This document shows positions 1-64,000 of a DNA stretch of 64,000 bases, one piece after another. A program made the position numbers and the translations under genes. The notes under the pieces are model-generated. The model searched no databases. It was not told the origin of the DNA and saw only the letters and a program-made list of their open reading frames with translations. The stretch covers positions 3,650,498 through 3,714,497 of the forward strand of contig OZ223236.1 of NCBI GenBank assembly GCA_965140445.1, in the 5' to 3' direction. The DNA comes from Candidatus Ozemobacteraceae bacterium. Lineage in GTDB: Bacteria > Muiribacteriota > Ozemobacteria > Ozemobacterales > Ozemobacteraceae. Within the stretch, counting starts at the first letter, position 1, and each line of letters opens with the position of its first letter.

Positions 1-428
1 TTCAAGTAGAAACAAGAGAGTATGCGATTGAAATCAGCCACGTTGTAGAAATTGTTGGGGTGCAAAAAATTACAGAGGTACCAGACTTTCCCAACTACGT
101 CTTGGGAGTTGTAAATCTTCGTGGCAGCATTATCCCGGTAATAGACGTGCGACTAAGGTTTGGTTTTCCGCAAAAGGATTATAATGATAGAACCTGCTTA
201 ATAGTCGCAAAAATCAATGATTCCCAAGTCGGATTAATTGTTGATTCTGTTCGAGAAGTCGTATCGATCCCACCGGAATCTGTATCGCCTCCCCCAGCTA
301 TCTCAAAAGACAGTGTTAGTAAATTTGTTAAAGGAATAGCAAGAATCGGGGAAGCTGTTGTGGTCATTTTGTCGTTAAATGAGCTACTCCAGCAGGAAGC
401 TATCGAACAGCTGTCAAAACTTGGCTAA
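1..428 (+). CDS. cheW: Chemotaxis coupling protein CheW, 5'-truncated at the window edge (reading frame continues from position 3)
   Basis: Translation from position 3 reads ...EYAIEISHVVEIVGVQKITEVPDFPNYVLGVVNLRGSIIPVIDVRLRFGF..., the typical CheW core. It lies directly upstream of an MCP gene. Confidence 0.8.
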   Translation, partial: QVETREYAIEISHVVEIVGVQKITEVPDFPNYVLGVVNLRGSIIPVIDVRLRFGFPQKDYNDRTCLIVAKINDSQVGLIVDSVREVVSIPPESVSPPPAISKDSVSKFVKGIARIGEAVVVILSLNELLQQEAIEQLSKLG

Positions 429-494
429 CCCCGCCCCTTATTAACTTCTATAAGATTAGAGTAACATGCATATTTTGCAGAAAGGGTTTGGAAT

Positions 495-2909
495 ATGGGT
501 CTATCAAAATTTTGGACAAACTTGTCACTTAAATACAAATTGCTTGTTTTGGGATGTATCGGAGTTCTTATTATGGGCGGAGCAAGTTTATGGCTCTCCC
601 ATTCAACCACCAAATCAATAGGGAATCAGGTTGAACAAGAAATCTTAGCAAAAGCGGAAGACGAAACCAAAAGAGTTGCTAAAGGCATCTATGACATGGT
701 TTTAACTCAAGATAAGGTTCTAAGAGCAAAACTAAAAGGCGATTTGCTTGCCGCACTGAAAATGTTGGAATTGAAGGGAAAAGCTTCCTTATCTTACGAA
801 AACGTTAAATGGAACGCTCAAAACCAGGTAACCAAATCCTATCAGGAAGTTGAAGTGCCAAAATTTCTTATAGGAAATGTGTGGACCGGAAAAATTACAG
901 ATCCCGGCACATATGCTCCGTTAGTAGATGATGTAAAAGAAACTTCTGGCATAGAATGCTCTATATTCCAAAAAATAAGCAAAAAAGGCGATATGCTTCG
1001 AATCGTATCCTCTACTGTTGGTGAAAATAATAAAAGAGGAATAGGCACGTTTGTTCCTGCTTATGGAAATGACGGTACACCAAATAAAGTAATTGCGGCA
1101 GTCATGAGTGGTGAATCTTACACAGGAAAAGCATTAGTAGGCTCAACATGGCTACTTACCAGCTATAGACCAATTAAAGACTCTTATGGTGAAGTAATTG
1201 GAATGCTTGGTGTTGGAACTCCAATGGGCTTTGACGGGGAGTTAAGAAAAAATATTCTAAATCTTGTTGTTGGAAAAACAGGATATGCTTATGTTTATGG
1301 ATCCAAGGGAGATCAATATTGTAAAACCCAGATTCACCCCAAAGTTGAAACTGGAACCGACATGTCCCAATCAAAAGACAGTGATGGAAACTTTATCATT
1401 CAGGATATCATTAAAGCTGCCCTTGAAACTAAAGATGGCTCCACTAAGATGGTTACTTATTTCTGGAAGAATGAAGGGGAGTTAGTTGCCAGAAAGAAAT
1501 TTGCTGCAGTAACCTATTACGAACCATGGGATTGGGTTATTGGCATCGGAACATACCACGATGAATTTCTTGATTCTCTTTCAAAGGTTCAAAAATCATT
1601 TAAAGATTCAGAGGAATATCAGCTAGGAGTTACAATTGGCGTATTAGCGCTTGTTTGTATTCTTGCATGGTTGATTGCAATGGGAATAGCTAATCCAATT
1701 AATCGAGGTGTAGAATTCTTAACCGCAGTTGCAGTTGAAGGTGACACATCAATAAATCTTAATCAGTCTGAATTGGAAAGATCCGATGAAATTGGGAAAC
1801 TAAATAATGGGATTAGTACGCTAATAATCCAACAACAGGAACAGGCAAAATTGTCTTCGCTATTGGCAGCAGGCAATTGGAATCAAAAAGTTCATATCAG
1901 ATCACCTAAGGATGATCTTGGAAAAGCTTTACAGCTCATGGTGGAACAAGTTAATGAAGCCCTTTCTGGGGTTAGAGCTGCTGCAGAAGAAGTTGATTCA
2001 GGTTCAACGCAAATCTCAGATGCAAGTCAGTCTCTTTCACAGGGAGCAACAGAATCTGCAGCTTCACTTGAAGAAATCAGCAGTTCGATGACAGAAATTG
2101 GCAGTCAGACAAAGGCAAACGCTGAAAATGCAACACAAGCCAATGTCCTTGCCACCCAAACCAGAACCTCTGCCGAATCAGGAAATCAGAAAATGGGTGA
2201 AATGATGCATGCCATGGAAGAAATCCAGGATTCAAGCAAGCAAATTGCTAAAATCATCAAAGTTATTGATGACATTGCATTCCAAACGAATCTTCTCGCC
2301 CTGAATGCAGCAGTTGAGGCCGCCAGAGCAGGTCGTCATGGTAAGGGATTTGCTGTTGTTGCTGATGAAGTAAGAAATCTTGCTGGAAGAAGTGCTAAAG
2401 CGGCAAAAGAAACCTCAGAAATGATTGAAAACTCTATTACTAAGGTTGATGCAGGAACTTCAATTGCCCAGGTAACAGAAAAAGCTCTTCAGGAAATTGT
2501 GCAGAGCTCTATCAAAGTTGCTGACCTTGTAGGAGATATTGCTGCTGCAAGTAATGAGCAGGCTCAGGGAATCCTTCAAATTGGACAGGGGCTTGAGCAA
2601 ATCGACAAAGTTACTCAGCAAAACACCGCCAATGCAGAAGAAACCGCTGCAGCTGCTGAAGAACTTTCTGGACAGGCTAGAGAACTCAGTGGACTTCTCG
2701 TAAAATTTAAACTTATAGAAGACTCTAATACAGTGAGAAGTGCAGCATACCAATCCCCTCCTCCAGCTCCAGTAAGCAAACCAAGAAATAATGAAATCTC
2801 CGAAAATAGAAGACATCAGACCATTACCTCGGCTGGTTCATCAAAAGCAAAAATGCTAAAACCTTCAGATGTAATAAATCTGGATGACGATGACTTCGGA
2901 CGATATTAA
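495..2909 (+). CDS. Methyl-accepting chemotaxis protein with a double-Cache (dCache_1) periplasmic sensor, TM, HAMP and MCP signalling domain
   Basis: N-terminal TM, then a Cache-like region ([11 protein letters not shown]...HP). A second TM and HAMP follow. The methylation/signalling region has the conserved hairpin ([41 protein letters not shown]). The C-terminal tail ends LDDDDFGRY. Confidence 0.85.
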
Positions 2910-2928
2910 GCTTTAGTTTTCAAAAAAA

Positions 2929-2961
2929 GCTCTGGGAGTATTTCCCAGAGCTTTTTTATTT
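2929..2961 (+). terminator. Rho-independent terminator after the MCP gene
   Basis: agctctggga-gtatt-tcccagagct stem-loop followed by TTTTTTATTT. Confidence 0.6.
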
Positions 2962-3016
2962 GTGAAATTAATAAAAAACTAAGTAAACTGAAAAAAACAA
3001 ATATAAGGGAGCAATA

Positions 3017-3580
3017 ATGAAAGTTAACCACGTTGCATTACTCGTAAAAAGTATTGAAGATTCAATAAAAAAATTGCCTGAAGAATTAGATTTTGGACCA
3101 ATCGAAACCTTTGCAGATGAAGGCACAAAAGAAATTTACATTAAGTCAAAAACATCGTCCCAATCTTCTCTGCTTTTACTTCAGGCTATAGGTGAAGGAC
3201 CATACATGAGAGCATTAAAAAAAAGAGGGCCTGGTCTTCATCATATCTGTATTTCAACAACTTCAATTAAATCAGCAACAAGTAAATTTGTTTCTTCATC
3301 ATTGCTAATCCACCCAATATCAATAAAAACCTGGGATCAAGGTACCCTTTGGTTTTGTAGACCAGGTTTACCATTTTTGATTGAAGCAATTGAGGATTCT
3401 AACAATGATGAAATAAATAAGCCATTTGTTGAAAAAATTCATTTAAAATTGAGTGAGGAACACGCAAACTCATTTTCAAAACTATCTCCAGATTTTTTAC
3501 ATCAATCCGCAAAGAATTCAATTTCTTTAAGGTTAAAAAATGGGCTTTTTACAATCGAAATTGAGGATCTGGTCAGATAA
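3017..3580 (+). CDS. Hypothetical protein, possibly VOC/glyoxalase-like fold
   Basis: ORF with an AGGGAG RBS just upstream. N-terminal MKVNHVALLVKSIEDSI resembles a glyoxalase/VOC beta-alpha-beta-beta-beta start. Weak. Confidence 0.4.
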   Translation: MKVNHVALLVKSIEDSIKKLPEELDFGPIETFADEGTKEIYIKSKTSSQSSLLLLQAIGEGPYMRALKKRGPGLHHICISTTSIKSATSKFVSSSLLIHPISIKTWDQGTLWFCRPGLPFLIEAIEDSNNDEINKPFVEKIHLKLSEEHANSFSKLSPDFLHQSAKNSISLRLKNGLFTIEIEDLVR

Positions 3581-3761
3581 TTTTTTTTAAACTGACTCTT
3601 TCAGATCAATGCACGTTAATCTTTATCTTTCTTTCTCAGGAAACAGCAATTGTATATTGCTACTGAAAGACCGTATTTAATAGAAGTTAGCAAGATTAAC
3701 CGGAACAAAAACCGAGCTTAACTTTAATAATAAAATAACATCAGTTTTTTTCCAGCTATCG

Positions 3762-3790
3762 TTGCTCAAATGGAGTTTTGTAGGTATAAT
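3762..3790 (+). promoter_or_regulatory. Sigma-70-like promoter TTGCTC-N17-TATAAT upstream of the 5'-nucleotidase gene
   Basis: -35 TTGCTC at 3762-3767 and -10 TATAAT at 3785-3790 with a 17-nt spacer. An AAGGA RBS lies upstream of the TTG start at 3821. Confidence 0.45.
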
Positions 3791-3820
3791 TACCAATAAA
3801 CTTAACCAAGGAAACTGGAA

Positions 3821-5446
3821 TTGAAACTCTTAAAAGCACCTGTAGTTTTATTTGTAGTAGCGCTATTCTTTTTTACAGCATCTTCAACTTTCGCCCTTCA
3901 AAATGGTGAAACCGTTGATTTTACAATAATCCACACCTCTGATGTCCACGCACATATTCTTCCTTTTGATTGTGCATCAGGAACAGCAATGGGTGGCTAT
4001 GCACGAATAAAAACCTATAAAGAGGCCCTGGAACAAGAAGGTAAAACAGTTGTTCCACTTTGCTCTGGTGATATTTTCCAGGGAACTTTTTTCTATCGCT
4101 TTTACGGCGGAATTCCAGACATAGAATTTCTCAACAAAATTGACTTTAAAGCAATGACTCTTGGAAATCATGAATTTGATGGAGGGCAAAAAGCGCTCTC
4201 TGAAGCGTTGGGCTATGCAAAATTCCCGGTTCTTTCTGCTAACCTAAAATTTTCCAGAATCCCAGAACTTGCAGCAAAAGTAAAGCCATATACTCTTGTA
4301 GATGTAGCAACCAAACAGGGAACTGTAAAAGTTGGAATTCTTGGCCTAACTGTTGAAAACTTGAAAGAAAATGTTCCAGCAGTTTTTGTAAAAGACATAC
4401 AAGTCGAATCAGCAATAGACACCACGGCCCAGTATCTACCTGAAATGAAAGCTGCAGGTGCCGAAATAATTTTAATACTCTCTCACCTGGGATGGGATAA
4501 AGAAGTACAATTACTTGAAGCCTTTCCTGAAATTGATGGAGTTCTAGGTGGACATACTCACCTTGCAATTGATCCCCCAATTATCGTAGAAGGCCCAAAG
4601 GGACACCGTTTTATCTCGCAGCCTGGCGAATGGGGATCACATGTAACAAGATATGACATATCCTTTACCAAACATTTTGACAAAACCCATCTTACCGTTA
4701 AATCAGCTGGATTAGTGCCAATGACTTCAAACCTCCCACAGGATGAAGAAATTTCAAAAGAAGCAAATGGGCTCTGGGAACAAATTATGGAAAAGGTTAA
4801 TGTTCCTCTCAGCAAAACACTGTCATTTCTTGATGGAGAAAGGTCTAACATCAGAACCAGAGAAACCAATCTTGGCAACCTGATTACCGATTTCCTTATG
4901 GACGTTGTTCCGGCTGATATGGCAGTAATGAATGGCGGTGGAATTAGAAGCTCTATTGCTACTGGAACTATTACCATTGGTGACTGCTTAAATGTTTTAC
5001 CTTTTGATAATTACCTGGTTAAATTGACACTTACAGGCGCTTCAATTAAGAAAATTTTCAATCAGTTAGCTGAAAAAATCGCAACCTCACCAGGCTTTGG
5101 TGGGTTCCTGCAGGTTTCAAAAGGCTTAACCGTCCATTATTCTGCCGGTTCAACGGAAGTCAAATTTATGGGCAAATCTATAGAGGACGAAAAGCTTTAT
5201 ACATTAACCACCAATGATTTTCTCTCATGGGGTGGAAATGGAATCCCTGCGTTTACTGAAGCAGTGGCTTCTGAATCAACAGGAATCCTTGCAGCCGATG
5301 GGTTTATGACTTTCTTAAAGCGTAACAAAGAAATTGATTATTCTGTTGAAGGAAGAATCACCTCCGATCTTAAAATACCAGCCTACAAAAAGCCTGGATC
5401 AATTTTAAAATCGATTCCTAGACCAACAACACCTAAAGGACTGTAA
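3821..5446 (+). CDS. Secreted bifunctional metallophosphatase/5'-nucleotidase (UshA-like)
   Basis: Signal peptide. Metallophosphatase motifs HTSDVHAHI and GNHEFD are present, with a C-terminal 5'-nucleotidase substrate-binding region. Confidence 0.8.
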   Translation: MKLLKAPVVLFVVALFFFTASSTFALQNGETVDFTIIHTSDVHAHILPFDCASGTAMGGYARIKTYKEALEQEGKTVVPLCSGDIFQGTFFYRFYGGIPDIEFLNKIDFKAMTLGNHEFDGGQKALSEALGYAKFPVLSANLKFSRIPELAAKVKPYTLVDVATKQGTVKVGILGLTVENLKENVPAVFVKDIQVESAIDTTAQYLPEMKAAGAEIILILSHLGWDKEVQLLEAFPEIDGVLGGHTHLAIDPPIIVEGPKGHRFISQPGEWGSHVTRYDISFTKHFDKTHLTVKSAGLVPMTSNLPQDEEISKEANGLWEQIMEKVNVPLSKTLSFLDGERSNIRTRETNLGNLITDFLMDVVPADMAVMNGGGIRSSIATGTITIGDCLNVLPFDNYLVKLTLTGASIKKIFNQLAEKIATSPGFGGFLQVSKGLTVHYSAGSTEVKFMGKSIEDEKLYTLTTNDFLSWGGNGIPAFTEAVASESTGILAADGFMTFLKRNKEIDYSVEGRITSDLKIPAYKKPGSILKSIPRPTTPKGL

Positions 5447-5449
5447 GAA

Positions 5450-6547
5450 TTGATGAAAATCAAAGCTGTAATAAAAACAAGCATTTTACTTTTTCTGCTT
5501 ACAGCTTCTGTTTTGCCTTCTTCCTTTGCCAATCAAGAGGAGCCCTATACTCCTGCAGTAGAACAATTGAGATCATACTCAAAGTTCTCCAATGTCCATA
5601 TGATGGAGAATTCTCCTGATCTTGAAATTTCTATTAATGAATTTATTTCTGCACTTTCTCTTTCTATAACTGAAATTGATCAAAAGAATAATGGAATTGG
5701 ATTGGTAGAGAGTGTTAATGAGCAATTGCCCGAAAGCAATTCAATTGAGCAAGCCACTGAGATATCAATTTCAAACTTTCAGGAAGTATGGACTAAAGAA
5801 TCTACCGCCAGTGAAGCTTCTCTACAAAGTTTAAAATTAAAAGCATTTGTTCAGTTTGGAATTTCGTCACTAAAGAATAAAAATGTTGATCAAACTTCTT
5901 TTGCCCCTTTCTATACACATGTAAAAGATGCGTTGATTATAAACAAACAGAGAAAACACATTTATTCGGATTTATCTAATGGAAAAACCAAATTTTTATC
6001 TGGAAAGCTCCTGGTCTTTGAAAATTCCTTAATTCCAGTAGCTAAACTTTTTGATGCATGGGCAAGAAAGCTCAGAAGAAAAGGCTATCCAGTTTTAGAA
6101 TCTGACTTTGTAAGCATGTCCCTTATATCAAAAGCTGAAACAAAAGTAATTGGAATTTCTCCGCTGAAGAAAGCCACAAAAGCCAGAATAAAAGAACTAT
6201 CAAATTCTTATCTAAAAGAAGCTCTAACTCTAGCAAATCAAAATAGATTTTTAGAGCTTTCAGAGCTTTCTCGAACTTTTATAAGTAATATAGATTTAAT
6301 CCAAAAAAAAGAGAACCTGCTTTTTCCTTTGACAATACACCTTGCCGAATCAGTTGGACTTGCCGCAAAAAATGCTCATAACTTATGCAATCAATACAAA
6401 GGGAAAACGAACAGATTCTACTCATCCTTCATTAGAGCCCAGTTAATCGGACTTATTCCTTTTGGCTCATTAGATTTTGAAGCCAATCAATTTCACACAC
6501 AGGAAATCGGAATTTTAGTTAATGACTTACCTGTAATTTCGTTTTAA
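5450..6547 (+). CDS. Hypothetical secreted protein
   Basis: Signal peptide (MMKIKAVIKTSILLFLLTASVLPSSFA). No recognised domain. Translationally coupled to the preceding gene. Confidence 0.5.
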   Translation: MMKIKAVIKTSILLFLLTASVLPSSFANQEEPYTPAVEQLRSYSKFSNVHMMENSPDLEISINEFISALSLSITEIDQKNNGIGLVESVNEQLPESNSIEQATEISISNFQEVWTKESTASEASLQSLKLKAFVQFGISSLKNKNVDQTSFAPFYTHVKDALIINKQRKHIYSDLSNGKTKFLSGKLLVFENSLIPVAKLFDAWARKLRRKGYPVLESDFVSMSLISKAETKVIGISPLKKATKARIKELSNSYLKEALTLANQNRFLELSELSRTFISNIDLIQKKENLLFPLTIHLAESVGLAAKNAHNLCNQYKGKTNRFYSSFIRAQLIGLIPFGSLDFEANQFHTQEIGILVNDLPVISF

Positions 6548-6878
6548 GGCTGGAGTTCATTCTTACCTTTCTACAAAGCAAACTTGATACTACTGGAATT
6601 GTTAGAATAAAAAATATTTGGGGTATCGTTCTATTCAAAACATACGGGCCTCTAAATTCTCAATTTCAAAAGAAGTTCACTTTAACTCAAGATTAAAGTA
6701 AAATTTTGATATTGAAAGAATTTAAAAGTGACTTTTGTTGTTAATTCTAAACGGCTGGTAAAGTTTTTGAAAAGGTGCAACACTCATATTGCAAAAGAAG
6801 ATAAGAAATCTTTAATGAAAATGACTACGAAACCAGAAAAATGATTTGCTAGTTAAACTTTAGCAGAAAGGTAAAATT

Positions 6879-8270
6879 ATGATCTTTCCCTGGATTTATT
6901 TTTTAAAAAAAGAAGACCAGTTGATGATTGAAAGCTTTACTGACAAATGGACTGTCAATGGTCCTGGGACTGTCCTCGTTAAGCCATTTCAGAGCGCTAA
7001 GGTCAGAAAGGGTATAAGCCTTTCACCTATTGAATACGCTTTAATAAAAAATAAACTCTCAGGAGGATTAAAGATAAAAACTGGTCCATGCCTGATTCAC
7101 CTTGAGGCATACGAAGAAATTAAAAAGCTTAGTGAAGTTCTTGTTCTTCGCCATAATGAATACGTTAAAATTATTAACAAAAAAACCGGGAAAATCTTTG
7201 TAGAGACTGGTCCAAAGGAACTAATTCCAGGACCTAATGATGAGCTTTTATGTGCCCCAACCCCCGGGGTTAATATTGATGAGCACACAGCTGTTTTAGT
7301 AAGAAACACTTCCAATGGCTCTTTGAGATTAGTTACTGAAAATAAAGTATTTTTCCCTGGTGCAGATGAAGAGATAGAGGAAGTAAGAAGAAGAATTCTT
7401 CTTGAAAATCATGAGTCTGTAATAATTAAATCAAAAGATGGTAGCTACAAAATTGTCAATGGCGGAAAAAACGACTCCTCTTTTTTCCTTAATCCATATG
7501 AAAAACTTGTGACCCTCCACTGGTCATCTGGGATTCATAAAGATAGCAGAAACCTGAAAATAACGCATATAGATTCCAGACCAAAATTTATGTGGTATGA
7601 ATTTGGTGTTAGAACAAAAGATAATGTTGAATTAACGCTTGGAGTAACCTTTTTCTGGCAAATAACTGACATTGATAAAATGTTAAAAACGACTGATGAT
7701 GCTCCTGGAGACATCTGCTCTCATGCCAGAAGCATGATTATTCAATCAGTTTCCAAATCTTCTCTTGAAGAATTTTTAGATAGCTTTAACGACATCATAA
7801 AAGATTCAATTATCAACGCTGATGACCCTTTCTATGTCAATCGCGGAGTAGATATACATTCTGTTGAAGTCAGATCTGTAACCTGTAAAGAGCTTAGTAC
7901 TCAACAAATATTGCAGGAAATTATTCAAGAAACTACAGATCGTTTAAATAGATTGCAAAAGCAAGCCAGTGAAAATGAAGTTTCGTTAAACCGGGTTAAG
8001 GGAAATATTGAGATTGAAAAACAAAAGGGTGAGCTATTAAAAATACAAAGAGAAAATGCAGCTAAAGAAGCCGCCATTGCAGGAGAAAGTGAAGCATTGA
8101 AGGTTAAAGAATTCTTCACGACACTTGCTCAAACGGTTTCAGAAGAAGAAAAGCTAGAAATTTTCAGAACCCTGAAAAAAGTTGAATACATTGAAAAGCT
8201 GGGAAACAGCAAAGCGAATATGTTTTTTACACCAGCAGACATCGACCTGCGAATTGAAGCCAAAAGCTAA
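6879..8270 (+). CDS. SPFH/band-7 domain protein with N-terminal MVP-like beta repeats and a C-terminal coiled coil (vault-shoulder-like architecture)
   Basis: Repeats contain GPGTVLVKP and GPKELIPGPNDELL. The SPFH-like core is FGVRTKDNVELTLGVTFFWQITDIDKML. A long heptad-rich C-terminal helix follows. Confidence 0.55.
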   Translation: MIFPWIYFLKKEDQLMIESFTDKWTVNGPGTVLVKPFQSAKVRKGISLSPIEYALIKNKLSGGLKIKTGPCLIHLEAYEEIKKLSEVLVLRHNEYVKIINKKTGKIFVETGPKELIPGPNDELLCAPTPGVNIDEHTAVLVRNTSNGSLRLVTENKVFFPGADEEIEEVRRRILLENHESVIIKSKDGSYKIVNGGKNDSSFFLNPYEKLVTLHWSSGIHKDSRNLKITHIDSRPKFMWYEFGVRTKDNVELTLGVTFFWQITDIDKMLKTTDDAPGDICSHARSMIIQSVSKSSLEEFLDSFNDIIKDSIINADDPFYVNRGVDIHSVEVRSVTCKELSTQQILQEIIQETTDRLNRLQKQASENEVSLNRVKGNIEIEKQKGELLKIQRENAAKEAAIAGESEALKVKEFFTTLAQTVSEEEKLEIFRTLKKVEYIEKLGNSKANMFFTPADIDLRIEAKS

Positions 8271-8287
8271 CAGAATAAAATAAATAA

Positions 8288-8326
8288 AAAAGGGTTGAAG
8301 CCAAAACGCTTCAACCCTTTTTTTAA
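8288..8326. terminator. Bidirectional rho-independent terminator between convergent genes
   Basis: agggttgaag-ccaaaacg-cttcaaccct hairpin flanked by A-run and T-run. Confidence 0.6.
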
Positions 8327-8335
8327 CCGGCTTAT

Positions 8336-9910
8336 CTAGCCAATGTCTTTCAAAAAGTTTTCAAGCAATTTTCTTTTCTTACTTTCATCAGAACTGCTTC
8401 GCATAAAATCAGCCAACTTAAGCATAACTTCTGCATAAAGATTGTGAGAATCGACTTTTACAGGTTGTCTTAAAGGTGCTGCTTCTGGGGCAACTTCTTT
8501 GATCTTACCTTCAATAAGATCAAAGGTTTCACCTAATCCCGGTGCAACGGCTTCAAATTTAAACTGTTCTTTGATTATTCTAACTAATTCAGCAGCAGAT
8601 TCCTGCTCACCATGTGTAACAAAAACCTGTCCATTGACCTTTTTAATATTTGAAAGCCAGTCAAGTAATCCAGCCTGATCTGCATGTCCTGAATAACCAT
8701 GAATCTGTTGTATTTCTGCTTCAACACTAACTTCTTCACCATGAATTCTTACTGTTTTCTTGCCTTCAGTGATCATTCTACCTAAGGTTCCAAAAGCTTG
8801 ATAGCCAACAAATAGAACTGTATTTTCAGGTTTCCATAGATTGTGTTTTAAATGATGCTTAATTCTTCCCGCATCACACATTCCACTTGCAGAAAGAATT
8901 GCAATCCCTTTTTTCCCGTTCAGTGCCATTGACTCTTCTGGTGATTGGGTGAAAATAAAGTCAGGATGGTCAAACAAGCTTCCCTGAGAATTTAGAATTG
9001 CTGTAGCGTCTTCATCATAGTAACTTTTATACTTTACAAAAACCTTTGTAATGTTAGTTGCAAGTGGTGAATCAACTACAACTTTAATTCCAGGAATCTC
9101 TCCCCTGCCCTTCAGTATCAAAATATCATGCATTAGATCCTGAGTGCGCTCTAGTGCAAAAGCAGGAATAATTAAGTTCCCGCCCTTTTTAATAGTAGAA
9201 TTGAAAACTTCAGCTAACTTTTTCAGGCGATCTTCCTTGCTGGTAACTTCACGTTTTCTGTCACCATAAGTTGATTCTACCAAGAGGAAGTCTGTTTCTG
9301 AAAAATATTCAGGGTCCTTGACTATTGGATGATCTTTTTCACCCAAATCCCCTGAAAATACTATCTTTTTAGTTTTTCCATCTTCAGTGATTGAAACTTC
9401 GATAAAGGAGGAACCAAGTACATGCCCGGCGTTCCAATAAACAACTTTGCAACCATCAATTGGAGAAAATTCTGTCCCGCGTTTCAAAGGCTTTAGCAAC
9501 GCAATAGCATTTTCAGCGTCTTCTGCGCCATAAATAGGCTCAACTTCAGGTAGACCTTTTCTCTCGTTTCTTCGATTTTTTTGAAGAACTTCAAACTCTT
9601 GAATATGTGCAGAATCTGGTAATAAAAATTTCAAAAGATCAACAGTTGGCTCTGAAGCATAAATATTGCCTTTAAAACCATGTTTTACTAATTTTGGCAA
9701 TAAACCAGTATGATCTATATGGGCATGAGTTACCAAAACAAAATCAATACTTGTGGGATCAAAAGTAAAATCTTTATAGTTGTTTTCTTTTAAGGCTTTT
9801 CCGCCCTGAAACATTCCGCAATCAACAAGAAACTTATATTTATTTGTTTCAACCAGATAGTTGGAGCCAGTTACGCATCCGCCAGCAGCTCCGTTAAAAG
9901 TAATTTTCAT
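8336..9910 (-). CDS. MBL-fold metallo-hydrolase of the beta-CASP RNA-metabolising family (RNase J/CPSF-like)
   Basis: HAHIDHTG motif. Size (524 aa) and layout of the beta-lactamase + beta-CASP + RNA-specificity C-terminal domain fit this family. Confidence 0.75.
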   Translation of the reverse strand: MKITFNGAAGGCVTGSNYLVETNKYKFLVDCGMFQGGKALKENNYKDFTFDPTSIDFVLVTHAHIDHTGLLPKLVKHGFKGNIYASEPTVDLLKFLLPDSAHIQEFEVLQKNRRNERKGLPEVEPIYGAEDAENAIALLKPLKRGTEFSPIDGCKVVYWNAGHVLGSSFIEVSITEDGKTKKIVFSGDLGEKDHPIVKDPEYFSETDFLLVESTYGDRKREVTSKEDRLKKLAEVFNSTIKKGGNLIIPAFALERTQDLMHDILILKGRGEIPGIKVVVDSPLATNITKVFVKYKSYYDEDATAILNSQGSLFDHPDFIFTQSPEESMALNGKKGIAILSASGMCDAGRIKHHLKHNLWKPENTVLFVGYQAFGTLGRMITEGKKTVRIHGEEVSVEAEIQQIHGYSGHADQAGLLDWLSNIKKVNGQVFVTHGEQESAAELVRIIKEQFKFEAVAPGLGETFDLIEGKIKEVAPEAAPLRQPVKVDSHNLYAEVMLKLADFMRSSSDESKKRKLLENFLKDIG

Positions 9911-9930
9911 TGCATACCTCGCCTTGCTGT

Positions 9931-10362
9931 TTATGATGTTATTTTAACAGTTTTATTAATGGGTAGCTTCTTCTTTTTTGCATAAAGCAATAACTTATCT
10001 TGCCTGATGGTGTGCTCAGTGAAAAATTCGCCTTCCCGATCAGTTGTATAAACTACTTTTATAAGCTTTCCCCAGGCATTGCTTTCAGTTGTAACACTGG
10101 TAACTTTACCGCCATCCGGAGCTTCAAAAGTTCTTGGTAGAAGGCTAATCAAGCCATACTGTCCTGGCGCAATCAGGTATACATGTGCTTGAAGTTTAGG
10201 GGGTAATTTTTTGTATTCATCCGGAAAAAGCGGCAAATACGTGGCAACCGTGCCAAAATCCCCAGGATCAATTAGCGCAGCATATGGCCTGCAAAACCTA
10301 GTCAGGCCCAGTGTGTTTTTTATCTCATCTACAATTTCGCTTGGAACAATTTTAACTGCCAT
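9931..10362 (-). CDS. Hypothetical protein
   Basis: ORF of 143 aa in an operon-like arrangement. No recognised motif. Confidence 0.45.
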   Translation of the reverse strand: MAVKIVPSEIVDEIKNTLGLTRFCRPYAALIDPGDFGTVATYLPLFPDEYKKLPPKLQAHVYLIAPGQYGLISLLPRTFEAPDGGKVTSVTTESNAWGKLIKVVYTTDREGEFFTEHTIRQDKLLLYAKKKKLPINKTVKITS

Positions 10363-10472
10363 GGGCGCTATTCTATTAGTTAATCCTTTTCAATTCAAGT
10401 TTTTTATGGTTTAGCACGAACTACTTTTAAAACAGATAGAATTTTCTTCAGCTTTATAAAAAAAATCCTTGT

Positions 10473-11597
10473 TTAATACTTGTCGTGATACCTTTTTACA
10501 CGGTGATTTATCTGACAGGTGACTTCGTAAGTTATGGTTTTAAGTTTTTCTGCCCATTCATAGGCCGTGATTTCCTCTTTTCCTGACTTTCCGATTAAAA
10601 CCACTTCATCACCAACTTTAATATCCGTTTCCTGTCCAAGGTTGCACATGCTTTGATCCATGCACACCCTACCCACCACAGGATAAGATTTACCATTAAT
10701 CAAAACGCGTCCCATATTGGAAAAAAGACGATTAAAACCATCAGCATACCCGGCAGGAAAAGTTGCTATCCAGCTATCTTCTGGGGCAACCCAGGTTCTT
10801 CCATAGCCAATAGATGTTCCCTTAGAAACCTTTTTCAAAAAAGAAACTTTTGTTTTAAAACTTAAACCGGGTTCCAATACTATGGTTTGCGGTGTCTCTT
10901 CAGATGGATAAAATCCATAAATCATGATACCTGGTCTAACCATATCCAACCAGGATTCTGGATGAGCAAGAACACCTCCAGAGTTTGCGGCGTGAACCAA
11001 AGGTATCTTGACTCCAATTTCTTTTTGAATCTCTTCTACTCTTTTTTTAAATTTTTCGAGCTGTCTCTGCGTAAAGGCTTTATTTCCGTCGTCACTGACG
11101 GGAAGATGGGTCATAATGCCCCCAAGCAACAAATGGCTGCCTTCTTTAGCTATCTCTTTAGCAATTTCAATAGAGTCTTCTGGAGAAGCTCCAACTCTAC
11201 CCATACCTGTTTCAAGCTTTAAATGAACTTCAACTTTTTTACCTAGCTTTTCAGCAACCTTATTTAGTTCTTTTACATTTTCCAACTCACAGACAGCTAA
11301 AGCCAAATCATTATTTATAGCCTCTTCCATTTCTTCTAAAAAAACAGGACTAAATTTTAAAATTGGCAAGCGAATCCCAGCTTCTCGAAGCTCAATTCCT
11401 TCAGGGACTGTGGCAACTCCCAACCAGTCAACTCCTATATCTTCAGCCATTTTGGAAACTTGAATTGCCCCATGTCCATAGGCATTAGCCTTAACCGCAA
11501 TCAGTATTTTTCTGTCTTTTCCAATGGCCTTTTTGATACCAAGAATATTATTTTTAATATTTTGTAGATGAACCTGAGCATGAGTTTGATAAAGCAT
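10473..11597 (-). CDS. alr: Alanine racemase
   Basis: PLP-lysine motif AVKANAYGHG and C-terminal VCMDQ motif. 374 aa. Confidence 0.8.
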   Translation of the reverse strand: MLYQTHAQVHLQNIKNNILGIKKAIGKDRKILIAVKANAYGHGAIQVSKMAEDIGVDWLGVATVPEGIELREAGIRLPILKFSPVFLEEMEEAINNDLALAVCELENVKELNKVAEKLGKKVEVHLKLETGMGRVGASPEDSIEIAKEIAKEGSHLLLGGIMTHLPVSDDGNKAFTQRQLEKFKKRVEEIQKEIGVKIPLVHAANSGGVLAHPESWLDMVRPGIMIYGFYPSEETPQTIVLEPGLSFKTKVSFLKKVSKGTSIGYGRTWVAPEDSWIATFPAGYADGFNRLFSNMGRVLINGKSYPVVGRVCMDQSMCNLGQETDIKVGDEVVLIGKSGKEEITAYEWAEKLKTITYEVTCQINHRVKRYHDKY

Positions 11598-11599
11598 TT

Positions 11600-12724
11600 T
11601 TATTCGTCCTCAACAACCACTTTCTGAACATAAGGTGAAGTGCTTAAAGCCAATAAAGCACCGTAACCGGGATAAAAAGAAATCTCATCTCCAACTTTAA
11701 TATCACGCTTACAATCTTCAACATCTAAAATCAAATGATCACTTGAGCCGCCAAGCACCTCAATACCTTCCTCAACAGGTTCAATGCCATCTACAACAAC
11801 ATCTTGCCGACCAATATTACAAATTACACGTTTTCTTTTGCCTCGATCTACGAATTCCTGGCTTCCACCAAACGCGTCTTGCCCACGATCACCAATCGGC
11901 ATGGATGGCTTAACTTCAGCCTCAATTACTTCAGCGACAGCTATTACTGTATCCTGACGAGTTCCTTCCCATGGGGATCGATCAATTACATTTCTTCCAA
12001 GAATAATTGCCTCACCAATGCGATAAAGATTTACTTCCCCTGGAAGCTTACCTTCTGACATTAATGGCAACCCGGAGCTGTTTCCTCCACAGATTATAGG
12101 CAATTCCAGTCCTGTTTTTTCCCGGCAAATCTTTGTAGTTTCTACCAATAGACTCATGTTTTCTTCAGAAGGCATAACTCCACCATAACAGGCGAGATTG
12201 CATCCAATTCCAACAATTTCTATTCCATTATATTTTGAAGCATTTTTTAAAAGTTCTACAGCCTTATCAGGCCATATACCTTCTCGCAAGTCTCCAACAT
12301 CTATCATAAGGATGACTTTGTGCTTTCTATTTTGTAAATCTGCTGCTTTAGCAAGAGCTTCAATGGTCTTAAGACTTGAATTAAGGCTATAATCAGCGTA
12401 GCGCACAACATTTTCTGCATCAGAAATTGCTGGAAGACGCAAAAGCAAAAATGGGCCTTTAAAACCAGCTTCCCGCAAACGAATAATATTCTCTATTCTT
12501 GAATCCGCAAGTAAATCAGCCCCTCCATCTACCATCGCTTTTGCGACAGCAGGATGAGCAGCAGTTACCTTTGTGACACATGCCAATTGAACACCATTGC
12601 TACGGCATTGGTCGGCAACGGCTTGAGTATTAGTTTTTATTCTTTCTGGATATATCTCTAGTCTTGGTGTCCTGTTAGACAACCTTACATTTTTTTTATA
12701 GTCTATCATTCCTGTTCTATCCAA
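11600..12724 (-). CDS. orr: Alanine-racemase-fold PLP enzyme, likely ornithine racemase
   Basis: Fold-type III racemase pattern (VTKV lysine region). Sits next to oraSE and the reactivase-like gene, as in the Clostridium sticklandii ornithine cluster. Confidence 0.6.
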   Translation of the reverse strand: MDRTGMIDYKKNVRLSNRTPRLEIYPERIKTNTQAVADQCRSNGVQLACVTKVTAAHPAVAKAMVDGGADLLADSRIENIIRLREAGFKGPFLLLRLPAISDAENVVRYADYSLNSSLKTIEALAKAADLQNRKHKVILMIDVGDLREGIWPDKAVELLKNASKYNGIEIVGIGCNLACYGGVMPSEENMSLLVETTKICREKTGLELPIICGGNSSGLPLMSEGKLPGEVNLYRIGEAIILGRNVIDRSPWEGTRQDTVIAVAEVIEAEVKPSMPIGDRGQDAFGGSQEFVDRGKRKRVICNIGRQDVVVDGIEPVEEGIEVLGGSSDHLILDVEDCKRDIKVGDEISFYPGYGALLALSTSPYVQKVVVEDE

Positions 12725-14040
12725 CTTTTAAAAGTGTTTTTAACCAGCTCCGGGTATTCTATAGAAATTGTTCCATAAGCAGAAAACAAATAGTTTGAGT
12801 CTAGAAGCACACGTGACTCTGGTCGAGGTAAAAGATACTTACCAGGGCCGGTGCAGACTGAGGATAAAATTTCAAGCCCACCTTTGACTCTTGTCAGAGC
12901 GCCACCGGTTCCAATAATCCACTTAATTGCAGATAAATCCTTACCTTTTACAACCTGCTTTTTACCAGATGGAGTAAATAAATCAGCCAATGTTCCGGCA
13001 TGTCTTCTAATTCCAAATTCAACAGCTTTTGAGCAAAGCCATCTTGTCATTTCTATCTCATTTTCAGAGGAAGGCATCGCTTTAACTTCTTGCTCACGAC
13101 TTGTATGATCGCTATCGTTTGCCATTTCCAAAATATTTGCTGCATTCACATATACACCAAGATCGCCTTCTACTGTCCTTTTGGCTCTTGGTTCAGGCTC
13201 AATTAGCTTATCGGAATATTCTGGACTTCCATCTGACACAGAGTGAACATCTGTAGTTGCTCCACCAACATCTATTACAAGAGCATCTCCACCAACTTCA
13301 GAAAAAATTTCTGTTGCTCTTAAAACTGCTGCTGGGGTCGGAATAATTTGCTTGTCAGTTAAACCTCTAAGCCGTTCCATACCTGGAGCATGGATAATGT
13401 TTTGAGAGAATAACTCCTGCATCTTTTCTCTTAGAGGCTCGACATTTAAGACATCCACATCTGGAAAGACATTTGGAGCAATCATCAGTTCAATTCCTGA
13501 TTTACTGAAGATTTTAGTCACGGCTCTTTTTAATGCTGAGTTTCCACAGTAGACAACGGGCACTCCTAAATCCATGCACGCTAGCTTAATCGCATTTTCA
13601 AGAATAACCTCTTTTGCGCCATATTCTACCCCACCCGAAAGCAGGATCATGTTTGGGTTAATCTCCTCAATTTCTTCCAGATCAAAAGCGGACAATTCTC
13701 CGGCGGTGACCATTTTTATGATTGCACCAGCTCCAAGGCTGGCTTCTCTTGCGGCTCTGGCAGTCATATTATAGGTAAGACCATGAACAGTAACCCTTAG
13801 CCCCCCTGCCGCAGAGCTATTGGCAAACACTTCAACATTGTCAGTATTGAGACCGCTTGTCTTTTCAAGGTCTTCAATTGCGGCTGCAACCCCAATGCCA
13901 ACATTGCCCTCAGCGACAGTAGTAGGAGAGAATCCCTGCGCTACGTGCTTTAAAGTATTTTGTGGAGTTTTTACAAATCCGTTTGCTTTGGTAATTGTAC
14001 TCCCGACTTCAAGAGTGAGAATATCTATTGCTTTATTCAT
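12706..14040 (-). CDS. GlmL/MutL-family protein (putative aminomutase reactivase/chaperone)
   Basis: ASKHA-like ATPase pattern (LTLEVGSTITKANGF..., DVGGATTDVHS) typical of glutamate-mutase-associated GlmL. The same position is conserved in ornithine aminomutase clusters. Confidence 0.6.
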   Translation of the reverse strand: MNKAIDILTLEVGSTITKANGFVKTPQNTLKHVAQGFSPTTVAEGNVGIGVAAAIEDLEKTSGLNTDNVEVFANSSAAGGLRVTVHGLTYNMTARAAREASLGAGAIIKMVTAGELSAFDLEEIEEINPNMILLSGGVEYGAKEVILENAIKLACMDLGVPVVYCGNSALKRAVTKIFSKSGIELMIAPNVFPDVDVLNVEPLREKMQELFSQNIIHAPGMERLRGLTDKQIIPTPAAVLRATEIFSEVGGDALVIDVGGATTDVHSVSDGSPEYSDKLIEPEPRAKRTVEGDLGVYVNAANILEMANDSDHTSREQEVKAMPSSENEIEMTRWLCSKAVEFGIRRHAGTLADLFTPSGKKQVVKGKDLSAIKWIIGTGGALTRVKGGLEILSSVCTGPGKYLLPRPESRVLLDSNYLFSAYGTISIEYPELVKNTFKSWIEQE

Positions 14041-14085
14041 ATTTTTTGGGCATTTTTCAAATCAAAAAACGCTATAAATCAATTA

Positions 14086-14640
14086 TCAGCCAGTGATAAC
14101 CTTGCTAACACCATGTGTCATCCAAAGTCTACTTGCAAAATATACATTTCTTGGACCGCGTTTTTCATCATTGATCTTTTTGATAATTTTGAGGTCTAAT
14201 GCATTAATAGTCTTTATTGATTTAACATTCTGTGGATGAGTACAAACAAGAATTCTATTTGAAGGAATTAACCTGAATGCCTCTTCAAGCTCTCTTTTAC
14301 CAACTTCAAGTGCATAGCCTTTTCCCCATGCTTCCTGGCAAAGAGCAAAAGCAATTTCATACTCATTATCGCCAATTCCAGCAAAATCGCAATGGATAAT
14401 TCCGCCGTAACCAATGGGTTTGCCTGTAGCTCTATCACAAAGAGTGCCAAGCCCTATCATTTCATCTTCTTTTGCGAAGTATTTTTCAATAAACGCTCTG
14501 CTCTCTTCTTCGTTAAGAGCTTTGCCAGTGAGTAAATACTCCATAACTTCTTTTTTGCCAAGAATTTCATTGTACATGAAATCAAAATCCTCAGCTTTGT
14601 AACTTCTAAGTAATAATCTTTCTGTTTCAAGTTTTCGCAT
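14086..14640 (-). CDS. GNAT family N-acetyltransferase (RimJ/RimL-like)
   Basis: ERLLLRSYK start region and GNAT core. The ORF track extends to 14655, but a hairpin overlaps that. The ATG giving MRKLETERLLL is the more likely start. Confidence 0.6.
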   Translation of the reverse strand: MRKLETERLLLRSYKAEDFDFMYNEILGKKEVMEYLLTGKALNEEESRAFIEKYFAKEDEMIGLGTLCDRATGKPIGYGGIIHCDFAGIGDNEYEIAFALCQEAWGKGYALEVGKRELEEAFRLIPSNRILVCTHPQNVKSIKTINALDLKIIKKINDEKRGPRNVYFASRLWMTHGVSKVITG

Positions 14641-14642
14641 AA

Positions 14643-14675
14643 AAGAAAGGAGCATCAGGGCAAAGCCCTGATGCC
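14643..14675 (-). terminator. GC-rich hairpin plus T-tract between oraE and the GNAT gene (putative intrinsic terminator/attenuator)
   Basis: On the minus strand catcagggc-ttt-gccctgatg is followed by CTCCTTTCTTTT. Confidence 0.4.
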
Positions 14676-14698
14676 TTAACCTCCATCAAAATTTCATT

Positions 14699-16900
14699 CT
14701 AGATACTTCCACGCTGTTTCAGTATTTTTACAATAGAATCCACAACCTGGATACCTTTTGTTCCGCGGCCAAAGCCGTCATCCATGCCACATTCCTTGGC
14801 GATTTCTCTTGTAACCTGAGTTCCTCCAGAAATTAGAATAATTTTATCTCTTATTCCTTTTTCTTTGCAAAGTTCATCAAGTTTTCGCATGTTATCTCTG
14901 TGAACATCATTGTGGGAAATAATAGTGCTAATTAAAATAGCTTGAGAGCCAGTTTCAATCGCAGCGTCAACCATTTTTCCTATCGGAGCTGAAGTTCCCA
15001 TGTAATGGTATTTAACTCCGTATTTTTCGATTCCACCGTGTTTAATATCAAGAATTTCGCGCATTCCTACAGAATGTTCGTCTTCTCCAACTGTACCGGC
15101 AACGACTTTTAATCCAATTTTCTTAATCCCGGCGCGAATTTCTTCCTCTGGGAGGATTATCTCTTTTGGCGGTATTTTTAGAGTGCTTTTATCAATAGCA
15201 AAATCAACTTTTCCCTTAACTTCAAGGAAAGTTCCTTCTGACGGATGCATTACCTGGGCATTAATAACTTCTGGGTCACGAAGTCCCATCTTTTTGGCAA
15301 CTTCAAGAGCCGCAACCTTTGCAACTTCAATTTCTTCCGGAAGAAACAGCTGAATAAGAATATTACCGTCGCCAGCCCATTCAGTTTCAGGTTTTATCAT
15401 TCCACCAGTTCTGAAATCTCTGGTTTTTTCCAAACGAAGGTTGCAATTGTCAGTATCGTCTATCTCATCAATGTAATCTATTTTTTCAGGGTTACAAATT
15501 GTACATCCGCCAATTGGATCACAAGGTTTTTTATACAGCTCAACGGCTTTGTTCTTGCCAAAAGTGCTACAAACAGGTGCTAAATAGTCATCTTCGCGCT
15601 CTATTATCGAATCTGCTCCCACGCCGCCCTTTCCATCGCGTGCAATTCCATCGCCGCTTCTTTCAGGATAACTGGCAGAATCAACAAAGAAACCTTTTTC
15701 TACTGCAGCAAAATAGCCACCAACTTCAAGGATTTCTTCCAGGAAGCAGATTGATTTTTCCTTGATATCGCGAACCATTTCACCTAAGGGGCCTTCTCTA
15801 TCAAGCTTTACAAGTTGCTTAATTCCATCGAGGGCTACGAAGGTCTGCTTTGCAGTCTCAATCCCTCTGATGTTATTGTAATGCCAGGGCACATTGCGTC
15901 CTTCGTCAGGAGTAATTGTACTCTGAATATCAGCCTTTGTAAGAGCAGAAATCAAAGTGTCAATCACATGAGTTCTGGTTGCTTCTTCAATATCAGCTTC
16001 AATGTATCTGGTATTTTGCTGAGCTCTAAACTTAAACTCATCAAAAATATCTCTTAATGCTACCGCATAAGGCAAGTCATACCAAAGTTTAGGGGAAGGA
16101 GGAGCACATGGAGGAACTGTCGACAATCCGATATGATCTTTTGGCATTCCACAGCCTACAGAGAAAGCGGAGTTCAAGCCATGCTGAACTAATAGCTCAG
16201 GCATAACTGACCAGCCCTCTTTTGCTGTAGCATTAGCATTATGAGCTCCATCGATCTGGAATATCTCAGCATCAGCCATAACCTTTTTTGCGCTAGCTGC
16301 ATCAACGAAAGATCTATACATGTTTACATTTCTGTATAAAACATTGTATTGAGGGTCCTGATGTGCGCCATTCACGCCTTCTTCAGCAAAAAGAACAGCA
16401 ACTTCCGGGCCTGCAACTCCTGATACGTATGAGTGAAAGTTAATAGGTCTTCCTACTTCTTCTTCTATAAGGTCACAGGCTTTCCTTGAAGCTCTAATCT
16501 GTTTGCGGGTAATTGGAACCCCTCCAACCCCTTCAGGAGTCCCTTCCAGGAGACCGTCAATGTGACTCTGGCCTGTGGTTCTAATAACCATAATATGGTC
16601 TGCGCCATGCCAGGCAGCCATTCGCATTCTGCGAATGTCATCTTCAAAGCGACCAGATGCGATTTCTGTAGTAATAACTGGTTTAGGCTGAGGATCAATA
16701 TTATCAAAATATTTTGCGGCCGGAAGAGGAACCGAATTTTTGAGTGGTTCAGCCATGTCTTTGTAATGAAATTTATGGGCTTTATATCCACCGGGAACTT
16801 CTTTACGCCATGTCCAGCCTTTTCTAGGTGGATGATACTTATCAAGGTCGTTAAGAATTTCTTCTATATTAATCTTCTTTTTAGGATCTAATTTTTGCAT
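14699..16900 (-). CDS. oraE: D-ornithine 4,5-aminomutase subunit E (PLP and B12-binding)
   Basis: 733 aa. C-terminal B12-binding DxHxxG motif (GEDEHSVG). Adjacent to a ~116-aa oraS-like gene. Confidence 0.8.
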   Translation of the reverse strand: MQKLDPKKKINIEEILNDLDKYHPPRKGWTWRKEVPGGYKAHKFHYKDMAEPLKNSVPLPAAKYFDNIDPQPKPVITTEIASGRFEDDIRRMRMAAWHGADHIMVIRTTGQSHIDGLLEGTPEGVGGVPITRKQIRASRKACDLIEEEVGRPINFHSYVSGVAGPEVAVLFAEEGVNGAHQDPQYNVLYRNVNMYRSFVDAASAKKVMADAEIFQIDGAHNANATAKEGWSVMPELLVQHGLNSAFSVGCGMPKDHIGLSTVPPCAPPSPKLWYDLPYAVALRDIFDEFKFRAQQNTRYIEADIEEATRTHVIDTLISALTKADIQSTITPDEGRNVPWHYNNIRGIETAKQTFVALDGIKQLVKLDREGPLGEMVRDIKEKSICFLEEILEVGGYFAAVEKGFFVDSASYPERSGDGIARDGKGGVGADSIIEREDDYLAPVCSTFGKNKAVELYKKPCDPIGGCTICNPEKIDYIDEIDDTDNCNLRLEKTRDFRTGGMIKPETEWAGDGNILIQLFLPEEIEVAKVAALEVAKKMGLRDPEVINAQVMHPSEGTFLEVKGKVDFAIDKSTLKIPPKEIILPEEEIRAGIKKIGLKVVAGTVGEDEHSVGMREILDIKHGGIEKYGVKYHYMGTSAPIGKMVDAAIETGSQAILISTIISHNDVHRDNMRKLDELCKEKGIRDKIILISGGTQVTREIAKECGMDDGFGRGTKGIQVVDSIVKILKQRGSI

Positions 16901-16921
16901 ACTTTTTTCCTCCGGCGGCCA

Positions 16922-17272
16922 TTAAAAAAGGCCATCCAAAACGGCTGCATCCTGATTTATTTTTGCAGCAGCAGCTCGAATATCAATGCCTTCTTTTTCA
17001 GAAAGCTTTAGCAAAACATGGCCAGCGCCTTTTCCAAGGAGCCCAGCTTCATTAATTTTACTAACTACGCCCTGAGAGGTAACTGAATCAACTCCCATGC
17101 GCAAAAGCACAGATCTTTCGATTGAAGGTGAAGTATACTTCTTTCCATAATCTACCATTGGCTCAACAACTTTGTTACAAAGTTCCCAAAAGCGAGCCTT
17201 AAGCTGTTCATCAGTCAGCTTATGCAATTCCTGGCGACGAGCTTCAAATTTCTTTATTCTGTCTTCACTCAT
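16922..17272 (-). CDS. oraS: D-ornithine 4,5-aminomutase subunit S
   Basis: 116 aa, immediately upstream of oraE. Size and position match OraS. Confidence 0.7.
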   Translation of the reverse strand: MSEDRIKKFEARRQELHKLTDEQLKARFWELCNKVVEPMVDYGKKYTSPSIERSVLLRMGVDSVTSQGVVSKINEAGLLGKGAGHVLLKLSEKEGIDIRAAAAKINQDAAVLDGLF

Positions 17273-17380
17273 ACCATTTTCCTTTCCTTGAACGTGAAAT
17301 TCATAATCGAAAATTTACCGCTTTTAGAAGGATTTTGCTACTTTTTTCTTTAAGTCAAACCACAAGAGTTGGACTATCCC

Positions 17381-20095
17381 TTACCCATTCCTGCTATTAA
17401 CTGTAGAATTTTTTGCACCATCCTTGTTCTCATCCTTAAAGTTTAAAAGGTTTTCAAACCCAGCTTTATCAGTAACATGAGGCAAAACAAGCTCCAGATT
17501 AGACTTTTCCAACTTAATTAGATTAGCCAGAGATTGATCCATAGTCTGCATAAACTCTTTTGATGAAGTTTGCATAACCGAAGGAATCTGTTCAGCCTTT
17601 GCTTCTTTAATTAGATTCTTCACTGCATGATTACAGATTAAAAGTTCATATGCAAGAGCTCTGCCCTTTCTATCAGATCTCGGGATAAGTTTCTGGGAAA
17701 CAATTGCTCTCAAGACTCCCGCTAGTTCAAGCCTTACCTGCTCCTGAAAGTCTGCGGGAAAAGCTCCAATAATTCGATTTATACTTTCCCCAGCACTAAT
17801 TGTGTGCAGTGTTGAAAAAACCAGATGTCCTGTTTCAGCTGCAGTCAAAGCCAATTTGATTGTTTCTGGATCACGCATTTCACCAACGAGAATAATATCT
17901 GGATCTTCTCTCAAAGCGGATTTAAGGGCTTGAGCAAATGAATGGGTATGTGTTCCCAGTTCTCGTTGATTAATACTACAACGCTTATGTAAATGGACAA
18001 ATTCAATCGGATCTTCAATAGTAAGTATGTGTTCAAATCTTTTTCGGTTAATTTCATCAACCATTGACGCCATAGTTGTTGATTTGCCAGAACCGGTTGG
18101 ACCAGTTACAAGAACCAGCCCCTGACGATTATCGCAGATTTTCTCAAAAACACTTCTTGGAAGTCCCAATTCTTCAAAACTAGGTATGTTTGATGGAATC
18201 AAGCGAAAAATTCCACTTAATCCATGCCTTTGCTTGAATATATTTGCTCTGAAGCGCCCCACGTGCTTTACTTCGTGAGAAAGATCGACTTCCCACTCTT
18301 TTTCAAACTTTTTTCTCTGCTCTTCATTTAAAAGAGTAGAAAATAATTGTCCAGCCTTCTCTTGATCTACTGAAGGAAGATTTGTCCTTATTAACTCTCC
18401 GTGAATTCTAAACATTGGAGGCAAACCTACGTTCAAATGTAAATCGGACCCCTTCATTTCTTTAAGCTGGGACAAAAGGTCATCAATAGACCTATATTCA
18501 GATAAAGGCACTATGGGACGGTCTTCAAAAACAATATTTTCTGGATCAAAAGAAGCTAAATCTACTTTTTCATTGGAAAGAATCTTCACAATTTGATCAG
18601 ATCTCAGCTGATGCAAAAAGGAAACAAACTTCTCAATTTCAACTTCAGATAAGGTTACAAGCATCTGGAGGACACTCGAAAACGCTTTAAATCCTAAGTT
18701 TTTAAGCGTTTTTTCACTCCAAAATGACAGGTTCTTTTCTTTAGAAAACAGTTGAATTAATAATGGTTTCACAACTTTTTCAGGAGTCATGCTGCTTAAA
18801 CCACTTAAAATTGCATTTCTAACAGATAATGCACCGTCGTTAAAGTTCAAAATAAGCATATCCACAACATACTCAAGATCAAGCTTACAAAGAGCTTTTG
18901 CAGCCCAAACTCTAACATTTGGATCAAGATGCTTATCAACAAGATTCATTAAAGATCTTGCTGCCAATGGGTCTCTTCCCTCACCAAGCGCTTTACATGC
19001 CCAGTGAACCTTATCAAGATTTTTACTGTTTAGTGCTCTAATTAACTCTTCTCTGGCCCTTGGTAAGAGATGAGAAAGTGTATGACAAGCCAGATGTCGG
19101 ATAACCCAGACAGGGTCAGTAAGAGCTTCTACAAGAATTCTAATTCCTTCTTGATCTGGATTTTGCCCTAATGCTTTTAAAGCATAATATCTTTCATCTG
19201 GAACATCGCTTGTCAACATTTTCTTAAAAAACTTTGTGCTCTTTTCTCCAAGAATTTTACCAATGATGACAATCAATTCATCCTTCAATTCTGGCCCTTT
19301 GGTTTTCATCAGGGCAAGAGCTTCTTTTAGAGTCTCTTCACCTCTTCTGGCTAAAACATAAGAAGCCTGATATCTCATTAAAGGCGAGCTTTCAAACATT
19401 CCTGCAAATAAAAGCCCTAATCCCTTTTCACCGGGCAAGTATTCAAGTGCGGCCATTGCATATAATCTTACGGTTGGATCTTTGGACAACAATAGCTTTC
19501 GAATCTGCTTAAAAGCTTTATCACCACTAATATCTATAAGTAATTTAAGGGCCCAATATTTTTCGTGCAAATTACCCTTTGCAAAAACCTTCCTTATTGC
19601 AACTACCAACTGCTCGCCATGTGGAACCAGTACGCGATTCAAATGTCTTCTTAAAGCGAAGCTTGGGTTGACCATCTGGCGAATTAAAAAATCAAGCGAC
19701 TCAATTCCTTCCAGTTTCAAAATAAGATCAACTGAACGAATTTTAACGTCATCCTTCTCAGGCTTATTCAATATTTCTTTTAATATGCTGACTTCAAGAT
19801 GTCCGGTGTCTCCAAGAATGTAGAAAACCCTATCCCTTGCAGGGTATTCAGCATGGTTTAAAACAGCCTTTAAAGGTTCAACAACCTTTTCAATATTCCT
19901 TGCCAGTATTGCTGAAGACAATTCTTGAATCTCATCATCAGGAATAACAAGGCATTTATAAATTAGAAATAACAAGAATTGGTCATTTGAAATATCCGAA
20001 GCTTGCTTTAATAGTTCTCTTACATCAACTTTAAGCCCATTTTCTACTGCCAGCTTTAACTTGGCAAACTTTTGCCCTGGGGTTAATATTCCCAT
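17381..20095 (-). CDS. Fusion protein: N-terminal HEAT/PBS-lyase-like repeat region (~520 aa) + C-terminal PilT-type type IV pilus retraction ATPase
   Basis: The C-terminal 350 aa carry Walker A GPTGSGKSTT, the Asp box, the His box and PilT motifs. The N-terminal half is repetitive alpha-helical HEAT-like units. Confidence 0.8.
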   Translation of the reverse strand: MGILTPGQKFAKLKLAVENGLKVDVRELLKQASDISNDQFLLFLIYKCLVIPDDEIQELSSAILARNIEKVVEPLKAVLNHAEYPARDRVFYILGDTGHLEVSILKEILNKPEKDDVKIRSVDLILKLEGIESLDFLIRQMVNPSFALRRHLNRVLVPHGEQLVVAIRKVFAKGNLHEKYWALKLLIDISGDKAFKQIRKLLLSKDPTVRLYAMAALEYLPGEKGLGLLFAGMFESSPLMRYQASYVLARRGEETLKEALALMKTKGPELKDELIVIIGKILGEKSTKFFKKMLTSDVPDERYYALKALGQNPDQEGIRILVEALTDPVWVIRHLACHTLSHLLPRAREELIRALNSKNLDKVHWACKALGEGRDPLAARSLMNLVDKHLDPNVRVWAAKALCKLDLEYVVDMLILNFNDGALSVRNAILSGLSSMTPEKVVKPLLIQLFSKEKNLSFWSEKTLKNLGFKAFSSVLQMLVTLSEVEIEKFVSFLHQLRSDQIVKILSNEKVDLASFDPENIVFEDRPIVPLSEYRSIDDLLSQLKEMKGSDLHLNVGLPPMFRIHGELIRTNLPSVDQEKAGQLFSTLLNEEQRKKFEKEWEVDLSHEVKHVGRFRANIFKQRHGLSGIFRLIPSNIPSFEELGLPRSVFEKICDNRQGLVLVTGPTGSGKSTTMASMVDEINRKRFEHILTIEDPIEFVHLHKRCSINQRELGTHTHSFAQALKSALREDPDIILVGEMRDPETIKLALTAAETGHLVFSTLHTISAGESINRIIGAFPADFQEQVRLELAGVLRAIVSQKLIPRSDRKGRALAYELLICNHAVKNLIKEAKAEQIPSVMQTSSKEFMQTMDQSLANLIKLEKSNLELVLPHVTDKAGFENLLNFKDENKDGAKNSTVNSRNG

Positions 20096-20189
20096 AATTT
20101 GTCCCTCAACCCATTTATTTTTTTAACCCAATAATTCTGAATTCAACGGTGCCAGATTAACAATTGGCAAACGTCGGTAAATCTATTTC

Positions 20190-20588
20190 TCATCTATCGA
20201 TAGTAATATTAATTGAACAGGTTTCATCAAACTTAAATATCTCAGCAAAAACTTTCTCAGAAAGTTGAATAGCCAATTTTTTTTCAAATCCAATTTCCAG
20301 ATTAATACTCTCAGGAAAGTTTTCAATTTGATCGCCCAAATCCACCCCAAATTGTCGAAAGATAAAAAGGGCATTGGTCCTTTCATCTGCGCTCAGATTC
20401 ATAGTTGGTAAATCAAAATACAATCCGCTTTCTTCATCAAAAGCAAATTGAACAAATTTTTCAGTCTCTGGCTCTTCAAAAATTACAAACCAGCCATCAC
20501 CAGAATTTCCACAAACTAAATCAATCGCAGAAGAAATACGATCTATCATTTTTTCCACCTGTTTACATTTAGATTTAAAACAATTCAA
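20190..20588 (-). CDS. Hypothetical protein
   Basis: 132-aa ORF with no recognised domain. Confidence 0.4.
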   Translation of the reverse strand: MNCFKSKCKQVEKMIDRISSAIDLVCGNSGDGWFVIFEEPETEKFVQFAFDEESGLYFDLPTMNLSADERTNALFIFRQFGVDLGDQIENFPESINLEIGFEKKLAIQLSEKVFAEIFKFDETCSINITIDR

Positions 20589-20743
20589 AATGAATGTTAA
20601 ATGAAGATTGTTTTAGATACAAACTTTCAAAAACATTTTTTACCCAATTTTCAAAGGAGGTATTATTTTTCCGATTTTTGGGGTACAATAGACAAAACAT
20701 ATTTTTCTACTGGTTGTAGGAATTCTTACGAGGTGGACATTAC

Positions 20744-22270
20744 ATGGAAAACAAGTTGTCAGCCAAAACCTTGCTGAACTCTGTTGATATAGGCATCGTA
20801 ATAATAGATAGCAATGGTGAGATAGAGGAATTAAATTCATATTTGTCAAATATTGCCACTAAAAATGGGTGCACCAAGTTAACCGGAAACTATTTTGATT
20901 TTCTGAAAAACGCCTTGAATATTACCTTAAAAAATTCAGAAGAACTGAAAAGTAAGATTGAAAAGATATTTAACGGTTCTGCTAGTAACTTTGAAATTAC
21001 GTTAGAAAGCAACTTAAAAGAGCCAATTGGCTCCTGGCTTATAAAAGCAAGAACAGATGAGCCTCAGCCAATAAAAAGATTGGTTGTGACCCATGGTAAT
21101 ATTTCCAGATTAAAGCATCTGGAGGCAGAATTAAGAAAAATCACCAAAATGGAAACAGCGAGTCTGTTAACAGGTGGAGTTGCTGCAGAATTTAACAACT
21201 GCCTTCAAGTAATAGTTGGAAAAGCGGAATTATTGACAGAGGAACTTCCATTTAGAGATCCAACTTTTTTTATGGCAGCCGATATCTGTGCTGCTTCCAT
21301 GAAAGCCGCTCAATTAAATAGAAAGCTCTTAGCATTAAGCAAAATTCAAGTATTACGTCCTGTTCCAATAAACCTAAATAGCTTTCTTGAATCTTTGAAA
21401 GATAAAATTCAAAAGATTGTACCAGCAAATGTAAACTGCGATTTTGATCTTGCAGAAGACCTGGATTATGTTTTCGCTGACTTACCTCAAATGGAGCAAT
21501 CAATACTAAATATTGTTCAAAACTCTATTGAAGCTATGCCTGATGGTGGAAAGCTAACCTTTAAAACAACCAATAACCGAAATGATTCTAGAAAATGCTC
21601 CTGTAAAGAACTTGAAGACGATTCCAGAGATTGGTGTATGTTGGAAATCCATGACACCGGAAAAGGAATGGATATTGTTACCGCCTCAAGATCGTTTGAA
21701 CCATTTTTTACCACGAAAGAAGTTGGAGATGGATTAGGTTTGGGCCTGAGTTATGTTTATGGTGTTGCACTGCAAAGTGGCGGCCATATTTGCATAAATT
21801 CGGAAGAAAACAAATGGACCAGGGTAAGAATTTGTCTACCTGCACTGGTAGACGTGGTCAACGAAAATGAACTTACAGGTACATCAAACTCAGAAATCAG
21901 TACTGGTAAAAAGATCTTTGTTGTTGAGGATAACCACACAGTAAGAAGAATGATCACAACCTTCCTTGTTACCGCTGGTCATCAAGTTCAAGCTGCCCAC
22001 AGCGCCGAGCATGCATTAGAGATTCTTGAAAAAACTGAAATAGAATTCGATCTGATTTTAACAGATGTAATCATGCATGGAATGACAGGAAAAGATCTTG
22101 CTGATCGTTTGAAAGAGATTAAACCTGAACTTCCAGTCCTGTTTATGTCGGGATATTCTGATGCCATTATGGTTAAACAAGGATCAAATGTTTCAGAAAT
22201 ACATTTCATAGAAAAACCATTTAAGAAAACAGAACTTCTCGATAAGGTAGATGGAATTTTAAAAGGATAA
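20744..22270 (+). CDS. PAS/HisKA-like/HATPase/REC hybrid sensor kinase-like protein. The H-box lacks the conserved His.
   Basis: HATPase motifs (IHDTGKGMD, GLGLGLS). REC with DLILTDVIMHGMTGKD. The H-box reads GGVAAEFNN where the other kinase in this window reads GGVAHDLNN. Confidence 0.8.
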   Translation: MENKLSAKTLLNSVDIGIVIIDSNGEIEELNSYLSNIATKNGCTKLTGNYFDFLKNALNITLKNSEELKSKIEKIFNGSASNFEITLESNLKEPIGSWLIKARTDEPQPIKRLVVTHGNISRLKHLEAELRKITKMETASLLTGGVAAEFNNCLQVIVGKAELLTEELPFRDPTFFMAADICAASMKAAQLNRKLLALSKIQVLRPVPINLNSFLESLKDKIQKIVPANVNCDFDLAEDLDYVFADLPQMEQSILNIVQNSIEAMPDGGKLTFKTTNNRNDSRKCSCKELEDDSRDWCMLEIHDTGKGMDIVTASRSFEPFFTTKEVGDGLGLGLSYVYGVALQSGGHICINSEENKWTRVRICLPALVDVVNENELTGTSNSEISTGKKIFVVEDNHTVRRMITTFLVTAGHQVQAAHSAEHALEILEKTEIEFDLILTDVIMHGMTGKDLADRLKEIKPELPVLFMSGYSDAIMVKQGSNVSEIHFIEKPFKKTELLDKVDGILKG

Positions 22271-22283
22271 AATAATAACAAAA

Positions 22284-22327
22284 AGCCCGAAGAATGAGCT
22301 TTCATATCATTCTTCGGGCTTTTTTAT
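22284..22327. terminator. Bidirectional terminator between convergent genes
   Basis: agcccgaagaatga...tcattcttcgggct hairpin followed by TTTTTT. Confidence 0.6.
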
Positions 22328-23191
22328 TTAATCAAAATCCCCATCATCATCTTCATGCGGATAATTCTTTTCCGCACACTCGGGACAAATCCCGTGACTA
22401 AATTTTGCCATAGAATGTTCCGAGATATAGTTTTCAACTCGATCCCAATAGCCTTTGTCATCCCTAATCTTTTTGCAGTGTGAGCAAATAGGAATAATAC
22501 CCTTAAGAGTTTTAATCTCCTCCATAGTATTCCTAAGCTCTTTAATTAAGTTTTCCTTTTCGGCATTAGATTCCTCTAATTCTTTAACAACCTTTTCCAC
22601 GGCTTTTGTTGAATTATTTAAGCCTTCCTGGACCATTCCCCTTGATTTCTCCATTACAAAGGAAAAAAGAAAAATAATCAAATAGGCTGAAACACTTCTA
22701 ACTCTTACATTAAAATCATATTTTGCAACAAAACTAAAATGCTTATCAAAAAAGAAAACTGTAAGCATGACCAGCAATAAACACCAGGCAATTCTGCTCC
22801 CATTTTTTTCTCCCAGAAGGAAAACCGAAATTATTGGAAAAGTGAAGGACCAAACATAACCAGAATTAGAAGATCCCCCAGAAATAAGCAAAAAACAATA
22901 CAATAAAAAGCCTACAGAAACACCCATTATAGAAAATAGCCTATAGTTTTTTGTTTTTCTAAGCAAAATCAAAAATAATAACAAAACGATTGAACAGGAA
23001 AAATCTACAAAAGCCAATTGATAATTTCCCTGATAGCTAGCAATGGGTGCCAGAATCAGAAGAGTAGCCATGGAAAATAAAAGGGTTAAATTCAACATCA
23101 GAGTCCGTCTCAAAGCTTCTATTTCATGCTTCTTTGACAAACCTGAAGAAATAAAATCCCAGAACCATTCTTTTAAAGTTTTCAGAGACAT
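22328..23191 (-). CDS. Membrane sensor (multi-TM N-terminus) - coiled coil - C-terminal Cys4 zinc-ribbon-like module (paralog A)
   Basis: Five or six predicted TM helices. C-terminus LKGIIPICSHCKKIRDDKGYWDRVENYISEHSMAKFSHGICPECAEKNYPHEDDDGDFD. Confidence 0.75.
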   Translation of the reverse strand: MSLKTLKEWFWDFISSGLSKKHEIEALRRTLMLNLTLLFSMATLLILAPIASYQGNYQLAFVDFSCSIVLLLFLILLRKTKNYRLFSIMGVSVGFLLYCFLLISGGSSNSGYVWSFTFPIISVFLLGEKNGSRIAWCLLLVMLTVFFFDKHFSFVAKYDFNVRVRSVSAYLIIFLFSFVMEKSRGMVQEGLNNSTKAVEKVVKELEESNAEKENLIKELRNTMEEIKTLKGIIPICSHCKKIRDDKGYWDRVENYISEHSMAKFSHGICPECAEKNYPHEDDDGDFD

Positions 23192-23224
23192 AGCGTTTTC
23201 TGGTATCTTTTCTCTTGATTAATT

Positions 23225-24079
23225 TTAATCATCATCAAAGTCCTCTTCAGAGTATAGCTCTTTAATGCAGTCTGGACAAATACCATGACTAAATTGTGCC
23301 TCAGTATGGTCGGTAATAAAATTCTCGACTCTATCCCAGAAGCCCTCATCGTTTCTTATTTTTTTACAGCACGAGCACATTGGTAAAATTCCTTGTAAGG
23401 TGCTGACCTCATTCATTAATTCCTTTAACTCATGAATGAGATTTTCCTTAACTGCTTGAGCTTTTTCAAGTTCTGTAACAGACTTTTCCATTTCGACTTT
23501 AGACTTATTCAAGTTCTTTTGAATAGAATCTCTCAATTCTTCCATCACAGCAGCAAAAAGAAAGATTAAAAAATATGCCGACAATGCTCTAATTGCAATG
23601 TTGAAATCATAACTCTCCAAATAAGGAATTTCATTTCCCGCGAAAAAAACAATACCAACAAAACTAAACAAAACAAGACTAAAAAAAGCGCCACGCTGGT
23701 TGCCAAGCAAAAAAATAGAAATCAAAGGGTAAGTAAAAATCCAAACATGTGAAGCTCCACCAACACCACCTGTACCTGATAAATAAGCAAAAAAGACACC
23801 CGTTAGCGCTACTGCAAAGGTCGAACAGAATACATAATTGTGAGTTTTCTTATGATAAAAAAATAGAAAAAGTAAAATACCTAAAGTAATTGAATCAGCA
23901 ACTACAACTCTGTAGCTACCCTGAAAGTATGATAAAAGACCTAAAACAAAAATAAAAAAGCCGCCAAGAAAAACCAGAATATTAAACATAAAGACACGTC
24001 TAAGTTCTTCAATGTTATTTTTATCCTTAAGGCCTCCCGAAAAGAGATACCAAATTATTTTTTTTGATTCATTCTTCAT
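23225..24079 (-). CDS. Membrane sensor - coiled coil - Cys4 module (paralog B, tandem duplicate of A)
   Basis: Same architecture. C-terminus LQGILPMCSCCKKIRNDEGFWDRVENFITDHTEAQFSHGICPDCIKELYSEEDFDDD. Confidence 0.75.
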   Translation of the reverse strand: MKNESKKIIWYLFSGGLKDKNNIEELRRVFMFNILVFLGGFFIFVLGLLSYFQGSYRVVVADSITLGILLFLFFYHKKTHNYVFCSTFAVALTGVFFAYLSGTGGVGGASHVWIFTYPLISIFLLGNQRGAFFSLVLFSFVGIVFFAGNEIPYLESYDFNIAIRALSAYFLIFLFAAVMEELRDSIQKNLNKSKVEMEKSVTELEKAQAVKENLIHELKELMNEVSTLQGILPMCSCCKKIRNDEGFWDRVENFITDHTEAQFSHGICPDCIKELYSEEDFDDD

Positions 24080-24190
24080 AAAAACTCATATCAACAAAAG
24101 TTAAAGTTTGTCGTAATACTATTATAAAGAGAGAAATTGCGCAAAGATAAGGACTCTCATACATTTATCCCTCCAAAATAAACAAAAATC

Positions 24191-24640
24191 TCAACTATTT
24201 TTTTCTAATTCCGCCTTAAGTTTTTGTAAAGGGGTTTCACCAACTGTCTTCCCCAGAATAGTAATAATTTTAATGATTATCCATCCCCAAAATGGGATAT
24301 CACCTAGATAGGCAATACTCTCTGTAACTTTTGTTCCGAAAATCCCTTCTGAAAAGCTGTATTCAACTATCATCTCTATCTTTGCCTTACTTTCTTCATC
24401 AGGCTCTTTTACAAATAGTCTGGCTTTTATAAATTTTGGTCTGTGACAGTCTTCAAGATATCCATCAAAATCCTTTTTCTTGTTTTTAAAACATATGCTA
24501 CCAAGAATTCTATTATTCTCGTATACAATTGTTTCAATTTTATCGTTAATCTTTGGCCAGTTTTCTGGATCAGAAAGATAATCAAAAGCTTTTTCAGGCA
24601 ATTCTTTTAAATATATACTCTCTCTGAGTTTTAATATCAT
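24191..24640 (-). CDS. Hypothetical protein
   Basis: 149-aa ORF with no confident domain. Confidence 0.45.
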   Translation of the reverse strand: MILKLRESIYLKELPEKAFDYLSDPENWPKINDKIETIVYENNRILGSICFKNKKKDFDGYLEDCHRPKFIKARLFVKEPDEESKAKIEMIVEYSFSEGIFGTKVTESIAYLGDIPFWGWIIIKIITILGKTVGETPLQKLKAELEKNS

Positions 24641-24643
24641 TAA

Positions 24644-25195
24644 TCAGACTTTTGCAGGGTGAATTTTCATAATGGTAACATTACAATCATGGTAAACTCT
24701 CTCCTCGATAGTTTCCCATCCTAAAGAAGTGTAAAATTTTTCCTTATCCGGAGTAAAAAGATAAAGAGTTTCTACACCTATGCCCTCAGCATATTTCACC
24801 ACTTTATTTACAAGCTTAGCCCCAGTTCCTTGTCGCCTTTTATCTTTATCAACAAAAACGCTTGCCAGCCATGGAGTAAGATCAGGTCGATCATCCATGT
24901 CACTTACCACAATTGCTGCAGAGCCCAAAATCTCTTCATCTTTAACTGCCACAAAAGTTTTAGGAATTTTTTCTCCAGCAAGGTGATCTTGCATATTTTT
25001 CATGCGCTTTTCCAGCGTCTTTCCTGGATTTAAAAACCCCCATTGATCATGGTGCCATTTCGCAAGCAAAGGTAAGGCTTCTGGGATGTTTCCCATATCA
25101 AGGATTTTTTCCAAAACTATTTCTCCATTTTTAATATAAAAAAAGTATACCAGTGAGATTTGCTCAAGCAAAATTCTTTTCAATTGAAAAGTCAT
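24644..25195 (-). CDS. GNAT family N-acetyltransferase
   Basis: GNAT acetyl-CoA binding pattern (RRQGTGAKLVNKVVKYAE). Confidence 0.65.
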   Translation of the reverse strand: MTFQLKRILLEQISLVYFFYIKNGEIVLEKILDMGNIPEALPLLAKWHHDQWGFLNPGKTLEKRMKNMQDHLAGEKIPKTFVAVKDEEILGSAAIVVSDMDDRPDLTPWLASVFVDKDKRRQGTGAKLVNKVVKYAEGIGVETLYLFTPDKEKFYTSLGWETIEERVYHDCNVTIMKIHPAKV

Positions 25196-25288
25196 AATTC
25201 ATCAAACTTTTTGATCATTAATTTGTTTTTTAATGAATTTTTTTCAAATTATGTTATCATCCTTCAAAACAAATAAAAAGGCTTAGCG

Positions 25289-26215
25289 ATGGCTTTAAGA
25301 AGAGATTTTCAGACAATTCTGGAAGAAATAAACGAAGAAATTTCATCTTTTAAAAATTCAGGAGAAGTTGCGAATTATATTCCTGAGTTGGCAAAAATTC
25401 CAAAAGAAAAGTTTGGATTTTCAGTCTGTACAATAGACGGTCAGTATTATTCAATCGGTGAGTCCGAAGAACCATTTTCTATACAAAGTATTTCCAAAGT
25501 CTTTTCCCTAACGCTCGCCATGATGCTTGAGGGTGACGAACTATGGAAACGCACAGGGCGAGAACCCTCGGGAACCGCTTTTAATTCACTTGTTCAGCTG
25601 GAATATGAGCATGGTATTCCCAGAAATCCTTTCATCAATGCAGGGGCATTAGTAATAACAGATGTTTTAATTTCCCACCTTATCGACCCAAAAATTGAGA
25701 TACTGGATTTTTTAAGACATATAACCACAAACCAAAACATTAGCTTTGACCAAAAAGTTGCAAAATCAGAAGCATCGGTCGGTTTTAGAAATAAAGCTAT
25801 GGGTTATTTTATGAAAAGCTTTGGTAATATTAAAAACAATGTTGAGGAAGTTCTTGATAATTACTTTGCACACTGCTCCATTTCAATGAGCTGCAAAGAT
25901 CTTGCCAAAGCGGGACTCTTCCTCGCAAACAGAGGAATAAACCCGTTAACGGGGGAAATAGTTTTGGATTCAAGAAGAACCAAATATGTAAATTCCTTAA
26001 TGTTAACTTGTGGAACATATGATGCGGTTGGGCAATTTGCCTATCAGGTTGGGCTCCCGGCAAAAAGCGGTGTTGGAGGGGGCATAATGGCAGTCATGCC
26101 AGGAGAATTTTCCATTTGTGTCTGGTCACCTGGTTTGGATAATAATGGCAATTCACTTGCAGGGATAAAAGCCCTGGATCTTTTCACCACCAAAACAGGA
26201 ATTTCCATTTTTTAA
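25289..26215 (+). CDS. glsA: Glutaminase
   Basis: Glutaminase signature SISKVFSL with serine-dependent beta-lactamase-like fold. 308 aa. Confidence 0.85.
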   Translation: MALRRDFQTILEEINEEISSFKNSGEVANYIPELAKIPKEKFGFSVCTIDGQYYSIGESEEPFSIQSISKVFSLTLAMMLEGDELWKRTGREPSGTAFNSLVQLEYEHGIPRNPFINAGALVITDVLISHLIDPKIEILDFLRHITTNQNISFDQKVAKSEASVGFRNKAMGYFMKSFGNIKNNVEEVLDNYFAHCSISMSCKDLAKAGLFLANRGINPLTGEIVLDSRRTKYVNSLMLTCGTYDAVGQFAYQVGLPAKSGVGGGIMAVMPGEFSICVWSPGLDNNGNSLAGIKALDLFTTKTGISIF

Positions 26216-26231
26216 TTTTTTCTCATAAGCA

Positions 26232-27284
26232 TTGCGTGAAATCAAAATCATAAATACAATTAAAGTCTGGAGAAAAGATTTGTTTAAGTATTTAAAAATT
26301 AAGTTTGTATTTATTATCGCACTGTTAGCGTCCTTGTCCCCCCTATATGCGGGCAAAATTTCCACGGACGAAATTAAACGACTTCAGAATGTAAACGAAA
26401 CACTTATCAACCATATTTCAATAATGGAAGAAGAGTTTGAAGCCTCACCTTCGTTAAATAAATACAAAAAAGAATATTTGTCAGCAATCCCGACTGATTC
26501 CATACTACCAGTTGCAAATACGGTTATGGCTAAAACTATTGCTGGCGCGCCGTTTGTGTTTCTTGGAGACGAACATACGACCCCTCAATCTCAAAGAAAT
26601 ACTATTTCTGTTTTGCAAATGATGAAAAAGAACCCTGCCCCTTTAACCCTGGTTATTGAGTGGATTGATATAAGTTACCAAAAAGAGATAAACAACTTTC
26701 TACAGGGAAAAATAAAAATTTCTGATTTAAGAAAATGCATATCTTTTGATAAATACTGGGGATTTTCATGGGCTAATTATTCAAAAATATTGGGTGCAGC
26801 TAAAAAATTGAAAACCCCCATTCTTTTAACTGAAAGATTGAAAAACAGCCATTCCTTATCTGATAGAGACACTTTTATTGTAAAAAAGATTTTAGAACAC
26901 AGAGAAAGTAATCCCAAAATGCGATATCTGGTTGTTTATGGCGATTACCATATTCTAGGAAAACTTCATCTGTCTGAAAAAGCTGCGAAAGCAGGTTTGA
27001 AGCCTCAATTGCTTCTTCTGGGTGGTGCTTCAAAGGTTTATTGGAAGCTTTTAAACAAAATCCAGGATCCCGACAAAACTTCCTTCGCAAAATTGTCCAG
27101 AGGGATTTTTTACATAAGGAATGGAACACCCTTAGAGAGAAATTTATCTTACCGCAACTACCTGCTTAAAATTCTTGGTTACAGTAAAGACGATTTTGAC
27201 ATTTGGGTGGACAAAAGAGACATTTTACCAATTTCTGTTTCAACTAACCGATTTGACTCATTACATTCTACACCAGCCAGATAA
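26232..27284 (+). CDS. Secreted ChaN/Tiki-like family protein (putative)
   Basis: Signal peptide. GDEHTTPQSQ resembles the GxxH motif of the ChaN/Tiki superfamily. Low certainty. Confidence 0.45.
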   Translation: MREIKIINTIKVWRKDLFKYLKIKFVFIIALLASLSPLYAGKISTDEIKRLQNVNETLINHISIMEEEFEASPSLNKYKKEYLSAIPTDSILPVANTVMAKTIAGAPFVFLGDEHTTPQSQRNTISVLQMMKKNPAPLTLVIEWIDISYQKEINNFLQGKIKISDLRKCISFDKYWGFSWANYSKILGAAKKLKTPILLTERLKNSHSLSDRDTFIVKKILEHRESNPKMRYLVVYGDYHILGKLHLSEKAAKAGLKPQLLLLGGASKVYWKLLNKIQDPDKTSFAKLSRGIFYIRNGTPLERNLSYRNYLLKILGYSKDDFDIWVDKRDILPISVSTNRFDSLHSTPAR

Positions 27285-27486
27285 GCTTCCTAAGCTTTTA
27301 TAGAATTATTTTCAATGAACCTTTCCTTAGCTTTTCTAATGATTTTCTTACCCATTAGTTAAGTAACTCTTGCATAAAACCAACTCCTATTCGTATTAGT
27401 TAATGATACATAAAAGTTTATTCATTTAATTTGACGCAAATGACACTCCTCAGGTATCATTTTAAAAAAATTAAGGAGTTTTATTC

Positions 27487-28326
27487 ATGCGAAATCTATT
27501 TGTTTTTTTTACATTGTGTATTATTTTGATTAGCTTTACAGGCTGTAACTCATTGTGGGACTTTGATGACGATGATAGCACTTCTGCAATTGTTTCGACT
27601 AAAGCACCAGCAAACGCAAACTCATTAAACAATGTAACCCTGAGCATAAACCCTACGATAAGCTTTTCAGGAAACTCGTTTACATATGTTAATAACGTAT
27701 CCGATCATTCTTCATTCCCAACAACAGGTGGCGTTACGCTAACAGGTTCCTTTACCTACACGCCAGATGCTACTAATACCAGTTCCGCAAGCCTTTTTCT
27801 TGATTTTTCAGGAACAACTGAAGATATATTGCTAGTTTTGTCTAATTTTAACGGCACAGGCTCATCAATCACCTCTTTTACAGCCGCTTATAAAACTTAC
27901 AATTTTCAGGTCACAGTAACGGGGGGAACCTTGGTCCCAGCACCTTCTACAAACACGACCACCAATACAGGCACAACAACTTCAGGAACAACTGCAACAA
28001 TTCCAGAAAGCATTAAAGGAAAAAACCTGACTTTAACCCTGGATACACTATCAAATACAGCTCCTGCTTCTTTCCCTTATAAAAAAGGTGACACAGAACA
28101 ATTTACTTTCAGTTCAAGCAGCATGCTATTTGTAGGAAAAACATCTCCCCAAAATGAGTTGGGTTTGCCATCTACCTACACTGGGAGCTCTGAATATATT
28201 TGGTATGATAAAACTAATTCTTACTATGTCGCCCTATCAACCAAAAGTGATGGATCATTTAATGAAATAAACATTTATAGTAAACCGATTGGTGGAATTT
28301 TCTACGGTCAGTTTGTTCAAAAATAA
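27487..28326 (+). CDS. Ser/Thr-rich lipoprotein, hypothetical
   Basis: Lipobox LISFTGC. A low-complexity T/S-rich beta-like region follows. Confidence 0.5.
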   Translation: MRNLFVFFTLCIILISFTGCNSLWDFDDDDSTSAIVSTKAPANANSLNNVTLSINPTISFSGNSFTYVNNVSDHSSFPTTGGVTLTGSFTYTPDATNTSSASLFLDFSGTTEDILLVLSNFNGTGSSITSFTAAYKTYNFQVTVTGGTLVPAPSTNTTTNTGTTTSGTTATIPESIKGKNLTLTLDTLSNTAPASFPYKKGDTEQFTFSSSSMLFVGKTSPQNELGLPSTYTGSSEYIWYDKTNSYYVALSTKSDGSFNEINIYSKPIGGIFYGQFVQK

Positions 28327-28329
28327 AAA

Positions 28330-28366
28330 AAATGGGCGATTCATCTTATTGAATCGCCCATTTTCT
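28330..28366. terminator. Bidirectional terminator between convergent genes
   Basis: tgggcgattca-tctt-attgaatcgccca hairpin flanked by A- and T-runs. Confidence 0.55.
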
Positions 28367-28374
28367 TTAATAAA

Positions 28375-29376
28375 CTAATCGTTGTCTTCCCAGTCCAGTT
28401 CTGGATAAAGCTCCTTTGCGCAATCGGGGCAAATTCCATGACTTATTTCTGCATCAGTATTATCGTAGATGTAAACTTCTAATTTACTCCAGTATCCTTT
28501 ATCGTTTCTAATTTTGTGACACTTACAACATAGAGGAAGCAGGCCGGAAAGAGTTTTAATTTTGGAATTTGCAAGCTGAAGATTTTTAATTAATTCCTCT
28601 CTTTCAATTGCATATCGTCTTTTTTCGGTTACATCAGCGTGCGTACCACACATCCTTGATGGTTTTCCCTGCTCATCATAGGAAACGACCTTTGCCCTGT
28701 CCAATATCCATTTTATAGATGAATCCTTGCAAATCATTCTATATTCAAGCTCATGGATTGGCTTCTTTCCATCCAGGTGGTCTTTAATGGAATTCCATGC
28801 TTTTGCCCTATCCTCTGGATGCACAAAATCTTCCCACTGTTTTACCGTAAACTGTATTTCTTCAAATGTATATCCTAGGATTTTAGCCCACATCTCATTT
28901 CGTTGGACTTCTCCAGTTTTCAAATTCCAGTCCCAAAAGCCAAGTTCACTAGCATCCAATACTAATCTAGTTCTTTCTTCACTATCCAGAACTTTTCTTT
29001 CGGCAATAATTCGAGGGGTAATATCAACAAAACTAACGCTGAACTGACCTTTTTTAGGAGAAAATGCGTTAACATGGAAGTGTTTATTTAGTTCCTGAGA
29101 AAAATTTTCAAACTGAATAGGTTCCCCTGTTAGGGCAACTTTTCCATATTTTTGGATCCAACTGTGCTCTGTACCAGGCATCAAATCAAGAATAGTACGA
29201 CCGATAATATCTTCCGCCTTCATACCAGTCAACTTTTCAAAAGCAGGATTAACTAGTAAGAACCTATAGTCAACGGGATTTCCTTGGTCATCACAAATAA
29301 TTTCATGATGCGCAAAACCAAACACCGCCTCCGCAAACAACAGGGCGGCTAATCCAGTGTCAACTTTAGAATCCAC
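28375..29376 (-). CDS. Cytoplasmic 2xPAS sensor - coiled coil - Cys4 module (paralog C)
   Basis: Two PAS folds. C-terminus LSGLLPLCCKCHKIRNDKGYWSKLEVYIYDNTDAEISHGICPDCAKELYPELDWEDND. Confidence 0.8.
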   Translation of the reverse strand: MDSKVDTGLAALLFAEAVFGFAHHEIICDDQGNPVDYRFLLVNPAFEKLTGMKAEDIIGRTILDLMPGTEHSWIQKYGKVALTGEPIQFENFSQELNKHFHVNAFSPKKGQFSVSFVDITPRIIAERKVLDSEERTRLVLDASELGFWDWNLKTGEVQRNEMWAKILGYTFEEIQFTVKQWEDFVHPEDRAKAWNSIKDHLDGKKPIHELEYRMICKDSSIKWILDRAKVVSYDEQGKPSRMCGTHADVTEKRRYAIEREELIKNLQLANSKIKTLSGLLPLCCKCHKIRNDKGYWSKLEVYIYDNTDAEISHGICPDCAKELYPELDWEDND

Positions 29377-29411
29377 AATAAACCTCGTTAATCTTTTCTT
29401 TCCAAAAGAAT

Positions 29412-29843
29412 TTAGCTTAAAAAGCTAACATATCCTTTATCTGTACCTTTGATATGATTAATTAACCAATCTTTTAGGAAGTTCATAATTTCAATGCTTA
29501 ATCCAATTTTTCCGGAATCAAAAGATTTTTTAAAATCAGAGATTCTTGCTTCAAATTCTTTATGCTTTGCTTTATGAGCAATTACTTCTGAATAAGAGGT
29601 TCTTTCAAACATTGATTCCTCTTTTCTAAAGTGATTTTGTGTGTAGGAAATCAATTCTTTCAGGATTTTTCCTTGAATATCATTTCCTTTACCTTCTTTA
29701 AGCGCATCAAAAAGCTCATTTATCATTGATACCAGCTTTTGATGTTGAGTATCTAGCTCTGCGTTTCCAACACTATAAGAATTATTCCAGTTTAACAAAG
29801 CCATTAAAATCACCTCGATTAAAAATACTGCAACTCTGTACAA
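29412..29843 (-). CDS. Hemerythrin-like metal-binding protein (bacteriohemerythrin)
   Basis: WNNSYSVG...LDTQHQKL...H-x-EE..F...H pattern typical of hemerythrin His/Glu ligands. 143 aa. Confidence 0.75.
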   Translation of the reverse strand: MYRVAVFLIEVILMALLNWNNSYSVGNAELDTQHQKLVSMINELFDALKEGKGNDIQGKILKELISYTQNHFRKEESMFERTSYSEVIAHKAKHKEFEARISDFKKSFDSGKIGLSIEIMNFLKDWLINHIKGTDKGYVSFLS

Positions 29844-29904
29844 TTTTAATTAAACAGGGGTTAAAATGCAATTAGTTAAAAAGCCCGAATAAGCACTTAT
29901 ATTC

Positions 29905-30873
29905 TTAAATTATCAGGTCTTTTTCTGCTTGTGATTGATTAAAGGCGGAAAAAGCCGGGTCATAAAGCATAAGCTTTTTACTTCTTACGCCTTGCTGTAA
30001 ATCGTGCCCCTCATCATTCCAGCCAACAAAAATTTTACAATCACCACCAACTTCCTTCATTCTGCGAATTATCAGTATTAAAGCTTTTACTGCGTCTTCC
30101 ATAAAAGCCCTTGGATGATCAGGGAAAGCAAATGTACCTTTTTCACTTGGGTAATAAGGATGGAAATTAAAATCAACAGTGACATGATGTTTTTTCATTA
30201 GCTCCAGCCCATAATTTATTGTAGCTACAGAATCCGCAACAGCTTCTTTTCCAGAGATTCCAGGCGGCTGAAATAAAACATTTATATCTACCGATGTTTT
30301 TGGCAAAAATTCTTCCAGAACACCAAAAACATTATCCACCTGGTCTCGGGTAATTTTTTTATTCAAATTAACTAATCGAACCGTATCATCTTGGCTTTCA
30401 AGACCTATAGTAATGGCAAAGGTTTGATCATCTCTTAATTTTTGAATAAAAGGATTAATTCTTTGCCTTGTTATAAATTGTTCTCGAGAATCAAAGCTGA
30501 TTCTTCTAATTGATGGTTGGGAACTTACAAAATCTAAAATACCATCAATAGTTCTGGTTGAGAACTCAACTTCATTCATAGTTGAACCATAATTATAAAT
30601 TACCAAATGGTTAATTTTTCCCCAAACATCTGCATAATATTGCTTAAAAAATTCCAGTCTTTTTAAATTCATTTCTGAAGTAAATTGCAATCCTTCTCCC
30701 TCACCAATATCGCAATGATTGCATTGAACTGCGTGAAATGGGCATTTTCCACCTACAGCTTCATTTCCAAAAACAATAGCAAGCCTTAATCCACGTGGTC
30801 CTGTAACGGGGTTAAAAAGAGAGCCTTCAGGAGGTTTAATATAATCTTCCATTTTAAAATTCACTTTTCCCAT
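29905..30873 (-). CDS. Hypothetical protein with a CPFHAVQCNHC (C-x6-C-x2-C) cluster, possibly a radical-SAM-like/TIM-barrel enzyme
   Basis: A Cys cluster near the N-terminus but not the canonical Cx3Cx2C. Translationally adjacent to the carbamoyltransferase gene. Confidence 0.5.
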   Translation of the reverse strand: MGKVNFKMEDYIKPPEGSLFNPVTGPRGLRLAIVFGNEAVGGKCPFHAVQCNHCDIGEGEGLQFTSEMNLKRLEFFKQYYADVWGKINHLVIYNYGSTMNEVEFSTRTIDGILDFVSSQPSIRRISFDSREQFITRQRINPFIQKLRDDQTFAITIGLESQDDTVRLVNLNKKITRDQVDNVFGVLEEFLPKTSVDINVLFQPPGISGKEAVADSVATINYGLELMKKHHVTVDFNFHPYYPSEKGTFAFPDHPRAFMEDAVKALILIIRRMKEVGGDCKIFVGWNDEGHDLQQGVRSKKLMLYDPAFSAFNQSQAEKDLII

Positions 30874-30875
30874 TT

Positions 30876-32582
30876 CTATTTTCTGACTACAAAGTTTTCT
30901 ATAAACAAAATGTCTATTCCAGTTTTTAAAAAGGTGTTAATTGCATCCTCTGGACTCATAACAATTGGTTCAGAATCATTAAAAGAAGTGTTTAAAACCA
31001 TTGGAACACCTGTTAACTCATAAAAACTTGAAATGAGCTTATGATAAAGAGGATTGGTCTTATTTGAAACGGTTTGTATTCTGCTTGTATTATCAACATG
31101 CACTACAGCTGGAATTTGTGAAGCTTTTTCTTTTTTGCATGGGTAAGCCAAAAGCATGAAATCAGAAGATTGAGAATCCCCAAAAACCTCAAACCATTCG
31201 TTCACATTTTCGGACAGAACACTTGGAGCAAACGGACGAAACTCTTCTCTATGCTTGATTTTTTTATTCAAAATTTCACGCATATCCTTGCGGCGAGGGT
31301 CTGCGAGTAAAGATCTATTTCCCAGAGCTCTGGGCCCCATTTCCATCTGCCCCTGAAACCACCCAACGATTTTTCCTTCGCTTATGGCTTTTGCAGCTGA
31401 CTCAGCAGGCATATTTATTTTTTCATATCTTAACCCAGCTCTTTCAATTACATCGACAATTCTATCTTCATCATAGCTAGGTCCATGATAGGCATGAATC
31501 TGCTCAAATTTCCTTTCGCCTCCCTCAAGAACGCACCAGACGTAAAGAGCTGCACCCAGAGCTGTTCCAGCGTCATTAGCAGCAGGCTGAATAAAAACTT
31601 TCCTGAAACCGGAATCTCTTTGAATTAATGCATTAGCAACGCAATTTAACGCTGTTCCTCCTGCCATGCAAAGATTTTTAGAAGTTGACATTTCCAATAA
31701 TCCTTTACAAAGAGCCAGCAAAGCTTTTTCAGTAAATCTTTGAAGACCTGCAGCAATATCCATGTGCCTTTCCAACAATTCTTCACCTGGCATTCTTGAG
31801 GGACCAAAGATCTTTTCAAGTGCGGTATAATCTTCATAGCGAAAAGATAGATTTTTTGAATCTAATTCAAACTTTCCGGTAGAATCAAAGGTAATAATTT
31901 TTGAAAATTCGTTTGCAAACTTTTCTGGATTTCCATAGCTGCTTAAACCCATAAGCTTACAAGCATCATGTTCTGAGAAACCAAGAAACTTGCAAAACTT
32001 TTCCCAGAGGAATCCCAGGCTATGTGGGTAAGGAATGCTGAAAAGTTCAGTAATGTTGTTCTTAATTCCTTTAAAAGCTGAGACTGTATTTATCTCTCCA
32101 ATACCGTCTACAATCAAAATTGTTGATTCTTCAAATTCTGAGCAAAAAAATGCGCTTGCTGCATGGCTCATGTGGTGGTCAACCCAACGAAATTTATTGC
32201 TAATATCTTCTTTGGCAAGCTTGCTAAGCACATCAGGAACAGACAATAAAAGTTCATGAAACCTGTTTTCTCCTGATTTACTTCCCCATAGACTATCCAC
32301 GACTCGTAAATCTTTACCAATATTTTGAAGTCGTCCATTTTGGGAAAAGGAATATGCAAAAAAATCAATGTCAGAAAAGCTAATTCCAGCTAACTCGAGA
32401 CATTTTTTTATTGCCAATTCAGGAAGTTGATGAGGGTTATTTACTGAAGACTTTTTTCCTCTTTTAACTCGGTTAAGTCTTTCTTCTTCAATAAAACAAA
32501 CAAGTTCGCCGTTTTTTAATAATGCAGCAGAAGATTCATGATATGCGCTATTTATTCCTAGTATGTACATTGGATTACTCAA
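30876..32582 (-). CDS. Carbamoyltransferase of the NodU/CmcH/TobZ family
   Basis: N-terminal Kae1/ASKHA-like MYILGINSAYHESSAALLKNGELV with HxxH-type metal site, and a C-terminal YrdC-like region. 568 aa. Confidence 0.8.
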   Translation of the reverse strand: MSNPMYILGINSAYHESSAALLKNGELVCFIEEERLNRVKRGKKSSVNNPHQLPELAIKKCLELAGISFSDIDFFAYSFSQNGRLQNIGKDLRVVDSLWGSKSGENRFHELLLSVPDVLSKLAKEDISNKFRWVDHHMSHAASAFFCSEFEESTILIVDGIGEINTVSAFKGIKNNITELFSIPYPHSLGFLWEKFCKFLGFSEHDACKLMGLSSYGNPEKFANEFSKIITFDSTGKFELDSKNLSFRYEDYTALEKIFGPSRMPGEELLERHMDIAAGLQRFTEKALLALCKGLLEMSTSKNLCMAGGTALNCVANALIQRDSGFRKVFIQPAANDAGTALGAALYVWCVLEGGERKFEQIHAYHGPSYDEDRIVDVIERAGLRYEKINMPAESAAKAISEGKIVGWFQGQMEMGPRALGNRSLLADPRRKDMREILNKKIKHREEFRPFAPSVLSENVNEWFEVFGDSQSSDFMLLAYPCKKEKASQIPAVVHVDNTSRIQTVSNKTNPLYHKLISSFYELTGVPMVLNTSFNDSEPIVMSPEDAINTFLKTGIDILFIENFVVRK

Positions 32583-32656
32583 TTTCCGTTTTTCAAAAGT
32601 TGGAAAATATTACCATATACAGTAGATTCTCACAATAAAAGGCTTTTTTGTAAATT

Positions 32657-33991
32657 TTACTCAAAATCCTTTTTAATCTTTTCAAAGCATTCTGGGCAAA
32701 TTCCATGAGAAAATTTGGCTTCAGAGTGTTTTGAAATATACTCCTCCATTTGGCTCCAGGCACCAGCATCGTTTCTGATTTTTTTACAATAAGAACAGAT
32801 GGGTAATATTCCCTGGAGCTTTTTTATCTGCTCAAAAGCCTCGCCAAGCTGAATAATTAAACCTTCTCTGCACTTTTCATTTTCTTTAATATCTGTTATG
32901 TCTGTGGCAATTTCTAAACGAACGACTCTGCCGTCTATCCATTTTATTGCCTTATCTCTACAAGCATACCATCGCTCGGTTAAAGGATTTAATAATTCCC
33001 ACTCAATAACACCATTTACTTCCCCATCATTACCTATCAATCTATCATTGGTGCAAAATTCACATGGCTTTCCACTCGTAACTCCTTGAAAATACTCATA
33101 GCATTTTCTTTTGCCTGGTTCACCAAAAGTTTTTTTGCAAAACTCATTAACTGCAATTAGCTCATAAGTTTCCATATCAGAAACATAAACAGGCATATCT
33201 ATTGAATCAATAATAATTTGATAAGCTTTTCTATCAGAATTTAAACTATCCTGAAATTGCTCATTTTGACTAATTTTACTCCCAATCCACCCTATCAACA
33301 GCATTATTAAAACAATCCCTAACACCCATACAGAAACCATTGAATCATAAAGATGGCGGACCATTTCTTTCTCATTGTTTAAAAGCTTATCAAGGGACAA
33401 TTTAATACCAACTCCACCAACCAGACTTCCAATTTTAAAGCTTTTATCTGTATGGCATCTTAAGCAATTAGCATCTGCAATAAGAGGTTTCATTGAGCAA
33501 AAGACCGTGTCGTTTCTATCACCAAAGTTAAAAAGGTATTCCTTTTCAGGATTTTCTTTCAGAATTCTAAGAGCTTCCAATTCCCAACCTATAGCTTTAT
33601 TTATTGGGTTTAAAGGGTTTAATCCAACAATTCTCCCTTTTATGCCATACATTTCGGAGTAATGTTCCATTGTCTGTTTTAAAACCTGAGCGGGACTCAT
33701 AAGAGTTAAATTCACTCCATTTTCATTGAAAATATCCCGATCTGGCAAATGAGATAGATGGGGGTTAGGCTCTCCTATTTCACTGATCTTAACGTAAACT
33801 CCTCCATGCCGGTTAACCCATGATCTGAATGCCCAATCCTTATTAGTAATAGTTTTAGCCATGTTTTTAGCCAATTCCAGCGTATGCTCGTGATAATTTT
33901 CTGCGGTAAAGTGAGCAACTAAAATCACTGAAGATATCCAAAAAACCACCACAAAAAAAGCAGCAAGCAAAAATCTATAATTTTTGGGCAT
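32657..33991 (-). CDS. TM - periplasmic DUF3365/Tll0287-like heme-c (CxxCH) sensor - TM - Cys-rich PAS-like domain - coiled coil - Cys4 module (paralog D)
   Basis: CLRCH heme-c motif at the end of the periplasmic domain. C-terminus LQGILPICSYCKKIRNDAGAWSQMEEYISKHSEAKFSHGICPECFEKIKKDFE. Confidence 0.8.
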   Translation of the reverse strand: MPKNYRFLLAAFFVVVFWISSVILVAHFTAENYHEHTLELAKNMAKTITNKDWAFRSWVNRHGGVYVKISEIGEPNPHLSHLPDRDIFNENGVNLTLMSPAQVLKQTMEHYSEMYGIKGRIVGLNPLNPINKAIGWELEALRILKENPEKEYLFNFGDRNDTVFCSMKPLIADANCLRCHTDKSFKIGSLVGGVGIKLSLDKLLNNEKEMVRHLYDSMVSVWVLGIVLIMLLIGWIGSKISQNEQFQDSLNSDRKAYQIIIDSIDMPVYVSDMETYELIAVNEFCKKTFGEPGKRKCYEYFQGVTSGKPCEFCTNDRLIGNDGEVNGVIEWELLNPLTERWYACRDKAIKWIDGRVVRLEIATDITDIKENEKCREGLIIQLGEAFEQIKKLQGILPICSYCKKIRNDAGAWSQMEEYISKHSEAKFSHGICPECFEKIKKDFE

Positions 33992-34070
33992 AAAAGATCT
34001 CTCATTTTTTTCTAATTTATTTTATTTTATCGCTTTTATGTAAAAGCTTCAATTCAAGAAATTTAAAGTA

Positions 34071-35471
34071 CTAAAATCCCTTCATTTCATCTAAGGAAAG
34101 CTCTTCATGCCGTTCAACCTTTATGTATGCTAACTTGATCAATTCTATTAATTGATCTCTATTTAAAAATTTGTTCAGGCTTACATCAGGTATGTTAGCG
34201 TAAATTGAAAGACGTTTTTCTGCCCTTTCTTCTGCAGATTCAAATTCGTCTAACGCCTTATTGGCTCCATCTACATCATTGTAAACAGTGGATATACACA
34301 TCTCATGATTAAGATTTTTTGCCAATTCCGTTCCTGGGTATGCGGAAACAGGAAAGAAACCAGCCTCATGCATGCCAAGCTTCGCGCACTCCACAGCAAA
34401 ATTAATGGTTTTACGCATTTCTTCAATCGTTTCATCGGGAAATCCAAGCATAAAAAAACATTTAGTCAGAATTCCGTTTTCTGCTAAAGCTTTTACGCTT
34501 CGTTTAACCTTATCAAGATTCAGGTGTTTCCTGATTTTGCTTTGCCTTTCCTGCACTCCTGTCTCTACGCCCAGAGCAACATAGTGACATCCAGTCTCTG
34601 CCAGCCTCTTAACATCATTTAATTCAAGGTGATCAGCTCGACCAATACAGCAATACAAGCGATTTAAATCAGTAATCTGATCAAAGAATTCATTTAACCA
34701 TTTTTTATCAGAGAAAAAAGAATCATCCATAAAACCGAAGTTAGAATTTGAGAATAATTCCTTATAGTGATTTAATTCTTTAATAAGCCTTTCAACACTA
34801 ACTCTGCGCATTTTGCCAGGCCAGAGAACAGGTGTTGCGCAAAAAGTACATTTAAAAGTACATCCCCTTGAGGTACTCAAGAACAGCCATCTTGGCATGC
34901 CAAGCTTTTCCTGGAATGAAAGATATTTTTCAATATCAACCAATGAGAAATCAAGAAAAGGAAGTTCATCAAGGTTTTCCAAGTGATCCCTGGCAGGATT
35001 TTCTATGACCCTGCCTTCTTCTTTGAAAGCCAGGCCTGGAATTAACTTTAGATTTTTAAACTCACTTTTTAAAAGCTCTTCTAAAGTAAGTTCTCCTTCT
35101 CCGATTACTCCAAAGTCCAATGAATCCTGTATAAGTAAATCATTGCTGGAGGTTGTCATCATTGGACCTCCACCTATAGTAAAAATACTGGAGTCCGTTT
35201 CTTTTACTTTTTGCAGAAATTCAATGGCGGTTTTAAAAGTTCCCTGATAAAACGGAACTCCAACTGCTTTTGGGCAATAAGCAAACACCTTTGCTATAGT
35301 TTCATTTAATCCAATATTTTCACTGACAACATCTATGATACTGACTTTTAAGCCTCTGGTGTTCAAATACGAAGCAAGATAAAGCAGATTCAAAGGCGGT
35401 TTTAAATCCATTCTTCCTTTTTCATGCCAATTTAAAGGCGGATTTACTAAAACTAGATCAGCAAAAGACAT
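34071..35471 (-). CDS. B12-binding domain-containing radical SAM protein
   Basis: N-terminal B12-binding-like Rossmann region. Radical SAM CTFKCTFC (Cx3Cx2C). Confidence 0.8.
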   Translation of the reverse strand: MSFADLVLVNPPLNWHEKGRMDLKPPLNLLYLASYLNTRGLKVSIIDVVSENIGLNETIAKVFAYCPKAVGVPFYQGTFKTAIEFLQKVKETDSSIFTIGGGPMMTTSSNDLLIQDSLDFGVIGEGELTLEELLKSEFKNLKLIPGLAFKEEGRVIENPARDHLENLDELPFLDFSLVDIEKYLSFQEKLGMPRWLFLSTSRGCTFKCTFCATPVLWPGKMRRVSVERLIKELNHYKELFSNSNFGFMDDSFFSDKKWLNEFFDQITDLNRLYCCIGRADHLELNDVKRLAETGCHYVALGVETGVQERQSKIRKHLNLDKVKRSVKALAENGILTKCFFMLGFPDETIEEMRKTINFAVECAKLGMHEAGFFPVSAYPGTELAKNLNHEMCISTVYNDVDGANKALDEFESAEERAEKRLSIYANIPDVSLNKFLNRDQLIELIKLAYIKVERHEELSLDEMKGF

Positions 35472-35603
35472 TTAGACTTGATTCTCCAAAAGGAAAGTTC
35501 TTAATAATGATTATTGTAAGGATAGTTGCATAATTGAGCAAGGCACTTACCCTTTTGTGACGACAAAACCTATGTTAAACCAACTCAAGGTCAATTCTAT
35601 TCT

Positions 35604-37298
35604 TTATCTCAGAACCTTTTTTAATGTCTGGTCTATAGATTTTGAATATTCTATAGCGCCCAGTTTAGTCCTGATACCAGCTTGCCGTAGTTTTAGTTTT
35701 ACAGAAGGTCTCGTATTATAAAAAATCAAACGAATTTTTCTGCCGGCAAGTTCTTCCACAATCGTTTCTAAAGCTACAATTGCAGTCATATCTATCATTG
35801 AGACGCTATTCATATCAAGAACAATAGCCTTCACTTTCCTGGAGTTATTTACAATGCTTTGTAAAGCTCTTTGAGCTGATCCAAAGAATAATGGGCCATT
35901 TATTTCATAAGAAATAATATCATCAGGGAAATCCAATACTTCTCGATTTTCTTTTTTTCCAAGTCGTACGATGTCGGCACCGGAGAGGGCAATAATCCTG
36001 CGAATAAATAAAAACGCTGCGAGCCCCATTCCAACGGCAACAGCAATAACCATATCAAAAACCACAGTTAATAAAAAGCAGGTTAACAACGTAATAATAT
36101 CTTCTCTTGGAGCAATCCGCGCTATACGAATAAAGTGCTTTGTTTCACTCATATTCCATGCAACCTGAATCAACAAAGCAGACATTGCCGCCATAGGAAT
36201 GTACGCAAGAAAGGGGGCAAAAAATAGTATTGCACCAACAATGAATAAAGAATGAAATACCGAAGAAAGCGGTGAAATGCCACCAGCTCTTATATTCGCT
36301 GCTGTTCTGGCAATCGCTGCAGTGGCAGGTATTCCTCCAAAAAAGGGAACAATAATGTTTCCAATTCCCTGTCCAATAAGCTCATCATTTGGGTTGTGAT
36401 TTTTCCCTGATACCCCATCAGCAACAACAGCACAAAGCAAAGATTCAATTGCACCAAGAGCAGCAATTGTTAATGCTGGTCCCATCAGGTCACTTATCAA
36501 AGCAAAACTTAATCCGATTGGATTCCCATCAGCCCCCGGTTGAGTCCATGGCAAAACAAAAGAAGGCAAAAAAGGAGGAATTCCAGCTCCAGAGAACTCT
36601 CCCAAAGAATATTGAAAACGAGTTCCAATTGTTTCTATCGAAAAGTTACCAGTAAATTTTCCAAGAGCGTATGCAATTAATGATGAAAAAGTTAGTGCAA
36701 TAAGTTGCCCTGGAATCCGACTCTTAACTTTTCGCCAATAAACCAGGATTACCAATGTGACTATGCCAATAAAGGTTGCTGACCAATTCAGATTAGGTAA
36801 ATCTTTAAAAATTTCAAACAGCTTACCAATAAAATGGTGAGATTTATGCTGTGTCGTTAAACCCAGAAAATCCTTTAATTGCAAACCGCCGATAACAGTA
36901 GCAATACCAGCTGTAAAGCCAATAGTAACAGGATAAGGAACTAATCTGATCCAATTTCCCATTTTCGTTAATCCCATAAAAATGAGAAAAATACCAGCAA
37001 GCAAAGTGCTTAGAAATAATCCTCCAATACCATATTTACTCACAATAGGAATTAGCACCACAACGAATGCTGCCGTTGGTCCTGAGATATTGACTTCTGA
37101 TCCCCCCGAAAGCGCAATTACAATCCCAGCAATTATTGCAGTGTACAAACCATGCTGTGGCGGGACATCACATGCAATCGCTAAAGCCATGGATAAAGGC
37201 AGCGCTATAATCCCTATGGTCAAGCCAGCGAGAAAATCAGACCATAGTTTTTGGGAATCTTTTATTGAAGAAATAACACTTGGAAAAGCAGAAAACAT
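35604..37298 (-). CDS. SulP family anion transporter with C-terminal STAS domain
   Basis: About 11 TM helices with SulP conserved segments. C-terminal STAS domain. 564 aa. Confidence 0.85.
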   Translation of the reverse strand: MFSAFPSVISSIKDSQKLWSDFLAGLTIGIIALPLSMALAIACDVPPQHGLYTAIIAGIVIALSGGSEVNISGPTAAFVVVLIPIVSKYGIGGLFLSTLLAGIFLIFMGLTKMGNWIRLVPYPVTIGFTAGIATVIGGLQLKDFLGLTTQHKSHHFIGKLFEIFKDLPNLNWSATFIGIVTLVILVYWRKVKSRIPGQLIALTFSSLIAYALGKFTGNFSIETIGTRFQYSLGEFSGAGIPPFLPSFVLPWTQPGADGNPIGLSFALISDLMGPALTIAALGAIESLLCAVVADGVSGKNHNPNDELIGQGIGNIIVPFFGGIPATAAIARTAANIRAGGISPLSSVFHSLFIVGAILFFAPFLAYIPMAAMSALLIQVAWNMSETKHFIRIARIAPREDIITLLTCFLLTVVFDMVIAVAVGMGLAAFLFIRRIIALSGADIVRLGKKENREVLDFPDDIISYEINGPLFFGSAQRALQSIVNNSRKVKAIVLDMNSVSMIDMTAIVALETIVEELAGRKIRLIFYNTRPSVKLKLRQAGIRTKLGAIEYSKSIDQTLKKVLR

Positions 37299-37454
37299 AG
37301 CAAATCTCTAATCATCAAAATTTTAAAGAATGTTTAAAACAAATAAGAGATTTGCGCAACATGGCTTAAAAACACCAATTTATGTTTTTAGGTGATTTTG
37401 AGCATTAAAATGGAAAAAAACGAAAGTTCCGCATAGAAGCAAAAAACTCAATTT

Positions 37455-38870
37455 CTATTCTGGCTTAATTTTATCTTTTCTTAAAAGCTCATCAGCATGT
37501 TCAGGGTAAAATTTTTCTACACATTCAGGACAGATACTATGGGAGAAATTCAAATCAGTATTTTTCCCAAAAAAGCTTTCTATTTTTTCCCAATAACCGG
37601 TATCGGTTCTAACATTTTTGCAATGAGAACAGATTGGAAGCATTTCTTTTAGGGTTTCAACTTTTTCCGCCAACTTTGCATTGGCTTCCTGCAAATCTGC
37701 TTTATAGCTTTCGATTTTATCCATATAGCCATTAAAAGACCTTGCAAGCTCTCCAACCTCATCTTCTGAGCTGACAGATAAACGTAATGAAAAATCGTCT
37801 TTTTCACATTGAGCTATCTTTTGAATTTTTTCTGTTAAAGGCTTGGTAATAGAATAACTAACAGCAGTGGAAACAGGAATCAGAATTATCATTGTTAAAA
37901 CAATTAGTCCCAGGAAAACTAATTCAAACAACACTAATGGATGATACAATTCATCAAGATAGCATGATGAGGCAATTATCCACCCTAATTCAGGTATATC
38001 TTCGAATATAACCAACTTCTCTCTTACAGCCGGTTCACCAGGATTTTGCCATGGGTAGATTATTTTTCCAGATTTTCTTTCAGTCATTTCCCTGATAAAA
38101 TATCTTCCGGAAGAATCTTTAGAACCTGAAATGTTTTGACCTTCTAGAATAGGATGAACCAGGCAGTTTCCTGAATAATCAATCAAATAAGAGTAACCAG
38201 TATTTCTAAATTTTAGACCTAGAATTCCCTCCCGAAAATCCTCAACATCAATAATCTCTTTAAAATCTTCAACATAAAAAGAAGCTGAAATAATCCAATC
38301 CCAAGGCTCAAAATAAAGCATATAGAGGGCTTTTTTCCTTTTTTCAACCTCTCCTGGATTTTTCCACTCGTACATTAAAAACCCATTCTTCTCAAGAGTT
38401 TGTCTTTTAACAAAAGCAAAATTAGAAACATCTTGATCTACAAGCTCTTCATGTGGATGCATGCGTAAAAAGCCTTTACTATCAAGGCAATAAACATATC
38501 CATTTTTACCTATCACCTGAGTCTTGAGAATTTTATCTGCAGCTTTTCTCGCTTCTTCTTCTGTAATTTTTCCTTCTAATACCTGCTTATGCAAATCTGA
38601 AACGACTTGTAAACTAGAATTGGCAATAGATTTCAAATGATTTCTGATTGAAGACAAAATTGAGGTTTTTACTAATCTCTGCATGAGCTTTGTAGAAATT
38701 GAAAGCTCAGTCTCTACATTTTGTTCAATCTGATTTTTTAAAAGAAAATAGGTAACTGAGCTGAAAATTATTAGTATAGCTGAAAATGCAATAAAATTAG
38801 CAATTACAAGCTTTGTACGGATTTTTTGCTTATTAAAAAAACCTGACAATTCATAATCCCCTTCATACAA
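37455..38870 (-). CDS. TM - dCache_1 - TM - HAMP - coiled coil - Cys4 module (paralog E). MCP-like architecture with the MCP domain replaced.
   Basis: Cache region GYVYCLDSKG...HP. HAMP at ITKPLTEKIQKIAQ...VGELARSFNGYM. C-terminus LKEMLPICSHCKNVRTDTGYWEKIESFFGKNTDLNFSHSICPECVEKFYPEH. Confidence 0.8.
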   Translation of the reverse strand: MYEGDYELSGFFNKQKIRTKLVIANFIAFSAILIIFSSVTYFLLKNQIEQNVETELSISTKLMQRLVKTSILSSIRNHLKSIANSSLQVVSDLHKQVLEGKITEEEARKAADKILKTQVIGKNGYVYCLDSKGFLRMHPHEELVDQDVSNFAFVKRQTLEKNGFLMYEWKNPGEVEKRKKALYMLYFEPWDWIISASFYVEDFKEIIDVEDFREGILGLKFRNTGYSYLIDYSGNCLVHPILEGQNISGSKDSSGRYFIREMTERKSGKIIYPWQNPGEPAVREKLVIFEDIPELGWIIASSCYLDELYHPLVLFELVFLGLIVLTMIILIPVSTAVSYSITKPLTEKIQKIAQCEKDDFSLRLSVSSEDEVGELARSFNGYMDKIESYKADLQEANAKLAEKVETLKEMLPICSHCKNVRTDTGYWEKIESFFGKNTDLNFSHSICPECVEKFYPEHADELLRKDKIKPE

Positions 38871-38978
38871 ACATTATCTAATATATAAGATACCATTTCA
38901 ATGAATCAAACCCAATAAAAAAAGAGATCTGATTTTCAAATCAATTTAATGAAAACCAAATCTCTTTTCAATTATTTT

Positions 38979-40592
38979 TTAAATTCCAGAAATAGAATAT
39001 ACAAGGCCGCTACCACCAATAAAAGCAAGCGCTCCAATCGCCTTTTCTGGCATTCGCCCTTCAAGTTCCATGGCTTTACCAAAAAGTCCAAACACTAGCG
39101 GATGAACAAGAAATGGCATAGCAAAAATGAAAGGAATCATACTTGATGCTTGATTACCAAACATACCGCCTTGAACTGCGGCGAAGAGTCCAAAATGAGA
39201 GATAGCTGCAGATTTGGCCATAGAGGCATATCCAAGATCCATTCCACCAATGTGCAATAAAAAGAATCCACCAAAAATTGCCGTAAGTTGCCATCCAAAA
39301 GAGAATTGCATGAGCCCTTTAACTTCTTTGCCTTCATCACCATTTGCGGATCTAAGAGTTTTAATAGACCAAAAAACCAGACACAAACCTATTAATGAAA
39401 TGGTTATAGCTGCCGGAACGAGGAGAGCCCCTTGCTTAACACTCATAGCAAGTATGGTAAAAACAAATACATGGCCGAAAAAGGGAATATTAATCATAAT
39501 TGGAGCTCTGGCGGCAGCTTCAGATCCAAGATCCCCAGCAGTACATGCCCCCGTTAAACCAGCATGAGATAAAGCTCCAGCCATACCAGGAGCAAGGTTT
39601 CTGATTTGATTGCTATTCGCAGCAAAAATTAAAACTGCCAATCCACCAAACATCCAAAAAATCTGGCCGAAAAAGCCATATGCCATCACAGAAGTCATTC
39701 CTTCAAGTTTAAATGCCTCGACAATTCTTGACCCGCCAATCATAAAGTTTGCTGCCAATACCACGGGAATTCCAGCAAACAAAAGAGCTCTGCCTGTTGG
39801 TCCAAGTTGCCAGTTTGAAAAAAACATTCCAATAGTGGAGGAAATAATCATTGCAAAAAAGATCTGTGGCAATGAAATATAAGACTTTGCAAAAACAGCT
39901 ATTTTAAAACTCAGTGTCAAAACGGCTACAATAAAGATGATCTCCAGCAAGCCTTTTCTGATATAGGCAGATTTATTTTTTATTGTTGCCCGATGATCAA
40001 TAAAAATTATTGATCCAACAATTCCAATATAAGCTATTAGAGGATAAAGTTTGGCAAGAGTATCCTCAGGACTAGCCCCAACTATCATCTTTATGATTCC
40101 TTCAATTCCTAGAAGAATGAACATAGATCTAACCAGAAAAACAAGTTGAGTTCTTTTGGTACCAAGAATTACCTCTTCTTGTGATGGAATAACAATATCT
40201 TCTATTTCTTCAAGATGCTGTCCTGCAATAATTTTTCGTAATTCCTGGCCCCCGACAAAAAATGAAGCTATCAAGGCAATGATGGTTACTTTACTAATTA
40301 AGCCAATTAAAGGAAACTCCTTAAGACCGGGGGTACCAACACCACTTGAAACAAGAGCATACCCCATTCCAAGACCGAAAATAACTATAATCAGTATTGG
40401 AGAGTATCTTGTTCCTGCAACAACAGTTCTAGAAATTAAAACCATTGGTAAGATTAAAAAAAGAGTCAACCAAAACTGGTTTAAGAACTGCAACTTTGCA
40501 ATTTGTTCAATCAAATGTTCCATAATAATTTCCTCAACTAATTTTTTACTTTTGCTCTGCAACATTTTAATTAAAACAAAAAGCTTTTGCAA
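38979..40592 (-). CDS. Polytopic membrane protein, putative permease of unknown family
   Basis: About 12-14 hydrophobic helices with Gly-rich segments. No specific family recognised. Confidence 0.5.
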   Translation of the reverse strand: MQKLFVLIKMLQSKSKKLVEEIIMEHLIEQIAKLQFLNQFWLTLFLILPMVLISRTVVAGTRYSPILIIVIFGLGMGYALVSSGVGTPGLKEFPLIGLISKVTIIALIASFFVGGQELRKIIAGQHLEEIEDIVIPSQEEVILGTKRTQLVFLVRSMFILLGIEGIIKMIVGASPEDTLAKLYPLIAYIGIVGSIIFIDHRATIKNKSAYIRKGLLEIIFIVAVLTLSFKIAVFAKSYISLPQIFFAMIISSTIGMFFSNWQLGPTGRALLFAGIPVVLAANFMIGGSRIVEAFKLEGMTSVMAYGFFGQIFWMFGGLAVLIFAANSNQIRNLAPGMAGALSHAGLTGACTAGDLGSEAAARAPIMINIPFFGHVFVFTILAMSVKQGALLVPAAITISLIGLCLVFWSIKTLRSANGDEGKEVKGLMQFSFGWQLTAIFGGFFLLHIGGMDLGYASMAKSAAISHFGLFAAVQGGMFGNQASSMIPFIFAMPFLVHPLVFGLFGKAMELEGRMPEKAIGALAFIGGSGLVYSISGI

Positions 40593-40879
40593 GCTAATTC
40601 CGAATTAAAAGCAAAATTTGGCCATTTCCTCTGATTTTCTAATTATCCCGTACAAAACAACTAAAAATATAATAAGACATAAAACATCTTTACTTCTTCA
40701 GTTAATTTCTAGTCTAGAGGCTATAAAAGACTTATTTTAGATTTTTTAGTAAACTACGTTTTAGTAAATCAATTGTGGTTATGAGCAAGATATTTTTTTG
40801 CAGTTGCAAATTTTTCTGAGATTTTTTAAGGATTGTGATAATATCAATTTCTCAAAACACATACTGGAGGATGTTATTT

Positions 40880-41785
40880 ATGATTAGAAAGGTTGACCTT
40901 GGCGTATCGACTGGTCACGGTGTTTTCGGAAACCCTGCTCCTCTTGGTCTTTTTGGCCTTGCAATAGCATGTGCTTCTTTGACCCCAATAGCGTTTGGCT
41001 ATGGAGTTTCTTCTACAGGCATAAATTCTGCTGCATTTGTAACTGCAGCAATTTTTTCCCTCCTTTTTGGGGGGTTCTGCCAACTTTTAACCGGACTTAT
41101 GGATTTTGCAAACAAAAACACTTACGGTGGAACAATTTTTACGGCTTTTGCTTTTAACTGGATTATTACTGCCATTTCCTTTGCAGGAATAGGTCTTGGC
41201 TACATGATCGATCACACCATCCTCCTCGCCACCGAAATAGTAATGTTCGTAGTTTTCATTTTTCTAACCTATGGATTTGGTTTTTTCAGCAAACTTTTGT
41301 TCTTTTTCCTTCTAGATATCGATTTATTATATGTTTGCAAAATTATTCGTGCCTTCACCCACACTAAAGCACTTGAAATTCCAATAGCCCTGTTCACAGT
41401 TTTACTTGGGATTATAGGCCTTTGGCTTGCTTTAGCAGGTCTTATGAATCCAATTACCGGCAAACAAATGTTTCCTGTCGGAGGCCCAATGTTTACTGGC
41501 CCCAAAAAACAAGGTTTCAATTGGAAAGTTAGAAGAGCTATTTTTGATGTGTTATATGAATCCTGGAAAGAAAGAGGGTTTGCAATGATATCTATGGAAA
41601 CCCTTTCTGAAGAAGTAAAGTCCAGAACCAATGAAGACAAAATTCTTCCTGAAATTTGTTACCTGGGGGAATATGGAGCTTTAAAAACGAAGGAAAATGA
41701 TCTTGAAAAACCAACAGCCGTAAGATTAACTTCCGAAGGTATAGATCTATATGAACAGCTAATTTTCAGGAAGTATGATTTCTAA
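40880..41785 (+). CDS. Acetate/succinate uptake transporter family (GPR1/FUN34/YaaH-SatP) protein with a ~100-aa cytoplasmic C-terminal extension
   Basis: Family signature NPAPLGLFGLA. GGAGG RBS 9 nt upstream of the ATG at 40880. The ORF track start at 40835 lacks an RBS. Confidence 0.7.
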   Translation: MIRKVDLGVSTGHGVFGNPAPLGLFGLAIACASLTPIAFGYGVSSTGINSAAFVTAAIFSLLFGGFCQLLTGLMDFANKNTYGGTIFTAFAFNWIITAISFAGIGLGYMIDHTILLATEIVMFVVFIFLTYGFGFFSKLLFFFLLDIDLLYVCKIIRAFTHTKALEIPIALFTVLLGIIGLWLALAGLMNPITGKQMFPVGGPMFTGPKKQGFNWKVRRAIFDVLYESWKERGFAMISMETLSEEVKSRTNEDKILPEICYLGEYGALKTKENDLEKPTAVRLTSEGIDLYEQLIFRKYDF

Positions 41786-41791
41786 ATTTCT

Positions 41792-41824
41792 AAAAGGGGC
41801 AGCCAATTGGCTGCCTTTTTTTTC
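41792..41824 (+). terminator. Rho-independent terminator
   Basis: ggcagcc-aatt-ggctgcc hairpin followed by TTTTTTTT. Confidence 0.55.
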
Positions 41825-41829
41825 ATCTA

Positions 41830-41858
41830 TTGACAAGCTTAGTATTTTTAAGTATTCT
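41830..41858 (+). promoter_or_regulatory. Possible sigma-70 promoter TTGACA-N17-TATTCT
   Basis: Consensus -35 TTGACA and a weak -10 with a 17-nt spacer, about 225 nt upstream of rsgA. Confidence 0.3.
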
Positions 41859-42084
41859 CAAATAAGTATGAATAGTGGTTGCCTTCCAGCTCCACGACTT
41901 TTTAATCATGGGAGGTAAATTGATGATTGCCAGGAATAATAAAAACTGACTTTTTAACTTTAAAGCCAGATCATCTGCTATTCTAAAATTTTAATTTTTC
42001 CAATTAACTTTTGAATGCATTTTGGCGCGCAGATTTCTGGCATTCTGGAGACTACTCCCATTGCATTTGAAAGGAATTTCATAA

Positions 42085-43155
42085 TTGAATCTAATTAATT
42101 ACGGCTACAATGACTATTTTGAAAAATATCGAAAAGAAAACAGCTGGAACCAGAAAGAAATTGGAAGAATTATCTCCGAAAGTCGAGAATTTTATCTGAT
42201 TTGGACTCATGGAAAGGTTGTAACTGGTGAATTATCCGGGAAACTGAGATTTTGCGCTGAATGTCGCGAAGATCTTCCCGCTGTTGGAGATTGGGTAAAC
42301 CTTGCTCTGCTAGATAATGACCAATCAATTATCAGAGATATTTATCCTCGAAAGACTACCTTAACAAGAGCAGCCATTGGCAGCTCAGGCAACCGACAGA
42401 TAATTGCAGCAAATATAGATAAAGCCTTTATTGTTATGACGGCAAACAGAGACTTTAATCTCAACCGTCTGGACCGTTATTTATCAATAGTGCTCGAAAA
42501 CAAAATTTCTCCAATAATACTTTTAAATAAAGTTGATTTGATTTCATCAGAAGATCTGGAACAACTTAAGTCTGACATAATAAATAGAAATAAAAGTCTC
42601 ACAGTAGTCTGTACCAGTGCTGTCTCGGGTGAAGGTTTGATTACTCTGAAAGAGCAACTTAATGCTAGTGATACGTTTTGTTTCATAGGCTCTTCTGGTG
42701 TTGGCAAATCGTCTTTAATAAATGCTCTTCACGGAGAAGTTCTACTTGAAACCGGTGACCTTGGCCAGAAAAATGACAGAGGGAAGCACACAACAACAAA
42801 AAGAGAGTTAGTAAGACTATCTTCTGGTGGGCTTTTACTAGATACTCCAGGAATGCGAGAAGTCGGAATAGCCGATTCCTCCTCCGGAGTTTCTGAACTT
42901 TTCAGTCAAATTGAAGAATTAACTGAAAATTGTCGTTTTAAAGATTGCTCACACAGGACAGAGCCAGGCTGTGCAGTTATTGCTGCGATTGATCAAGGAA
43001 GAATCAGTGCAGAGCAATTCAAAAGCTATTCGAAACTTCAAAGAGAAGCTAAGAGATTTGAAGCAACAGTTGCGGAAAGAAAAAAGCAAAGTAGAGATTT
43101 CGGAAAAATGGCAAAAAACGTTCTAAAATTCAAAAAGCAACTTAAGAACACCTAA
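42085..43155 (+). CDS. rsgA: Ribosome small-subunit-dependent GTPase A (circularly permuted GTPase)
   Basis: Permuted G motifs (NKVDL...GSSGVGKSSLINAL...DTPGMREVG) and a C-terminal zinc-finger Cys/His cluster. Confidence 0.8.
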   Translation: MNLINYGYNDYFEKYRKENSWNQKEIGRIISESREFYLIWTHGKVVTGELSGKLRFCAECREDLPAVGDWVNLALLDNDQSIIRDIYPRKTTLTRAAIGSSGNRQIIAANIDKAFIVMTANRDFNLNRLDRYLSIVLENKISPIILLNKVDLISSEDLEQLKSDIINRNKSLTVVCTSAVSGEGLITLKEQLNASDTFCFIGSSGVGKSSLINALHGEVLLETGDLGQKNDRGKHTTTKRELVRLSSGGLLLDTPGMREVGIADSSSGVSELFSQIEELTENCRFKDCSHRTEPGCAVIAAIDQGRISAEQFKSYSKLQREAKRFEATVAERKKQSRDFGKMAKNVLKFKKQLKNT

Positions 43156-43208
43156 AAAACAAGGGCCCTTGATAATCAAATGTCGAGGGCTCTTGTACCT
43201 TTCAATCT

Positions 43209-44003
43209 TTAGATTTTTAGATAACCTCGGGATTTCAGATACTCAAAGCTTTTCTCCACATTTACAATATCTCCAACCTCAAGAACAATTAATGGATGTT
43301 CAGATAATTGGCTGGTAAAATTTACCATTTTTTTCCAATCAATGTTTCCTTCCCCCAAGGCCAACTCAAGATCTCTGTCGCCATCATTATCATTCCAATG
43401 CATGTACACAATGTCTTCTTTCATAGTATCAAACCATCGCGAAGCATCCAAAGAAGAGAATACATTCATGTGCCCAAGATCTAAACAGGATTTAACATGT
43501 TCAGAATTTGACTTTTTTATAATATCCTTTAATAAATCAGGACTATCTTCCCACATGTTTTCAAGACAGATACAGATTTCTGGATATTCTTTAGAAACGG
43601 CACTCCAAAAGTCTGCCTGATCCTCAACTGCTTTTTTAAAATAACTCTGATTACGTATCAACATATTTATGCTGCAATGGAAAACAATATGTGAACAACC
43701 TAAATTCAAAGCCATTTCGATTCCTTCTCGAATCCTATCCTGGGAAAGCTTGGCAATTTTCTTATCGGGGCTATGTAAAACTAAATCAATGAATGGTCCA
43801 TGAAAGGTTTTATAACCACTAAAATTTCTTAGTTCCTGCTGAAAAGCACTCATCTGCTCCTTTCGTTGCTCTTTTGAGTCAATCACAGAAGGCATAGCAA
43901 AGGACACAAGTTCAAAGCCACATCCATATTTTCCTGCCAGTTCATAAAATGAGTGTCTCTGACTCCAATATGGTTGTATCAAAATTTTTGAGGGATTAAT
44001 CAT
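43209..44003 (-). CDS. Sugar phosphate isomerase/epimerase (xylose-isomerase-like TIM barrel)
   Basis: 264 aa. AP-endonuclease-2/TIM-barrel pattern (ICLENM..., HxD/E metal ligands). Confidence 0.6.
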   Translation of the reverse strand: MINPSKILIQPYWSQRHSFYELAGKYGCGFELVSFAMPSVIDSKEQRKEQMSAFQQELRNFSGYKTFHGPFIDLVLHSPDKKIAKLSQDRIREGIEMALNLGCSHIVFHCSINMLIRNQSYFKKAVEDQADFWSAVSKEYPEICICLENMWEDSPDLLKDIIKKSNSEHVKSCLDLGHMNVFSSLDASRWFDTMKEDIVYMHWNDNDGDRDLELALGEGNIDWKKMVNFTSQLSEHPLIVLEVGDIVNVEKSFEYLKSRGYLKI

Positions 44004-44071
44004 TTAACAATACCTTTCATTTTAAACTTTTTGATAAGAAGTAAAAAATAACGAATTCTGCTTTTCTGGGA

Positions 44072-44704
44072 CTATCCTTCTATTTCTAAATCACCGAACT
44101 CATTTTTCAAGCAATCAGAGCAGATTCCATGCGAAAAAACAGTTTCAGAATTCATTGTAATGTATTCTTCTAATGTAAACCAAGTGCCATCTACATTTTG
44201 AATTTTCCGACAATATGAACAAATAGACAACAATTCAGATAAATATTTAATTTTTTTCTTAGCTTCTTTCAGGTTTTTATTTGTTCTAATTAATTCTTTA
44301 GTCGTTTTTGCCAATTCATTATTTAAAACTGAAATCTGTCGGATAATACTATCAGTACGTTCCGTTTCAGGTATTCCAATCAGCAACCAATCTTTTTCCA
44401 TTTTAAAAATTTCACAATATAAAGGTATGGATAATGGATTTACAAAGTCTAAACTGATTTTCTTTTCTTCAGGAAACTGACTTATAAGTTCCTTTAGTTT
44501 ATTAACAGTTGCTGAAGTCAAAATAGTTGAGATACTATCACCTGGCTTAATATTACTTCCAGAAGTCTTTTTAAGATTTAAACTACTGGAATTAAGAATA
44601 TAATCTTCACTAAAAGAAAAAAAAGCAATTTTACTTGTGGAACTAACGTATTCAAGCACATAAGAAAAAATGGCTCCCTCATTTAATGTCACAATAAAAA
44701 CCAC
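44072..44704 (-). CDS. Small cytoplasmic protein: unknown N-terminal domain - coiled coil - Cys4 module (paralog F)
   Basis: C-terminus LSELLSICSYCRKIQNVDGTWFTLEEYITMNSETVFSHGICSDCLKNEFGDLEIEG. Overlaps the upstream B12-binding protein gene by 16 nt. Confidence 0.75.
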   Translation of the reverse strand: MVFIVTLNEGAIFSYVLEYVSSTSKIAFFSFSEDYILNSSSLNLKKTSGSNIKPGDSISTILTSATVNKLKELISQFPEEKKISLDFVNPLSIPLYCEIFKMEKDWLLIGIPETERTDSIIRQISVLNNELAKTTKELIRTNKNLKEAKKKIKYLSELLSICSYCRKIQNVDGTWFTLEEYITMNSETVFSHGICSDCLKNEFGDLEIEG

Positions 44705-45804
44705 TCTCTTGCTAGTTTTTTTGCTTCTATGACATCATTTGCAAAACCATTTGCCCCAATTCTCTCCCATAGCTTGGGATTCTCATTAAAGCTTCGTCCC
44801 CCAACCATTATTTTAGTGTCTTTTAAAGCCTCTTGATTCTTTATTTGAAAAATCATCTGCTGCACCACTGTTAGATTAAAAGGCATCGTCACAGAAACAG
44901 CCAGAATGTTTGGTTTAAATTCGTAAGATAAGTTTAAAACGTCTTGAACAGGAGTATTTGCACCAAGGTATCTAACTGTCCATCCATCGTATTCCAAAAT
45001 ATCAGCAATCATCCACGCCCCTAACTCATGAAATTCGTTAGAACATGCGGTTACAATTGCCCTCTTATTGTTTGGACATGATTTAAAATCAAGTTGAGCT
45101 AACCAGGCCATAACTCTATTAACAATTGCTGAAGTAAGATGCTCCTGAGCGACCGAGATTTCGCCTCGCTCCCAGAGACAGCCTATCTCGTACATTGCCT
45201 GTTGCAAAACATGGATATAAAATTCTTCCAAGTCAGCAATTGAATGAACACTTCCTTTTGCCAGGTTTAGACTTCCTAAGTGGTCTGCCTTTAGCAAAAA
45301 CCGCATAAGTTCATTTTTGCAACTGCTCCATCTTCCATTTGTGCATGAGCTTTGGATTAAAGGACTTCTTGCTAGATCCACAAAGTCTTCATGATGAGCA
45401 ATCATCCAATTGTAAACATCGAGAATCTCATCTTTAAGTTCTATAGGAAACAATTGCTCTACAGCCACTTTCCAAGCTTTTAACTCAATAGGAAAATACT
45501 CAAAGGAAAACCCATGGTTGGAGTATGTTTTATAAACCCATAATACAGTGCGACTCAACAATTCAAAATTATTAAGCGAAAAAACCGATGTCATAAAAGC
45601 AGCATGGTTTTTGTGGTTATCCAGCATTTTTTGCAAATGATTAGAGCCGATGAGAGAAATCACATTTTTGTTTTGCGACAAATTGCAATCTACTGATTCA
45701 ATTAGCTTTGGACAAAGTATCTCATACTCTTCGGCAGCCTTTTGGGAAACTTTTCTTATTGAGCGAGTGGTTTCTATCAAGCTTTCAATAGACAACATGG
45801 CCAT
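44689..45804 (-). CDS. Cobalamin-binding protein (helical N-terminus + B12-binding_2 four-helix bundle + B12-binding Rossmann domain). No DNA-binding or catalytic domain.
   Basis: DxHxxG-type motif SNEFHELG followed by the Rossmann-like pattern LGANTPVQDV...ILAVSV. Confidence 0.7.
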   Translation of the reverse strand: MAMLSIESLIETTRSIRKVSQKAAEEYEILCPKLIESVDCNLSQNKNVISLIGSNHLQKMLDNHKNHAAFMTSVFSLNNFELLSRTVLWVYKTYSNHGFSFEYFPIELKAWKVAVEQLFPIELKDEILDVYNWMIAHHEDFVDLARSPLIQSSCTNGRWSSCKNELMRFLLKADHLGSLNLAKGSVHSIADLEEFYIHVLQQAMYEIGCLWERGEISVAQEHLTSAIVNRVMAWLAQLDFKSCPNNKRAIVTACSNEFHELGAWMIADILEYDGWTVRYLGANTPVQDVLNLSYEFKPNILAVSVTMPFNLTVVQQMIFQIKNQEALKDTKIMVGGRSFNENPKLWERIGANGFANDVIEAKKLAREWFLL

Positions 45805-45884
45805 GCTTACTCCTCTCGGGCAATTATCTATTAAGACTTTTCTATTTATTCATTTTATGATATCAGGAATCAAAATTTATGAAA

Positions 45885-45921
45885 ACAAAAAAACGGCACA
45901 AATAATTGTGCCGTTTTTTTG
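45885..45921. terminator. Terminator hairpin downstream of ortB
   Basis: cggcacaa-ataatt-gtgccg flanked by A7 and T7. Confidence 0.55.
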
Positions 45922-45933
45922 TTTTCAGGTTGT

Positions 45934-47331
45934 TTAACCCAGAATACCATTTAGCCATTCTAACGGCATCTTGATATCTTCGGCAATAAACTTTCGATCA
46001 GCTTCTGACCATTGATCAATCGGCACATTTTTCAATGCATTTTTCACATAAGATCTGCGCAACTTTTCCATTTCTTGTCTCTGACCTTTAACCTGGGAAA
46101 GTTTTTCTGGAATAACAATACTTTTTCCATTTATTCCTTCCGTAGGGTTTCCTCGACGAACTTCAATCCCCATTTTTCTTGCAAAAGCAAGCTGGGCATT
46201 GTGGTGTTTTCCTGCGCCAGTGTATTCAGTCTCCTGAACGACAATAATTTGATCTCGATCCATTTCTCTAGCCAGCGCCACCGCTCCCGTAACACTAGTG
46301 TTTCCGGCTGGCCCGCGTTCTATTCCCTCTAGCTTTGCAAGCAATTCAGTTATGTAAAAAACTTCACCCTGATTAACTAGAATGTAATCATCCATGTATC
46401 TCAGACTTCTTGCGGCATTTCGTGGAACGTCTACTCTATCCGGCCAGGTGGCAAATGGAACGCCAAAACCTGTGTGCCCAGTGGTAAAAGATTTTTTGTT
46501 AAAATCTTTGTCTGAAGCCATATGAAGACCACTCAAGTCAACGGAGCAAGCCACAATCTTAGAGTTTGCTCCAGATTGAATTAACCCCCTCGCAGTACCT
46601 GTCAGGTTTCCCCCACCGGCATGAGTAACAACAACTGCATCAGGATCTTTTCCATACCTGGCTCGAACCTGACAAGCAATCTCCGCCCCAAGAGTTTCAA
46701 CACCTTTTATTCCAAAGGGTGTATAGAGTGAAGCATTGAAAAAACCCGTTTCTTCCAGAGTTAATAATAAACAATAAAAAAGTTCGGGCCCGACAGACAG
46801 TTTTATAACCTCTGCCCCAAATGCTTCGCACTTTCTACCCTTCTCGACGATTTCAGGTTGCCCAATTCCCATTGAATCAAAAACTTCTTGAAGAATAATG
46901 CATTTCAATTTTCTTTGAGCCGCCTGGGAGGCAACCGCTGCCCCATAGTTTCCAGAAGTGGCAGCTATGACTCCAGAGTATCCTTTTTCTTTCGCTACAA
47001 AAGCTGATATGGAGGCTCGCCTGGCTTTAAAGCTTCCAGAGGCATTTGCAGCTTCATCTTTTAAAAGGATTGTTGCACCTTTTCCTTCAGGACAACCAGC
47101 TCTAACTGCTTCAGTTAAATTGGTTAACTCAAACAAAGGAGTACTGCCAACTTTGGTTTCAGCCTGAATTTTAGCAATGTCTTCAAGCTTAAAACCAGCA
47201 TCATTCATCATTCTTTCGTAATCGAATGCCAGTGCTCCAAGCGTATAATCATCGTAATCAATCCCCATTGAGGACTTCATTATTTCATTTTTCCGAGCCA
47301 TTACAGCCTGATAGGAAGTATCTCTTTTCAT
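45934..47331 (-). CDS. ortB: 2-amino-4-ketopentanoate thiolase beta subunit (PLP-dependent, Trp-synthase-beta fold)
   Basis: PLP fold-type II lysine region ASGSFKARRA. About 465 aa. Follows small ortA and ord. Confidence 0.7.
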   Translation of the reverse strand: MKRDTSYQAVMARKNEIMKSSMGIDYDDYTLGALAFDYERMMNDAGFKLEDIAKIQAETKVGSTPLFELTNLTEAVRAGCPEGKGATILLKDEAANASGSFKARRASISAFVAKEKGYSGVIAATSGNYGAAVASQAAQRKLKCIILQEVFDSMGIGQPEIVEKGRKCEAFGAEVIKLSVGPELFYCLLLTLEETGFFNASLYTPFGIKGVETLGAEIACQVRARYGKDPDAVVVTHAGGGNLTGTARGLIQSGANSKIVACSVDLSGLHMASDKDFNKKSFTTGHTGFGVPFATWPDRVDVPRNAARSLRYMDDYILVNQGEVFYITELLAKLEGIERGPAGNTSVTGAVALAREMDRDQIIVVQETEYTGAGKHHNAQLAFARKMGIEVRRGNPTEGINGKSIVIPEKLSQVKGQRQEMEKLRRSYVKNALKNVPIDQWSEADRKFIAEDIKMPLEWLNGILG

Positions 47332-47615
47332 ACTTGTCCTCCCAAACCAATATTTAAAAGCTCTTCAACTGTTTCACCAAAATCATGGCGATAACATGGC
47401 GAAATAATTTTTAATTCACCCTCAACGGTTCTTCCAATTAGGGTTTTTATAGCTACAATATCTCCAATTTTTGAGTCTGACTGCAAAAAGCCAGACATTT
47501 TCATTATGTATGGGGTGCACCTGGTATCTTCTGGAACTTGCGGAGCCCTCTGATCTGGTGTCAAAATAATTTTCTCAATTTCGACCCAAGTGCCAGCTTT
47601 CACACTTTCAGACAT
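47328..47615 (-). CDS. ortA: 2-amino-4-ketopentanoate thiolase alpha subunit
   Basis: 95-aa ORF overlapping ortB by 4 nt, located between ord and ortB as in known ornithine clusters. Confidence 0.6.
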   Translation of the reverse strand: MSESVKAGTWVEIEKIILTPDQRAPQVPEDTRCTPYIMKMSGFLQSDSKIGDIVAIKTLIGRTVEGELKIISPCYRHDFGETVEELLNIGLGGQV

Positions 47616-47616
47616 C

Positions 47617-48657
47617 TTAGAAGCCTCTTTCGTATGCCGATTTTCCCATAAGACATGCAGGAATAGGAAGATCTGACATCCTCTTTAAACCAGGTGAAGC
47701 TTTTAAAACTATTGGAATCATATTTACAGCCGCTGCCATAGTGCCTTTACCGCCAGGGATTTCAGGGCTAATGCTCATATTTATTTCTGGATCACCAATA
47801 ATTTTTATATAGTCACCAGTTTCAACATTTTCTGTTCCTGGATGAATTTGCTGTGGATGAATCAATTTAATAACCTCTTCACCTTTTCTATAGCCAATTC
47901 CAATGTGTCTACAGCCAGCAACCATACCAGGCTTAACTTTTACAACTGGCGTTTCTCTTTCAGTGTTTGAAATAATAGGCTCACGAGTTTCTTCAATATT
48001 ATCAACTTCTAATCCAATTGCATCTGAAATCATTTTTATTGATTCAGGGAAGCCAATATGCCCAACGATTGAACCATCTTTTAAACCTGCTTCAAACTCC
48101 TCAGGTGTAGATCCTACGCCCTGTGTTTCCATAACCGTTTTTCCAAAAGGAGAAAGGTCATTGATTCTGCTAGCTTCAATTCTCTTTACATTTAAACATG
48201 CACCAGAAAGATTAATAATAAGCTGATCAAGGACAAAACCAGGATTAACACCAGTTCCAAGAAGTGTTACACCATTTTTTACAGCAAGCTCATTAAGTTG
48301 TCTTGCTAATTCAGGCTCTTGCGCTTGCGGGCATGCCATTTCCTCTGCAATAGTAATTACATTAATTCCTTTTTCCAAAACAGTCTTCAGACTGTCAAAA
48401 ACATTTTTAGTAAAAGAGTGAATAGCGTGAAGACAAACATCTACTTTATCTTTATCAAGAATTTCATCAGGGGAGGCATAAATCTTTACGCCAACATTTT
48501 TCCCTAAATTAAGAACTTCACCGACGTCTTTTCCAACGATTTCCTCACGTCTTTCAATAACACCAACAACTTCAATTCCTTCTTTTTCAAGCATGAGTTT
48601 TACCATGCCGCTTCCCATTGCTCCGAAGCCCCATTGAACGACTCTGATTGGTTTCAT
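47617..48657 (-). CDS. ord: 2,4-diaminopentanoate dehydrogenase (DapB-like NAD(P) oxidoreductase)
   Basis: N-terminal Rossmann VVQWGFGAMG. About 346 aa. Synteny with ortAB. Confidence 0.7.
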   Translation of the reverse strand: MKPIRVVQWGFGAMGSGMVKLMLEKEGIEVVGVIERREEIVGKDVGEVLNLGKNVGVKIYASPDEILDKDKVDVCLHAIHSFTKNVFDSLKTVLEKGINVITIAEEMACPQAQEPELARQLNELAVKNGVTLLGTGVNPGFVLDQLIINLSGACLNVKRIEASRINDLSPFGKTVMETQGVGSTPEEFEAGLKDGSIVGHIGFPESIKMISDAIGLEVDNIEETREPIISNTERETPVVKVKPGMVAGCRHIGIGYRKGEEVIKLIHPQQIHPGTENVETGDYIKIIGDPEINMSISPEIPGGKGTMAAAVNMIPIVLKASPGLKRMSDLPIPACLMGKSAYERGF

Positions 48658-48753
48658 AATATCTTCCTTTCCTGATTATTCCTGTGTAATTTTAATACTT
48701 GTTTATAAAACGATGGTAATTATAGCACCATGGCCTTAAAGAGCAAGATTTAT

Positions 48754-49281
48754 TTACCTTTTTTTATCAAGGCAAGGTTCTTTGATAAAGCTACTTTCAG
48801 AAGCATTTTTTTGCATGCTTTGGGAAGAAGTGCTTTCAATGACTTTTACTCCAGAATTTGAATACCAAATTCCTCCCTCGTCTCCTGAATAGGTATATTC
48901 TAGAACCTGAATCTTCATTCCGATCTTAAGAAAGCCATCGTTTTTTTTATGATTGATAAAAATTTTCAAATGATTCAAAGATACCATTTCGTCAACATTT
49001 GAAGCTGGCTTCTCTTTTTTCAAGCTATTTAGATCATTAAATTCTTTAGAAAATTCCTGAGTTACATTTTTTAAAACGACCCAGTAACCGGCAGGAAAAG
49101 TTCTGTCTCCTCCCAAACTCCCACTCATTCCCCATTGGCCGGGCTCAGACCTTTCCTGAACCCAATTTAATGATTCAATTTCTCCAGTTATCTTCGACTG
49201 TTCAACAGGCTCTGTAGGAGCACAATATGCACTAATAGAAAAAATAAGAAAAAACAAGACAAAAGCGACCCTATTTTTCAT
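48754..49281 (-). CDS. Secreted hypothetical protein
   Basis: Signal peptide MKNRVAFVLFFLIFSISAYC. Confidence 0.45.
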   Translation of the reverse strand: MKNRVAFVLFFLIFSISAYCAPTEPVEQSKITGEIESLNWVQERSEPGQWGMSGSLGGDRTFPAGYWVVLKNVTQEFSKEFNDLNSLKKEKPASNVDEMVSLNHLKIFINHKKNDGFLKIGMKIQVLEYTYSGDEGGIWYSNSGVKVIESTSSQSMQKNASESSFIKEPCLDKKR

Positions 49282-49333
49282 AATGATTCCTTAAAAGTTT
49301 AAGTTTAGTGAAAAAGATTCTATAATCATTTAG

Positions 49334-49683
49334 ATGAAGGACTCCAGAAAAATTTTAATCCTAACTGTAATAGCATTATTTGCATTCCCTGAGCTTTTTT
49401 ACCTAATAAACTCTATTGCACTTTCAGCAAATCCAGGTTTGGAAAAACTAAGTCTTTCATTAAGATTTGGTGCATTTTCATTCATATTTGGATCAATTTA
49501 CTATTTAGTTTCTTTACTCTTTTTCTTTTTGTTCGCTTCTAAAGAAAAAACGAAAGCTGATGGAGTAATGGTTGCAGGTCGTTTATTTAAAATAGATGCC
49601 AGCATAAATAATCCATCAAATCATATTGCTGTAGGAACAATTTTGCTATTTGTATCAGTAATTTTTATAGTTGTCGGAGCCCG

Positions 49684-49687
<4 letters not shown>
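49334..49687 (+). CDS. Small membrane protein, hypothetical
   Basis: Three hydrophobic segments. No RBS assessed. Confidence 0.35.
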
Positions 49688-50784
<1,097 letters not shown>

Positions 50785-50908
50785 CTTATCTCCCCAAGTA
50801 TAAACTAACTAATTCTACCACCCTTTTTAATTTATAACCGCATATTTTCAAATTTCAGTTCAAAAATTTTTGCCATCTATGGCAACCAGTAAAGCAATTC
50901 AAGAACTT

Positions 50909-51184
50909 TTACCATTCTTTTTCTTTATCCTTTATAAAAATGAGAATCAAAACTGTTACAAGAAAGCACTGGATTAAAAACCAGGGCCAACTTGAAGTTT
51001 CTGGGGCCATCTCAAAAAAAACAACTAATGCCACAAATGGGAAAAATAGAAAGATTGAGAATACTTGTTCATGAATGAACTTCACTAATCTAATCTTTGA
51101 AAGCCTGGCCTTAAACAAGAGACCAACACATAAACATATGGTTAAAAATACTTCTTCCAAACTAACGCCCTCAATATTTTCCAA
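50909..51184 (-). CDS. Small membrane protein, hypothetical
   Basis: 91 aa with three hydrophobic helices. Overlaps the upstream gene end by 14 nt. Confidence 0.35.
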   Translation of the reverse strand: MENIEGVSLEEVFLTICLCVGLLFKARLSKIRLVKFIHEQVFSIFLFFPFVALVVFFEMAPETSSWPWFLIQCFLVTVLILIFIKDKEKEW

Positions 51185-52832
51185 GATTTAACTTAACAAT
51201 AGCTTTAAGCCTTTCGATGGAAAAAAACTTATCTTCAAATGCAGCCAGGCTAACAAGACGATACAATTCTGAATATTTACCATCATTAAACATGTTTTTG
51301 CCAGTTTGAATTGAATTTCTATATTCGACAGGAACTTTTCTTTTATAATGCCCTACTCTCCAGCCTTTTTTTGAAGAAATTGGAATTCTAGCCAAAAAAG
51401 GATCAGAAAGCCCCATTCGGTCTATAATTAGAGGTTTGGTTCCGGCCCAATATCCAAGCATTCCATTAAAATCGTTTTCTAAATACTTTACTCCTACAGA
51501 TGCAATCTGAGCCCCAATTTGTGACCACTCAAAATCAGGAAAAACCTTGTTTTTATCATTATAAAGATATGCATAAAGCGAACAAACATCAAAATAATAC
51601 CCTCTTTCGTCGGCAATTCCAGAATCCAGGTTAAAGTTTCTATGTTCTAGCCCTGTATTTAGTGGGGTAAAAGGAAAAGTGATAGAAAAAATCGTCAAGA
51701 AAATCAATAAACTGTTTAAACAAAAGTATTTACCGCAAACTTCGCCTGAAAAAAAACTTTTGTAAAAACAAACCAGTGCTATAGCTGCGGCTAAATAAGA
51801 GAATGAAAAAAATCTTCCCCGCATAAAATCACCGCCAACACTCAAAATATACAAAAAATTAAAAACTATCCCTACCGACAAAGCCTTTGAAAAAGCAGTA
51901 TTGGCCTTCCAAAGAAGAAAAATAGCGACAAATGGAATTAGAATAGTGATAGGATCAGCCCTAAAAGTAACAATAAAATATTGAAGGCCTTGATTTACAA
52001 GATCCATACGCGCAATTCCAGTATTCAACTTGGCATAAGCTGTATTGGGAAAAAGGGCACCGTAATACAAAAGAGAAAAACATGACCAGATAAAAGTAGG
52101 AAAAACCGCAACAATGATGGGTTTAATTATACTTTTTCCTGAACTTTTTCTAACAAAAAGCAGGGCTATTAATGGAAAAAAGAAAAGAGAAACCAAATCA
52201 AGCCTGCAAATTGGTAAAAGCGACCATAGGATAATGGCCTTCCAAAAGTCACCATTTGCTCCACCTTCATGGGCACGGGCATCATAGTTAATGGATTTCA
52301 AAATAAAAATTGAACTGATAAGGTAAACCAGGATATTTTCCAATCCCGATGAAGTATAGTCAAAGAATCCATTTGAGACAATAAGCAATAAACCTAGACT
52401 CAGAAAAGCTTTAGGCTTAAAACTATTGTACAAAACAACTAGCAGTATAGAGAATATGACCATTGAAAGAAAAAACTGACCAAAAAAAGCGTCGCTGGTA
52501 AAAAATCTTATAAAAACTAACAATGCAAACCACAGCGGACTTGTAAAGGATTGAACTCTTTGGCCTGAATTCCAGTTAGGACCATTTCCTGCGTGAAATT
52601 GTTCCACACTTCTGAAAATTATGTATGAATCATCGGATACCCAGGCATTTTTAAAAAAAACAAACGAAAGTAAAAGAATTATAAAGCCAACAAGAATGAA
52701 GCTTGTATTCGCATTAATTTTATTTTTTTCAATTTTAGTATTATCCATCAATCCCCCAGATCCTTTAAAAGGTATTGTAACAACTGAATTGAAAAAAACA
52801 AAGTCGAATATTCGGTTGAAATTACTGGACAA
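51171..52832 (-). CDS. Polytopic membrane protein, GT-C-like glycosyltransferase candidate
   Basis: About 12 TM helices with a cytoplasmic/periplasmic C-terminal domain. No definitive motif. Confidence 0.5.
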   Translation of the reverse strand: MSSNFNRIFDFVFFNSVVTIPFKGSGGLMDNTKIEKNKINANTSFILVGFIILLLSFVFFKNAWVSDDSYIIFRSVEQFHAGNGPNWNSGQRVQSFTSPLWFALLVFIRFFTSDAFFGQFFLSMVIFSILLVVLYNSFKPKAFLSLGLLLIVSNGFFDYTSSGLENILVYLISSIFILKSINYDARAHEGGANGDFWKAIILWSLLPICRLDLVSLFFFPLIALLFVRKSSGKSIIKPIIVAVFPTFIWSCFSLLYYGALFPNTAYAKLNTGIARMDLVNQGLQYFIVTFRADPITILIPFVAIFLLWKANTAFSKALSVGIVFNFLYILSVGGDFMRGRFFSFSYLAAAIALVCFYKSFFSGEVCGKYFCLNSLLIFLTIFSITFPFTPLNTGLEHRNFNLDSGIADERGYYFDVCSLYAYLYNDKNKVFPDFEWSQIGAQIASVGVKYLENDFNGMLGYWAGTKPLIIDRMGLSDPFLARIPISSKKGWRVGHYKRKVPVEYRNSIQTGKNMFNDGKYSELYRLVSLAAFEDKFFSIERLKAIVKLNLGKY

Positions 52833-53087
52833 GAAAACAAAAATATATGCTCTATTGTTTGCATATGATTTTTTTGTTAGACAGCCTAAATAAAAGACAA
52901 TATACTAATGGGTAGAAAGATAGAGAGAAACTCGTGAATTCAATCAAGTTAAAATGTCCCTATCAGTCAGAAACACAAAAATTCTGAGAGCATCAAATCA
53001 TAGTAATTTTTAATGCACATCGTTTCCTAAATTGGTTTTTAATGTTTCTTTGTTTGCAAAGACAATAATAAGGATTGTACAAGCCAG

Positions 53088-56000
53088 ATGGAAAATCAAA
53101 AAAAAAGAATACGGCAAAATCATTTTTTGATTCTATTATTCTCTACAATTATTTTTGCTATTTCTGCCTTGGTAAACATACATTTCGCAAAAATAGACGT
53201 TGAAAAAATAGCAATTGAGAGAGGAAGGCAGATTGTAATTGACCAAGCCCACCAGCTTGAAAGGGAGTTTTCGTCCCTCCAAAAATCCTTGCATCTGATT
53301 GCCGCTAATTTTTCCCGATATAGCAACTGGCCGAAGGCAAAACGTCGCGAGACTATTCTAGGATTATTAGAGGTAACTCTTGAAAAGCACGAAATGGCCA
53401 ATGGAATCTTCACCCAATGGGAACCGGGTTTCCCGGACAATCAAACGGCATCAAATGCATTTTTCAGCGATGAATCTGGCGGATTTATTCCATACTGCAT
53501 ACGACTTCCTGATGGAACTGCCTCTTTCACATATCTAACCGATCTGGATAGCCCAAAAGTTTTGGAAGCTTATAATTTTGCTCGACAAACTGGGCAGGAT
53601 TTTCTCATGCCCCCGTATTTTTACCTTATCGGAAAAGAACAGGTTGAGATGACAACAATCGTCACCCCTATACCGGGAGAAATTTTCAGACCTGGCGTTG
53701 TTGGAGCCGATATCTCTCTAAAATCAATCCTGAAAAAAGTTAGCAAACTAAGACTTTTCAAAACTGGTTATGGATATTTGTTATCAAATCAAGCAAAGTT
53801 AATTTCGCATCCAAACCATAGTTTAGTTGGAAAAACTTTGACCGAGGTAAACTCCAGCCTGACAAAAGAGCAGGATGCTGTTATTAAGGGGCAATCTTAT
53901 TATGGTGAGGGAACCTCTATAACAGATAAAGGCAAAAAAGTTTTAAGATTCTTTCAGCCGCTTAAACTTTCTGATACAGAAAACTTCCTTGTCTTAGGTG
54001 CTACCATTCCGATGTCAGAAATTTTAGAGGATATAAAGCCGGTCAAACTTTTCTCCTGGCTAACATTTTTCATTGCTCTGGTTATGGTCGCCGCGGCCTT
54101 TTATTTTGGGGTTTCTTCGACAAATAGCATAAAATCAGCTATTGCGGAAAGAATTGAGCTTGAACTTAGATTCAAAGCTATTTTTAACAGTTCTTTTCAA
54201 TTTATGGGAATTTTGAATCCAGATGGAATACTACTTGAAGCTAATGAAACATCGCTAAATGCAATTGGCGAAAAAAAATCAAACGTAATCGGAAAGCCTT
54301 TTTGGGAAACTCCCTGGTGGCCAAGGGACTCTAAAGCTAAAGAAATTCTAATAGATAGTATTCAAAGGGCTGCAAAAGGGGAAACAATCCGATTTGAAGC
54401 TGCTCACCAAACCAAAACATCAAAACAGCTACTGATGGATTTTTCTTTAAAACCAATATTCGATGAAAATGGAAAGGTTTCTTTAATTATTCCTGAAGGA
54501 CGTGATATAAGCGATTATAAGTCTGCCACAGCAGCTCTGGAAGAAAGCGAGAAAAAATATAGAAGTCTTTTTGAATCTTCCAAGGATGCCATTATGACCA
54601 TACATCCACCAAATTGGAACATTGAGACCGGAAATAAAGCTTTATTGGAAATGTTTGAAATTCCAAACAAAGAACTACTTAAACAACATTCGCCAGCCTC
54701 CCTATCGCCAGAAACTCAACCAGACGGAGCGCTTTCAGCAAATAAATGCCTAAAATACTTAAAGATTGCAAGCGAAACTGGAAGCTGTTTTTTTGAGTGG
54801 GAACACAAAAAATTGAATGGAGCTTGTTTTTCCTGCACAGTTCTTTTAACCAGGGTTGGAACAATAAAAAACCATTTCATTCAAGCCACGCTTCGTGACA
54901 TAAGTGAACAGCTTAAGTCTCAAAAGGAAAGAGAAGAACTTTTAGCGCAACTCAATAGAAAAGAAACCATGGAATCTCTTGGGCAGCTAGCTGGCGGGGT
55001 TGCTCATGACTTGAACAATATGCTTGGTGGAGTAATGGGAGCTACAGAGCTTCTTCAGCTTCACTTAAGTGATAACCCAAAAGCCCAGGAATACATTGAT
55101 ATGATTCTCAAATCCACAGAGCGTGGAGCAGAGCTGATTAAAAATCTACTCGCTTTTGCGAGAAAAGGTAAGTTGATATATTCTCCAGTAAATGTTCACC
55201 TTGCGATACAAGAAGCGGTAAGACTCTTGAACAGAACAATTGATAAGAGAATTAAAATTGAAATCGCTTTGGATTCAGCAAAAAGTATTGTTATTGGTGA
55301 TTTATCACAACTACAAAGCGCTATTTTAAACCTCGGCGTAAATTCAAGTCATGCAATGCCAGACGGGGGAGTTCTTGGATTCTCCACCAGAGAAGTTTTC
55401 CTCGACTCAATTTATTGCGAAGCCAACCCTTTTAAAATTGATCCAGGAAACTATATTGAGATAGAAATACGGGATACAGGCTCTGGGATTCCTCAAGAAA
55501 ATTTAAACAAAATTTTCGAGCCATTTTTCACTACTAAAGAGACAGAAAAAGGCACAGGCTTAGGGTTAGCTGCTGTTCATGGAATGATTGAACAACATAA
55601 GGGAGCCCTTAATGTTTACAGTGAAATAGGCAAAGGAACTGTTTTTCACCTAATGCTTCCTTTAACTGAAGACATGGAACTTTTTTCAAAACCAGAAGAT
55701 GAAGTTGTTATGGGTAAAGGATTGATACTTCTAATTGATGATGAAGAGATGATTAGAGCCACAGCTGCGATTATTTTAAAACGCCTTGGATATGACGTAA
55801 TGCTTGCGAGAGATGGAAAGAAGGGCCTGGAACTTTTTAAATTTAACAAAGAAAAAATAGATCTTGTAATTCTAGACATGGTAATGCCTGAAATGAATGG
55901 TATTACCTGCTTTGAGAAAATAAAGGAAATAGAACCAAAAGCCAAGGTAATAATGTCCTCTGGCTTTTCATCAGACGAAAATGTTGAAGCTTTGCTTGCA

Positions 56001-56561
56001 CAAGGCTTAAATGCCTTCATAAAAAAACCATACACAACAGGACGCTTAAGCAAATCAGTTGCCTCTGTATTGGGGGAAGATAGCACCAAAAAATCCTTAG
56101 AAAAACCAACTGGAAACGATTCGTTGGCTGAAGCCAGAGCTGAAAAGCTAAAGGTTGTTTCAAATAGTAAAAAGATTTTGGTAATGGATGATCAGGAAGT
56201 CATTCAAATGCTCTTAACCAATATGCTTTCTTTCTTTGGATACTCAGCAGAATGTGCTTCAGATGGTGAACAGGCTTTAAACATGTTTAAGCGAGAATCC
56301 ATGACTGATGAACCTTATGCAATGGTAATTACAGATTTAAAAGTATTAAAGGGTATGTCTGGCTATGAATTAGCAGAGAAATTGAGAAGTTTTGACCCAG
56401 ACGTAAAAATTATTGCCGCAAGTGGAGATGAAAATGATCCCATCATGACCGATCCTGTTCACCACGGGTTTGCGGGTAAATTGTCTAAACCATTCTACAC
56501 ACAGGCATTACAGGACGTTCTAAGAGCAAACCTCGGTTCTGATAGTTATTCAGAACCATAA
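53088..56561 (+). CDS. Multi-sensor hybrid histidine kinase (periplasmic Cache-like, PAS x2, HisKA, HATPase, REC x2)
   Basis: H-box GGVAHDLNNMLGGV. G-boxes DTGSGIP/GTGLGLA. Two receiver domains with conserved Asp (LVILDMVMPEMNG, VITDLKVLKGMSG). Confidence 0.85.
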   Translation: MENQKKRIRQNHFLILLFSTIIFAISALVNIHFAKIDVEKIAIERGRQIVIDQAHQLEREFSSLQKSLHLIAANFSRYSNWPKAKRRETILGLLEVTLEKHEMANGIFTQWEPGFPDNQTASNAFFSDESGGFIPYCIRLPDGTASFTYLTDLDSPKVLEAYNFARQTGQDFLMPPYFYLIGKEQVEMTTIVTPIPGEIFRPGVVGADISLKSILKKVSKLRLFKTGYGYLLSNQAKLISHPNHSLVGKTLTEVNSSLTKEQDAVIKGQSYYGEGTSITDKGKKVLRFFQPLKLSDTENFLVLGATIPMSEILEDIKPVKLFSWLTFFIALVMVAAAFYFGVSSTNSIKSAIAERIELELRFKAIFNSSFQFMGILNPDGILLEANETSLNAIGEKKSNVIGKPFWETPWWPRDSKAKEILIDSIQRAAKGETIRFEAAHQTKTSKQLLMDFSLKPIFDENGKVSLIIPEGRDISDYKSATAALEESEKKYRSLFESSKDAIMTIHPPNWNIETGNKALLEMFEIPNKELLKQHSPASLSPETQPDGALSANKCLKYLKIASETGSCFFEWEHKKLNGACFSCTVLLTRVGTIKNHFIQATLRDISEQLKSQKEREELLAQLNRKETMESLGQLAGGVAHDLNNMLGGVMGATELLQLHLSDNPKAQEYIDMILKSTERGAELIKNLLAFARKGKLIYSPVNVHLAIQEAVRLLNRTIDKRIKIEIALDSAKSIVIGDLSQLQSAILNLGVNSSHAMPDGGVLGFSTREVFLDSIYCEANPFKIDPGNYIEIEIRDTGSGIPQENLNKIFEPFFTTKETEKGTGLGLAAVHGMIEQHKGALNVYSEIGKGTVFHLMLPLTEDMELFSKPEDEVVMGKGLILLIDDEEMIRATAAIILKRLGYDVMLARDGKKGLELFKFNKEKIDLVILDMVMPEMNGITCFEKIKEIEPKAKVIMSSGFSSDENVEALLAQGLNAFIKKPYTTGRLSKSVASVLGEDSTKKSLEKPTGNDSLAEARAEKLKVVSNSKKILVMDDQEVIQMLLTNMLSFFGYSAECASDGEQALNMFKRESMTDEPYAMVITDLKVLKGMSGYELAEKLRSFDPDVKIIAASGDENDPIMTDPVHHGFAGKLSKPFYTQALQDVLRANLGSDSYSEP

Positions 56562-56663
56562 CCCCTTGTAAATTTCATAATTATAGCTGGTTTTACGGTT
56601 GCTTTAAGAGATTTAAATCTGATACTGTTAAGACTTATAAAATACAAACTAAACGGAAAAACG

Positions 56664-59108
56664 ATGATTAAGCAACCAGATCTCTTTACCAGAATCTTCA
56701 GGTCTGAAAAAGAAGTTGATTCCAAAAAAAGTAAAATTGAGAATAAACCAAACTTTAATCAATCTTTGCCTGAAAAGAATTTAAACAAAGGTAAGGCAAA
56801 TGAAAATCAGCGGCAATCTTTGCAAAATAGGATAAGCATCCCCTTAAGCGGTTCAAAGATTGAATCCTATGTGGGTTGTCCTAAAAAATTTGAATTTTCG
56901 TTTGTAAGAAAAGTAAAAAGAGATTACTCGATTTCCCACTATTTAGCATTTGATAACAGCTTACATAATAGCTTAAAAGCCTTTTATAAAACTCTTTCTG
57001 CAAATTCCAATGGAGAAAAGAGTTGGCTAATGGATTTATTGAGAAAGAATTGGGATCAGCGAGGTTACCAATCAGTTGAGCATGAACGAGAATATAGGCA
57101 AATAGCAAAATCCAGCCTTGAAAAATACTTTGATTCGCACTGTAAACAAGTTAAAAGTATTCTTGAAATAGACTACTTCTTTAAAACCCGGATTTGTGGG
57201 GCAGATTTTTCAGGAAAAATCGATCGGATAGACAAAAACACAGACGGAAGTTATGAACTGATTGACTATAAAAGCGGAAACTCACCAGCAAATGCAACGG
57301 AAGAACTCAGAAAAAGTTTATCGGTTAGATTGCTTTTTTTAGCAGCTGATCAGATATGGCCTGGCAAAGTGAAAAATATTTCTTTTATTTACCTCAAAGA
57401 AAACCTTACTGTTTCAATTACAAGGCAGATGATCGACTTTGAGAAAACAAGAAGAGAATTGCAGGAAATCTGTAAAGATATTAGCCGAAATCATTTTCCT
57501 GCTAAAAAATCCATGAATTGTTCTTTCTGTGATTTTAAAGGAATGTGCACTATTGGAAAGATTCCAGAAGTTAACCCGACAAGGCTAAAAACCTTTTTAA
57601 CCTGCCCATTAAAATATTCCATGTCCTATGTGGAAAAAGCTACCAAGCTCACAAAAAAAGAGTTTTCACCTGAATTCATTTTGGATCGACCAATGCATGA
57701 AACTATTAACAAGTTTCAAGAAATTAAAGGCTTTCATAATTCGGATAGAATTCACAATGATCTATTGCAAGACTTCTTAAAAAGATTACCAGCAGATATT
57801 CAACCAGACATCCGAGAATCACTAGAGAAAGATGGCTCAACCTGTATTGAAAACCTTTTAAAGCTTTGGAAGCAAAATCCTTCAAAAGTATCTGTTAACT
57901 ATGCCCTTGAAAACCTGGAAAGCGATTTTTTCTTTTCAACCGTAATTGACAGATTAGAGGAAACAGAAACCTCTGTTACCCTGATTGATTTTAAAACAGG
58001 TCAAAAAACTTTAACAACAAGCGAATTGCGTTATGACCCAGTTGTTTCTGCCATATCTCAGGCTGCTCTCAAAAAATGGCCCGGAAAAGATATTTCTTTT
58101 AAAATGATTTTTCTAAGGTCAGGAAGTTCAATAGAAATTCCCATTGAAAAAGAAATGGGAGAATATGGTGAATGCTTGATTCAAGAGCTGATTTCCTGCC
58201 AAAAAACTCAGTCATTTTGTGCCAGAAAAGGGTCTCTTTGCAGTTGGTGTGATTACTTTGATTCTTGCGCTGAATGGAAAGTTAAACCCTATGAAATAGC
58301 AGGAGAAACCCCAGATGAGTATTCTAAACGCTTGAGATTAAGTTACTCAAAAATGAGCCTGTTCCTAAATTGTCCAAGAGCTTATAAAAAGCTTTACATT
58401 GATAGAATTTCTCCTCGACCTCAACCCTTTTTCAGCTTTGGAACAGCGATTCATGAAACATTTGAAGAAGTGTATTCTCCAACTGCGAAGCGAAATTCAA
58501 TTTCATTAGACGAGCTTTTGCAAATCTACGATAGGGTGAGAAAAAAGCATAGAGCTGGCTATGAAACTCCGGAGATGGAAGAAAATTATCGATTAGATGG
58601 AGTTCGGCAATTAACCAATTACTATAATAATTTTATTTGTGGAAAAGCTTTTAAACCTGCATTTTCAATTGAAGACTACTTTGAACTGCCCTGTGGAAAA
58701 AATGCAGTGGTAACGGGGTTTATTGACAGAATAGATAAGCTGGAAGACGGCACTTTTGAAATAGTCGACTATAAAACTGAGCCAACAATGCGAACTCAAA
58801 AAGAAATCGACGAAGATAAGCAGCTTAGTATGTATTATTGGGCCTGCAGAGAAGCTTTTAATCTTGACATCAGCAAGTTATCGCTAATAATGCTGGATCA
58901 CAATGTGAAACTGGAAACATCAAGATCCCCCAGTATAGTCAAAGATCTAATTGAAACCATTGATGGCACAGCTTTACAAATGATAAATGAAAAAGATTTC
59001 TTACCCAAAATAAACAAATATTGCAAAAGTTGTGAACACATATCCGATTGCCCACTGCGAGATGAAATAGAACATGACAGCTCTCTAATTTCCATGCAGA
59101 AATACTAG
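56664..59108 (+). CDS. Protein with three tandem Cas4/AddB-type PD-(D/E)XK nuclease domains, each with a C-x(n)-C-x2-C-x5-C Fe-S-like cysteine set
   Basis: Domain starts GCPKKF, LTCPLKY and LNCPRAYKKLYI. Catalytic IDRID...ELIDYK, IDRLEE...LIDFK and IDRIDK...EIVDYK. Cys clusters NCSFCDFKGMC, CSWCDYFDSC and CKSCEHISDC. Confidence 0.75.
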   Translation: MIKQPDLFTRIFRSEKEVDSKKSKIENKPNFNQSLPEKNLNKGKANENQRQSLQNRISIPLSGSKIESYVGCPKKFEFSFVRKVKRDYSISHYLAFDNSLHNSLKAFYKTLSANSNGEKSWLMDLLRKNWDQRGYQSVEHEREYRQIAKSSLEKYFDSHCKQVKSILEIDYFFKTRICGADFSGKIDRIDKNTDGSYELIDYKSGNSPANATEELRKSLSVRLLFLAADQIWPGKVKNISFIYLKENLTVSITRQMIDFEKTRRELQEICKDISRNHFPAKKSMNCSFCDFKGMCTIGKIPEVNPTRLKTFLTCPLKYSMSYVEKATKLTKKEFSPEFILDRPMHETINKFQEIKGFHNSDRIHNDLLQDFLKRLPADIQPDIRESLEKDGSTCIENLLKLWKQNPSKVSVNYALENLESDFFFSTVIDRLEETETSVTLIDFKTGQKTLTTSELRYDPVVSAISQAALKKWPGKDISFKMIFLRSGSSIEIPIEKEMGEYGECLIQELISCQKTQSFCARKGSLCSWCDYFDSCAEWKVKPYEIAGETPDEYSKRLRLSYSKMSLFLNCPRAYKKLYIDRISPRPQPFFSFGTAIHETFEEVYSPTAKRNSISLDELLQIYDRVRKKHRAGYETPEMEENYRLDGVRQLTNYYNNFICGKAFKPAFSIEDYFELPCGKNAVVTGFIDRIDKLEDGTFEIVDYKTEPTMRTQKEIDEDKQLSMYYWACREAFNLDISKLSLIMLDHNVKLETSRSPSIVKDLIETIDGTALQMINEKDFLPKINKYCKSCEHISDCPLRDEIEHDSSLISMQKY

Positions 59109-59331
59109 TTTCAGCTACCTGTATGTCTTTTAATTCTGGCAAACCTTTGTATGAAGTTTAATTTGATTCGTAAAAATTAGAATTTACCCCCTGGATAACG
59201 CAAAAAGCCTTTTGTTTTAGAGTTTTGCTAAGTTTCTTAAAATTGTATCTATAGAGAAGTATGAAATGAATACTACTAAATTTTATTGAACTTACCGATA
59301 TAAATACAAATTATAGAAATTAGAGATACCT

Positions 59332-59919
59332 ATGCTCAAAAAACTTTGCGTAATCATAATAATGTTGACAGCTTTAATAAGCGTTGGATGCAGCAGTAAA
59401 TCAGGCGCTTTGCCAGAAGCAGTTTTCCCGGTTTCATACGTAACCCCTACAATTTCAGGACTACAGGCAACCTCCACCTCAATTTCGAAAGCAGCTGGTG
59501 GAATCATGACCATAACTTGCAACTGGACAAGTCCAGGAATTGTTTCTACAGCAACTGGCTATCTTGGATTTGTAAAAACCATATCTGACATGGACACCGA
59601 ACCCATTGGAAAAATTGGTTCGGGAACCGCCACTGTTACAGCTAGTCTTCTTTATCCATCCATTAGATTCCAAACAACAACAGACACAACTGTTGTTGCC
59701 ACGGATACTACCGCTTTTTATGAGCGCTTCAAGGAACCAATTCCAATTCCAACAAAAGTTGGAACAGATCAGCTTGAAGGCTTATGGTCAGTTGACATAC
59801 CTTTCGTAGCCGAGGATGTTAAAGATGCGCCTCTTGGAATTCACCAGATGATCTTTTATATGAAAATCAATGGTTTGAAAACCAACACTCTTTCTTTTGA
59901 AATGACTTTCGTTCCATAA
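59332..59919 (+). CDS. Lipoprotein, hypothetical
   Basis: Lipobox LISVGC. Thr-rich beta region. Confidence 0.5.
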   Translation: MLKKLCVIIIMLTALISVGCSSKSGALPEAVFPVSYVTPTISGLQATSTSISKAAGGIMTITCNWTSPGIVSTATGYLGFVKTISDMDTEPIGKIGSGTATVTASLLYPSIRFQTTTDTTVVATDTTAFYERFKEPIPIPTKVGTDQLEGLWSVDIPFVAEDVKDAPLGIHQMIFYMKINGLKTNTLSFEMTFVP

Positions 59920-60085
59920 ATTTCTAATTTGTTCTGAGATTTGTTTTTTACAAATTTAACTTTTTCAGAAATTTTCTATCTTATTCAAGAAACTATTTTT
60001 TTTAGTCTCTTTATTTATTCAAGCCACGAGCCCATTCTTACAAAAACATATTTTTTGTTTGTTATATTCTTAGAAAGCTTCTAGA

Positions 60086-62215
60086 ATGGTGCAACATCCA
60101 CAAAAAATGGAGAAAAAAATGACACAACAGGAAAAGGAATTTTTGAATATCAACCCATTGTCAGCAAGAGAAGGTTTGCCTGATTTTGCCGCAATCACAC
60201 CGGCCCATGTTATTCCAGCGATAGATGAAGCCCTTGCCTATGTAGAAGGCAAAGTAAAGGAAATTGAAAAAAACATTATACCAACCTGGGAAGGTCTACT
60301 CAAGCCGTTAGAGGACTTAGACATTTCCTTCGAATATACCTGGGGAGTAGTCTCTCATCTTTCATCAGTAAAAAACTCTGATGAAATGCGCAAAGCTTAT
60401 CAGGCTGTTCTTCCAAAAGTTGTACAAATAAGCCTCAGAATATCTCAGAGCAAGCCAATTTACAGGGGCTTGAAAGCAATCAAAGAAAGTCCAGACTTTG
60501 AGACTTTGAATGATGCAAAAAAACGAATTATCATTAAAAAGCTTAGAAGTGCTGAACATGCAGGCGTTGGACTAGAAGGTAAAGAAAAAGACAGATTCAA
60601 TGAAATTGCTAATCGAATGTCAAAACTAAGCACCGATTTTTCCAACAACGTTTTGGATGCCACCAAAGAATTTGAATTAATAATTACTGATAAAAAGGAC
60701 ACTGAAGGCTGGCCAGAAAATCTTAAGCAGTTAGCCTCTCAGCTATATTCTCAAAAGCATCCAGAAAACGCTGACAGCACTCCAGATAACGGTCCCTGGA
60801 GAATTACTCTGGATGGCCCTTGCTATGGCCCTTTTGTCCAGCATAGCCAAAACCGAGAACAAAGACAGGCCGTTTATCATGCTCAGGTAACTAAAGCAAC
60901 CAATGGAAAGTATGATAACAACCCTATCCTATTGGAAATGCTCAAGCTTAGAAAAGAAGAAGCCTCAATACTTGGTTATAAAACCTTTGCAGAACTAAGC
61001 CTGGATTCAAAAAGCGCACCAAGTGTTCAGGCTGTTTACAAAATGCTGGACGAATTGATTCCACCATCAAAGCCTGCAGCAATAAAAGATCTTGAGGATT
61101 TGCGAAAAATTGCTAAAGAATCGGGACAAACAGATGAACTTTGTCACTGGGACCTTGGTTTTTGGGCAGAACGACTGAGAGAAACAAAATTTGATTATAC
61201 AGACGAACAGTTACGACCATATTTTTCCTTAGATAGAGTTTTGGACGGCCTTTTTGGTCTTGCCAACAGACTGTTTGGAATTAAAATTGAAAAGTCTGAT
61301 AAAAAGGTTTCAAAATGGCATGAAGATATTCAGTATTTCTCAGTAAAAGAAGAAAGCGGCAAGGAAATAGCCTCATTTTTCCTGGATCCATATTCCAGGC
61401 CAGAGGAAAAACAAGGTGGAGCATGGATGAATGAATGCTTCGGAAGAAGAATAATCAACGGAAAAGTAAGAAATCCAGTAATTTATCTGGTATGCAACAG
61501 CACCCCTCCGGTTGATGGCAAGCCTTCATTAATGAGCTTTTATGAAGCCCAGACTCTTTTTCACGAATTTGGCCATGGACTTCAAGGAATGTTGTCAATT
61601 GTAGATGAAGCAGAGGCTTCAGGCGTAAATGGAGTGGAATGGGATTGCGTTGAACTTGCCAGCCAATTCATGGAAAATTGGTGCTACCACAAGAAAACTC
61701 TCTTAGGTATGGCTAAGCACTATGAAACTGGCGAAACTCTTCCTGAAGATTTATTTGAAAAGATTAAAGCTTCAAAGAACTTCCGCGCTGGAAGCACGAT
61801 GCTTCGCCAGGTAGAATTCAGTAAACTTGATATGTATCTTCACCACGAATACGATCCGAGCGGCGATGAAACGCCACTTCAAGTGTATAAGCGTTTGGCT
61901 TCAGAAATTGACGTATTCCCCATCTATGAGCATGCAAACTTCCTTTGTAGCTTTTCTCATATTTTTGCAGGGGGCTATTGTGCCGGATATTATAGTTATA
62001 AATGGGCAGAAGTTTTAAGCGCAGATGCATTTGCAGCTTTTGAAGAAGTTGGCCTTGATAATGAGGAAGAAGTAAAAAAAATGGGACGAAAATATCGTGA
62101 AACGATATTAGCACTTGGTGGAAGTAAAGATCCCAAAGAAGTATTCCGTTTGTTCCGCGGAAGAGATGCTAATACAAATGCTCTACTAAGACATTCAGGA
62201 CTCAAAACCAACTAG
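60086..62215 (+). CDS. M3 family metallopeptidase (oligopeptidase A / peptidyl-dipeptidase Dcp-like)
   Basis: Zinc motif HEFGHGLQ plus the downstream Glu. 700-aa class. Confidence 0.85.
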   Translation: MVQHPQKMEKKMTQQEKEFLNINPLSAREGLPDFAAITPAHVIPAIDEALAYVEGKVKEIEKNIIPTWEGLLKPLEDLDISFEYTWGVVSHLSSVKNSDEMRKAYQAVLPKVVQISLRISQSKPIYRGLKAIKESPDFETLNDAKKRIIIKKLRSAEHAGVGLEGKEKDRFNEIANRMSKLSTDFSNNVLDATKEFELIITDKKDTEGWPENLKQLASQLYSQKHPENADSTPDNGPWRITLDGPCYGPFVQHSQNREQRQAVYHAQVTKATNGKYDNNPILLEMLKLRKEEASILGYKTFAELSLDSKSAPSVQAVYKMLDELIPPSKPAAIKDLEDLRKIAKESGQTDELCHWDLGFWAERLRETKFDYTDEQLRPYFSLDRVLDGLFGLANRLFGIKIEKSDKKVSKWHEDIQYFSVKEESGKEIASFFLDPYSRPEEKQGGAWMNECFGRRIINGKVRNPVIYLVCNSTPPVDGKPSLMSFYEAQTLFHEFGHGLQGMLSIVDEAEASGVNGVEWDCVELASQFMENWCYHKKTLLGMAKHYETGETLPEDLFEKIKASKNFRAGSTMLRQVEFSKLDMYLHHEYDPSGDETPLQVYKRLASEIDVFPIYEHANFLCSFSHIFAGGYCAGYYSYKWAEVLSADAFAAFEEVGLDNEEEVKKMGRKYRETILALGGSKDPKEVFRLFRGRDANTNALLRHSGLKTN

Positions 62216-62301
62216 AAGCTTAAAGACTACAACTAAAGATAAAGCCCAAATTCTGGGCTTTTTCTTTTTTAGTCCATTTAAATTGCCGCTCCATTCTAAA
62301 T

Positions 62302-63129
62302 TTGTTATATTCTCTCAGTACTATTATGTTTTTCCCACTTCACGATCAGAATAATCCCCATGTAAAAATAGTTCCAATAGTAGGTTATATTATTATTGGG
62401 ATTTGCCTTTTGCTGCATGTTTATCAGGTTATTCTTGCACTTGATGACCCTTCCCAAAAAAGACTGGTACAATTTGTTTATCGTCATGCGTTAATTCCCA
62501 AAGCCTTTTTTGAGGGTGAACTGGAATATTCTATTGGAAACAGAAAAATAGATTTTTCGGAAAAAGAAACGGATGCCATAAAAAAAACCTGGCCCGAATT
62601 CAACCCCGAAAGATTTCGCCAAAAAAATGTGGTTAATAGTTCTGAACTATGGATCTGGCTAATGCCAGTAACCAATATTTTTCTTCATGGTTCCTGGCTC
62701 CACTTACTTGTAAATATATGGTTTTTTCTTATTTTTGCAGATAATGTTGAAGAGCGAATGGGAAAGCTTTTTTTCCTGTTTTTTTTCCTTTTTACAGGAG
62801 CATCAGCATCAATCGGACACGCACTTTTGAATCCTGATTCAGCAACCCCACTAGTTGGTGCTAGCGGCGCAGTGTCGGCAATTATGGGGGCTTACATTGT
62901 TATTTTTCCTGCAAATCGTATTACAACTTATTTTTGCCCGATATGGTTTTTTATAAGAAGAATAGATGTTCCAGCCTATATAGTATTAGGCATTTACCTT
63001 TTATCTAATTTACTTTCAATGGCGCAAACAAAAAGCTTCGGAGCAAGTGTTGCATTTGATTGCCATATTTTGGGTTTTTTGTCAGGAACAATAATCTCAT
63101 TAGCATTTAGGAATAAAGTCACCCAATAA
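62302..63129 (+). CDS. Rhomboid family intramembrane serine protease
   Basis: GASGAVSAIMGAY (GxSG) and a TM His (AFDCHILGFLSG). Confidence 0.75.
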   Translation: MLYSLSTIMFFPLHDQNNPHVKIVPIVGYIIIGICLLLHVYQVILALDDPSQKRLVQFVYRHALIPKAFFEGELEYSIGNRKIDFSEKETDAIKKTWPEFNPERFRQKNVVNSSELWIWLMPVTNIFLHGSWLHLLVNIWFFLIFADNVEERMGKLFFLFFFLFTGASASIGHALLNPDSATPLVGASGAVSAIMGAYIVIFPANRITTYFCPIWFFIRRIDVPAYIVLGIYLLSNLLSMAQTKSFGASVAFDCHILGFLSGTIISLAFRNKVTQ

Positions 63130-63130
63130 A

Positions 63131-63994
63131 CTAAATTCGGTGGTCACGAATCTTCATTAGAGTGTAAATTACCATGTTTAAATACACTAATGGGATTAGG
63201 CAGATCTGCGATATTGAAGCAAGCAAATTCATTGCATGCTCTCCTGAATTTCCAGGCAAGAGCGGTAAAAACATGCTAAATAATTCCATTGATGCCCCAG
63301 TCACCAAAAACATAATAAAAGTTGAGAAAGCAAAAAGCATTGCCATTTTTATCCTGTTCTGGCTATAAATTCTTTCTGCAATTAGAAAAGCATCTTGTCC
63401 AGGGATAAATATGCATAGGGGTTCAATTAATTGATATTTAAAATAATTAATTGAAAATATAAACCCGGCAACAATAACGCCCAGCAGCTTAAATATTGAT
63501 CCCAGAAACATATTATCGTCATACATTTCACCAGAACTTACAACGACACTTCCAAACAACACTCCCACAGCAGTCCAAAGTCCAAGAAAAATGTATTTCT
63601 TTACAGAGTTTTTTAAAACATAGGGAGTTTTACTGGCAACTCGCTCTGAAAATTCAGCTTCATTTATAGTACGGCCATGGATAAAGTCATCGACAAGTAG
63701 AGCCAGTAGGGTTTTCCATTCTGAGAATAATCCAAGACTGCCATAAATGAAAACTGGTGCAGCAAAAAGAGTGTAAAAACCTAACAGAGTCTTCCCTATG
63801 CGTTTAAAGAAGATAAAGAAAAAGCTAAAAATAAAGATATAGACCAGCCAAAAAATAGCTTTTTTGATCGTTTCAATGGAAAATTTCCAAACATGTTTTT
63901 GAAAAAGTCGCATGGTTACATCAAAAATTTCGCTAATAGGTGCATTTTCAGGAGGCAAAACAGAAAACTGTCCATCCGGAATATGAGCACACAT
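63131..63994 (-). CDS. Polytopic membrane protein, hypothetical (start uncertain, may extend past the window end)
   Basis: ORF with about 7 hydrophobic helices. The in-window ATG is 6 nt from the window edge. Confidence 0.4.
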   Translation of the reverse strand: MCAHIPDGQFSVLPPENAPISEIFDVTMRLFQKHVWKFSIETIKKAIFWLVYIFIFSFFFIFFKRIGKTLLGFYTLFAAPVFIYGSLGLFSEWKTLLALLVDDFIHGRTINEAEFSERVASKTPYVLKNSVKKYIFLGLWTAVGVLFGSVVVSSGEMYDDNMFLGSIFKLLGVIVAGFIFSINYFKYQLIEPLCIFIPGQDAFLIAERIYSQNRIKMAMLFAFSTFIMFLVTGASMELFSMFLPLLPGNSGEHAMNLLASISQICLIPLVYLNMVIYTLMKIRDHRI

Positions 63995-64000
63995 GCTCTG

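Follow-up and report, generated by a model that had tools for sequence, protein, structure and literature searches.

In a 64-kb window of Candidatus Ozemobacteraceae DNA (the whole stretch analysed, 64,000 nucleotides), a minus-strand gene encodes a protein in which HEAT repeats (residues 1–506) and a linker (507–536) precede a complete PilT-family ATPase (537–868). This HEAT-PilT fusion is a genuine, selected gene. On balance, we lean towards reading its product as an active PilT-type motor whose solenoid arms would form a built-in docking or regulatory adaptor.

Architecture of the HEAT-PilT fusion

The gene and the features of its ATPase half are as follows.

17381..20095, minus strand: W-HEAT-PilT fusion gene, 904 aa (ATG 20095-20093, stop codon 17381-17383); orthologues align over the whole length
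20102..20107, minus strand: Shine-Dalgarno-like GAGGGA, 6 nt before the fusion-gene ATG, read from the sequence
17492..18487, minus strand: PilT-family ATPase, N2/PAS-like and RecA-like C-terminal domains, residues 537-868 (TIGR01420 and 5zfq alignment)
18074..18103, minus strand: Walker A GPTGSGKSTT, residues 665-674, invariant in orthologues
18002..18022, minus strand: Asp box TIEDPIE, residues 692-698, invariant in orthologues
17870..17905, minus strand: Walker B DPDIILVGEMRD, residues 731-742 (sequence, 5zfq and orthologue alignments)
17801..17833, minus strand: His box TGHLVFSTLHT, residues 755-765 (sequence, 5zfq and orthologue alignments)
17603..17626, minus strand: AIRNLIRE-like motif AVKNLIKE, residues 824-831, aligned to AIRNLIRE of 5zfq
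17384..17440, minus strand: variable polar C-terminal tail, residues 886-904, unalignable among orthologues, pLDDT <50

The preliminary description proposed a ~520-aa HEAT array followed by a complete PilT/PilU-type ATPase, and Pfam, TIGR01420 and motif matches bear out both halves. Three HEAT families match the N-terminal half above their gathering thresholds: HEAT_2 (PF13646; E 3e-24, 85.4 bits against 27.7) in six stretches, the best at residues 290–370, HEAT (PF02985; E 3e-11, 42.8 bits against 23.5) and HEAT_PBS (PF03130; E 2e-6, 28.1 bits against 20.9). At the C terminus, the NCBIfam model of the PilT/PilU family, TIGR01420, matches at 463.8 bits (curated cut-off 319.1) and is covered in full (profile positions 2–332 of 343, residues 537–868), and Pfam T2SSE matches residues 537–823 (E 3e-45).

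The best matches of the protein among solved structures are PilTs (Geobacter PilT4 5zfq, E 6e-103; P. aeruginosa 3jvu; Aquifex 2ewv); PilT structures score 297–349 bits, whereas PilU (9n32) scores 257 bits, ~90 bits lower. A residue-by-residue alignment with the Geobacter PilT-4 chain 5zfq spans query residues 536–880. Walker A, Asp box, Walker B and His box are all intact, and each aligns with its 5zfq counterpart with identical core residues. The PilT-specific AIRNLIRE helix, which discriminates PilT from PilU, is present as AVKNLIKE, with one I-to-V and two R-to-K changes. This is not a compact PilT of ~345 aa without an N-terminal extension, as 536 residues precede the PilT core. The PilB/GspE equivalog cut-offs are missed by a wide margin (134 against 675.65 bits; 142.2 against 630.25 bits), and a Pfam search finds no MshEN (N1) domain in the protein.

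The notion that assembly or annotation has joined two neighbouring genes can be set aside almost entirely, because ~30 independent assemblies of the Ca. Ozemobacteraceae/Riflebacteria lineage (from NCBI, ENA, JGI and Logan) carry the same uninterrupted ORF, with no frameshift split. The junction itself is conserved, with an invariant FDP and a constant linker length, and we found nothing in support of an artefact. Orthologues of 896–929 aa align end to end at 53–74% identity. Across eleven of them the two halves are conserved together, the N-terminal domain at 46–68% identity and the PilT part at 72–85%. A GTDB genome scan with four close N-domain sequences as query, in a set from which the host genome is absent, reached only Ozemobacteraceae and Riflebacteria; in 14 of the 15 species representatives a single ORF carries Walker A near residues 665–690.

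In one species (L016, P0009), an in-frame deletion of ~125 aa has removed everything from Walker A through the His box, with the arm and the C terminus kept. Either ATPase activity would be dispensable for the role of that copy, or the copy may be decaying. Two Riflebacteria PilTs that seemed unfused (P0314, 467 aa, and P0315, 438 aa) were considered as natural split versions; at the DNA level each belongs to an uninterrupted fused ORF (973 and 932 aa), and they are thus truncated gene calls.

The W-HEAT module and its spread

The arm is built from five in-register super-repeats of ~92 aa, each comprising three HEAT units with signature tryptophans, and we call this module W-HEAT. The name is defined in this analysis and corresponds to no curated family; we found no NCBIfam model describing the arm. 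As defined here, W-HEAT comprises at least three in-register ~92-aa triple-HEAT super-repeats together with (Y/F)W-x-x-(K/R) motifs spaced 91–94 aa apart or by multiples of this distance. The arm divides as follows.

19820..20095, minus strand: N-terminal helical cap, residues 1-92 (AF2 helices H6-18 to H87-96, pLDDT 72-92), conserved within Ozemobacteraceae
19595..19819, minus strand: W-HEAT super-repeat 1, degenerate, residues 93-167 (own HMM 14.5 bits, profile positions 14-88)
19322..19573, minus strand: W-HEAT super-repeat 2, KYWALKLL (W181), residues 175-258 (own HMM 47.9 bits, profile positions 4-87)
19031..19270, minus strand: W-HEAT super-repeat 3, DPVWVIR (W330), residues 276-355 (own HMM 51.7 bits, profile positions 13-92)
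18758..19027, minus strand: W-HEAT super-repeat 4, VHWACKAL (W365), residues 357-446 (own HMM 18.3 bits, profile positions 2-89)
18578..18745, minus strand: W-HEAT super-repeat 5 (partial) and C-terminal cap, SFWSEKTLK (W459), residues 451-506 (own HMM 9.4 bits, profile positions 2-58)
18488..18577, minus strand: linker, residues 507-536, with invariant F516-D517-P518; 30 aa, zero indels in 10 orthologues, pLDDT <50 at 525-536

Our 92-position super-repeat HMM gives five in-register matches to the fusion protein (four full units by a looser count), whereas generic HEAT proteins yield only out-of-register fragments. The (Y/F)W-x-x-(K/R) motifs lie at residues 180, 364 and 458, with spacings of 184 and 94 aa. 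The motif occurs at 91–94-aa spacing in fused and stand-alone W-HEAT proteins, with just two isolated occurrences in 74 other HEAT proteins. W181 of super-repeat 2 is nearly invariant across phyla, and F458, W459, E461 and K462 of super-repeat 5 are invariant in the fusion family. Judged by these sequence features, W-HEAT is a specific module distinct from generic HEAT. AlphaFold2 predicts residues 1–520 as an all-alpha solenoid (pLDDT mostly 85–95), for which Foldseek returns alphaRep, the PP2A A subunit and karyopherins. The PilT half is modelled at pLDDT ~30–45, because the alignment holds only 11 sequences, and the geometry between arm and ring cannot be read from this model.

The module is reused as an attachment on PilT, on a cyclase and in a stand-alone protein. 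In a search seeded only with the fusion protein of the window, the stand-alone W-HEAT proteins reach 129–167 bits and the next HEAT-only proteins at most 81 bits; a word-indexed search with an N-domain profile revealed the stand-alone proteins and missed distant fused relatives. In Riflebacteria, the gene of the stand-alone protein (~775 aa) directly adjoins dprA, or overlaps it, at 22 of the 24 metagenome loci, over 31–94% protein identity, and does so in four further contexts. A Riflebacteria fusion of W-HEAT to a class III nucleotide cyclase (Guanylate_cyc) contains four in-register units (249.9 bits). In two genomes its gene neighbours that of the PilT fusion, at a distance of 70 nt (L062) or 2.4 kb (L061).

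The preliminary description called the fusion unusual, which holds relative to characterised PilTs. In public metagenome data, however, the architecture is recurrent: 32 HEAT-PilT fusions are found among the best 150 matches (representative clusters) in a search of 1.84 billion representative proteins. They come from at least five phyla, several uncultured ones among them, are annotated only with the generic 'PilT/PilU family' label, and fall into two PilT clades, one of Riflebacteria, Wallbacteria and Cloacimonadota and one of Myxococcota and Acidobacteriota. Literature searches on PilT together with HEAT repeat gave no relevant result and no description of such fusions. A neighbour-joining tree built from the PilT domains alone, drawn without support values, places all 17 W-HEAT fusions within one 20-tip clade, which suggests that arm and motor evolved together. 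The Myxococcota and Acidobacteriota proteins (MDY0059554.1, MCK6507323.1, MCM3875374.1; 814–1008 aa) likewise place a HEAT_2 array before PilT, but their arms have neither the W motif nor an in-register super-repeat, and their PilT domains cluster apart from the W-HEAT clade. This points to an independent origin or a very old divergence.

Genomic context and the proposed role of the arm

The gene product would be an active PilT-type ATPase that presumably forms a hexamer, hydrolyses ATP and drives retraction. Each subunit would be joined through the fixed 30-residue linker to a ~500-residue W-HEAT solenoid, in the position taken by the N1 docking domains in PilB, GspE and other extension ATPases. 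Because each subunit carries one solenoid, a hexamer would display six protein-binding arms. These may bind a presumed partner, either a regulator or a component of a type IV filament machine, and would thereby determine the place or time at which the motor engages. An adaptor role is the most likely one for the arm. The earlier suggestion, in which the arm would tether the motor or regulate it, is plausible, and the occurrence of the same module in the cyclase fusion and the dprA-coupled protein supports it indirectly; the role itself we infer.

The genomic surroundings bear on this reading in both directions. Counting for a pilus link, one relative encodes a T2SSE-T2SSF-T2SSF-pilin cluster 1.8 kb downstream of the fusion, L004 has a T2SSE/T2SSF pair ~6–8 kb upstream of it, and in L006 a stand-alone W-HEAT gene sits between pilM..pilO..secretin and dprA. 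Counting against the motor-adaptor reading, the 64-kb window holds no type IV pilus genes, no gene beside the fusion is conserved in ~20 related loci (all-against-all ORF clustering of 17 loci found no family common beyond close relatives), and the copy with the deleted ATPase core retains its arm.

As described previously, the fusion gene lies directly upstream of oraS on the same strand (16922–17272, minus; PF16552, E 2e-40), with a gap of 108 nt, and oraE follows. Co-transcription with oraS-oraE in the service of ornithine fermentation would fit the shared strand, the short gap and the lack of a terminator-like site in the interval from the fusion stop (17381) to the start of oraS (17272). 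Counts in the promoter/terminator scan match the shuffled expectation, with nothing between fusion and oraS, and Rfam has no match in 9000–24000 of the window. In every related locus the fusion occurs without adjoining ora genes (none in ~20). L061 has two Ala_racemase-type genes ~4.5 kb downstream of the fusion, but on the opposite strand and without an aminomutase, and a biochemical rationale is not apparent. Coupling to this pathway is thus very improbable. The oraS adjacency is real but fails as a clue to function, and to judge from the related loci the neighbourhood is probably incidental.

We consider a competence-specific motor unlikely. In that case W-HEAT would bind a DNA-uptake component, the fusion would power the retraction of a transformation pilus, and its stand-alone paralogue would act together with DprA once DNA has entered. 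Several bacteria require PilT-driven retraction for pilus-dependent DNA uptake, and both the dprA adjacency of the stand-alone gene and its position in L006 agree with such a role. However, the order ybbR-(W-HEAT)-dprA-smg-topA is fixed within one lineage, so the adjacency may reflect inherited synteny. The pilMNOPQ genes accompany W-HEAT in the L006 lineage only and are absent from L056, where the upstream sequence extends over 7 kb; the fused gene itself never has dprA nearby, and DprA is common also in bacteria not known to transform. It is distinctly doubtful that the fusion is instead a signalling or accessory paralogue, in which W-HEAT senses one partner or ligand and drives the cyclase and a PilT-like ATPase in parallel, with canonical PilT performing bulk retraction. 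The cyclase gene beside the fusion in two Riflebacteria genomes, a canonical 379-aa PilT (54% identity) in one Riflebacteria MAG and the arm retained after loss of the ATPase core would all be accommodated. Against this, the cyclase adjacency holds in 2 of ~20 contexts, the presence of fusion and canonical PilT in one genome is presumed, and we detected no signature of ligand binding in the arm. A search of 870 kb of related loci for a canonical PilT found none, a result that carries no weight either way.

More broadly, W-HEAT could be a previously unrecognised adaptor of the type IV pilus/DNA-uptake apparatus in Riflebacteria and allied candidate phyla, with one partner surface read by the fused PilT, the fused cyclase and the DprA-coupled stand-alone scaffold; we offer this as a speculative proposal that may well be wrong. 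If true, the fusion would be a Rosetta-stone record of a PilT-docking interaction that, should it exist in model organisms, would occur there in trans. How PilT is recruited to the base of the pilus machine, and exchanged there with PilB, is poorly understood. A PilT permanently joined to a large protein-binding arm would offer a direct handle, since the partner of the arm would mark a docking or control point for retraction. The links among pilus retraction, second messengers and DNA uptake are debated in model bacteria, and the occurrence of the arm in a cyclase fusion and next to dprA points tentatively to such a link. Should the arm prove to be no more than a localisation tag peculiar to the lineage, annotating the fusion would still usefully correct the plain 'PilT/PilU' label that such proteins now bear.

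Comparison with known systems

PilT is a hexameric motor that depolymerises type IV pili. The studied PilTs (Geobacter PilT4 5zfq/6ojx, P. aeruginosa 3jvu, Aquifex 2ewv) share both domains, the nucleotide-binding motifs and the AIRNLIRE-like helix with residues 537–868. They are ~345–390 aa long with nothing ahead of the N2 domain, whereas the fusion has 536 extra N-terminal residues and, unlike them, an ATPase domain in the separate clade of W-HEAT fusions. The extension ATPases PilB, GspE and MshE carry N-terminal N1 (MshEN) docking and c-di-GMP-binding domains. These follow the same logic as the fusion, in that a domain for regulation or docking precedes the N2-CTD motor core, but their N1 domain is small, and the fusion has a 500-residue solenoid without MshEN.

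Single ~31-aa units like those of the arm occur in PBS-lyase-type HEAT proteins (CpcE/CpcF, NblB) and in designed alphaRep (HEAT_PBS, HEAT_2 and alphaRep structures). The 92-aa higher-order period and the signature tryptophans set the arm apart from generic HEAT proteins, and the phycobilin lyase/NblB equivalog cut-offs for CpcE, CpcF and NblB are missed by a wide margin (44.6 against 300, 29.6 against 220 and 20.6 against 330).

A precedent in trans for the adaptor role comes from M. xanthus, in which PilB recruitment to the pole requires the TPR protein SgmX, with no direct SgmX-PilB contact detected; the regulators reviewed there act on PilB (PMC11580455). SgmX, with FrzS and SopA, resembles the proposed arm as a helical-repeat scaffold governing where a pilus ATPase engages its machine (PMC11580455). 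It differs from the fusion in acting in trans, on PilB rather than PilT, and through TPR rather than HEAT repeats.

A HEAT solenoid joined to a complete PilT core

The HEAT-PilT fusion is encoded by one reading frame, with GAGGGA lying 6 nt upstream of its ATG and an even G+C of 0.35-0.40 over the gene and its flanks.

17381-20095, (-): HEAT-PilT fusion gene, single ORF of 904 codons

The preliminary description had placed a HEAT array ahead of a complete PilT and proposed a profile search of the N-terminal half, where Pfam reports HEAT_2 (six stretches, E 3e-24), HEAT and HEAT_PBS; T2SSE follows at residues 537-823. The PilT/PilU model TIGR01420 (NCBIfam) matches residues 537-868 over nearly its full profile, at 463.8 bits (curated cut-off, 319.1), and the NCBIfam models for PilB, GspE, ComGA, VirB11 and TadA all fall far below their cut-offs. 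The nearest solved structures to the ATPase half are PilTs (Geobacter PilT4, E 6e-103; P. aeruginosa; Aquifex), with PilU about 90 bits lower. This PilT core is complete, its Walker A, Asp box, Walker B and His box are intact, and AVKNLIKE is the counterpart of the PilT-specific AIRNLIRE helix. An AlphaFold2 model built from 11 orthologues shows residues 1-520 as a confident all-helical solenoid; the ATPase half is weakly modelled because this alignment is shallow. In Foldseek comparisons, the arm pairs with alphaRep, the PP2A A subunit and karyopherins. Together, the ORF, profile, structure and motif results bear out the initial observation in every particular.

Eleven proteins of 896-929 aa from independent NCBI, ENA, JGI and Logan assemblies, several named Candidatus Ozemobacteraceae, align over their full length at 53-74% identity (one ends early at a contig end). 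Identity among orthologues is 46-68% in the arm and 72-85% in the ATPase, and the 30-residue linker has zero indels and an invariant FDP. Scanning one genome per GTDB species recovered 15 loci, all Ozemobacter or Riflebacteria, 14 of which hold a continuous single ORF in which Walker A lies around residue 665-690. A frameshift merging two separate genes had been raised as a concern; the same continuous ORF recurs in independent assemblies, and the fusion is real rather than an artefact.

Two apparently unfused PilTs were rejected as truncated gene calls.

L061:4483-7404 and L062:4519-7317: annotated in NCBI MAGs as "PilT" of 467 aa (P0314) and 438 aa (P0315); the DNA encodes fused proteins of 973 and 932 aa

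Both ORFs run about 500 codons further upstream, encoding the HEAT arm. Since these calls are too short, public gene calls under-report the fusion.

About 125 aa are deleted in frame from the fusion of the closest species-level relative (arm 67% identity; L016:5844-8162, from a Ca. Ozemobacter sp. MAG, and protein P0009), an allele seen both in an NCBI MAG and in eight clustered JGI sequences. The deletion takes out Walker A, the Asp box and Walker B along with most of the His box and joins IPSIV to HTISAGES; arm, PilT N-domain and C-terminus are retained. This points either to a role of the arm that does not depend on ATPase activity or to a copy in decay.

The W-HEAT repeat and where it occurs

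Read from the sequences, the arm has a period of about 92 aa comprising three HEAT units, which we term W-HEAT, with the approximate signatures D-x-x-W-x-V-R-x-x-A-A, E-D-x-(K/R)-(Y/F)-W-A-x-K-x-L and R-x-Y-A-x-x-A-L-G. As a regular expression, the second recurs in fused and stand-alone proteins at spacings of 91-94 aa or multiples, with only 2 isolated matches in 74 other HEAT proteins. A 92-position HMM from 18 clean units gives five in-register matches in the window protein (93-167, 175-258, 276-355, 357-446 and 451-506); generic HEAT proteins yield out-of-register fragments only, and no NCBIfam model covers the repeat.

Outside PilTs, the window protein is matched best (129-167 bits) by stand-alone W-HEAT proteins of about 775 aa (P0016-P0023), whose source names fall in the window's own lineage (Ca. 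Rifleibacterium, Ozemobacteraceae); the next HEAT-only proteins reach at most 81 bits. A further form is fused to a cyclase.

L005, L006, L012-L015, L031-L059: stand-alone ~775-aa W-HEAT gene in a fixed ybbR-W-HEAT-dprA-smg-topA arrangement
L062:7387-10413 (-) and L061:1-2048 (+): W-HEAT with a class III adenylate/guanylate cyclase, 1008 aa, four in-register units, 249.9 bits

In 22 of the 24 metagenome loci with downstream room, the stand-alone gene ends -55 to +11 nt from the dprA start, ybbR-W-HEAT-dprA-smg-topA being the usual order; in one lineage (L006), it comes immediately after pilM, pilO and a secretin gene. In two Riflebacteria genomes, the cyclase gene is close to the PilT fusion, at a distance of 70 nt in L062 and 2.4 kb in L061. 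L001 and L008 have other cyclases in the vicinity of the fusion, of GAF/PAS or HAMP types.

Given its stand-alone and cyclase-fused occurrences, W-HEAT behaves as a portable module, joined to different effectors inside one phylum. The solenoid is covalently attached to PilT, co-evolves with it and is reused as a module. The new result of this analysis is that the arm is a member of a reusable HEAT sub-family of its own, which fusions or operons connect with PilT, a cyclase and DprA.

Distribution of HEAT-PilT fusions

A full HMMER search against 1.84 billion representative proteins returned 50,822 matches, and the best 150 plus the query were sorted with profiles made for this analysis. This set held 17 proteins with the same kind of arm, 15 with a different HEAT array (HEAT_2 plus T2SSE confirmed by Pfam in five), 11 tandem PilT-PilT proteins, 69 with other N-terminal extensions and only 31 of canonical length. 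Source names assign the same-arm group to Riflebacteria, Wallbacteria and Cloacimonadota, and the other HEAT group to Myxococcota and Acidobacteriota (Thermoanaerobaculia); databases label both simply "PilT/PilU family". A neighbour-joining tree built on just the ATPase domains carries no support values; it places all 17 same-arm fusions within one 20-tip clade and the other array in a separate contiguous cluster, two groupings that should be read as indicative only. On this spread over phyla and this tree, the fusion is recurrent and old. HEAT-PilT fusions are widespread in uncultured phyla and unstudied; our literature searches found no publication mentioning them.

The tandem proteins (P0060, P0061, P0063-P0066, P0068, P0078, P0079, P0085 and P0096; ~540-1020 aa) carry two PilT-like ATPase cores in one polypeptide. 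Eight group together in the PilT-domain tree, and P0061 also has an N-terminal DUF4388.

Gene neighbourhood and possible role

pilT genes typically lack conserved neighbours, and no conserved neighbour of the fusion was found among the related loci.

10473-17272, (-): oraS, oraE, GNAT gene, mutL-like gene (PF13941) and two racemase-type genes, adjoining the fusion
20190-20588, (-): 132-aa ORF, same strand as the fusion and 94 nt upstream of it
22328-23191 and 23225-24079, (-): pair of neighbouring paralogous membrane proteins with shared C-terminal Cys motifs
44689-48657, (-): 2,4-diaminopentanoate dehydrogenase, PLP enzyme and B12-binding protein, ~27 kb from the first ora group
L028:14603-18794, same strand as the fusion: T2SSE-T2SSF-T2SSF-pilin cluster, 1.8 kb downstream of the fusion

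The adjacency to oraS described initially holds, and the oraS-oraE-mutL-racemase cluster downstream is real, with no terminator-like site found between it and the fusion. Compared with related loci, this adjacency is seen in this genome only, so we regard it as incidental. The genes for ornithine fermentation fall into two groups, at 10473-17272 and 44689-48657. The 132-aa ORF has no Pfam match and is absent beside the fusion in related loci. The membrane protein at 22328-23191 matches MASE6 and MASE11; both paralogues carry CSHC/CSCC...GICPxC motifs resembling a small zinc-ribbon output.

No pilus genes were found in the 64-kb window. Among relatives, one fusion locus has a T2SSE/T2SSF pair ~6-8 kb away, and in L005 the stand-alone W-HEAT gene has a pilin gene ~9 kb upstream. 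The L028 cluster, from one Ozemobacteraceae-related MAG, encodes a 428-aa T2SSE ATPase, two T2SSF proteins, a 125-aa ORF and an N-methyl pilin. A Riflebacteria MAG encodes a canonical PilT of 379 aa (54% identity).

The fusion is a real, well-conserved domain-architecture variant of a well-known motor. By analogy with PilT, PilB and GspE, it would form a hexamer, its arms emerging where extension ATPases bear their N1 docking domains; a ring of six protein-binding arms could then target or gate the motor, a plausible mechanism. Two rivals, themselves variants of the same idea, would give the fusion a competence-specific role, in line with dprA beside the stand-alone gene, or a signalling or accessory one, in line with the W-HEAT-cyclase link and the canonical PilT in the phylum. 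For an arm that targets or gates the motor, a parallel in trans may be drawn with SgmX, a TPR protein that M. xanthus requires to recruit PilB (PMC11580455).

Follow-up and report, generated by a model that had tools for sequence, protein, structure and literature searches.

Known signal outputs such as the HisKA-HATPase, GGDEF, MCP and class III cyclase domains stand at the C-terminus of their proteins, where they follow HAMP, PAS, GAF or REC domains and a heptad helix. The module described here shares that position with the classical transmitter outputs, along with their range of sensor partners, the presence of several paralogues per genome and the pairing of REC members with histidine kinases, but it has no sequence or fold similarity to them and is a Cys4-based unit of ~50 aa. 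Rubredoxin has the same C-x2-C...C-P-x-C pattern with a 29-residue spacer, although its conserved motifs differ and the module has no Pfam Rubredoxin match. PerR-type Fur proteins (PF01475; B. subtilis PerR, PDB 2fe3) also contain two CxxC pairs, yet possess a winged-helix DNA-binding domain, whereas no HTH was found in the module proteins. HalOD2, an archaeal response-regulator output, is likewise linked to a receiver at the C-terminus; it carries two conserved CXXC motifs and is a predicted zinc finger (Galperin et al. 2018, PMC5847659). Compared by description, HalOD2 differs from the module in being restricted to a few halobacteria, in its 20–25-residue spacer and in the HalX-like helical part that precedes it (PMC5847659).

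The window, a 64,000 nt stretch of a Candidatus Ozemobacteraceae genome, contains exactly six copies of the module. The first-pass annotation had reported six ORFs ending in one common C-terminal module, and a six-frame regex scan and a six-frame HMM scan both returned this number; the HMM scan of all six frames found no degenerate seventh copy in the window. All six copies are on the minus strand, each at the C-terminal end of its ORF, with module HMM E-values of 9e-28 to 1e-38. The ORFs, their Cys cores (located by the regex and HMM scans) and two adjacent genes are as follows.

22328-23191, minus strand: ORF1, 287 aa, MASE6 (E 4e-16), coiled-coil linker and Cys4 module (HMM E 1e-38)
22376-22486, minus strand: Cys core of ORF1
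23225-24079, minus strand: ORF2, 284 aa, MASE6 (E 1e-9), linker and module
23267-23377, minus strand: Cys core of ORF2
28375-29376, minus strand: ORF3, 333 aa, two PAS domains (PAS_3 E 2e-28), linker and module
28420-28530, minus strand: Cys core of ORF3
29412-29843, minus strand: hemerythrin-domain gene (Hemerythrin E 5e-15), 36 bp upstream of ORF3
32657-33991, minus strand: ORF4, 444 aa, periplasmic Tll0287-like domain (DUF3365; E 1.5e-14), TM, Cys-rich PAS-like region, linker and module
32687-32797, minus strand: Cys core of ORF4
37455-38870, minus strand: ORF5, 471 aa, dCache_2 (E 8e-50), TM, HAMP (E 2e-6), linker and module
37521-37631, minus strand: Cys core of ORF5
44072-44704, minus strand: ORF6, 210 aa, N-terminal domain of ~125 aa, linker and module (HMM E 9e-28)
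44111-44221, minus strand: Cys core of ORF6
44689-45804, minus strand: gene for a B12-binding_2 (E 8e-13) plus B12-binding (E 3e-16) protein

The N-terminal parts of the six ORFs are unrelated to each other with the exception of ORF1 and ORF2, which are tandem paralogues (36% identity over 182 aa of the N-terminal parts, 62% between the modules). The initial description of differing inputs holds: MASE6 occurs twice, and the others are a PAS pair, a Tll0287-like haem-c domain, dCache_2 with HAMP, and the ~125 aa domain of ORF6, for which no family match was obtained in Pfam. For ORF4 a haem-c DUF3365-like domain and a Cys-rich PAS domain had been proposed; the former is confirmed and carries a CLRCH haem-c motif, while the PAS-like region is weakly supported (PAS_8 E 0.23). 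Pairwise module identity among the six ORFs is 33–69%. The ORF5 module, at 33–52% identity to the other five, is more divergent than most, and that of ORF6 is comparably so. Judging from gene spacing, the hemerythrin-domain gene and ORF3 are likely to form one transcript, and the hemerythrin-domain protein may be an O2- or iron-sensing partner of ORF3. The stop end of the B12-binding gene and the start of ORF6 share 16 nt, so that its product is probably encoded in one operon with ORF6 or acts as a co-sensor with it.

Beyond the sensor region, each of the six ORFs consists of a heptad helix (~30–40 aa) and the module (~50 aa) and nothing else. The consensus of the module is L-x-G-[IL]-[IL]-P-I-C-x2-C-K-K-I-R-D-D-x-G-Y-W-x3-E-x-Y-I-x2-H-S-x-A-x-F-S-H-G-I-C-P-E-C-x2-K-x-Y-P. 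The C-x2-C-x29-C-x2-C spacing, originally noted as invariant, is the same in 6/6 copies and also in 80/80 sampled relatives. Invariant within the six copies are L, the four Cys, G, W, E, S-H and the I preceding the third Cys. Of the residues that had been called invariant the Trp is so, but FSHGIC is not (ISHGIC in ORF3, FSHSIC in ORF5), and the supposed Tyr-Ile is actually [YF]-[IF]. Likewise, the acidic tail said to follow the module is present in ORF1–3 (DDDGDFD in ORF1) but not in ORF4–6. The four Cys, the His and the Trp are kept in orthologues: like Gly, Arg and Asp, they do not vary in 80 proteins drawn from many phyla. Module identity across phyla is 60–75%, with P, C, C, R, D, G, W, H, C and C invariant. 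The proposed heptad coiled-coil linker is evident from hydrophobic residues at positions -3, -7, -10, -14, -17 and -21 from the first Cys, and AlphaFold2 predicts the linker to be helical (pLDDT about 92). The order of elements in the AlphaFold2 model (pLDDT 84) is linker helix, knuckle, beta-hairpin, helix, and a second knuckle at the N-terminus of a helix.

The module is almost always C-terminal, the first Cys lying 45–76 aa before the stop codon in 82/82 copies. Among the 80 proteins the N-terminal partners include PAS (21), REC (16), HAMP (7) and Reg_prop/Y_Y_Y (6), with VUPS, SBP_bac_3, GAF, dCache, MASE6, MASE3, CHASE and 7TM domains also found; at least 20 sensor or receiver families precede the module, and the sensor classes comprise PAS, HAMP, GAF, Cache, CHASE, MASE, beta-propeller and solute-binding types. 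It holds the transmitter position in one-component sensors, transmembrane sensors and response regulators, and in some large transmembrane sensors it is essentially the entire cytoplasmic part. In Reg_prop/Y_Y_Y-TM proteins (e.g. P0127), for example, the whole cytoplasmic part is helix plus module. HisKA, HATPase, GGDEF, EAL, MCP and HTH were absent from all members scanned, including proteins of up to 1704 aa, and when the six ORFs and 80 + 10 relatives were scanned against Pfam and NCBIfam, no match was obtained to the HisKA/HATPase_c, GGDEF, EAL, HD-GYP, MCPsignal, PP2C or HTH families. The six ORFs are without a transmitter, DNA-binding or enzymatic domain in the Pfam and NCBIfam scans, in agreement with the first-pass annotation. 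A C-terminal place, many unrelated sensor or REC partners and no co-occurring known output are together the signature of a signal-output domain. Domain position and partners therefore strongly support the view, already put forward from the window alone, that the module is a modular signal-output domain, with at least 20 partner families, REC fusions near kinases and no second output.

The connection to two-component systems is seen in the 16/80 sampled proteins in which the module comes after a phosphorylatable receiver domain, the gene often being beside a histidine kinase gene. These proteins have a REC-coiled coil-module layout with intact phospho-acceptor motifs, and their genes often lie directly downstream of the kinase genes. 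Histidine kinases, present at 21/81 loci, are the sole recurrent neighbour family; across 80 loci of 12 kb each, no other conserved partner gene was found, large or small.

The family is very large and widespread and has no Pfam or NCBIfam model, and is apparently undescribed. It includes 24,876 clusters at 50% identity with E<=1e-3 (20,445 with E<=1e-10), and the module was located at more than 600 genomic loci, which is a lower bound. Its range is more than a dozen phyla; those among the loci listed are Desulfobacterota, Acidobacteriota, Verrucomicrobiota, Bacteroidota/Ignavibacteria, Nitrospirota, Nitrospinota, Spirochaetota, Lentisphaerota, Calditrichota, Chloroflexota and others. The module did not match Pfam-A (2025), NCBIfam (June 2026) or PDB sequences, no characterised family was recognised among PDB folds, and neither its motifs nor any experimental study of it were found in the literature searched, in line with the first-pass annotation, which did not recognise it as a characterised family. 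Several candidate relatives were considered and rejected. Rubredoxin (PF00301) and Bfd (PF04324) gave hhalign probabilities of 1–3.5% (two rubredoxins and E. coli Bfd) and no Pfam match, while MqsA and DksA gave no hhalign match to the module. A ZAS anti-sigma domain does not fit, the module having H-x2-C-x2-C rather than H-x3-C-x2-C and no anti-sigma Pfam match.

By profile comparison, the sole detectable known relative of the module appears to be the Zn(Cys)4 dimerisation domain of PerR-type Fur proteins, a remote but statistically robust similarity. Using hhalign, the module (as A3) matched B. subtilis PerR with a probability of 76% (E 2e-5) and (as A5) the PerR C-terminal domain with 87% (E 4e-6); against a 120-sequence PerR alignment, A5 reached 95.4% (E 1.9e-8) over 46 columns including both CxxC knuckles. 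Shuffled controls with the Cys fixed scored at most 23.6 against a real 32.3, and at most 24.4 against a real 44.8, and the top score of ~660 unrelated control proteins in the PerR comparison was 24.3. The knuckles align with PerR C96/C99 and C136/C139, and the shared motifs are I-C-x2-C-[GK]-K-I-x-D, an E-bearing acidic helix, a His, F-x-x-S-H and G-[IV]-C-P-E-C-x-K-K, with a compatible order of secondary-structure elements. However, a 6-residue deletion in the module removes one strand, its spacer is 29 residues as opposed to 36, and, unlike the PerR domain, it is fused via a coiled coil to sensor or receiver domains. The regulatory metal-site ligands of PerR are H37, D85, H91, H93 and D104, and in the hhalign alignment only the D104-equivalent position of the module carries D or N; H91 and H93 have no counterpart, their positions being G/L/P. 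Conversely, the module invariants R, D, G and W are missing from PerR. Binding of nucleic acids or of ligands, or catalysis, could equally be the role of these four residues. The Pfam FUR model (PF01475) had no match to the module even at E<=10, E. coli Fur aligned locally over 13 columns only by hhalign, and the structural match to solved Fur/PerR structures is weak or absent. Given the PerR likeness, a classical zinc ribbon is less favoured than a dimeric module with a structural zinc site.

We give an even chance to a mechanism in which zinc-locked modules form a pair at the end of the signalling helix and offer a signal-dependent surface to a conserved partner. The four Cys would bind a single structural metal, most probably Zn, and two modules would lie side by side in a parallel dimer where the signalling coiled coil ends. 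Ligand binding or receiver phosphorylation could then shift the register or rotation of the helices and so change the arrangement of the pair, by which the invariant, module-specific beta-hairpin (R-D-D-x-G-x-W) and the nearby Y, H and S-H would gain or lose a composite surface. A conserved partner acting in trans, its gene lying elsewhere in the genome, would recognise this surface.

As an alternative, the proteins may be one-component or response-regulator regulators of transcription (or RNA), in which the modules, paired where the coiled coil ends, would grip DNA or RNA by the conserved K-K-x-R and K-K. Nucleic acids are common targets of C4 zinc fingers, several basic residues are conserved beside both knuckles, the REC-module proteins (~210 aa) look like small response regulators, and the nearest relative, PerR, is from a family of DNA-binding regulators. 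However, the matching domain of Fur/PerR is the one for dimerisation and not for DNA binding, the winged helix is missing here, no Pfam DNA-binding model matches the module, and the module is sometimes only ~30 residues from the membrane. Further, surface residues nearly constant in the six paralogues and across phyla would imply a single DNA site shared by all, unlike known DNA-binding outputs. We consider nucleic-acid binding unlikely.

The spacing C-x2-C-x29-C-P-x-C is the same as that of rubredoxin, and the Cys4 (possibly with the invariant Asp, Glu and His) might bind Fe, rubredoxin-like or as Fe-S, or be a Zn(Cys)4 thiol switch, making the module an extra input or redox relay and not purely an output. 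Many hosts of the family are anaerobes, the conserved E, H and S-H could make a second metal site, one JGI record labels a member 'bacterioferritin-associated ferredoxin', and the title of PDB 2fe3 calls the PerR Zn(Cys)4 site a structural redox switch. A redox or metal-sensing centre is nonetheless quite improbable, given the rubredoxin and Bfd hhalign probabilities below 4% with no Pfam Rubredoxin or Fer2_BFD match, and given that the proteins would still be without any output. The family also occurs, among the loci listed, in Chthoniobacteraceae and Vicinamibacterales, which we take to be aerobic or microaerophilic.

Passage from a coiled coil to a dimeric output is typical of S-helix-coupled enzymes, and the module might be a catalytic or small-molecule-binding mini-domain with an active site or second-messenger pocket across the dimer interface, comparable to GGDEF or class III cyclase. 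The conservation of polar residues (R, D, D, E, Y, H, S-H) goes well past the needs of a zinc scaffold, genomes encode many paralogues, and the 80 loci of 12 kb revealed no protein partner that is conserved. Yet an enzyme of ~45 residues would be very small, no known catalytic fold resembles the module, and several of the conserved residues are common to the non-catalytic PerR domain, which leaves this reading a slim chance.

It is very unlikely that the module is a passive dimerisation cap, with the proteins acting through their sensor domains, for example as decoys, ligand or phosphate sinks or heteromeric kinase modulators: there are precedents in phosphate sinks made of REC alone and in PAS or HAMP modulators that lack a kinase, and the module resembles a dimerisation domain (PerR), but large TM sensors whose cytoplasmic part is helix and module only would be left with no inward signal, and conservation of the module surface above that of the sensor domains (60–75% across phyla; 62% versus 36% for ORF1/ORF2) argues for a specific interaction.

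If the zinc-locked, paired module does present one shared surface to one partner, many different sensors in a single cell would act on a common target, much as GGDEF or MCP proteins converge on theirs. As an uncharacterised family at the kinase or output position of sensors, the module may mark an unstudied signalling route.

Exactly six copies of the module, a C-terminal domain of about 50 residues with the spacing C-x2-C-x29-C-x2-C, are present in the window according to the ORF listing, a six-frame regular-expression scan and a six-frame HMM scan. All six lie at the ends of minus-strand sensor genes (ORF1 to ORF6), as the first-pass annotation had claimed and the two scans bear out, with module HMM E-values of 1e-28 to 1e-38. 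The sole further regular-expression match in the window is spurious, being interrupted by stop codons. The six genes are as follows.

22328-23191, minus strand: ORF1, MASE6 with the module at the end (Pfam)
23225-24079, minus strand: ORF2, MASE6 with the module at the end (Pfam)
28375-29376, minus strand: ORF3, two PAS domains with the module at the end (Pfam)
32657-33991, minus strand: ORF4, Tll0287-like (DUF3365) domain with a CLRCH haem-c motif, a weak PAS-like region (PAS_8, E 0.23), and the module at the end
37455-38870, minus strand: ORF5, dCache_2 and HAMP with the module at the end (Pfam)
44072-44704, minus strand: ORF6, no N-terminal Pfam match, the module at the end

The modules share 33-69% pairwise identity and the N-terminal parts of the ORFs are unrelated, apart from the tandem pair ORF1 and ORF2 (36% identity over 182 aa). 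In none of the six did Pfam or NCBIfam identify a kinase, cyclase, MCP, phosphatase or DNA-binding domain. Ahead of the first Cys, the linker carries hydrophobic residues at -3, -7, -10, -14, -17 and -21, a heptad pattern. Invariant in the six modules are L, the four Cys, G, W, E, S-H and the Ile preceding the third Cys. FSHGIC and Tyr-Ile, initially described as invariant, proved near-invariant on comparison of the six copies, and the acidic tail described after the module is found in three copies and missing from the remaining three. Six copies within 22 kb is unusual; more than one copy was present in just 3 of 80 other 12-kb loci.

The source contig is 5.2 Mb in length with 36.8% G+C. Further genes in the window are as follows.

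29412-29843, minus strand: hemerythrin-domain gene, 36 bp upstream of ORF3 (PAS-PAS-module) and on the same strand
44689-45804, minus strand: 371-aa protein with B12-binding_2 and B12-binding domains, its end overlapping the start of ORF6 by 16 nt
20744-22270, plus strand: histidine-kinase-type gene with HATPase_c and REC, convergent with ORF1
53088-56561, plus strand: second histidine-kinase-type gene

The hemerythrin gene and ORF3 may constitute an O2/iron-sensing operon, and the 371-aa protein, the N-terminal ~165 aa of which have no domain assignment, could serve ORF6 as a cobalamin- or light-dependent co-sensor. Together, these two neighbours suggest auxiliary sensing partners. Both kinase-type genes cluster with kinases adjoining module genes in other loci. 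Cobalamin- and PLP-linked genes are abundant around the modules (14699-16900, 34071-35471 and 45934-47331, all minus strand); among such genes in the window are a cluster mate named D-ornithine 4,5-aminomutase beta subunit, a B12-binding radical SAM protein and a 465-aa ORF that resembles a PLP enzyme by eye.

When the module profile was searched against 1.84 billion representatives, 24,876 clusters at 50% identity were obtained at E<=1e-3 and 20,445 at E<=1e-10. A scan of one genome per species gave at least 600 module loci, with 598 confirmed among those listed. The loci listed belong to Desulfobacterota, Acidobacteriota, Verrucomicrobiota, Bacteroidota/Ignavibacteria, Nitrospirota, Nitrospinota, Spirochaetota, Lentisphaerota, Calditrichota, Chloroflexota, Poribacteria and others, and across these phyla the modules are 60-75% identical to the window copies. 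Loss of the Cys, His or Trp residues from orthologues, named beforehand as counting against the first reading, was not seen among 80 full-length module proteins, in which G, P, C, C, R, D, G, W, H, C and C are invariant. In all 82 copies analyzed the module closes the protein, with the first Cys 45-76 residues ahead of the stop codon; longer tails are rare and of low complexity. Database names of these proteins reflect the input domain alone, for example ‘PAS domain-containing protein’ or ‘response regulator’.

A census of N-terminal partners in the 80 full-length relatives found PAS (21), receiver or REC (16), HAMP (7), Reg_prop/Y_Y_Y propeller (6), VUPS (4), SBP_bac_3, GAF and dCache_1 (3 each) and MASE6 (2), with MASE3, CHASE and 7TM each less frequent than MASE6. 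A second search added CHASE3, phosphonate-binding and NMT1 domains, among others, and in none of its relatives did a precomputed Pfam domain cover the module. Sensor domains are all that accompany the module in the ten longest relatives (up to 1704 aa). In the propeller proteins (P0127) the cytoplasmic part consists of a helix of about 30 residues and the module, nothing more, so that any intracellular action must be that of the module. REC-module proteins are approximately 207-215 aa in length and have intact acidic pocket, Thr/Ser and Lys motifs. WP_144685540 of Desulfobotulus alkaliphilus is one protein with the REC-linker-module architecture.

Neighbouring ORFs of at least 90 aa from the 80 loci and the window were clustered all-against-all. 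Histidine kinases were the sole recurrent non-generic neighbour family (21 of 81 loci), and their genes frequently abut the REC-module gene on its upstream side or overlap it. This clustering revealed no other specific partner family, the remainder being generic (ABC ATPase, sigma-54 activator, SBP, NTP transferase and AMP-binding enzyme). Within 1.5 kb of module genes, the small ORFs (40-200 aa) were spurious antisense ORFs only. A PEMT/ICMT methyltransferase considered as a partner adjoins two short members and was seen at none of the other loci. The sensor-only architectures, the intact REC domains and the kinase neighbours together form the classical signature of a transmitter or output domain, in one- and two-component settings alike.

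Short members of the family were also analyzed. Of three ‘stand-alone’ matches of 60-95 aa that were checked, two prove to be split genes, each immediately preceded by a REC or PAS ORF, and viral contigs in IMG/VR carry divergent stand-alone mini-modules of 62-136 aa (L088, L089, L090 and L091-L093). The positions in these loci outside the window are as follows.

L081:4610-5270 and L082:3904-5273: apparent split-gene module proteins of 89-90 aa, directly after a REC or PAS ORF
L089:2995-3183, plus strand: viral mini-module between homing endonuclease and T4-like baseplate genes, on a 152-kb contig
L090:2968-3204, plus strand: viral mini-module adjoining an NAD-dependent DNA ligase, on a 307-kb contig

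The split genes in L081 and L082 look like frameshifts or assembly errors, and many short database members are therefore probably fragments. The third match checked, P0104, is not preceded by a sensor gene and may truly stand alone. The viral mini-modules have the core VCxxC[KR][KR]..GxW..[IV]SHGICPEC, with a shorter spacer than in the module, and cultured phage genomes gave no counterpart. The plasmid search gave a single match, in the Dongshaea marina plasmid NZ_CP028898.1 (L094, 33163-39288), where IS21 and IS91 transposases split a module remnant from a GAF-domain gene; this is a disrupted gene. Two modules occur in some proteins (P0141, P0121, P0122, P0127 and P0130). P0141 is a REC-linker-module protein followed directly by a second, degenerate module, and the others resemble two complete sensor-module units fused head to tail, the first module being partly degenerate in P0121 (FSYGMC) and P0127 (LSHDTC).

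Neither Pfam-A (2025) nor NCBIfam (June 2026) contains a model for the module. With the full proteins and with the bare module down to E<=10, only sub-threshold zinc-knuckle noise was obtained (DUF3039, zf-C4pol, Zn_ribbon_3 and zf-C4_ClpX). The PDB holds no solved relative; single-sequence and profile searches gave nothing under E 0.05, and the best matches, to a membrane protein and to a glutamate dehydrogenase beta-hairpin with the comparable string IRxDDGxW..E.Y...HS, were judged chance or convergence. The N-terminal beta-hairpin of mitochondrial glutamate dehydrogenase (a 20-residue stretch; PDB matches such as 1hwy and 3jcz) is closely similar to the IRDDxGxW..IE.Y...HS of the module at E 0.07-0.3, and the likeness is probably convergence on a hairpin motif. 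Archaeal HalOD2 is a different domain. Neither the motif strings nor a relevant description was found in the searchable literature, outside which much subscription literature lies. The module is thus undescribed in Pfam-A, NCBIfam, the PDB and the searchable literature, an unintegrated signature or brief mention being possible, and no known class of signal-output domain in the databases and literature covered corresponds to it.

The closest candidate relative is the C-terminal Zn(Cys)4 dimerisation domain of the Fur-family regulator PerR. By hhalign the module profile matched Bacillus subtilis PerR (query 99% identical to a database entry) with a probability of 76-87% and E 2e-5 to 4e-6, and matched a profile of 120 PerR-family sequences at 95.4% and E 1.9e-8 over 46 columns spanning both knuckles. 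Residue shuffles with the Cys fixed reached at most 23.6 against the real score of 32.3 (n=240), column shuffles with the Cys fixed at most 24.4 against 44.8 (n=120), and about 660 unrelated proteins at most 24.3. Common to both are I-C-x2-C-[GK]-K-I-x-D, an acidic helix, a His, F-x-x-S-H and G-[IV]-C-P-E-C-x-K-K; the module has a 6-residue deletion relative to PerR. E. coli Fur gave a local match only; rubredoxin, Bfd, the MqsA zinc domain and DksA gave none. AlphaFold2 reached a pLDDT of 70 with 46 module sequences and 84 with 126 sequences including the linker. The latter model places, in order, a confident linker helix, the first knuckle, an R-D-D-x-G-x-W beta-hairpin, a helix, the F-S-H-G loop and the second knuckle at a helix N-terminus. 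Fold searches with the weaker model ranked PerR/Fur and the anti-sigma factor Fin on top, below significance, and the better model gave no match; a Fur-like fold is thus not established structurally and the likeness rests on profile comparison. On that basis the module and the PerR-type domain are probably remotely related, or else close structural analogues. It is not operationally a Fur-family member, because the winged helix, the regulatory-site ligands and a Pfam FUR match are all missing.

Our proposed mechanism is based on the terminal position, heptad linker, range of partners, kinase pairing, extreme conservation and PerR-like Cys4 scaffold. The four Cys would hold a structural zinc, and a parallel coiled coil would keep two modules side by side. 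Input-driven changes in the helix would shift the mutual arrangement of the pair, and the hairpin R, D, G and W with Y, H and S-H would create a surface that a conserved partner, encoded elsewhere, recognises. We give this composite reading about an even chance of being correct. Nucleic-acid binding is unlikely: the lack of a conserved neighbour and the near-identical surfaces, both among the six paralogues and across phyla, argue for a common conserved target and not for paralogue-specific DNA sites. We consider a redox- or metal-sensing centre improbable, and have the same doubt about a catalytic or ligand-binding mini-domain. A passive dimerisation cap would suit the likeness to a dimerisation domain, and is a poor prospect given the propeller proteins, whose cytoplasmic part is so small.

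A more speculative version, which we regard as a long shot, is a hitherto unrecognised signalling route of broad phylogenetic reach, in which detached Fur/PerR-type Zn(Cys)4 modules would signal by regulated hetero-association with a Fur-family regulator, with each other, or with a hub such as RNA polymerase. A genuine Fur-family monomer would then be sequestered or released by the module, and dozens of sensors per cell, along with kinase-fed response regulators, would end in such modules. If true, sensing would feed straight into a global regulator, bypassing both second messengers and phosphotransfer to a DNA-binding domain, and the stand-alone mini-modules of large phages would be mimics interfering with this route.

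The outputs of bacterial signalling proteins are usually catalogued as kinase, DNA-binding, c-di-GMP, chemotaxis or phosphatase domains. The module family, which numbers over 20,000 sequence clusters and spans more than a dozen phyla, replaces these behind the same sensors and receivers, and because its proteins are named by their input domains, signalling censuses miscount them or list them as lacking an output. The remote link to the Fur/PerR dimerisation domain is a concrete and testable starting point. Once identified, the target would show how a large share of the sensors operate in sulfate reducers, Acidobacteria, Verrucomicrobia, spirochaetes and related groups, and synthetic biology would gain a very small, portable output module.

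Follow-up and report, generated by a model that had tools for sequence, protein, structure and literature searches.

Stand-alone gas sensors are encoded beside their transducers in the H-NOX systems, with HnoK kinases or HaCE cyclases, and in the NosP systems, with NahK. Many genomes share the H-NOX pairings, and it is through this conservation that they are established. Hemerythrin is also known as a sensor domain when fused to other proteins (PMC9388753). The characterised single-domain bacteriohemerythrins, including McHr and P. aeruginosa Mhr (Mhr is mentioned in PMC9388753), are O2 carriers or buffers and not sensors. In methanotrophs, bhr-66 adjoins a response-regulator histidine kinase and bhr-77 and bhr-88 are located in a chemotaxis cluster, which has been read as O2 sensing (PMC12607906). 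Small cysteine-based output modules are represented by HalOD2, a predicted Zn-finger output domain of haloarchaeal response regulators that is found in a few halobacteria only (PMC5847659).

The window analysed here is a 64,000 nt stretch of DNA from a Candidatus Ozemobacteraceae bacterium (contig OZ223236.1). Within it, a hemerythrin gene is located upstream of a gene for a PAS-PAS protein with a C-terminal Cys4 module, referred to as paralog C. Both genes are present as had been predicted, on the same (minus) strand and with a gap of exactly 35 nt. The original prediction was that the hemerythrin supplies the signal to this protein, or that both respond to oxygen. This reading is helped by the full set of iron ligands and by a layout like that of co-transcribed genes, but the pair is not conserved in the loci compared and PAS genes neighbour related hemerythrins only at background frequency. 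A functional link between hemerythrin and sensor is plausible and unproven, because none of the other genomes examined has the pairing.

The hemerythrin gene (29412..29804, minus strand) encodes a 130 aa single-domain bacteriohemerythrin in which all the di-iron ligands are present. The longer ORF first described, 29412-29843, does encode a hemerythrin, but its 143 aa product beginning at a TTG is that of a mechanical ORF; the real protein is 130 aa. The true start is almost certainly the ATG at 29804, since the exact 130 aa product is present in NCBI/ENA as P0121, MA(L/F)..W begins 35 out of 35 aligned relatives at this position, and there is a ribosome-binding site, GAGGTG, 6 nt upstream. 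Its match to the NCBIfam bacteriohemerythrin profile NF033749 scores 157.5 bits (cut-off 84) and takes in positions 1-128 of the 129 in the profile; the match to Pfam PF01814 scores 56.6 bits (cut-off 25.3). The ligands H21, H58, E62, H77, H81, H117 and D122 are invariant across a 36-sequence alignment, and the His/Glu pattern originally noticed is the full H-H-E-H-H-H-D set. The best solved match is the Methylococcus capsulatus bacteriohemerythrin McHr (4XPX; E 4e-20, aligned over 1-127), with residue-for-residue agreement at all seven ligands and at the L114 pocket residue. DcrH-Hr is likewise a detectable homologue (2AVK, E 1.3e-15); like other hemerythrins of the sensor type it undergoes rapid autoxidation, which the carriers are not known to do. 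Judged by these residues, the hemerythrin is of the canonical O2-binding type, and it is an ordinary member of its family. It is not fused to a signalling domain; after its stop codon (29412-29414) come 35 non-coding nt, and the downstream gene has a GTG start of its own.

The downstream gene (28375..29376, minus strand) encodes the 333 aa paralog C, identical to the annotated protein P0001. Translation begins at this GTG, which has a GAGG ribosome-binding site. The predicted architecture of two PAS domains plus a Cys4 module in a soluble protein is confirmed by the Pfam scores (PAS_3 98.9 bits, PAS_9 45.1 and PAS 44.2, with PAS_4 and PAS_8 also matching) and by the AlphaFold2 model (pLDDT 90.7), in which there are two PAS folds and no membrane segment. 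The model places PAS1 at residues 20-118, followed by a helix, PAS2 at 146-248, a second helix at 250-272 and the small module at the C-terminus. The best Foldseek matches are tandem-PAS sensors, these being a Brucella LOV-PAS-HK (E 2e-16), DosP, FixL and NifL, and paralog C is probably dimeric.

PAS1 (29023..29319, minus strand) belongs to a conserved subfamily (GFALHEIICD...DYRFL.VNPAFE), no cofactor residue was identified in it, and the PAS_9 and PAS matches fall on this N-terminal domain. PAS2 (28633..28941, minus strand) is of the PAS_3 type, the PF08447 match of 98.9 bits covering residues 159-246, with PDB 3MR0 matching at E 2e-20. A heme in PAS1 was considered on the basis of the LMPGTEHSWIQKY motif, in which the context of His71, EHSWIQKY, resembles the LMPEP..HDGYLQRY of FixL. 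This was rejected because His71 varies in nine PAS1 relatives, where the position is A, S, Q, S, P, A, K, R and H, and because the HMMER matches of PAS1 to EcDOS are weak (E 0.05, residues 39-96 aligned at equal length to 42-99). H71 stands opposite what we take to be R74 of DosP, rather than H77. A LOV photoreceptor was rejected in the same way, the flavin cysteine being absent (GRTILDLM against GRNCRFLQ in the Brucella LOV-HK). On these motifs, paralog C is without a recognisable cofactor site of its own, which leaves room for a signal supplied by a partner.

The C-terminal Cys4(+His) module of paralog C is zinc-ribbon-like and spans residues 273-326 (28399..28560, minus strand), directly after the helical stalk of residues 250-272. 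Its layout over about 50 aa is C283-x2-C286...R290...H313-x2-C316-x2-C319, and all six of these residues are invariant in the module family. The family signature, L-x-G-x4-C-x2-C-x3-R ... H-x2-C-x2-C in a C-terminal position after a helical linker, is present in paralog C, and the family HMM scores 99.4 bits on its module, which is modelled by AlphaFold2 at a pLDDT of about 80. The four invariant Cys and one invariant His suggest that the module binds metal, either Zn or Fe, and its CxxC...CPxC knuckles resemble those of rubredoxins and zinc ribbons. Searches of the PDB by fold gave no significant match, nor did Pfam and NCBIfam at their default thresholds; at E<=10 only the sub-threshold zinc-ribbon families zf-C4pol, Zn_ribbon_3, DUF7558 and DUF3039 were matched. 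Precomputed Pfam assignments are likewise blank ('-') for 119 out of 120 short module proteins. Literature searches with the motif strings HGICP and CKKIR and with keywords returned nothing relevant, HalOD2 being the only analogue (PMC5847659).

The module family comprises about 24,500 clusters at 50% identity, from across the bacteria and from one Asgard archaeon. That neither Pfam nor NCBIfam covers a family of this size is of greater note than the pairing with hemerythrin. Hemerythrin is not among the 25 most frequent of the 39 families found in 124 module-bearing proteins, a range from which a rare fusion would escape, and there is therefore no frequent fusion to support a link between the two. 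Among the 52 genes of the window, six encode a protein with the module. One of the others encodes a second soluble Cys4 protein (44072-44704) and overlaps a gene for a stand-alone B12-binding domain (44689-45804) by 16 nt, a hint that Cys4 transducers may repeatedly be paired with cofactor proteins.

The arrangement of the hemerythrin and paralog C genes is that of a probable bicistronic operon, with co-transcription suggested by a promoter-like element upstream, a gap free of terminators and a strong terminator beyond the paralog C gene. The promoter-like element (29843..29871, minus strand) was read by eye and consists of a -35 TTGCAT (29871-29866), a 17 nt spacer and a -10 TAAAAT (29848-29843), ending about 38 nt before the hemerythrin ATG. 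It matches the consensus hexamers at 3/6 and 5/6, which is under the scanner's threshold, and it is for this reason absent from the scanner's output. An equivalent with the same 17 nt spacing, TTGCAA-17-TAAAAT, is present 41 nt before the hemerythrin ATG of the closest related locus, L001, so that TTGCA(T/A)-17-TAAAAT is a suggestive candidate for the promoter of the pair. The 35 nt intergenic spacer (29377..29411, minus strand) carries the GAGG site for the downstream GTG and no terminator-like site was found in it by scanning; the fold of 29365-29425 is only -7.4 kcal/mol (z +0.45). An intrinsic terminator (28324..28369, minus strand) starts 6 nt past the paralog C stop codon, between convergent genes. 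It has a 20 bp stem, a 6 nt loop and a U-run, and its fold of -27.5 kcal/mol (z -7.43) was equalled in stability by none of 200 shuffled sequences. No Rfam family was matched anywhere in the window, including any riboswitch in the leader. A radical-SAM-like gene for a 322 aa protein (29905-30873) is located 100 nt upstream of the hemerythrin gene. Between the two there is only a weak hairpin (-10.5 kcal/mol, z -1.0) and no terminator was found, so the transcription unit could be longer than the pair.

This operon anatomy, the 35 nt gap and the terminator included, fits equally well with co-transcription in the absence of mutual signalling. The hemerythrin would then be an effector, buffering or scavenging O2 under low oxygen or oxidative stress, and the PAS-Cys4 protein would sense a signal of its own and autoregulate, or would merely be co-expressed. 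The O2-carrier function of McHr, the closest homologue of solved structure, agrees with this explanation, as does the carrier or buffer role of the characterised single-domain hemerythrins (PMC9388753, PMC12607906). So does the placement of the six module paralogs, which adjoin different metabolic and transport genes (SulP transporter, B12-binding protein, radical-SAM and carbamoyltransferase), as is typical of local regulators. A DNA-binding regulator is, however, poorly suited to a family in which membrane-anchored members are common (MASE6 in 23 and HAMP in 7 of the 124 module-bearing proteins), and neither the PDB fold search nor the low-threshold profile searches revealed a DNA-binding fold in the module. 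Co-transcription without signalling is on balance somewhat unlikely.

The explanation tentatively preferred here is a lineage-specific operon whose hemerythrin may influence the sensor in trans. The operon is lineage-specific in that the adjacency of a hemerythrin and a PAS-Cys4 gene, the conservation of which had been put forward as a check, does not recur in the related loci examined. The Cys4 module was found in none of 117 related hemerythrin loci (31-54% identity, 1.1 Mb of flanks), the related hemerythrins having at most 54% identity in the genome scan and at most 53% in the metagenome scan. Conversely, a hemerythrin was found beside related PAS-Cys4 proteins in none of four distinct contexts. 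Two further candidates for orthologues of the PAS-Cys4 protein, P0002 and P0078, were rejected since both are without the module, leaving P0027 as the only like-for-like homologue. The exact proteins of the pair are singletons in every collection searched.

The only close relative of the locus is L001, from the lineage of JGI sample 3300036764, at 72% nucleotide identity, on a contig that ends 4 nt into the gene after the hemerythrin. It retains the upstream radical-SAM-like gene (79% amino-acid identity), the hemerythrin, and a gene start located 38 nt past the stop codon of the hemerythrin, behind an AAGGAAG ribosome-binding site. Another locus, L002, has a hemerythrin that is 61% identical, followed by a GAF-PAS-PAS-HisKA-HATPase-REC kinase. 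It was rejected as an example of the same system, since the kinase is only 25% identical over one PAS domain and is not an orthologous partner. The pair is a single, unconserved instance among the genomes examined, to be used as a generator of hypotheses rather than as evidence.

The absence of conservation in the 117 and four loci also accords with a chance adjacency in a sensor-dense region, with the two genes related at most by read-through transcription. With six of the 52 window genes carrying the module, the chance of a module gene being located just downstream of a given gene in the window is about 12%, and adjacency alone is for this reason weak evidence; just one of the six is beside a hemerythrin. 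PAS genes are no more frequent among the neighbours of the hemerythrin clade than among control genes of those loci (about 3/89 compared with 5/150, p = 1.0), and the partner seen to be conserved in L001 is the upstream radical-SAM-like gene. Chance does not readily account for the tight 35 nt spacing with its ribosome-binding site, the lack of an intervening terminator and the single strong terminator that closes the pair, or for the start of a gene at a similar distance from the hemerythrin in L001. It is also at odds with the general enrichment of this hemerythrin clade beside signalling genes, and is considered unlikely.

This enrichment is seen for chemotaxis genes. In the survey of related loci, the genes for MCP, CheW, CheB, CheR and CheD are enriched beside the hemerythrin clade, chemotaxis genes in total making up 18 of 89 neighbours. 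MCP genes alone account for 10 of the 89 immediate same-strand neighbours, compared with 4 of 150 control genes from the same loci (p = 0.009). Of the three closest relatives whose context could be read, two follow the trend, one adjoining the PAS hybrid kinase of L002 and the other located between two MCP genes (L133). The association supports a general role in sensing, in trans, for the single-domain bacteriohemerythrin clade, and is a sturdier by-product of the analysis than the pairing itself.

Hemerythrins of Campylobacter are reported to protect Fe-S enzymes, but protection or servicing of an oxygen-labile metal centre is very improbable here, whether the centre is the partner Cys4 site, if this holds Fe as in the rubredoxins that its knuckles resemble, or that of radical-SAM-type enzymes, for which there are candidates 100 nt upstream (29905-30873), with no clear terminator between and the adjacency kept in L001, and at 34071-35471 (a B12/radical-SAM gene). 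Against it, the 322 aa upstream protein fails to reach the TIGR01210 cut-off and is matched by no radical-SAM family in Pfam, and radical-SAM is not among the top 25 neighbour families listed per set for the other 117 hemerythrin loci.

For the lineage-specific operon, the supply of a signal by the hemerythrin is a reasonable hypothesis drawn solely from the operon structure. The hemerythrin would be altered when it binds O2 or when its di-iron site is oxidised, and in the altered form it would associate with the PAS domains of paralog C or dissociate from them. The helical stalk would relay the change to the Cys4 module, presumed to be the output end. Such a mechanism is patterned on the control of an adjacent kinase or cyclase by stand-alone H-NOX. 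That the hemerythrin is a dedicated, trans-acting O2 or redox sensor for the PAS-PAS-Cys4 protein is in itself decidedly doubtful. If it were so, the operon would reveal a physiological input, the first such, for the very large family of signalling proteins that share this uncharacterised output module, and the B12-binding/Cys4 gene pair in the window would be a second case of the same two-gene logic. O2 sensing by hemerythrin would be extended from fused proteins to a two-protein system, and the locus would offer a tractable entry to the module, with O2 as a defined ligand, a small soluble sensor and a soluble transducer.

In comparison with the described systems, the hemerythrin itself is closest to McHr and the other single-domain bacteriohemerythrins, which it resembles in family, in its length of 130 aa, in its seven ligands and L114, and in aligning from end to end. 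McHr is an O2 carrier or buffer tied to methane monooxygenase and respiration and has no dedicated signalling partner, whereas here a sensor-type gene adjoins. The use of a di-iron site as an O2 or redox input would be shared with the MCP-hemerythrin DcrH of Desulfovibrio vulgaris and the hemerythrin-GGDEF protein Bhr-DGC of Vibrio cholerae (PMC9388753). Both of these are covalent fusions of hemerythrin with an MCP or GGDEF transducer, whereas the hemerythrin described here stands alone and its putative transducer has a Cys4 module at the end. The H-NOX and NosP systems provide the working analogy: a small gas-binding protein shares a transcript with a signalling protein and controls the latter by binding to it directly. 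These gas sensors have heme rather than di-iron and another fold, and the pairing here, with none in 117 loci, lacks the conservation of the H-NOX pairings. The methanotroph bhr neighbourhoods are similar in having a single-domain bhr beside signalling genes, the same trend as in the surveyed clade, and differ in the type of partner, PAS-PAS-Cys4 being seen in no other locus examined. Like the module of paralog C, HalOD2 is a small C-terminal module with two CxxC motifs after a sensor or receiver domain and with predicted metal binding. Its CxxC motifs are separated by 20-25 residues, whereas those of the module described here are separated by about 29 and are accompanied by an invariant Arg and His, and in place of a few halobacteria this module is distributed through about 24,500 clusters from bacteria and an Asgard archaeon.

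The hemerythrin gene is on the minus strand, where it was listed as an ORF of 29412–29843 with a TTG start and, in the original prediction, a 143 aa product. The gene itself stands, but this start and length do not. Translation almost certainly begins at the ATG at 29804, giving 130 aa, because this codon is preceded by GAGGTG, the annotated NCBI/ENA product (P0121) has this length, and all aligned relatives share an MA(L/F)..W N-terminal start. The protein scores 157.5 bits (cut-off 84) with the NCBIfam bacteriohemerythrin model NF033749, and Pfam PF01814 gives 56.6 bits. The predicted His/Glu ligand pattern is complete on alignment as the full H-H-E-H-H-H-D set: H21, H58, E62, H77, H81, H117, and D122 are invariant in 36 sequences and match the solved Methylococcus capsulatus bacteriohemerythrin 4XPX, which aligns end to end (E 4e-20). 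The pocket residue L114, mutated in 4XPW, 4XPY, and 4XQ1, also matches between the two. Judged by its sequence, this is a canonical single-domain bacteriohemerythrin, an ordinary member of the family, and it presumably binds O2.

The PAS-PAS-Cys4 gene (28375–29376, minus strand) follows 35 nt downstream on the same strand. Its 333 aa product is identical to the annotated protein P0001. As had been described, it has two PAS domains (PAS_3, 98.9 bits; the first also matches PAS_9, PAS, PAS_4, and PAS_8) and the Cys4 module, with no membrane segment, consistent with a cytoplasmic protein. The first PAS domain is at aa 20–118 (AlphaFold2 model, pLDDT 90.7), followed by a linker helix, the second PAS domain at aa 146–248, a 23-residue helix, and the small C-terminal module. 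Foldseek neighbours of the model are tandem-PAS sensors, including a Brucella LOV-PAS-HK, DosP, FixL, and NifL. Neither PAS domain contains a known cofactor signature. A LOV photosensor was ruled out by the missing LOV cysteine, and His71 as a FixL/DosP-like proximal histidine by its lack of conservation in nine relatives of the first PAS domain.

The invariant residues of the Cys4 module are C283, C286, R290, H313, C316, and C319. No Pfam-A or NCBIfam family describes it, with just sub-threshold zinc-ribbon families at E≤10. Its AlphaFold2 model (pLDDT about 80) has two short strands and two helices, and no significant neighbour in the PDB. Among 1.84 billion proteins, a module profile matched 24,494 cluster representatives (50% identity) at E≤1e-3. 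Domains were surveyed in 124 of the best matches, in which the module is preceded by PAS_9, the commonest PAS family (45), MASE6 (23), Receiver (12), HAMP (7), GAF (5), or PocR (3). This placement after sensor and receiver domains marks it as a C-terminal module of the output type. Hemerythrin is absent from the 25 most frequent families in these 124 proteins. About 50 of the 150 best profile matches have two matched stretches, and some proteins of 60–95 aa, encoded on long contigs, may consist of the module alone. The family (handles P0331–P0374, P0239, P0298, and P0004) reaches the Archaea, with one member from Candidatus Lokiarchaeum ossiferum.

The 35 nt gap between the two genes contains a GAGG ribosome-binding site and is free of hairpins (fold z +0.45). 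Beyond the stop codon of the PAS gene, at a distance of 6 nt, is a terminator with a 20 bp stem and a U-run (−27.5 kcal/mol, z −7.4), and 0 of 200 shuffles were as stable. This hairpin is shared by two plus-strand genes that run towards the PAS gene, encoding a ChaN/Cofac_haem_bdg-type protein (26232–27284) and a Ser/Thr-rich putative lipoprotein without a family (27487–28326). The 100 nt gap 5' of the hemerythrin gene holds TTGCAT-17 nt-TAAAAT (29871–29843), which is below the promoter scanner's threshold; the equivalent position on L001, the metagenome contig carrying the nearest hemerythrin, has TTGCAA-17 nt-TAAAAT. Only a weak hairpin (z −1.0) closes the gene upstream of the hemerythrin gene, so read-through from that gene is possible. 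No Rfam family matched anywhere in the window. The most economical reading is a bicistronic operon, which is likely.

The hemerythrin and the PAS-PAS-Cys4 protein are each alone in their own 90% cluster. The nearest hemerythrin (75% identity) is on the 1,061 bp contig L001, which has 72% nucleotide identity to 29403–30420. The upstream radical-SAM-like gene is also on L001, as its C-terminal part (L001 55–525, 79% amino-acid identity). Past the hemerythrin stop, a further gene begins after 38 nt, preceded by AAGGAAG; L001 runs only 4 nt beyond this start. Over its readable length L001 therefore keeps the arrangement, ending before the downstream gene is identifiable. The upstream gene adjoining the hemerythrin gene in both (29905–30873, minus strand; 322 aa) is a distant TIGR01210 radical-SAM relative (E 5e-14, below cut-off) with no Pfam match. 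A NodU/CmcH-type carbamoyltransferase gene (30876–32582, minus strand) ends 2 nt upstream of it, and a B12-binding radical-SAM gene is at 34071–35471.

Conservation of the pair in related genomes was not found. Across 117 loci of hemerythrin relatives (80 from genomes and 37 from metagenomes; 31–54% identity, 1.1 Mb), no Cys4 module occurs in any frame. Likewise, there is no hemerythrin within about 3.5–4 kb of P0027, the one like-for-like PAS-PAS-Cys4 homologue whose context is available, or of the PAS_3-Cys4 proteins P0019, P0063, and P0057. In two independent contigs (L123/L124), the gene for P0019 precedes one for a CobW/COG0523-type metallochaperone GTPase, and at L084 a related PAS-PAS protein without the module (P0078) comes before a MEDS-domain protein and a HisKA-HATPase kinase that lacks a sensor; no conserved module partner emerged from these contexts.

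Immediate neighbours of the hemerythrin relatives (same strand, within 150 nt; n=89) were compared with control genes from the same loci, at a distance of 2.5 kb or more (n=150), counting the 25 families listed per set. MCP genes make up 10 of 89 against 4 of 150 (Fisher p 0.009), and all chemotaxis genes (MCP, CheW 4, CheB 2, CheR 1, CheD 1) 18 of 89 against 4–8 of 150 (p 1e-5 to 9e-4). Receiver domains (5/89, 3/150) and kinase ATPase domains (5/89, 4/150) also occur. PAS neighbours show no enrichment (about 3/89, 5/150; p 1.0) among the listed families, beyond which single PAS matches could lie. Tandem hemerythrin genes are common (11/89). Of the closest relatives with a readable neighbourhood, L002 precedes a hybrid kinase of GAF-PAS-PAS type that resembles the PAS domains studied here only in a general way (25% identity), L133 is flanked by MCP genes on both sides, and L136 lacks any signalling neighbour. 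The placing of stand-alone hemerythrins next to signalling genes is a genuine theme, as already noted (PMC12607906); this does not hold for the specific pairing with a PAS-Cys4 protein.

The signalling interpretation survives in part: the operon is likely and the hemerythrin canonical, and a functional link is plausible, though not conserved. What is shown is the anatomy of the pair and its residues; the reading we tentatively favour, with every functional step inferred, is an operon specific to this lineage whose hemerythrin would act in trans on the PAS-PAS-Cys4 protein. The analogy is with H-NOX proteins, which act in this way on kinases and cyclases encoded beside them. Binding of O2, or oxidation of the di-iron site, would change how the hemerythrin contacts the PAS domains, and the stalk helix would pass this change to the Cys4 module. 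Co-expression with no direct signalling, the hemerythrin being an O2 buffer or effector, is an only slightly less likely alternative. Chance adjacency is a little less likely again. The module HMM found six carriers among the 52 window genes, all on the minus strand (a regular expression caught four): two with MASE6 (22328–23191 and 23225–24079), the PAS-PAS protein (28375–29376), one Tll0287-like with a TM segment (32657–33991), one dCache-HAMP (37455–38870), and one with an unfamiliar 150 aa N-terminus (44072–44704). By chance, a module gene would directly follow a given gene in about 12% of cases, so adjacency to the single hemerythrin gene weighs little by itself. Against chance, the gene for the last carrier, a soluble protein of 210 aa, shares 16 nt with the end of a gene (44689–45804, minus strand) for a 371 aa protein with B12-binding_2 and B12-binding domains. 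Two soluble module proteins of the window are thus each linked to a stand-alone protein that binds a cofactor. The window also has ornithine-fermentation-type genes (14699–16900, 45934–47331, and 47617–48657), encoding a D-ornithine/lysine aminomutase-like B12 enzyme, a PLP enzyme, and a 2,4-diaminopentanoate dehydrogenase (E 1e-101), and B12-dependent genes of this pathway nearby offer a metabolic explanation for the B12 protein. This gene set points to an anaerobic life by fermenting amino acids, which would fit a need to manage O2. Protection by the hemerythrin of an O2-labile metal centre, in the Cys4 module if it binds Fe or in the upstream radical-SAM-type enzymes, is improbable.

Most potential lies in the widespread, uncharacterised Cys4 module, less in the hemerythrin pairing. 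The module is like the predicted Zn-finger output domain HalOD2 (PMC5847659) only in kind. In the chimeric sensors DcrH and Bhr-DGC (PMC9388753) the hemerythrin is fused, whereas the one described here is unfused and therefore outside that class. The pair is like stand-alone-sensor operons in layout but lacks the conservation that established those systems; it is possibly a variant of hemerythrin-based sensing new to the known systems.

Follow-up and report, generated by a model that had tools for sequence, protein, structure and literature searches.

Introduction

Known sCache_heme receptors, such as Tll0287 (PDB 5B82) and the Cache_heme-HAMP NO receptor of P. azotoformans, carry an extracytoplasmic domain between two transmembrane (TM) helices. 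The CxxCH motif has been reported in 99% of the sCache_heme family, and a signalling-fused member binds NO tightly but forms no stable complex with O2 (bioRxiv 10.64898/2026.02.01.703092). An sCache_heme-HAMP receptor was described to signal via a bound Ser/Thr kinase, which provides a precedent for a non-enzymatic output (bioRxiv 10.64898/2026.05.25.727664). HAMP, PAS, MCPsignal, HisKA/HATPase, GGDEF, EAL and cyclase domains are listed as partners of the family.

Redox sensing by cytoplasmic PAS domains is represented by the Fe-S sensors NreB (S. carnosus; B. licheniformis, PDB 9WEX) and OrpR (D. vulgaris), both of which have three conserved cysteines between strand 2 and strand 3. In NreB, C63, C66 and C78 go with a [2Fe-2S] cluster (PMC13478379), and in OrpR, C52, C61 and C65 go with a [4Fe-4S] cluster (PMC8359166).

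Here we analysed a window of 64,000 nucleotides of DNA from a Candidatus Ozemobacteraceae bacterium, in which an earlier note, made from the sequence alone, had drawn attention to a gene, hereafter gene D, for a putative heme-c sensor. Its predicted product is a receptor of the known sCache_heme kind in a new combination, with a three-cysteine PAS domain (Cys3-PAS) and a Cys4 module after TM2, both absent from the list of partner domains given above; the cofactors of these two modules are inferred.

Results

Gene D encodes a modular protein with two hydrophobic segments

Gene D is an intact ORF of 444 aa, whose features are listed in Table 1. A domain of about 186 aa is enclosed by two hydrophobic segments, the first of which is flanked on its N-terminal side by K3 and R6. 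On hydropathy alone, the heme domain is predicted to be extracytoplasmic, as attachment of heme c requires. The layout of signal anchor, periplasmic domain of about 180 aa and second TM helix that had been described in the earlier note was therefore retained, except that the domain does not literally end in CLRCH, because about 35 aa separate this motif from TM2. Both the sequence and the AF2 model showed that TM2 leads directly into the PAS domain, with no HAMP domain, in contrast to the HAMP-bearing sCache_heme receptors, and in the AF2 model the PAS DIT motif and the Cys4 module are joined by a helix of about 28 residues.

Table 1. Features of gene D and its upstream flank (positions in the window; amino acid numbering of gene D).
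Feature	Position	Strand	Basis
Gene D receptor (TM1, sCache_heme, TM2, Cys3-PAS, helix, Cys4 module)	32657..33991	-	ORF call and domain boundaries
TM1/signal anchor (predicted), aa 7-29	33905..33973	-	Kyte-Doolittle 19-residue windows >1.6, peak 2.83
Periplasmic sCache_heme (DUF3365/Tll0287-like) domain (predicted), aa 30-215	33347..33904	-	PF11845 and subfamily profile vs 5B82
CLRCH, putative heme-c attachment motif, aa 176-180 (C176, C179, H180)	33452..33466	-	Conservation and Tll0287 alignment
TM2 (predicted), aa 216-240	33272..33346	-	Hydropathy peak 2.65
Cytoplasmic PAS domain (predicted), aa 250-373	32873..33244	-	AF2 and Foldseek
Conserved PAS Cys triad C297-x12-C310-x2-C313	33053..33103	-	Alignment conservation
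Linker helix, PAS DIT motif to Cys4 module, aa 366-396	32804..32896	-	AF2 model, continuous helix at model residues 121-148
Cys4 module PICSYCKK...SHGICPEC, aa 397-435 (C399, C402, H429, C432, C435)	32687..32803	-	Motif scan
AT-rich 79-nt spacer between radical SAM gene and gene D	33992..34070	-	Promoter-like TTGAAG-17-TAAAAT (34052-34024), no terminator-like site
B12-binding radical SAM gene, 466 aa, neighbour of gene D	34071..35471	-	PF02310 and PF04055

Sequence comparison indicated that the conservation of the gene D motifs exceeds chance, since they are kept, invariant or nearly so, in homologues of 21-55% identity. The whole protein gave no match in NCBIfam at E <0.1, and neither the whole protein nor the PAS segment matched PDB sequences at E values up to 10, where profiles alone produced matches.

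The periplasmic domain belongs to the PF11845 family

As predicted by the earlier note, an HMM search recovered PF11845 (Tll0287-like) at aa 38-183 (E=1.5e-14; score 55.1 bits, cut-off 24.1), and CLRCH was invariant in 34/34 homologues, which supports a periplasmic c-type heme sensor of the DUF3365 kind. A profile of the subfamily retrieved the Tll0287 structure 5B82 (E=5.2e-6) with the CxxCH motifs aligned. By homology, the CxxCH of gene D would be the covalent heme-c attachment site of the family. The axial Cys present in Tll0287 is absent in gene D.

Gene D has kept the CxxCH motif, H62, R56/W58, the GG, NP and RD motifs and W136/E137, whereas it deviates at 10 of the 41 columns with a conservation of at least 85% (N99S, M103V, R105K, T122V, S123G, G147N, R165C, G184S, Y185F and R191V). 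At the same columns, one of the two closest full-length homologues did not deviate at all and the other deviated once, most others having 0-2 deviations. The Met of the NPAYM motif, conserved in the subfamily, is Val in gene D, and three conserved Arg have given way to other residues. On its distal side, the heme pocket is thus probably changed or more open, and instead of being a typical NO sensor the domain may be re-tuned or impaired.

The cytoplasmic PAS domain carries a conserved cysteine triad

The AF2 model of the PAS domain reached pLDDT >90 across the five-stranded core, and its top Foldseek matches were LOV/PAS structures (E about 3e-6). The cysteine pattern had been given earlier as C-x12-C-x12-C-x2-C; the actual spacing is C285-x11-C297-x12-C310-x2-C313. 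Among 94 homologous PAS segments, C297 was conserved in 89 and C310 and C313 in 91 each, and the triad was invariant in 19 diverse members with identities as low as 21%. C285, in contrast, was not conserved, Gly being the commonest residue at this position (54/94), and C344 was present in 49/94 segments, so that the conserved feature is a triad with a facultative fourth Cys. A cysteine-based site in this domain was thus supported by the conservation of three of the four cysteines originally named. The polar residues E332, N335, D346, R355, R358 and Q302 were also conserved, at about 85-90%. Elsewhere, the Cys3-PAS domain occurs together with GGDEF, HisKA/HATPase, REC or Cys4 outputs, a pattern that fits an input module. 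Alignment and model together place the PAS domain of gene D in a widespread subfamily that is defined by the C-x12-C-x2-C triad between strand 2 and strand 3.

Among solved structures, LOV domains (YtvA 2PR5, PpSB1-LOV, Mrub_1259 LOV) were the best matches of the gene D PAS domain in both structure and sequence. In the profile alignment, C297 pairs with the photoactive Cys of the LOV motif GxNCRFLQ, and Q302 and N335 pair with a Gln and an Asn that contact the flavin in YtvA. However, a P-C-x-F-C-T-N knuckle stands in place of the LOV Fα region, and Tyr and Ala/Thr stand where LOV domains have the second flavin Asn and the Iβ Gln, respectively, so that the flavin-binding signature of LOV domains is lacking. 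Of GxNCRFLQ and the flavin Asn, Asn and Gln, only the Cys, one Gln and one Asn align.

Like the Fe-S sensors NreB and OrpR, gene D has a cytoplasmic PAS domain with three conserved Cys between strand 2 and strand 3. The profile alignment paired the CxxC of NreB (CSYC) with C310-x2-C313, but the third Cys lies upstream in gene D and downstream in NreB (C-x2-C-x11-C), and the spacing in OrpR is C-x8-C-x3-C. The NreB ligand pattern C-x2-C-x11-C(-x2-C) was consequently not found in gene D, where the lone Cys is upstream. The resemblance to NreB proposed in the earlier note is hence a loose one: three conserved PAS cysteines are shared, but the ligand order is reversed relative to C63-x2-C66-x11-C78 of NreB (PMC13478379), and the profile matched the NreB PAS structure 9WEX marginally (E=0.007), no better than the LOV domain of YtvA (E=0.002). 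By analogy with OrpR and B. licheniformis NreB, an Fe-S cluster would be the most likely cofactor of the triad, and it is one option among others because the cysteine order is not collinear with that of NreB and OrpR and, of the solved structures, a LOV domain matches best in sequence.

The C-terminal Cys4 module is widespread

The Cys4 module that had been noticed after the PAS domain is indeed present. It spans 37 residues of Cys2-His-Cys2 type (C-x2-C-x26-H-x2-C-x2-C), and the C, C, H, C and C are invariant in A1 and A4, which makes binding of Zn plausible. Its profile matched 24,196 representative clusters at 50% identity; the 37-residue spacing was found in 154 of 155 modules and a C-terminal position in 134 of the 148 top matches, and the inputs that precede it comprise REC, PAS, HAMP, Cache and MASE6. 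Four further copies are encoded in the window, and five paralogues lie within 16 kb.

No Pfam family exceeded its threshold with the module, the best being DUF3039 with 17.8 bits against a cut-off of 22.7, and the precomputed Pfam entry was '-' for almost every module-only protein listed; the module is not covered by any Pfam or NCBIfam model. Its structural model was of moderate confidence (pLDDT 63-75), and Foldseek returned no significant structural neighbour, all matches having E >3. Literature searches for the Cys4 module and for the Cys3-PAS domain found nothing specific to either, which is not proof of their being undescribed. The module may signal via partner binding, because it is too small for a known enzyme type; gene D and the CHH receptor are alike in having no intrinsic enzymatic output.

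The DksA/TraR C4 finger and the ZAS anti-sigma motif bind zinc and follow a coiled coil; like them, the Cys4 module has two CxxC-type knuckles ending a long helix, with a His right before the second knuckle. The spacings differ, being C-x2-C-x17-C-x2-C in DksA and H-x3-C-x2-C in ZAS, and none of the Pfam models of DksA/TraR, ZAS or other zinc fingers reached its threshold with the module. Two further candidate sites were discarded, namely the 'CCKCH' of paralogue C as a heme site, which sits in the cytoplasmic Cys4 knuckle and is a chance match, and the conserved 'KKIRDD' of the module as a c-di-GMP I-site of RxxD type, for which the spacing is wrong.

The neighbourhood with the B12 radical SAM gene is not conserved

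The presence of a B12-binding radical SAM gene beside gene D on the same strand was also confirmed. Its product matched PF02310 (47.7 bits) and PF04055 (74.6 bits) and contains C-TFK-C-TF-C (CxxxCxxC), and with its B12-binding and Radical_SAM domains it has the features of a class B (B12-binding) radical SAM protein; no NCBIfam model or equivalog reached its cut-off. The gap to gene D is 79 nt and that from gene D to the downstream gene 74 nt, with promoter-like sites in both spacers, and no terminator-like site precedes 28369-28324. The run comprises eight co-directional genes, including a hemerythrin gene and three Cys4 sensor genes. No tRNA gene was found in the window.

In 12 related loci, relatives of sensor D and of the B12 radical SAM gene were never adjacent. 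Three loci of the two closest sensor D homologues had no radical SAM gene; likewise, no such sensor was present in four loci of the three closest radical SAM homologues. Neither gene was found in 36 loci with the conserved downstream 322-aa gene, about 30 of which had a carbamoyltransferase gene just upstream. The link between gene D and the radical SAM gene that the earlier note had suggested was thus not borne out from the sensor, the radical SAM or the downstream-gene side, which leaves a functional link unsupported, and the promoter-like site in the 79-nt spacer also speaks against it. The position of gene D beside this gene appears incidental.

Discussion

The best overall explanation, which we hold to be probable while leaving considerable room for doubt, is that the product of gene D is a membrane receptor, presumably a dimer, that combines two input modules with a non-enzymatic output, and that the adjacent B12 radical SAM gene stands outside the system. 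The sCache_heme domain between the two TM helices would carry covalently bound heme c at its CxxCH, and the heme, judging from the family, would sense a periplasmic diatomic gas or redox signal, for which NO is the precedent in signalling-fused members. TM2 leads into the Cys3-PAS domain without a HAMP domain, and there the triad may carry a metal centre, most likely Fe-S, where LOV and NreB PAS regions hold their cofactors, providing a second, cytoplasmic redox input. The helix of about 28 residues then connects to the Cys4 module, which would bind Zn and relay the signal to a partner bound by it. We put forward tentatively, as a possibility to which we give somewhat less than even weight, that gene D is a dual-compartment redox or gas receptor in which heme c in the periplasm and an Fe-S or metal centre in the cytoplasm, the latter held by the previously uncharacterised C-x12-C-x2-C PAS subfamily, jointly control this new and very widespread Zn-binding, partner-binding output domain (about 24,000 clusters at 50% identity).

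Each of the two inputs can be read otherwise. That the triad forms a Zn(II) site with a structural or regulatory role, or a thiol/disulfide switch, in place of an Fe-S centre, with the PAS domain sensing otherwise or only relaying the periplasmic signal, is rather unlikely in our judgement, albeit a serious competitor: the CxxC stands directly before a short helix with the third Cys about 12 residues upstream, AF2 modelled the site confidently without cofactor (pLDDT 81-89), as is common for Zn sites, a universally conserved fourth ligand is lacking (C344 reaches only 49/94), and a Zn-regulated cytoplasmic PAS domain is described for WalK (bioRxiv 10.1101/405365). However, characterised three-cysteine PAS sites so far carry Fe-S clusters, and the polar residues conserved at about 85-90% suggest a functional cofactor or ligand site over a purely structural metal. 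The ten deviations of the heme domain, against 0 and 1 in the closest full-length homologues and mostly 0-2 elsewhere, could instead mean that this domain has drifted, with normal perception lost or a new ligand specificity gained and the cytoplasmic PAS domain as main input. We consider this unlikely, given that the CxxCH and the other motifs named above are retained, that an intact ORF gives a Pfam score well over threshold, and that loss of a protein-derived distal ligand is typical of gas sensors.

As for output, the Cys4 module might be a nucleic-acid-binding zinc finger rather than a protein-binding adaptor, making these proteins one-component regulators, with D membrane-tethered like ToxR/CadC. 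The conserved basic patch (K-K-I-R) after the first knuckle, the conserved W32 and Y38 (module numbering) and the fact that the weak Foldseek matches are all zinc fingers are in its favour, but these matches all have E >3, no DNA-binding Pfam family was found, polytopic membrane proteins (MASE6) carry several of the copies, and the five paralogues within 16 kb more easily fit convergence on a shared partner; we regard it as quite improbable. Least credible is that gene D is co-transcribed with, and functionally tied to, its B12 radical SAM neighbour and the carbamoyltransferase/radical SAM-like pair downstream, for example in redox control of a biosynthetic cluster. The common strand, the short gaps of 79 and 74 nt, the absence of a terminator-like site before 28369-28324 and the eight co-directional genes with a hemerythrin and three Cys4 sensors would agree with it, but each spacer has a promoter-like site, and the three sensor-side, four radical SAM-side and 36 downstream-gene loci all lack the association.

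In gene D, a heme-c Cache domain, a sensor class not recognised until 2026, is wired to two widespread and strongly conserved modules that are neither covered by the Pfam and NCBIfam libraries used nor found in the searchable literature. Many sCache_heme-TM-Cys4 proteins of about 310-345 aa have PF11845 as their sole annotation, and therefore domain-architecture censuses may miscount them as output-less. If heme c and the PAS site do act jointly on the Cys4 module, the latter would be a major class of bacterial signalling output not found in Pfam or NCBIfam, and some 'stand-alone' sCache_heme proteins would be receptors with a cryptic Cys4 output. Should the Cys triad bind an Fe-S cluster or another metal, periplasmic and cytoplasmic redox or gas signals would be integrated in one protein, and should the Cys4 module be a genuine output domain, its partner would explain the signalling of thousands of receptors linked to receiver, PAS, HAMP, Cache and MASE6 domains.

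Architecture and Membrane Topology of the Gene D Sensor

Gene D, which encodes a sensor protein of 444 amino acids, and the adjoining gene of 466 amino acids form a minus-strand pair separated by a gap of 79 nt, in a window with a G+C content of about 36% where signalling genes are abundant. Hydropathy analysis revealed two strong hydrophobic segments (TM1 and TM2) in gene D which, together with the N-terminal residues K3 and R6, predict that residues 30–215 are extracytoplasmic. TM2 is followed by an N-cap helix and a PAS domain, with no HAMP domain in between. An AlphaFold2 model of residues 246–444, built with 31 aligned sequences, showed a mean pLDDT of 84.6 and a five-stranded PAS core above 90, and the best Foldseek matches of the gene D model were LOV and other PAS structures (E ~3e-6). 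An uninterrupted helix (residues 366–393) joins the DIT motif of the PAS domain to the C-terminal module PICSYCKK...SHGICPEC, a Cys2-His-Cys2 element termed Cys4.

Features of gene D and of its surroundings (aa, residues of gene D; other positions, nucleotides of the window)
Feature	Position	Strand	Remark
Gene D, 444-aa ORF	32657-33991	-	
TM1	aa 7-29		Hydropathy
TM2	aa 216-240		Hydropathy
Diverged stretch of heme domain	aa 99-191; 33443-33880	-	Consensus comparison
466-aa ORF	34071-35471	-	
NodU-like carbamoyltransferase gene, 568 aa	30876-32582	-	Downstream of gene D
Radical-SAM-like gene, 322 aa	29905-30873	-	2 nt from carbamoyltransferase gene
Hemerythrin-domain gene, 143 aa	29412-29843	-	Between radical-SAM-like and PAS-PAS-Cys4 genes
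ChaN-like heme-binding (Cofac_haem_bdg) gene	26232-27284	+	Near hemerythrin gene
Lysine/ornithine aminomutase-like protein with B12-binding domain, 733 aa	14699-16900	-	Second B12-dependent enzyme in window
Cys4 copy	22376-22492	-	Motif scan
Cys4 copy	23267-23383	-	Motif scan
Cys4 copy	28420-28536	-	Motif scan
Cys4 copy	32687-32803	-	Motif scan
Cys4 copy	37521-37637	-	Motif scan
Strong terminator	28369-28324		

The Periplasmic Heme Domain and Its Divergence

The proposal of the earlier note that gene D carries a periplasmic DUF3365 c-type heme sensor holds on sequence evidence. PF11845 (Tll0287-like, formerly DUF3365) matched residues 38–183 with 55.1 bits versus a gathering score of 24.1, and the two cysteines and the histidine of the CLRCH motif (C176, C179 and H180) were invariant in 34 of the 34 homologues covering the heme domain. 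A profile of the gene D heme subfamily matched the sequence of the Tll0287 crystal structure 5B82 at E=5.2e-6, with CxxCH aligned on CxxCH. In a 2026 preprint that renamed DUF3365 as sCache_heme and reported CxxCH in 99% of its members, a member fused to signalling domains bound NO tightly, but not O2, and a stand-alone member behaved like a redox protein (bioRxiv 10.64898/2026.02.01.703092).

Of the 41 columns with a conservation of 85% or more, 10 depart from the subfamily consensus in the heme domain of gene D (N99S, M103V, R105K, T122V, S123G, G147N, R165C, G184S, Y185F and R191V), the replaced residues including the methionine of an NPAYM motif and three arginines. The two closest full-length homologues, which have the same architecture (44 and 41% identity), showed 0 and 1 deviating columns, respectively. 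If the profile alignment is extended without gaps, which is an extrapolation only, the NPAYM methionine falls about two residues or fewer from the expected place of the axial Cys68 of Tll0287. If this methionine served as distal ligand in the subfamily, the valine of gene D would leave the heme open, which would fit a gas sensor; drift of the heme domain is a possible explanation as well.

A Conserved Cysteine Triad in the PAS Domain

Three members of the four-cysteine PAS pattern described in the earlier note were found to be conserved, whereas the fourth was not and the spacing had been misstated. The cysteines are arranged as C285-x11-C297-x12-C310-x2-C313; among 94 homologous PAS segments, C297 was present in 89 and C310 and C313 in 91 each, the C285 position is mostly Gly, and C344 occurred in 49. 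C297, C310 and C313 were also among just seven invariant columns in 19 diverse members, two of them at 21 and 30% identity, so that the conserved feature is the triad C-x12-C-x2-C (Cys3-PAS). In the AlphaFold2 model the triad lies between strands 2 and 3, with the CxxC directly ahead of a short helix. Further polar positions (E332, N335, D346, R355, R358 and Q302) are about 85–90% conserved. Cys3-PAS is a mobile input module: at 40–57% identity it was also found fused to GGDEF (dozens of proteins of ~310–330 aa), HisKA/HATPase and receiver domains and to the Cys4 module. In two Nitrospirae-type homologues (P0004 and P0005) the common sCache_heme-TM-Cys3-PAS chassis has a coiled-coil end (…FVGRELRMIELK…) that replaces the Cys4 module.

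PAS domains with three cysteine ligands are known from OrpR, where C52, C61 and C65 hold a [4Fe-4S] cluster (PMC8359166), and from Bacillus licheniformis NreB, where C63, C66 and C78 together with a labile sulfur ligand hold a [2Fe-2S] cluster (structure 9WEX; PMC13478379). The gene D PAS-subfamily profile matched NreB 9WEX at E=0.007, more weakly than the LOV domain of YtvA (E=0.002). The CSYC of NreB aligned on C310-x2-C313, whereas the third cysteine of the gene D triad lies on the opposite side of the CxxC, and the gene D PAS domain lacks the cysteine ligand pattern of NreB; the earlier likening to NreB stands as an analogy, not as membership. In the alignment with YtvA, C297 fell on the photoactive cysteine, but the rest of the flavin signature is incomplete. 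Because of the OrpR and NreB precedents, the two profile alignments and the incomplete flavin signature, the triad would by analogy most likely hold an Fe-S or other metal centre in the part of the PAS domain that houses the cofactors of LOV and NreB. The main rival is that the same cysteines form a Zn site or a thiol switch.

Gene Neighborhood

The 466-aa neighbor belongs to the class B radical SAM enzymes (PF02310, PF04055 and a CxxxCxxC motif) that matched no NCBIfam equivalog at cut-off. Its relatives at 40–59% identity belong mostly to Candidatus Riflebacteria among the matches with an organism name, and certain relatives have a second homologue on the same contig. On Riflebacteria-like contigs (loci L009, L010 and L011) they often adjoin large signalling genes (HAMP-SpoIIE, multi-PAS hybrid kinases and CheB/CheR fragments), with no common partner.

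A conserved functional link between gene D and this B12-binding radical SAM gene, whose adjacency the earlier note had pointed out, was unsupported from all three sides compared. No sCache_heme or Cys4 gene was present near the three closest radical SAM relatives (four loci), nor a radical SAM gene near the two closest sensor relatives (three loci). The carbamoyltransferase gene and the 322-aa gene form a conserved pair that keeps its order and orientation in about 30 of the 36 metagenomic loci compared (including L013–L044), and none of the 36 contained the sensor, B12 radical SAM or hemerythrin genes. The 322-aa protein had no Pfam match and only weakly resembled archaeosine RaSEA (TIGR01210; 52 bits versus a cut-off of 212). 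From the gene orders compared, the association of gene D with the radical SAM gene appears incidental. With regard to their co-transcription, a promoter-like TTGAAG-17-TAAAAT lies in the spacer upstream of gene D and the co-directional run has a sole strong terminator; sequence alone points neither way. Given the nearby hemerythrin and ChaN-like genes, several O2-, iron- or heme-related genes cluster with the sensors.

The Cys4 Module as a Putative Output Domain

Five Cys4 genes lie within 16 kb, and their inputs are MASE6 (two tandem genes), PAS-PAS, sCache_heme plus Cys3-PAS (gene D) and dCache-HAMP. A profile built from all five copies matched the representatives of 24,196 clusters (50% identity) at E<=1e-3 and of 19,503 at E<=1e-10. 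Among the top matches, 154 of 155 modules had the 37-residue spacing C-x2-C-x26-H-x2-C-x2-C, and no more than 25 residues followed the module in 134 of 148 proteins; certain single proteins contain two REC-Cys4 units. No Pfam or NCBIfam model covering the module was found, source names were limited to 'hypothetical protein', 'response regulator, partial' and 'sensor with HAMP domain', and no characterisation of Cys3-PAS or Cys4 was found in the literature searched. The AlphaFold2 model of the module (pLDDT 63–75) comprises a helix, a knuckle hairpin, a helix and a second knuckle at a helix N-terminus, and Foldseek returned no neighbors at E<3. Four proteins of 84–132 aa (P0408, P0423, P0458 and P0494), with no Pfam domain recorded, apparently contain little beyond the helix and Cys4; since they sit on long contigs (0.14–4 Mb), the module also exists on its own and these are not merely gene fragments.

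Cys4 follows a signalling helix and stands behind inputs of many kinds, which is the position of an output domain; its small size speaks against a catalytic role, and we infer that it binds Zn and a partner. A sCache_heme-HAMP receptor without enzymatic output, which works via a bound Ser/Thr kinase (bioRxiv 10.64898/2026.05.25.727664), is a useful precedent for non-enzymatic output.

Cys4 is not among the sCache_heme partner domains listed in the preprint that renamed the family. At least about 20 of the best 120 matches were sCache_heme-TM-Cys4 proteins of ~304–345 aa without a PAS domain, annotated with PF11845 alone (for example P0020-P0022, P0034, P0036, P0039, P0040, P0046, P0048, P0051-P0055, P0058, P0062 and P0092), and Pfam-based censuses could count such proteins as output-less or 'stand-alone' heme Cache proteins. 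The gene D protein, whose cofactors and output mechanism we only infer, is a variant of an already known kind of receptor, in which the two widespread cysteine modules are the less ordinary parts.
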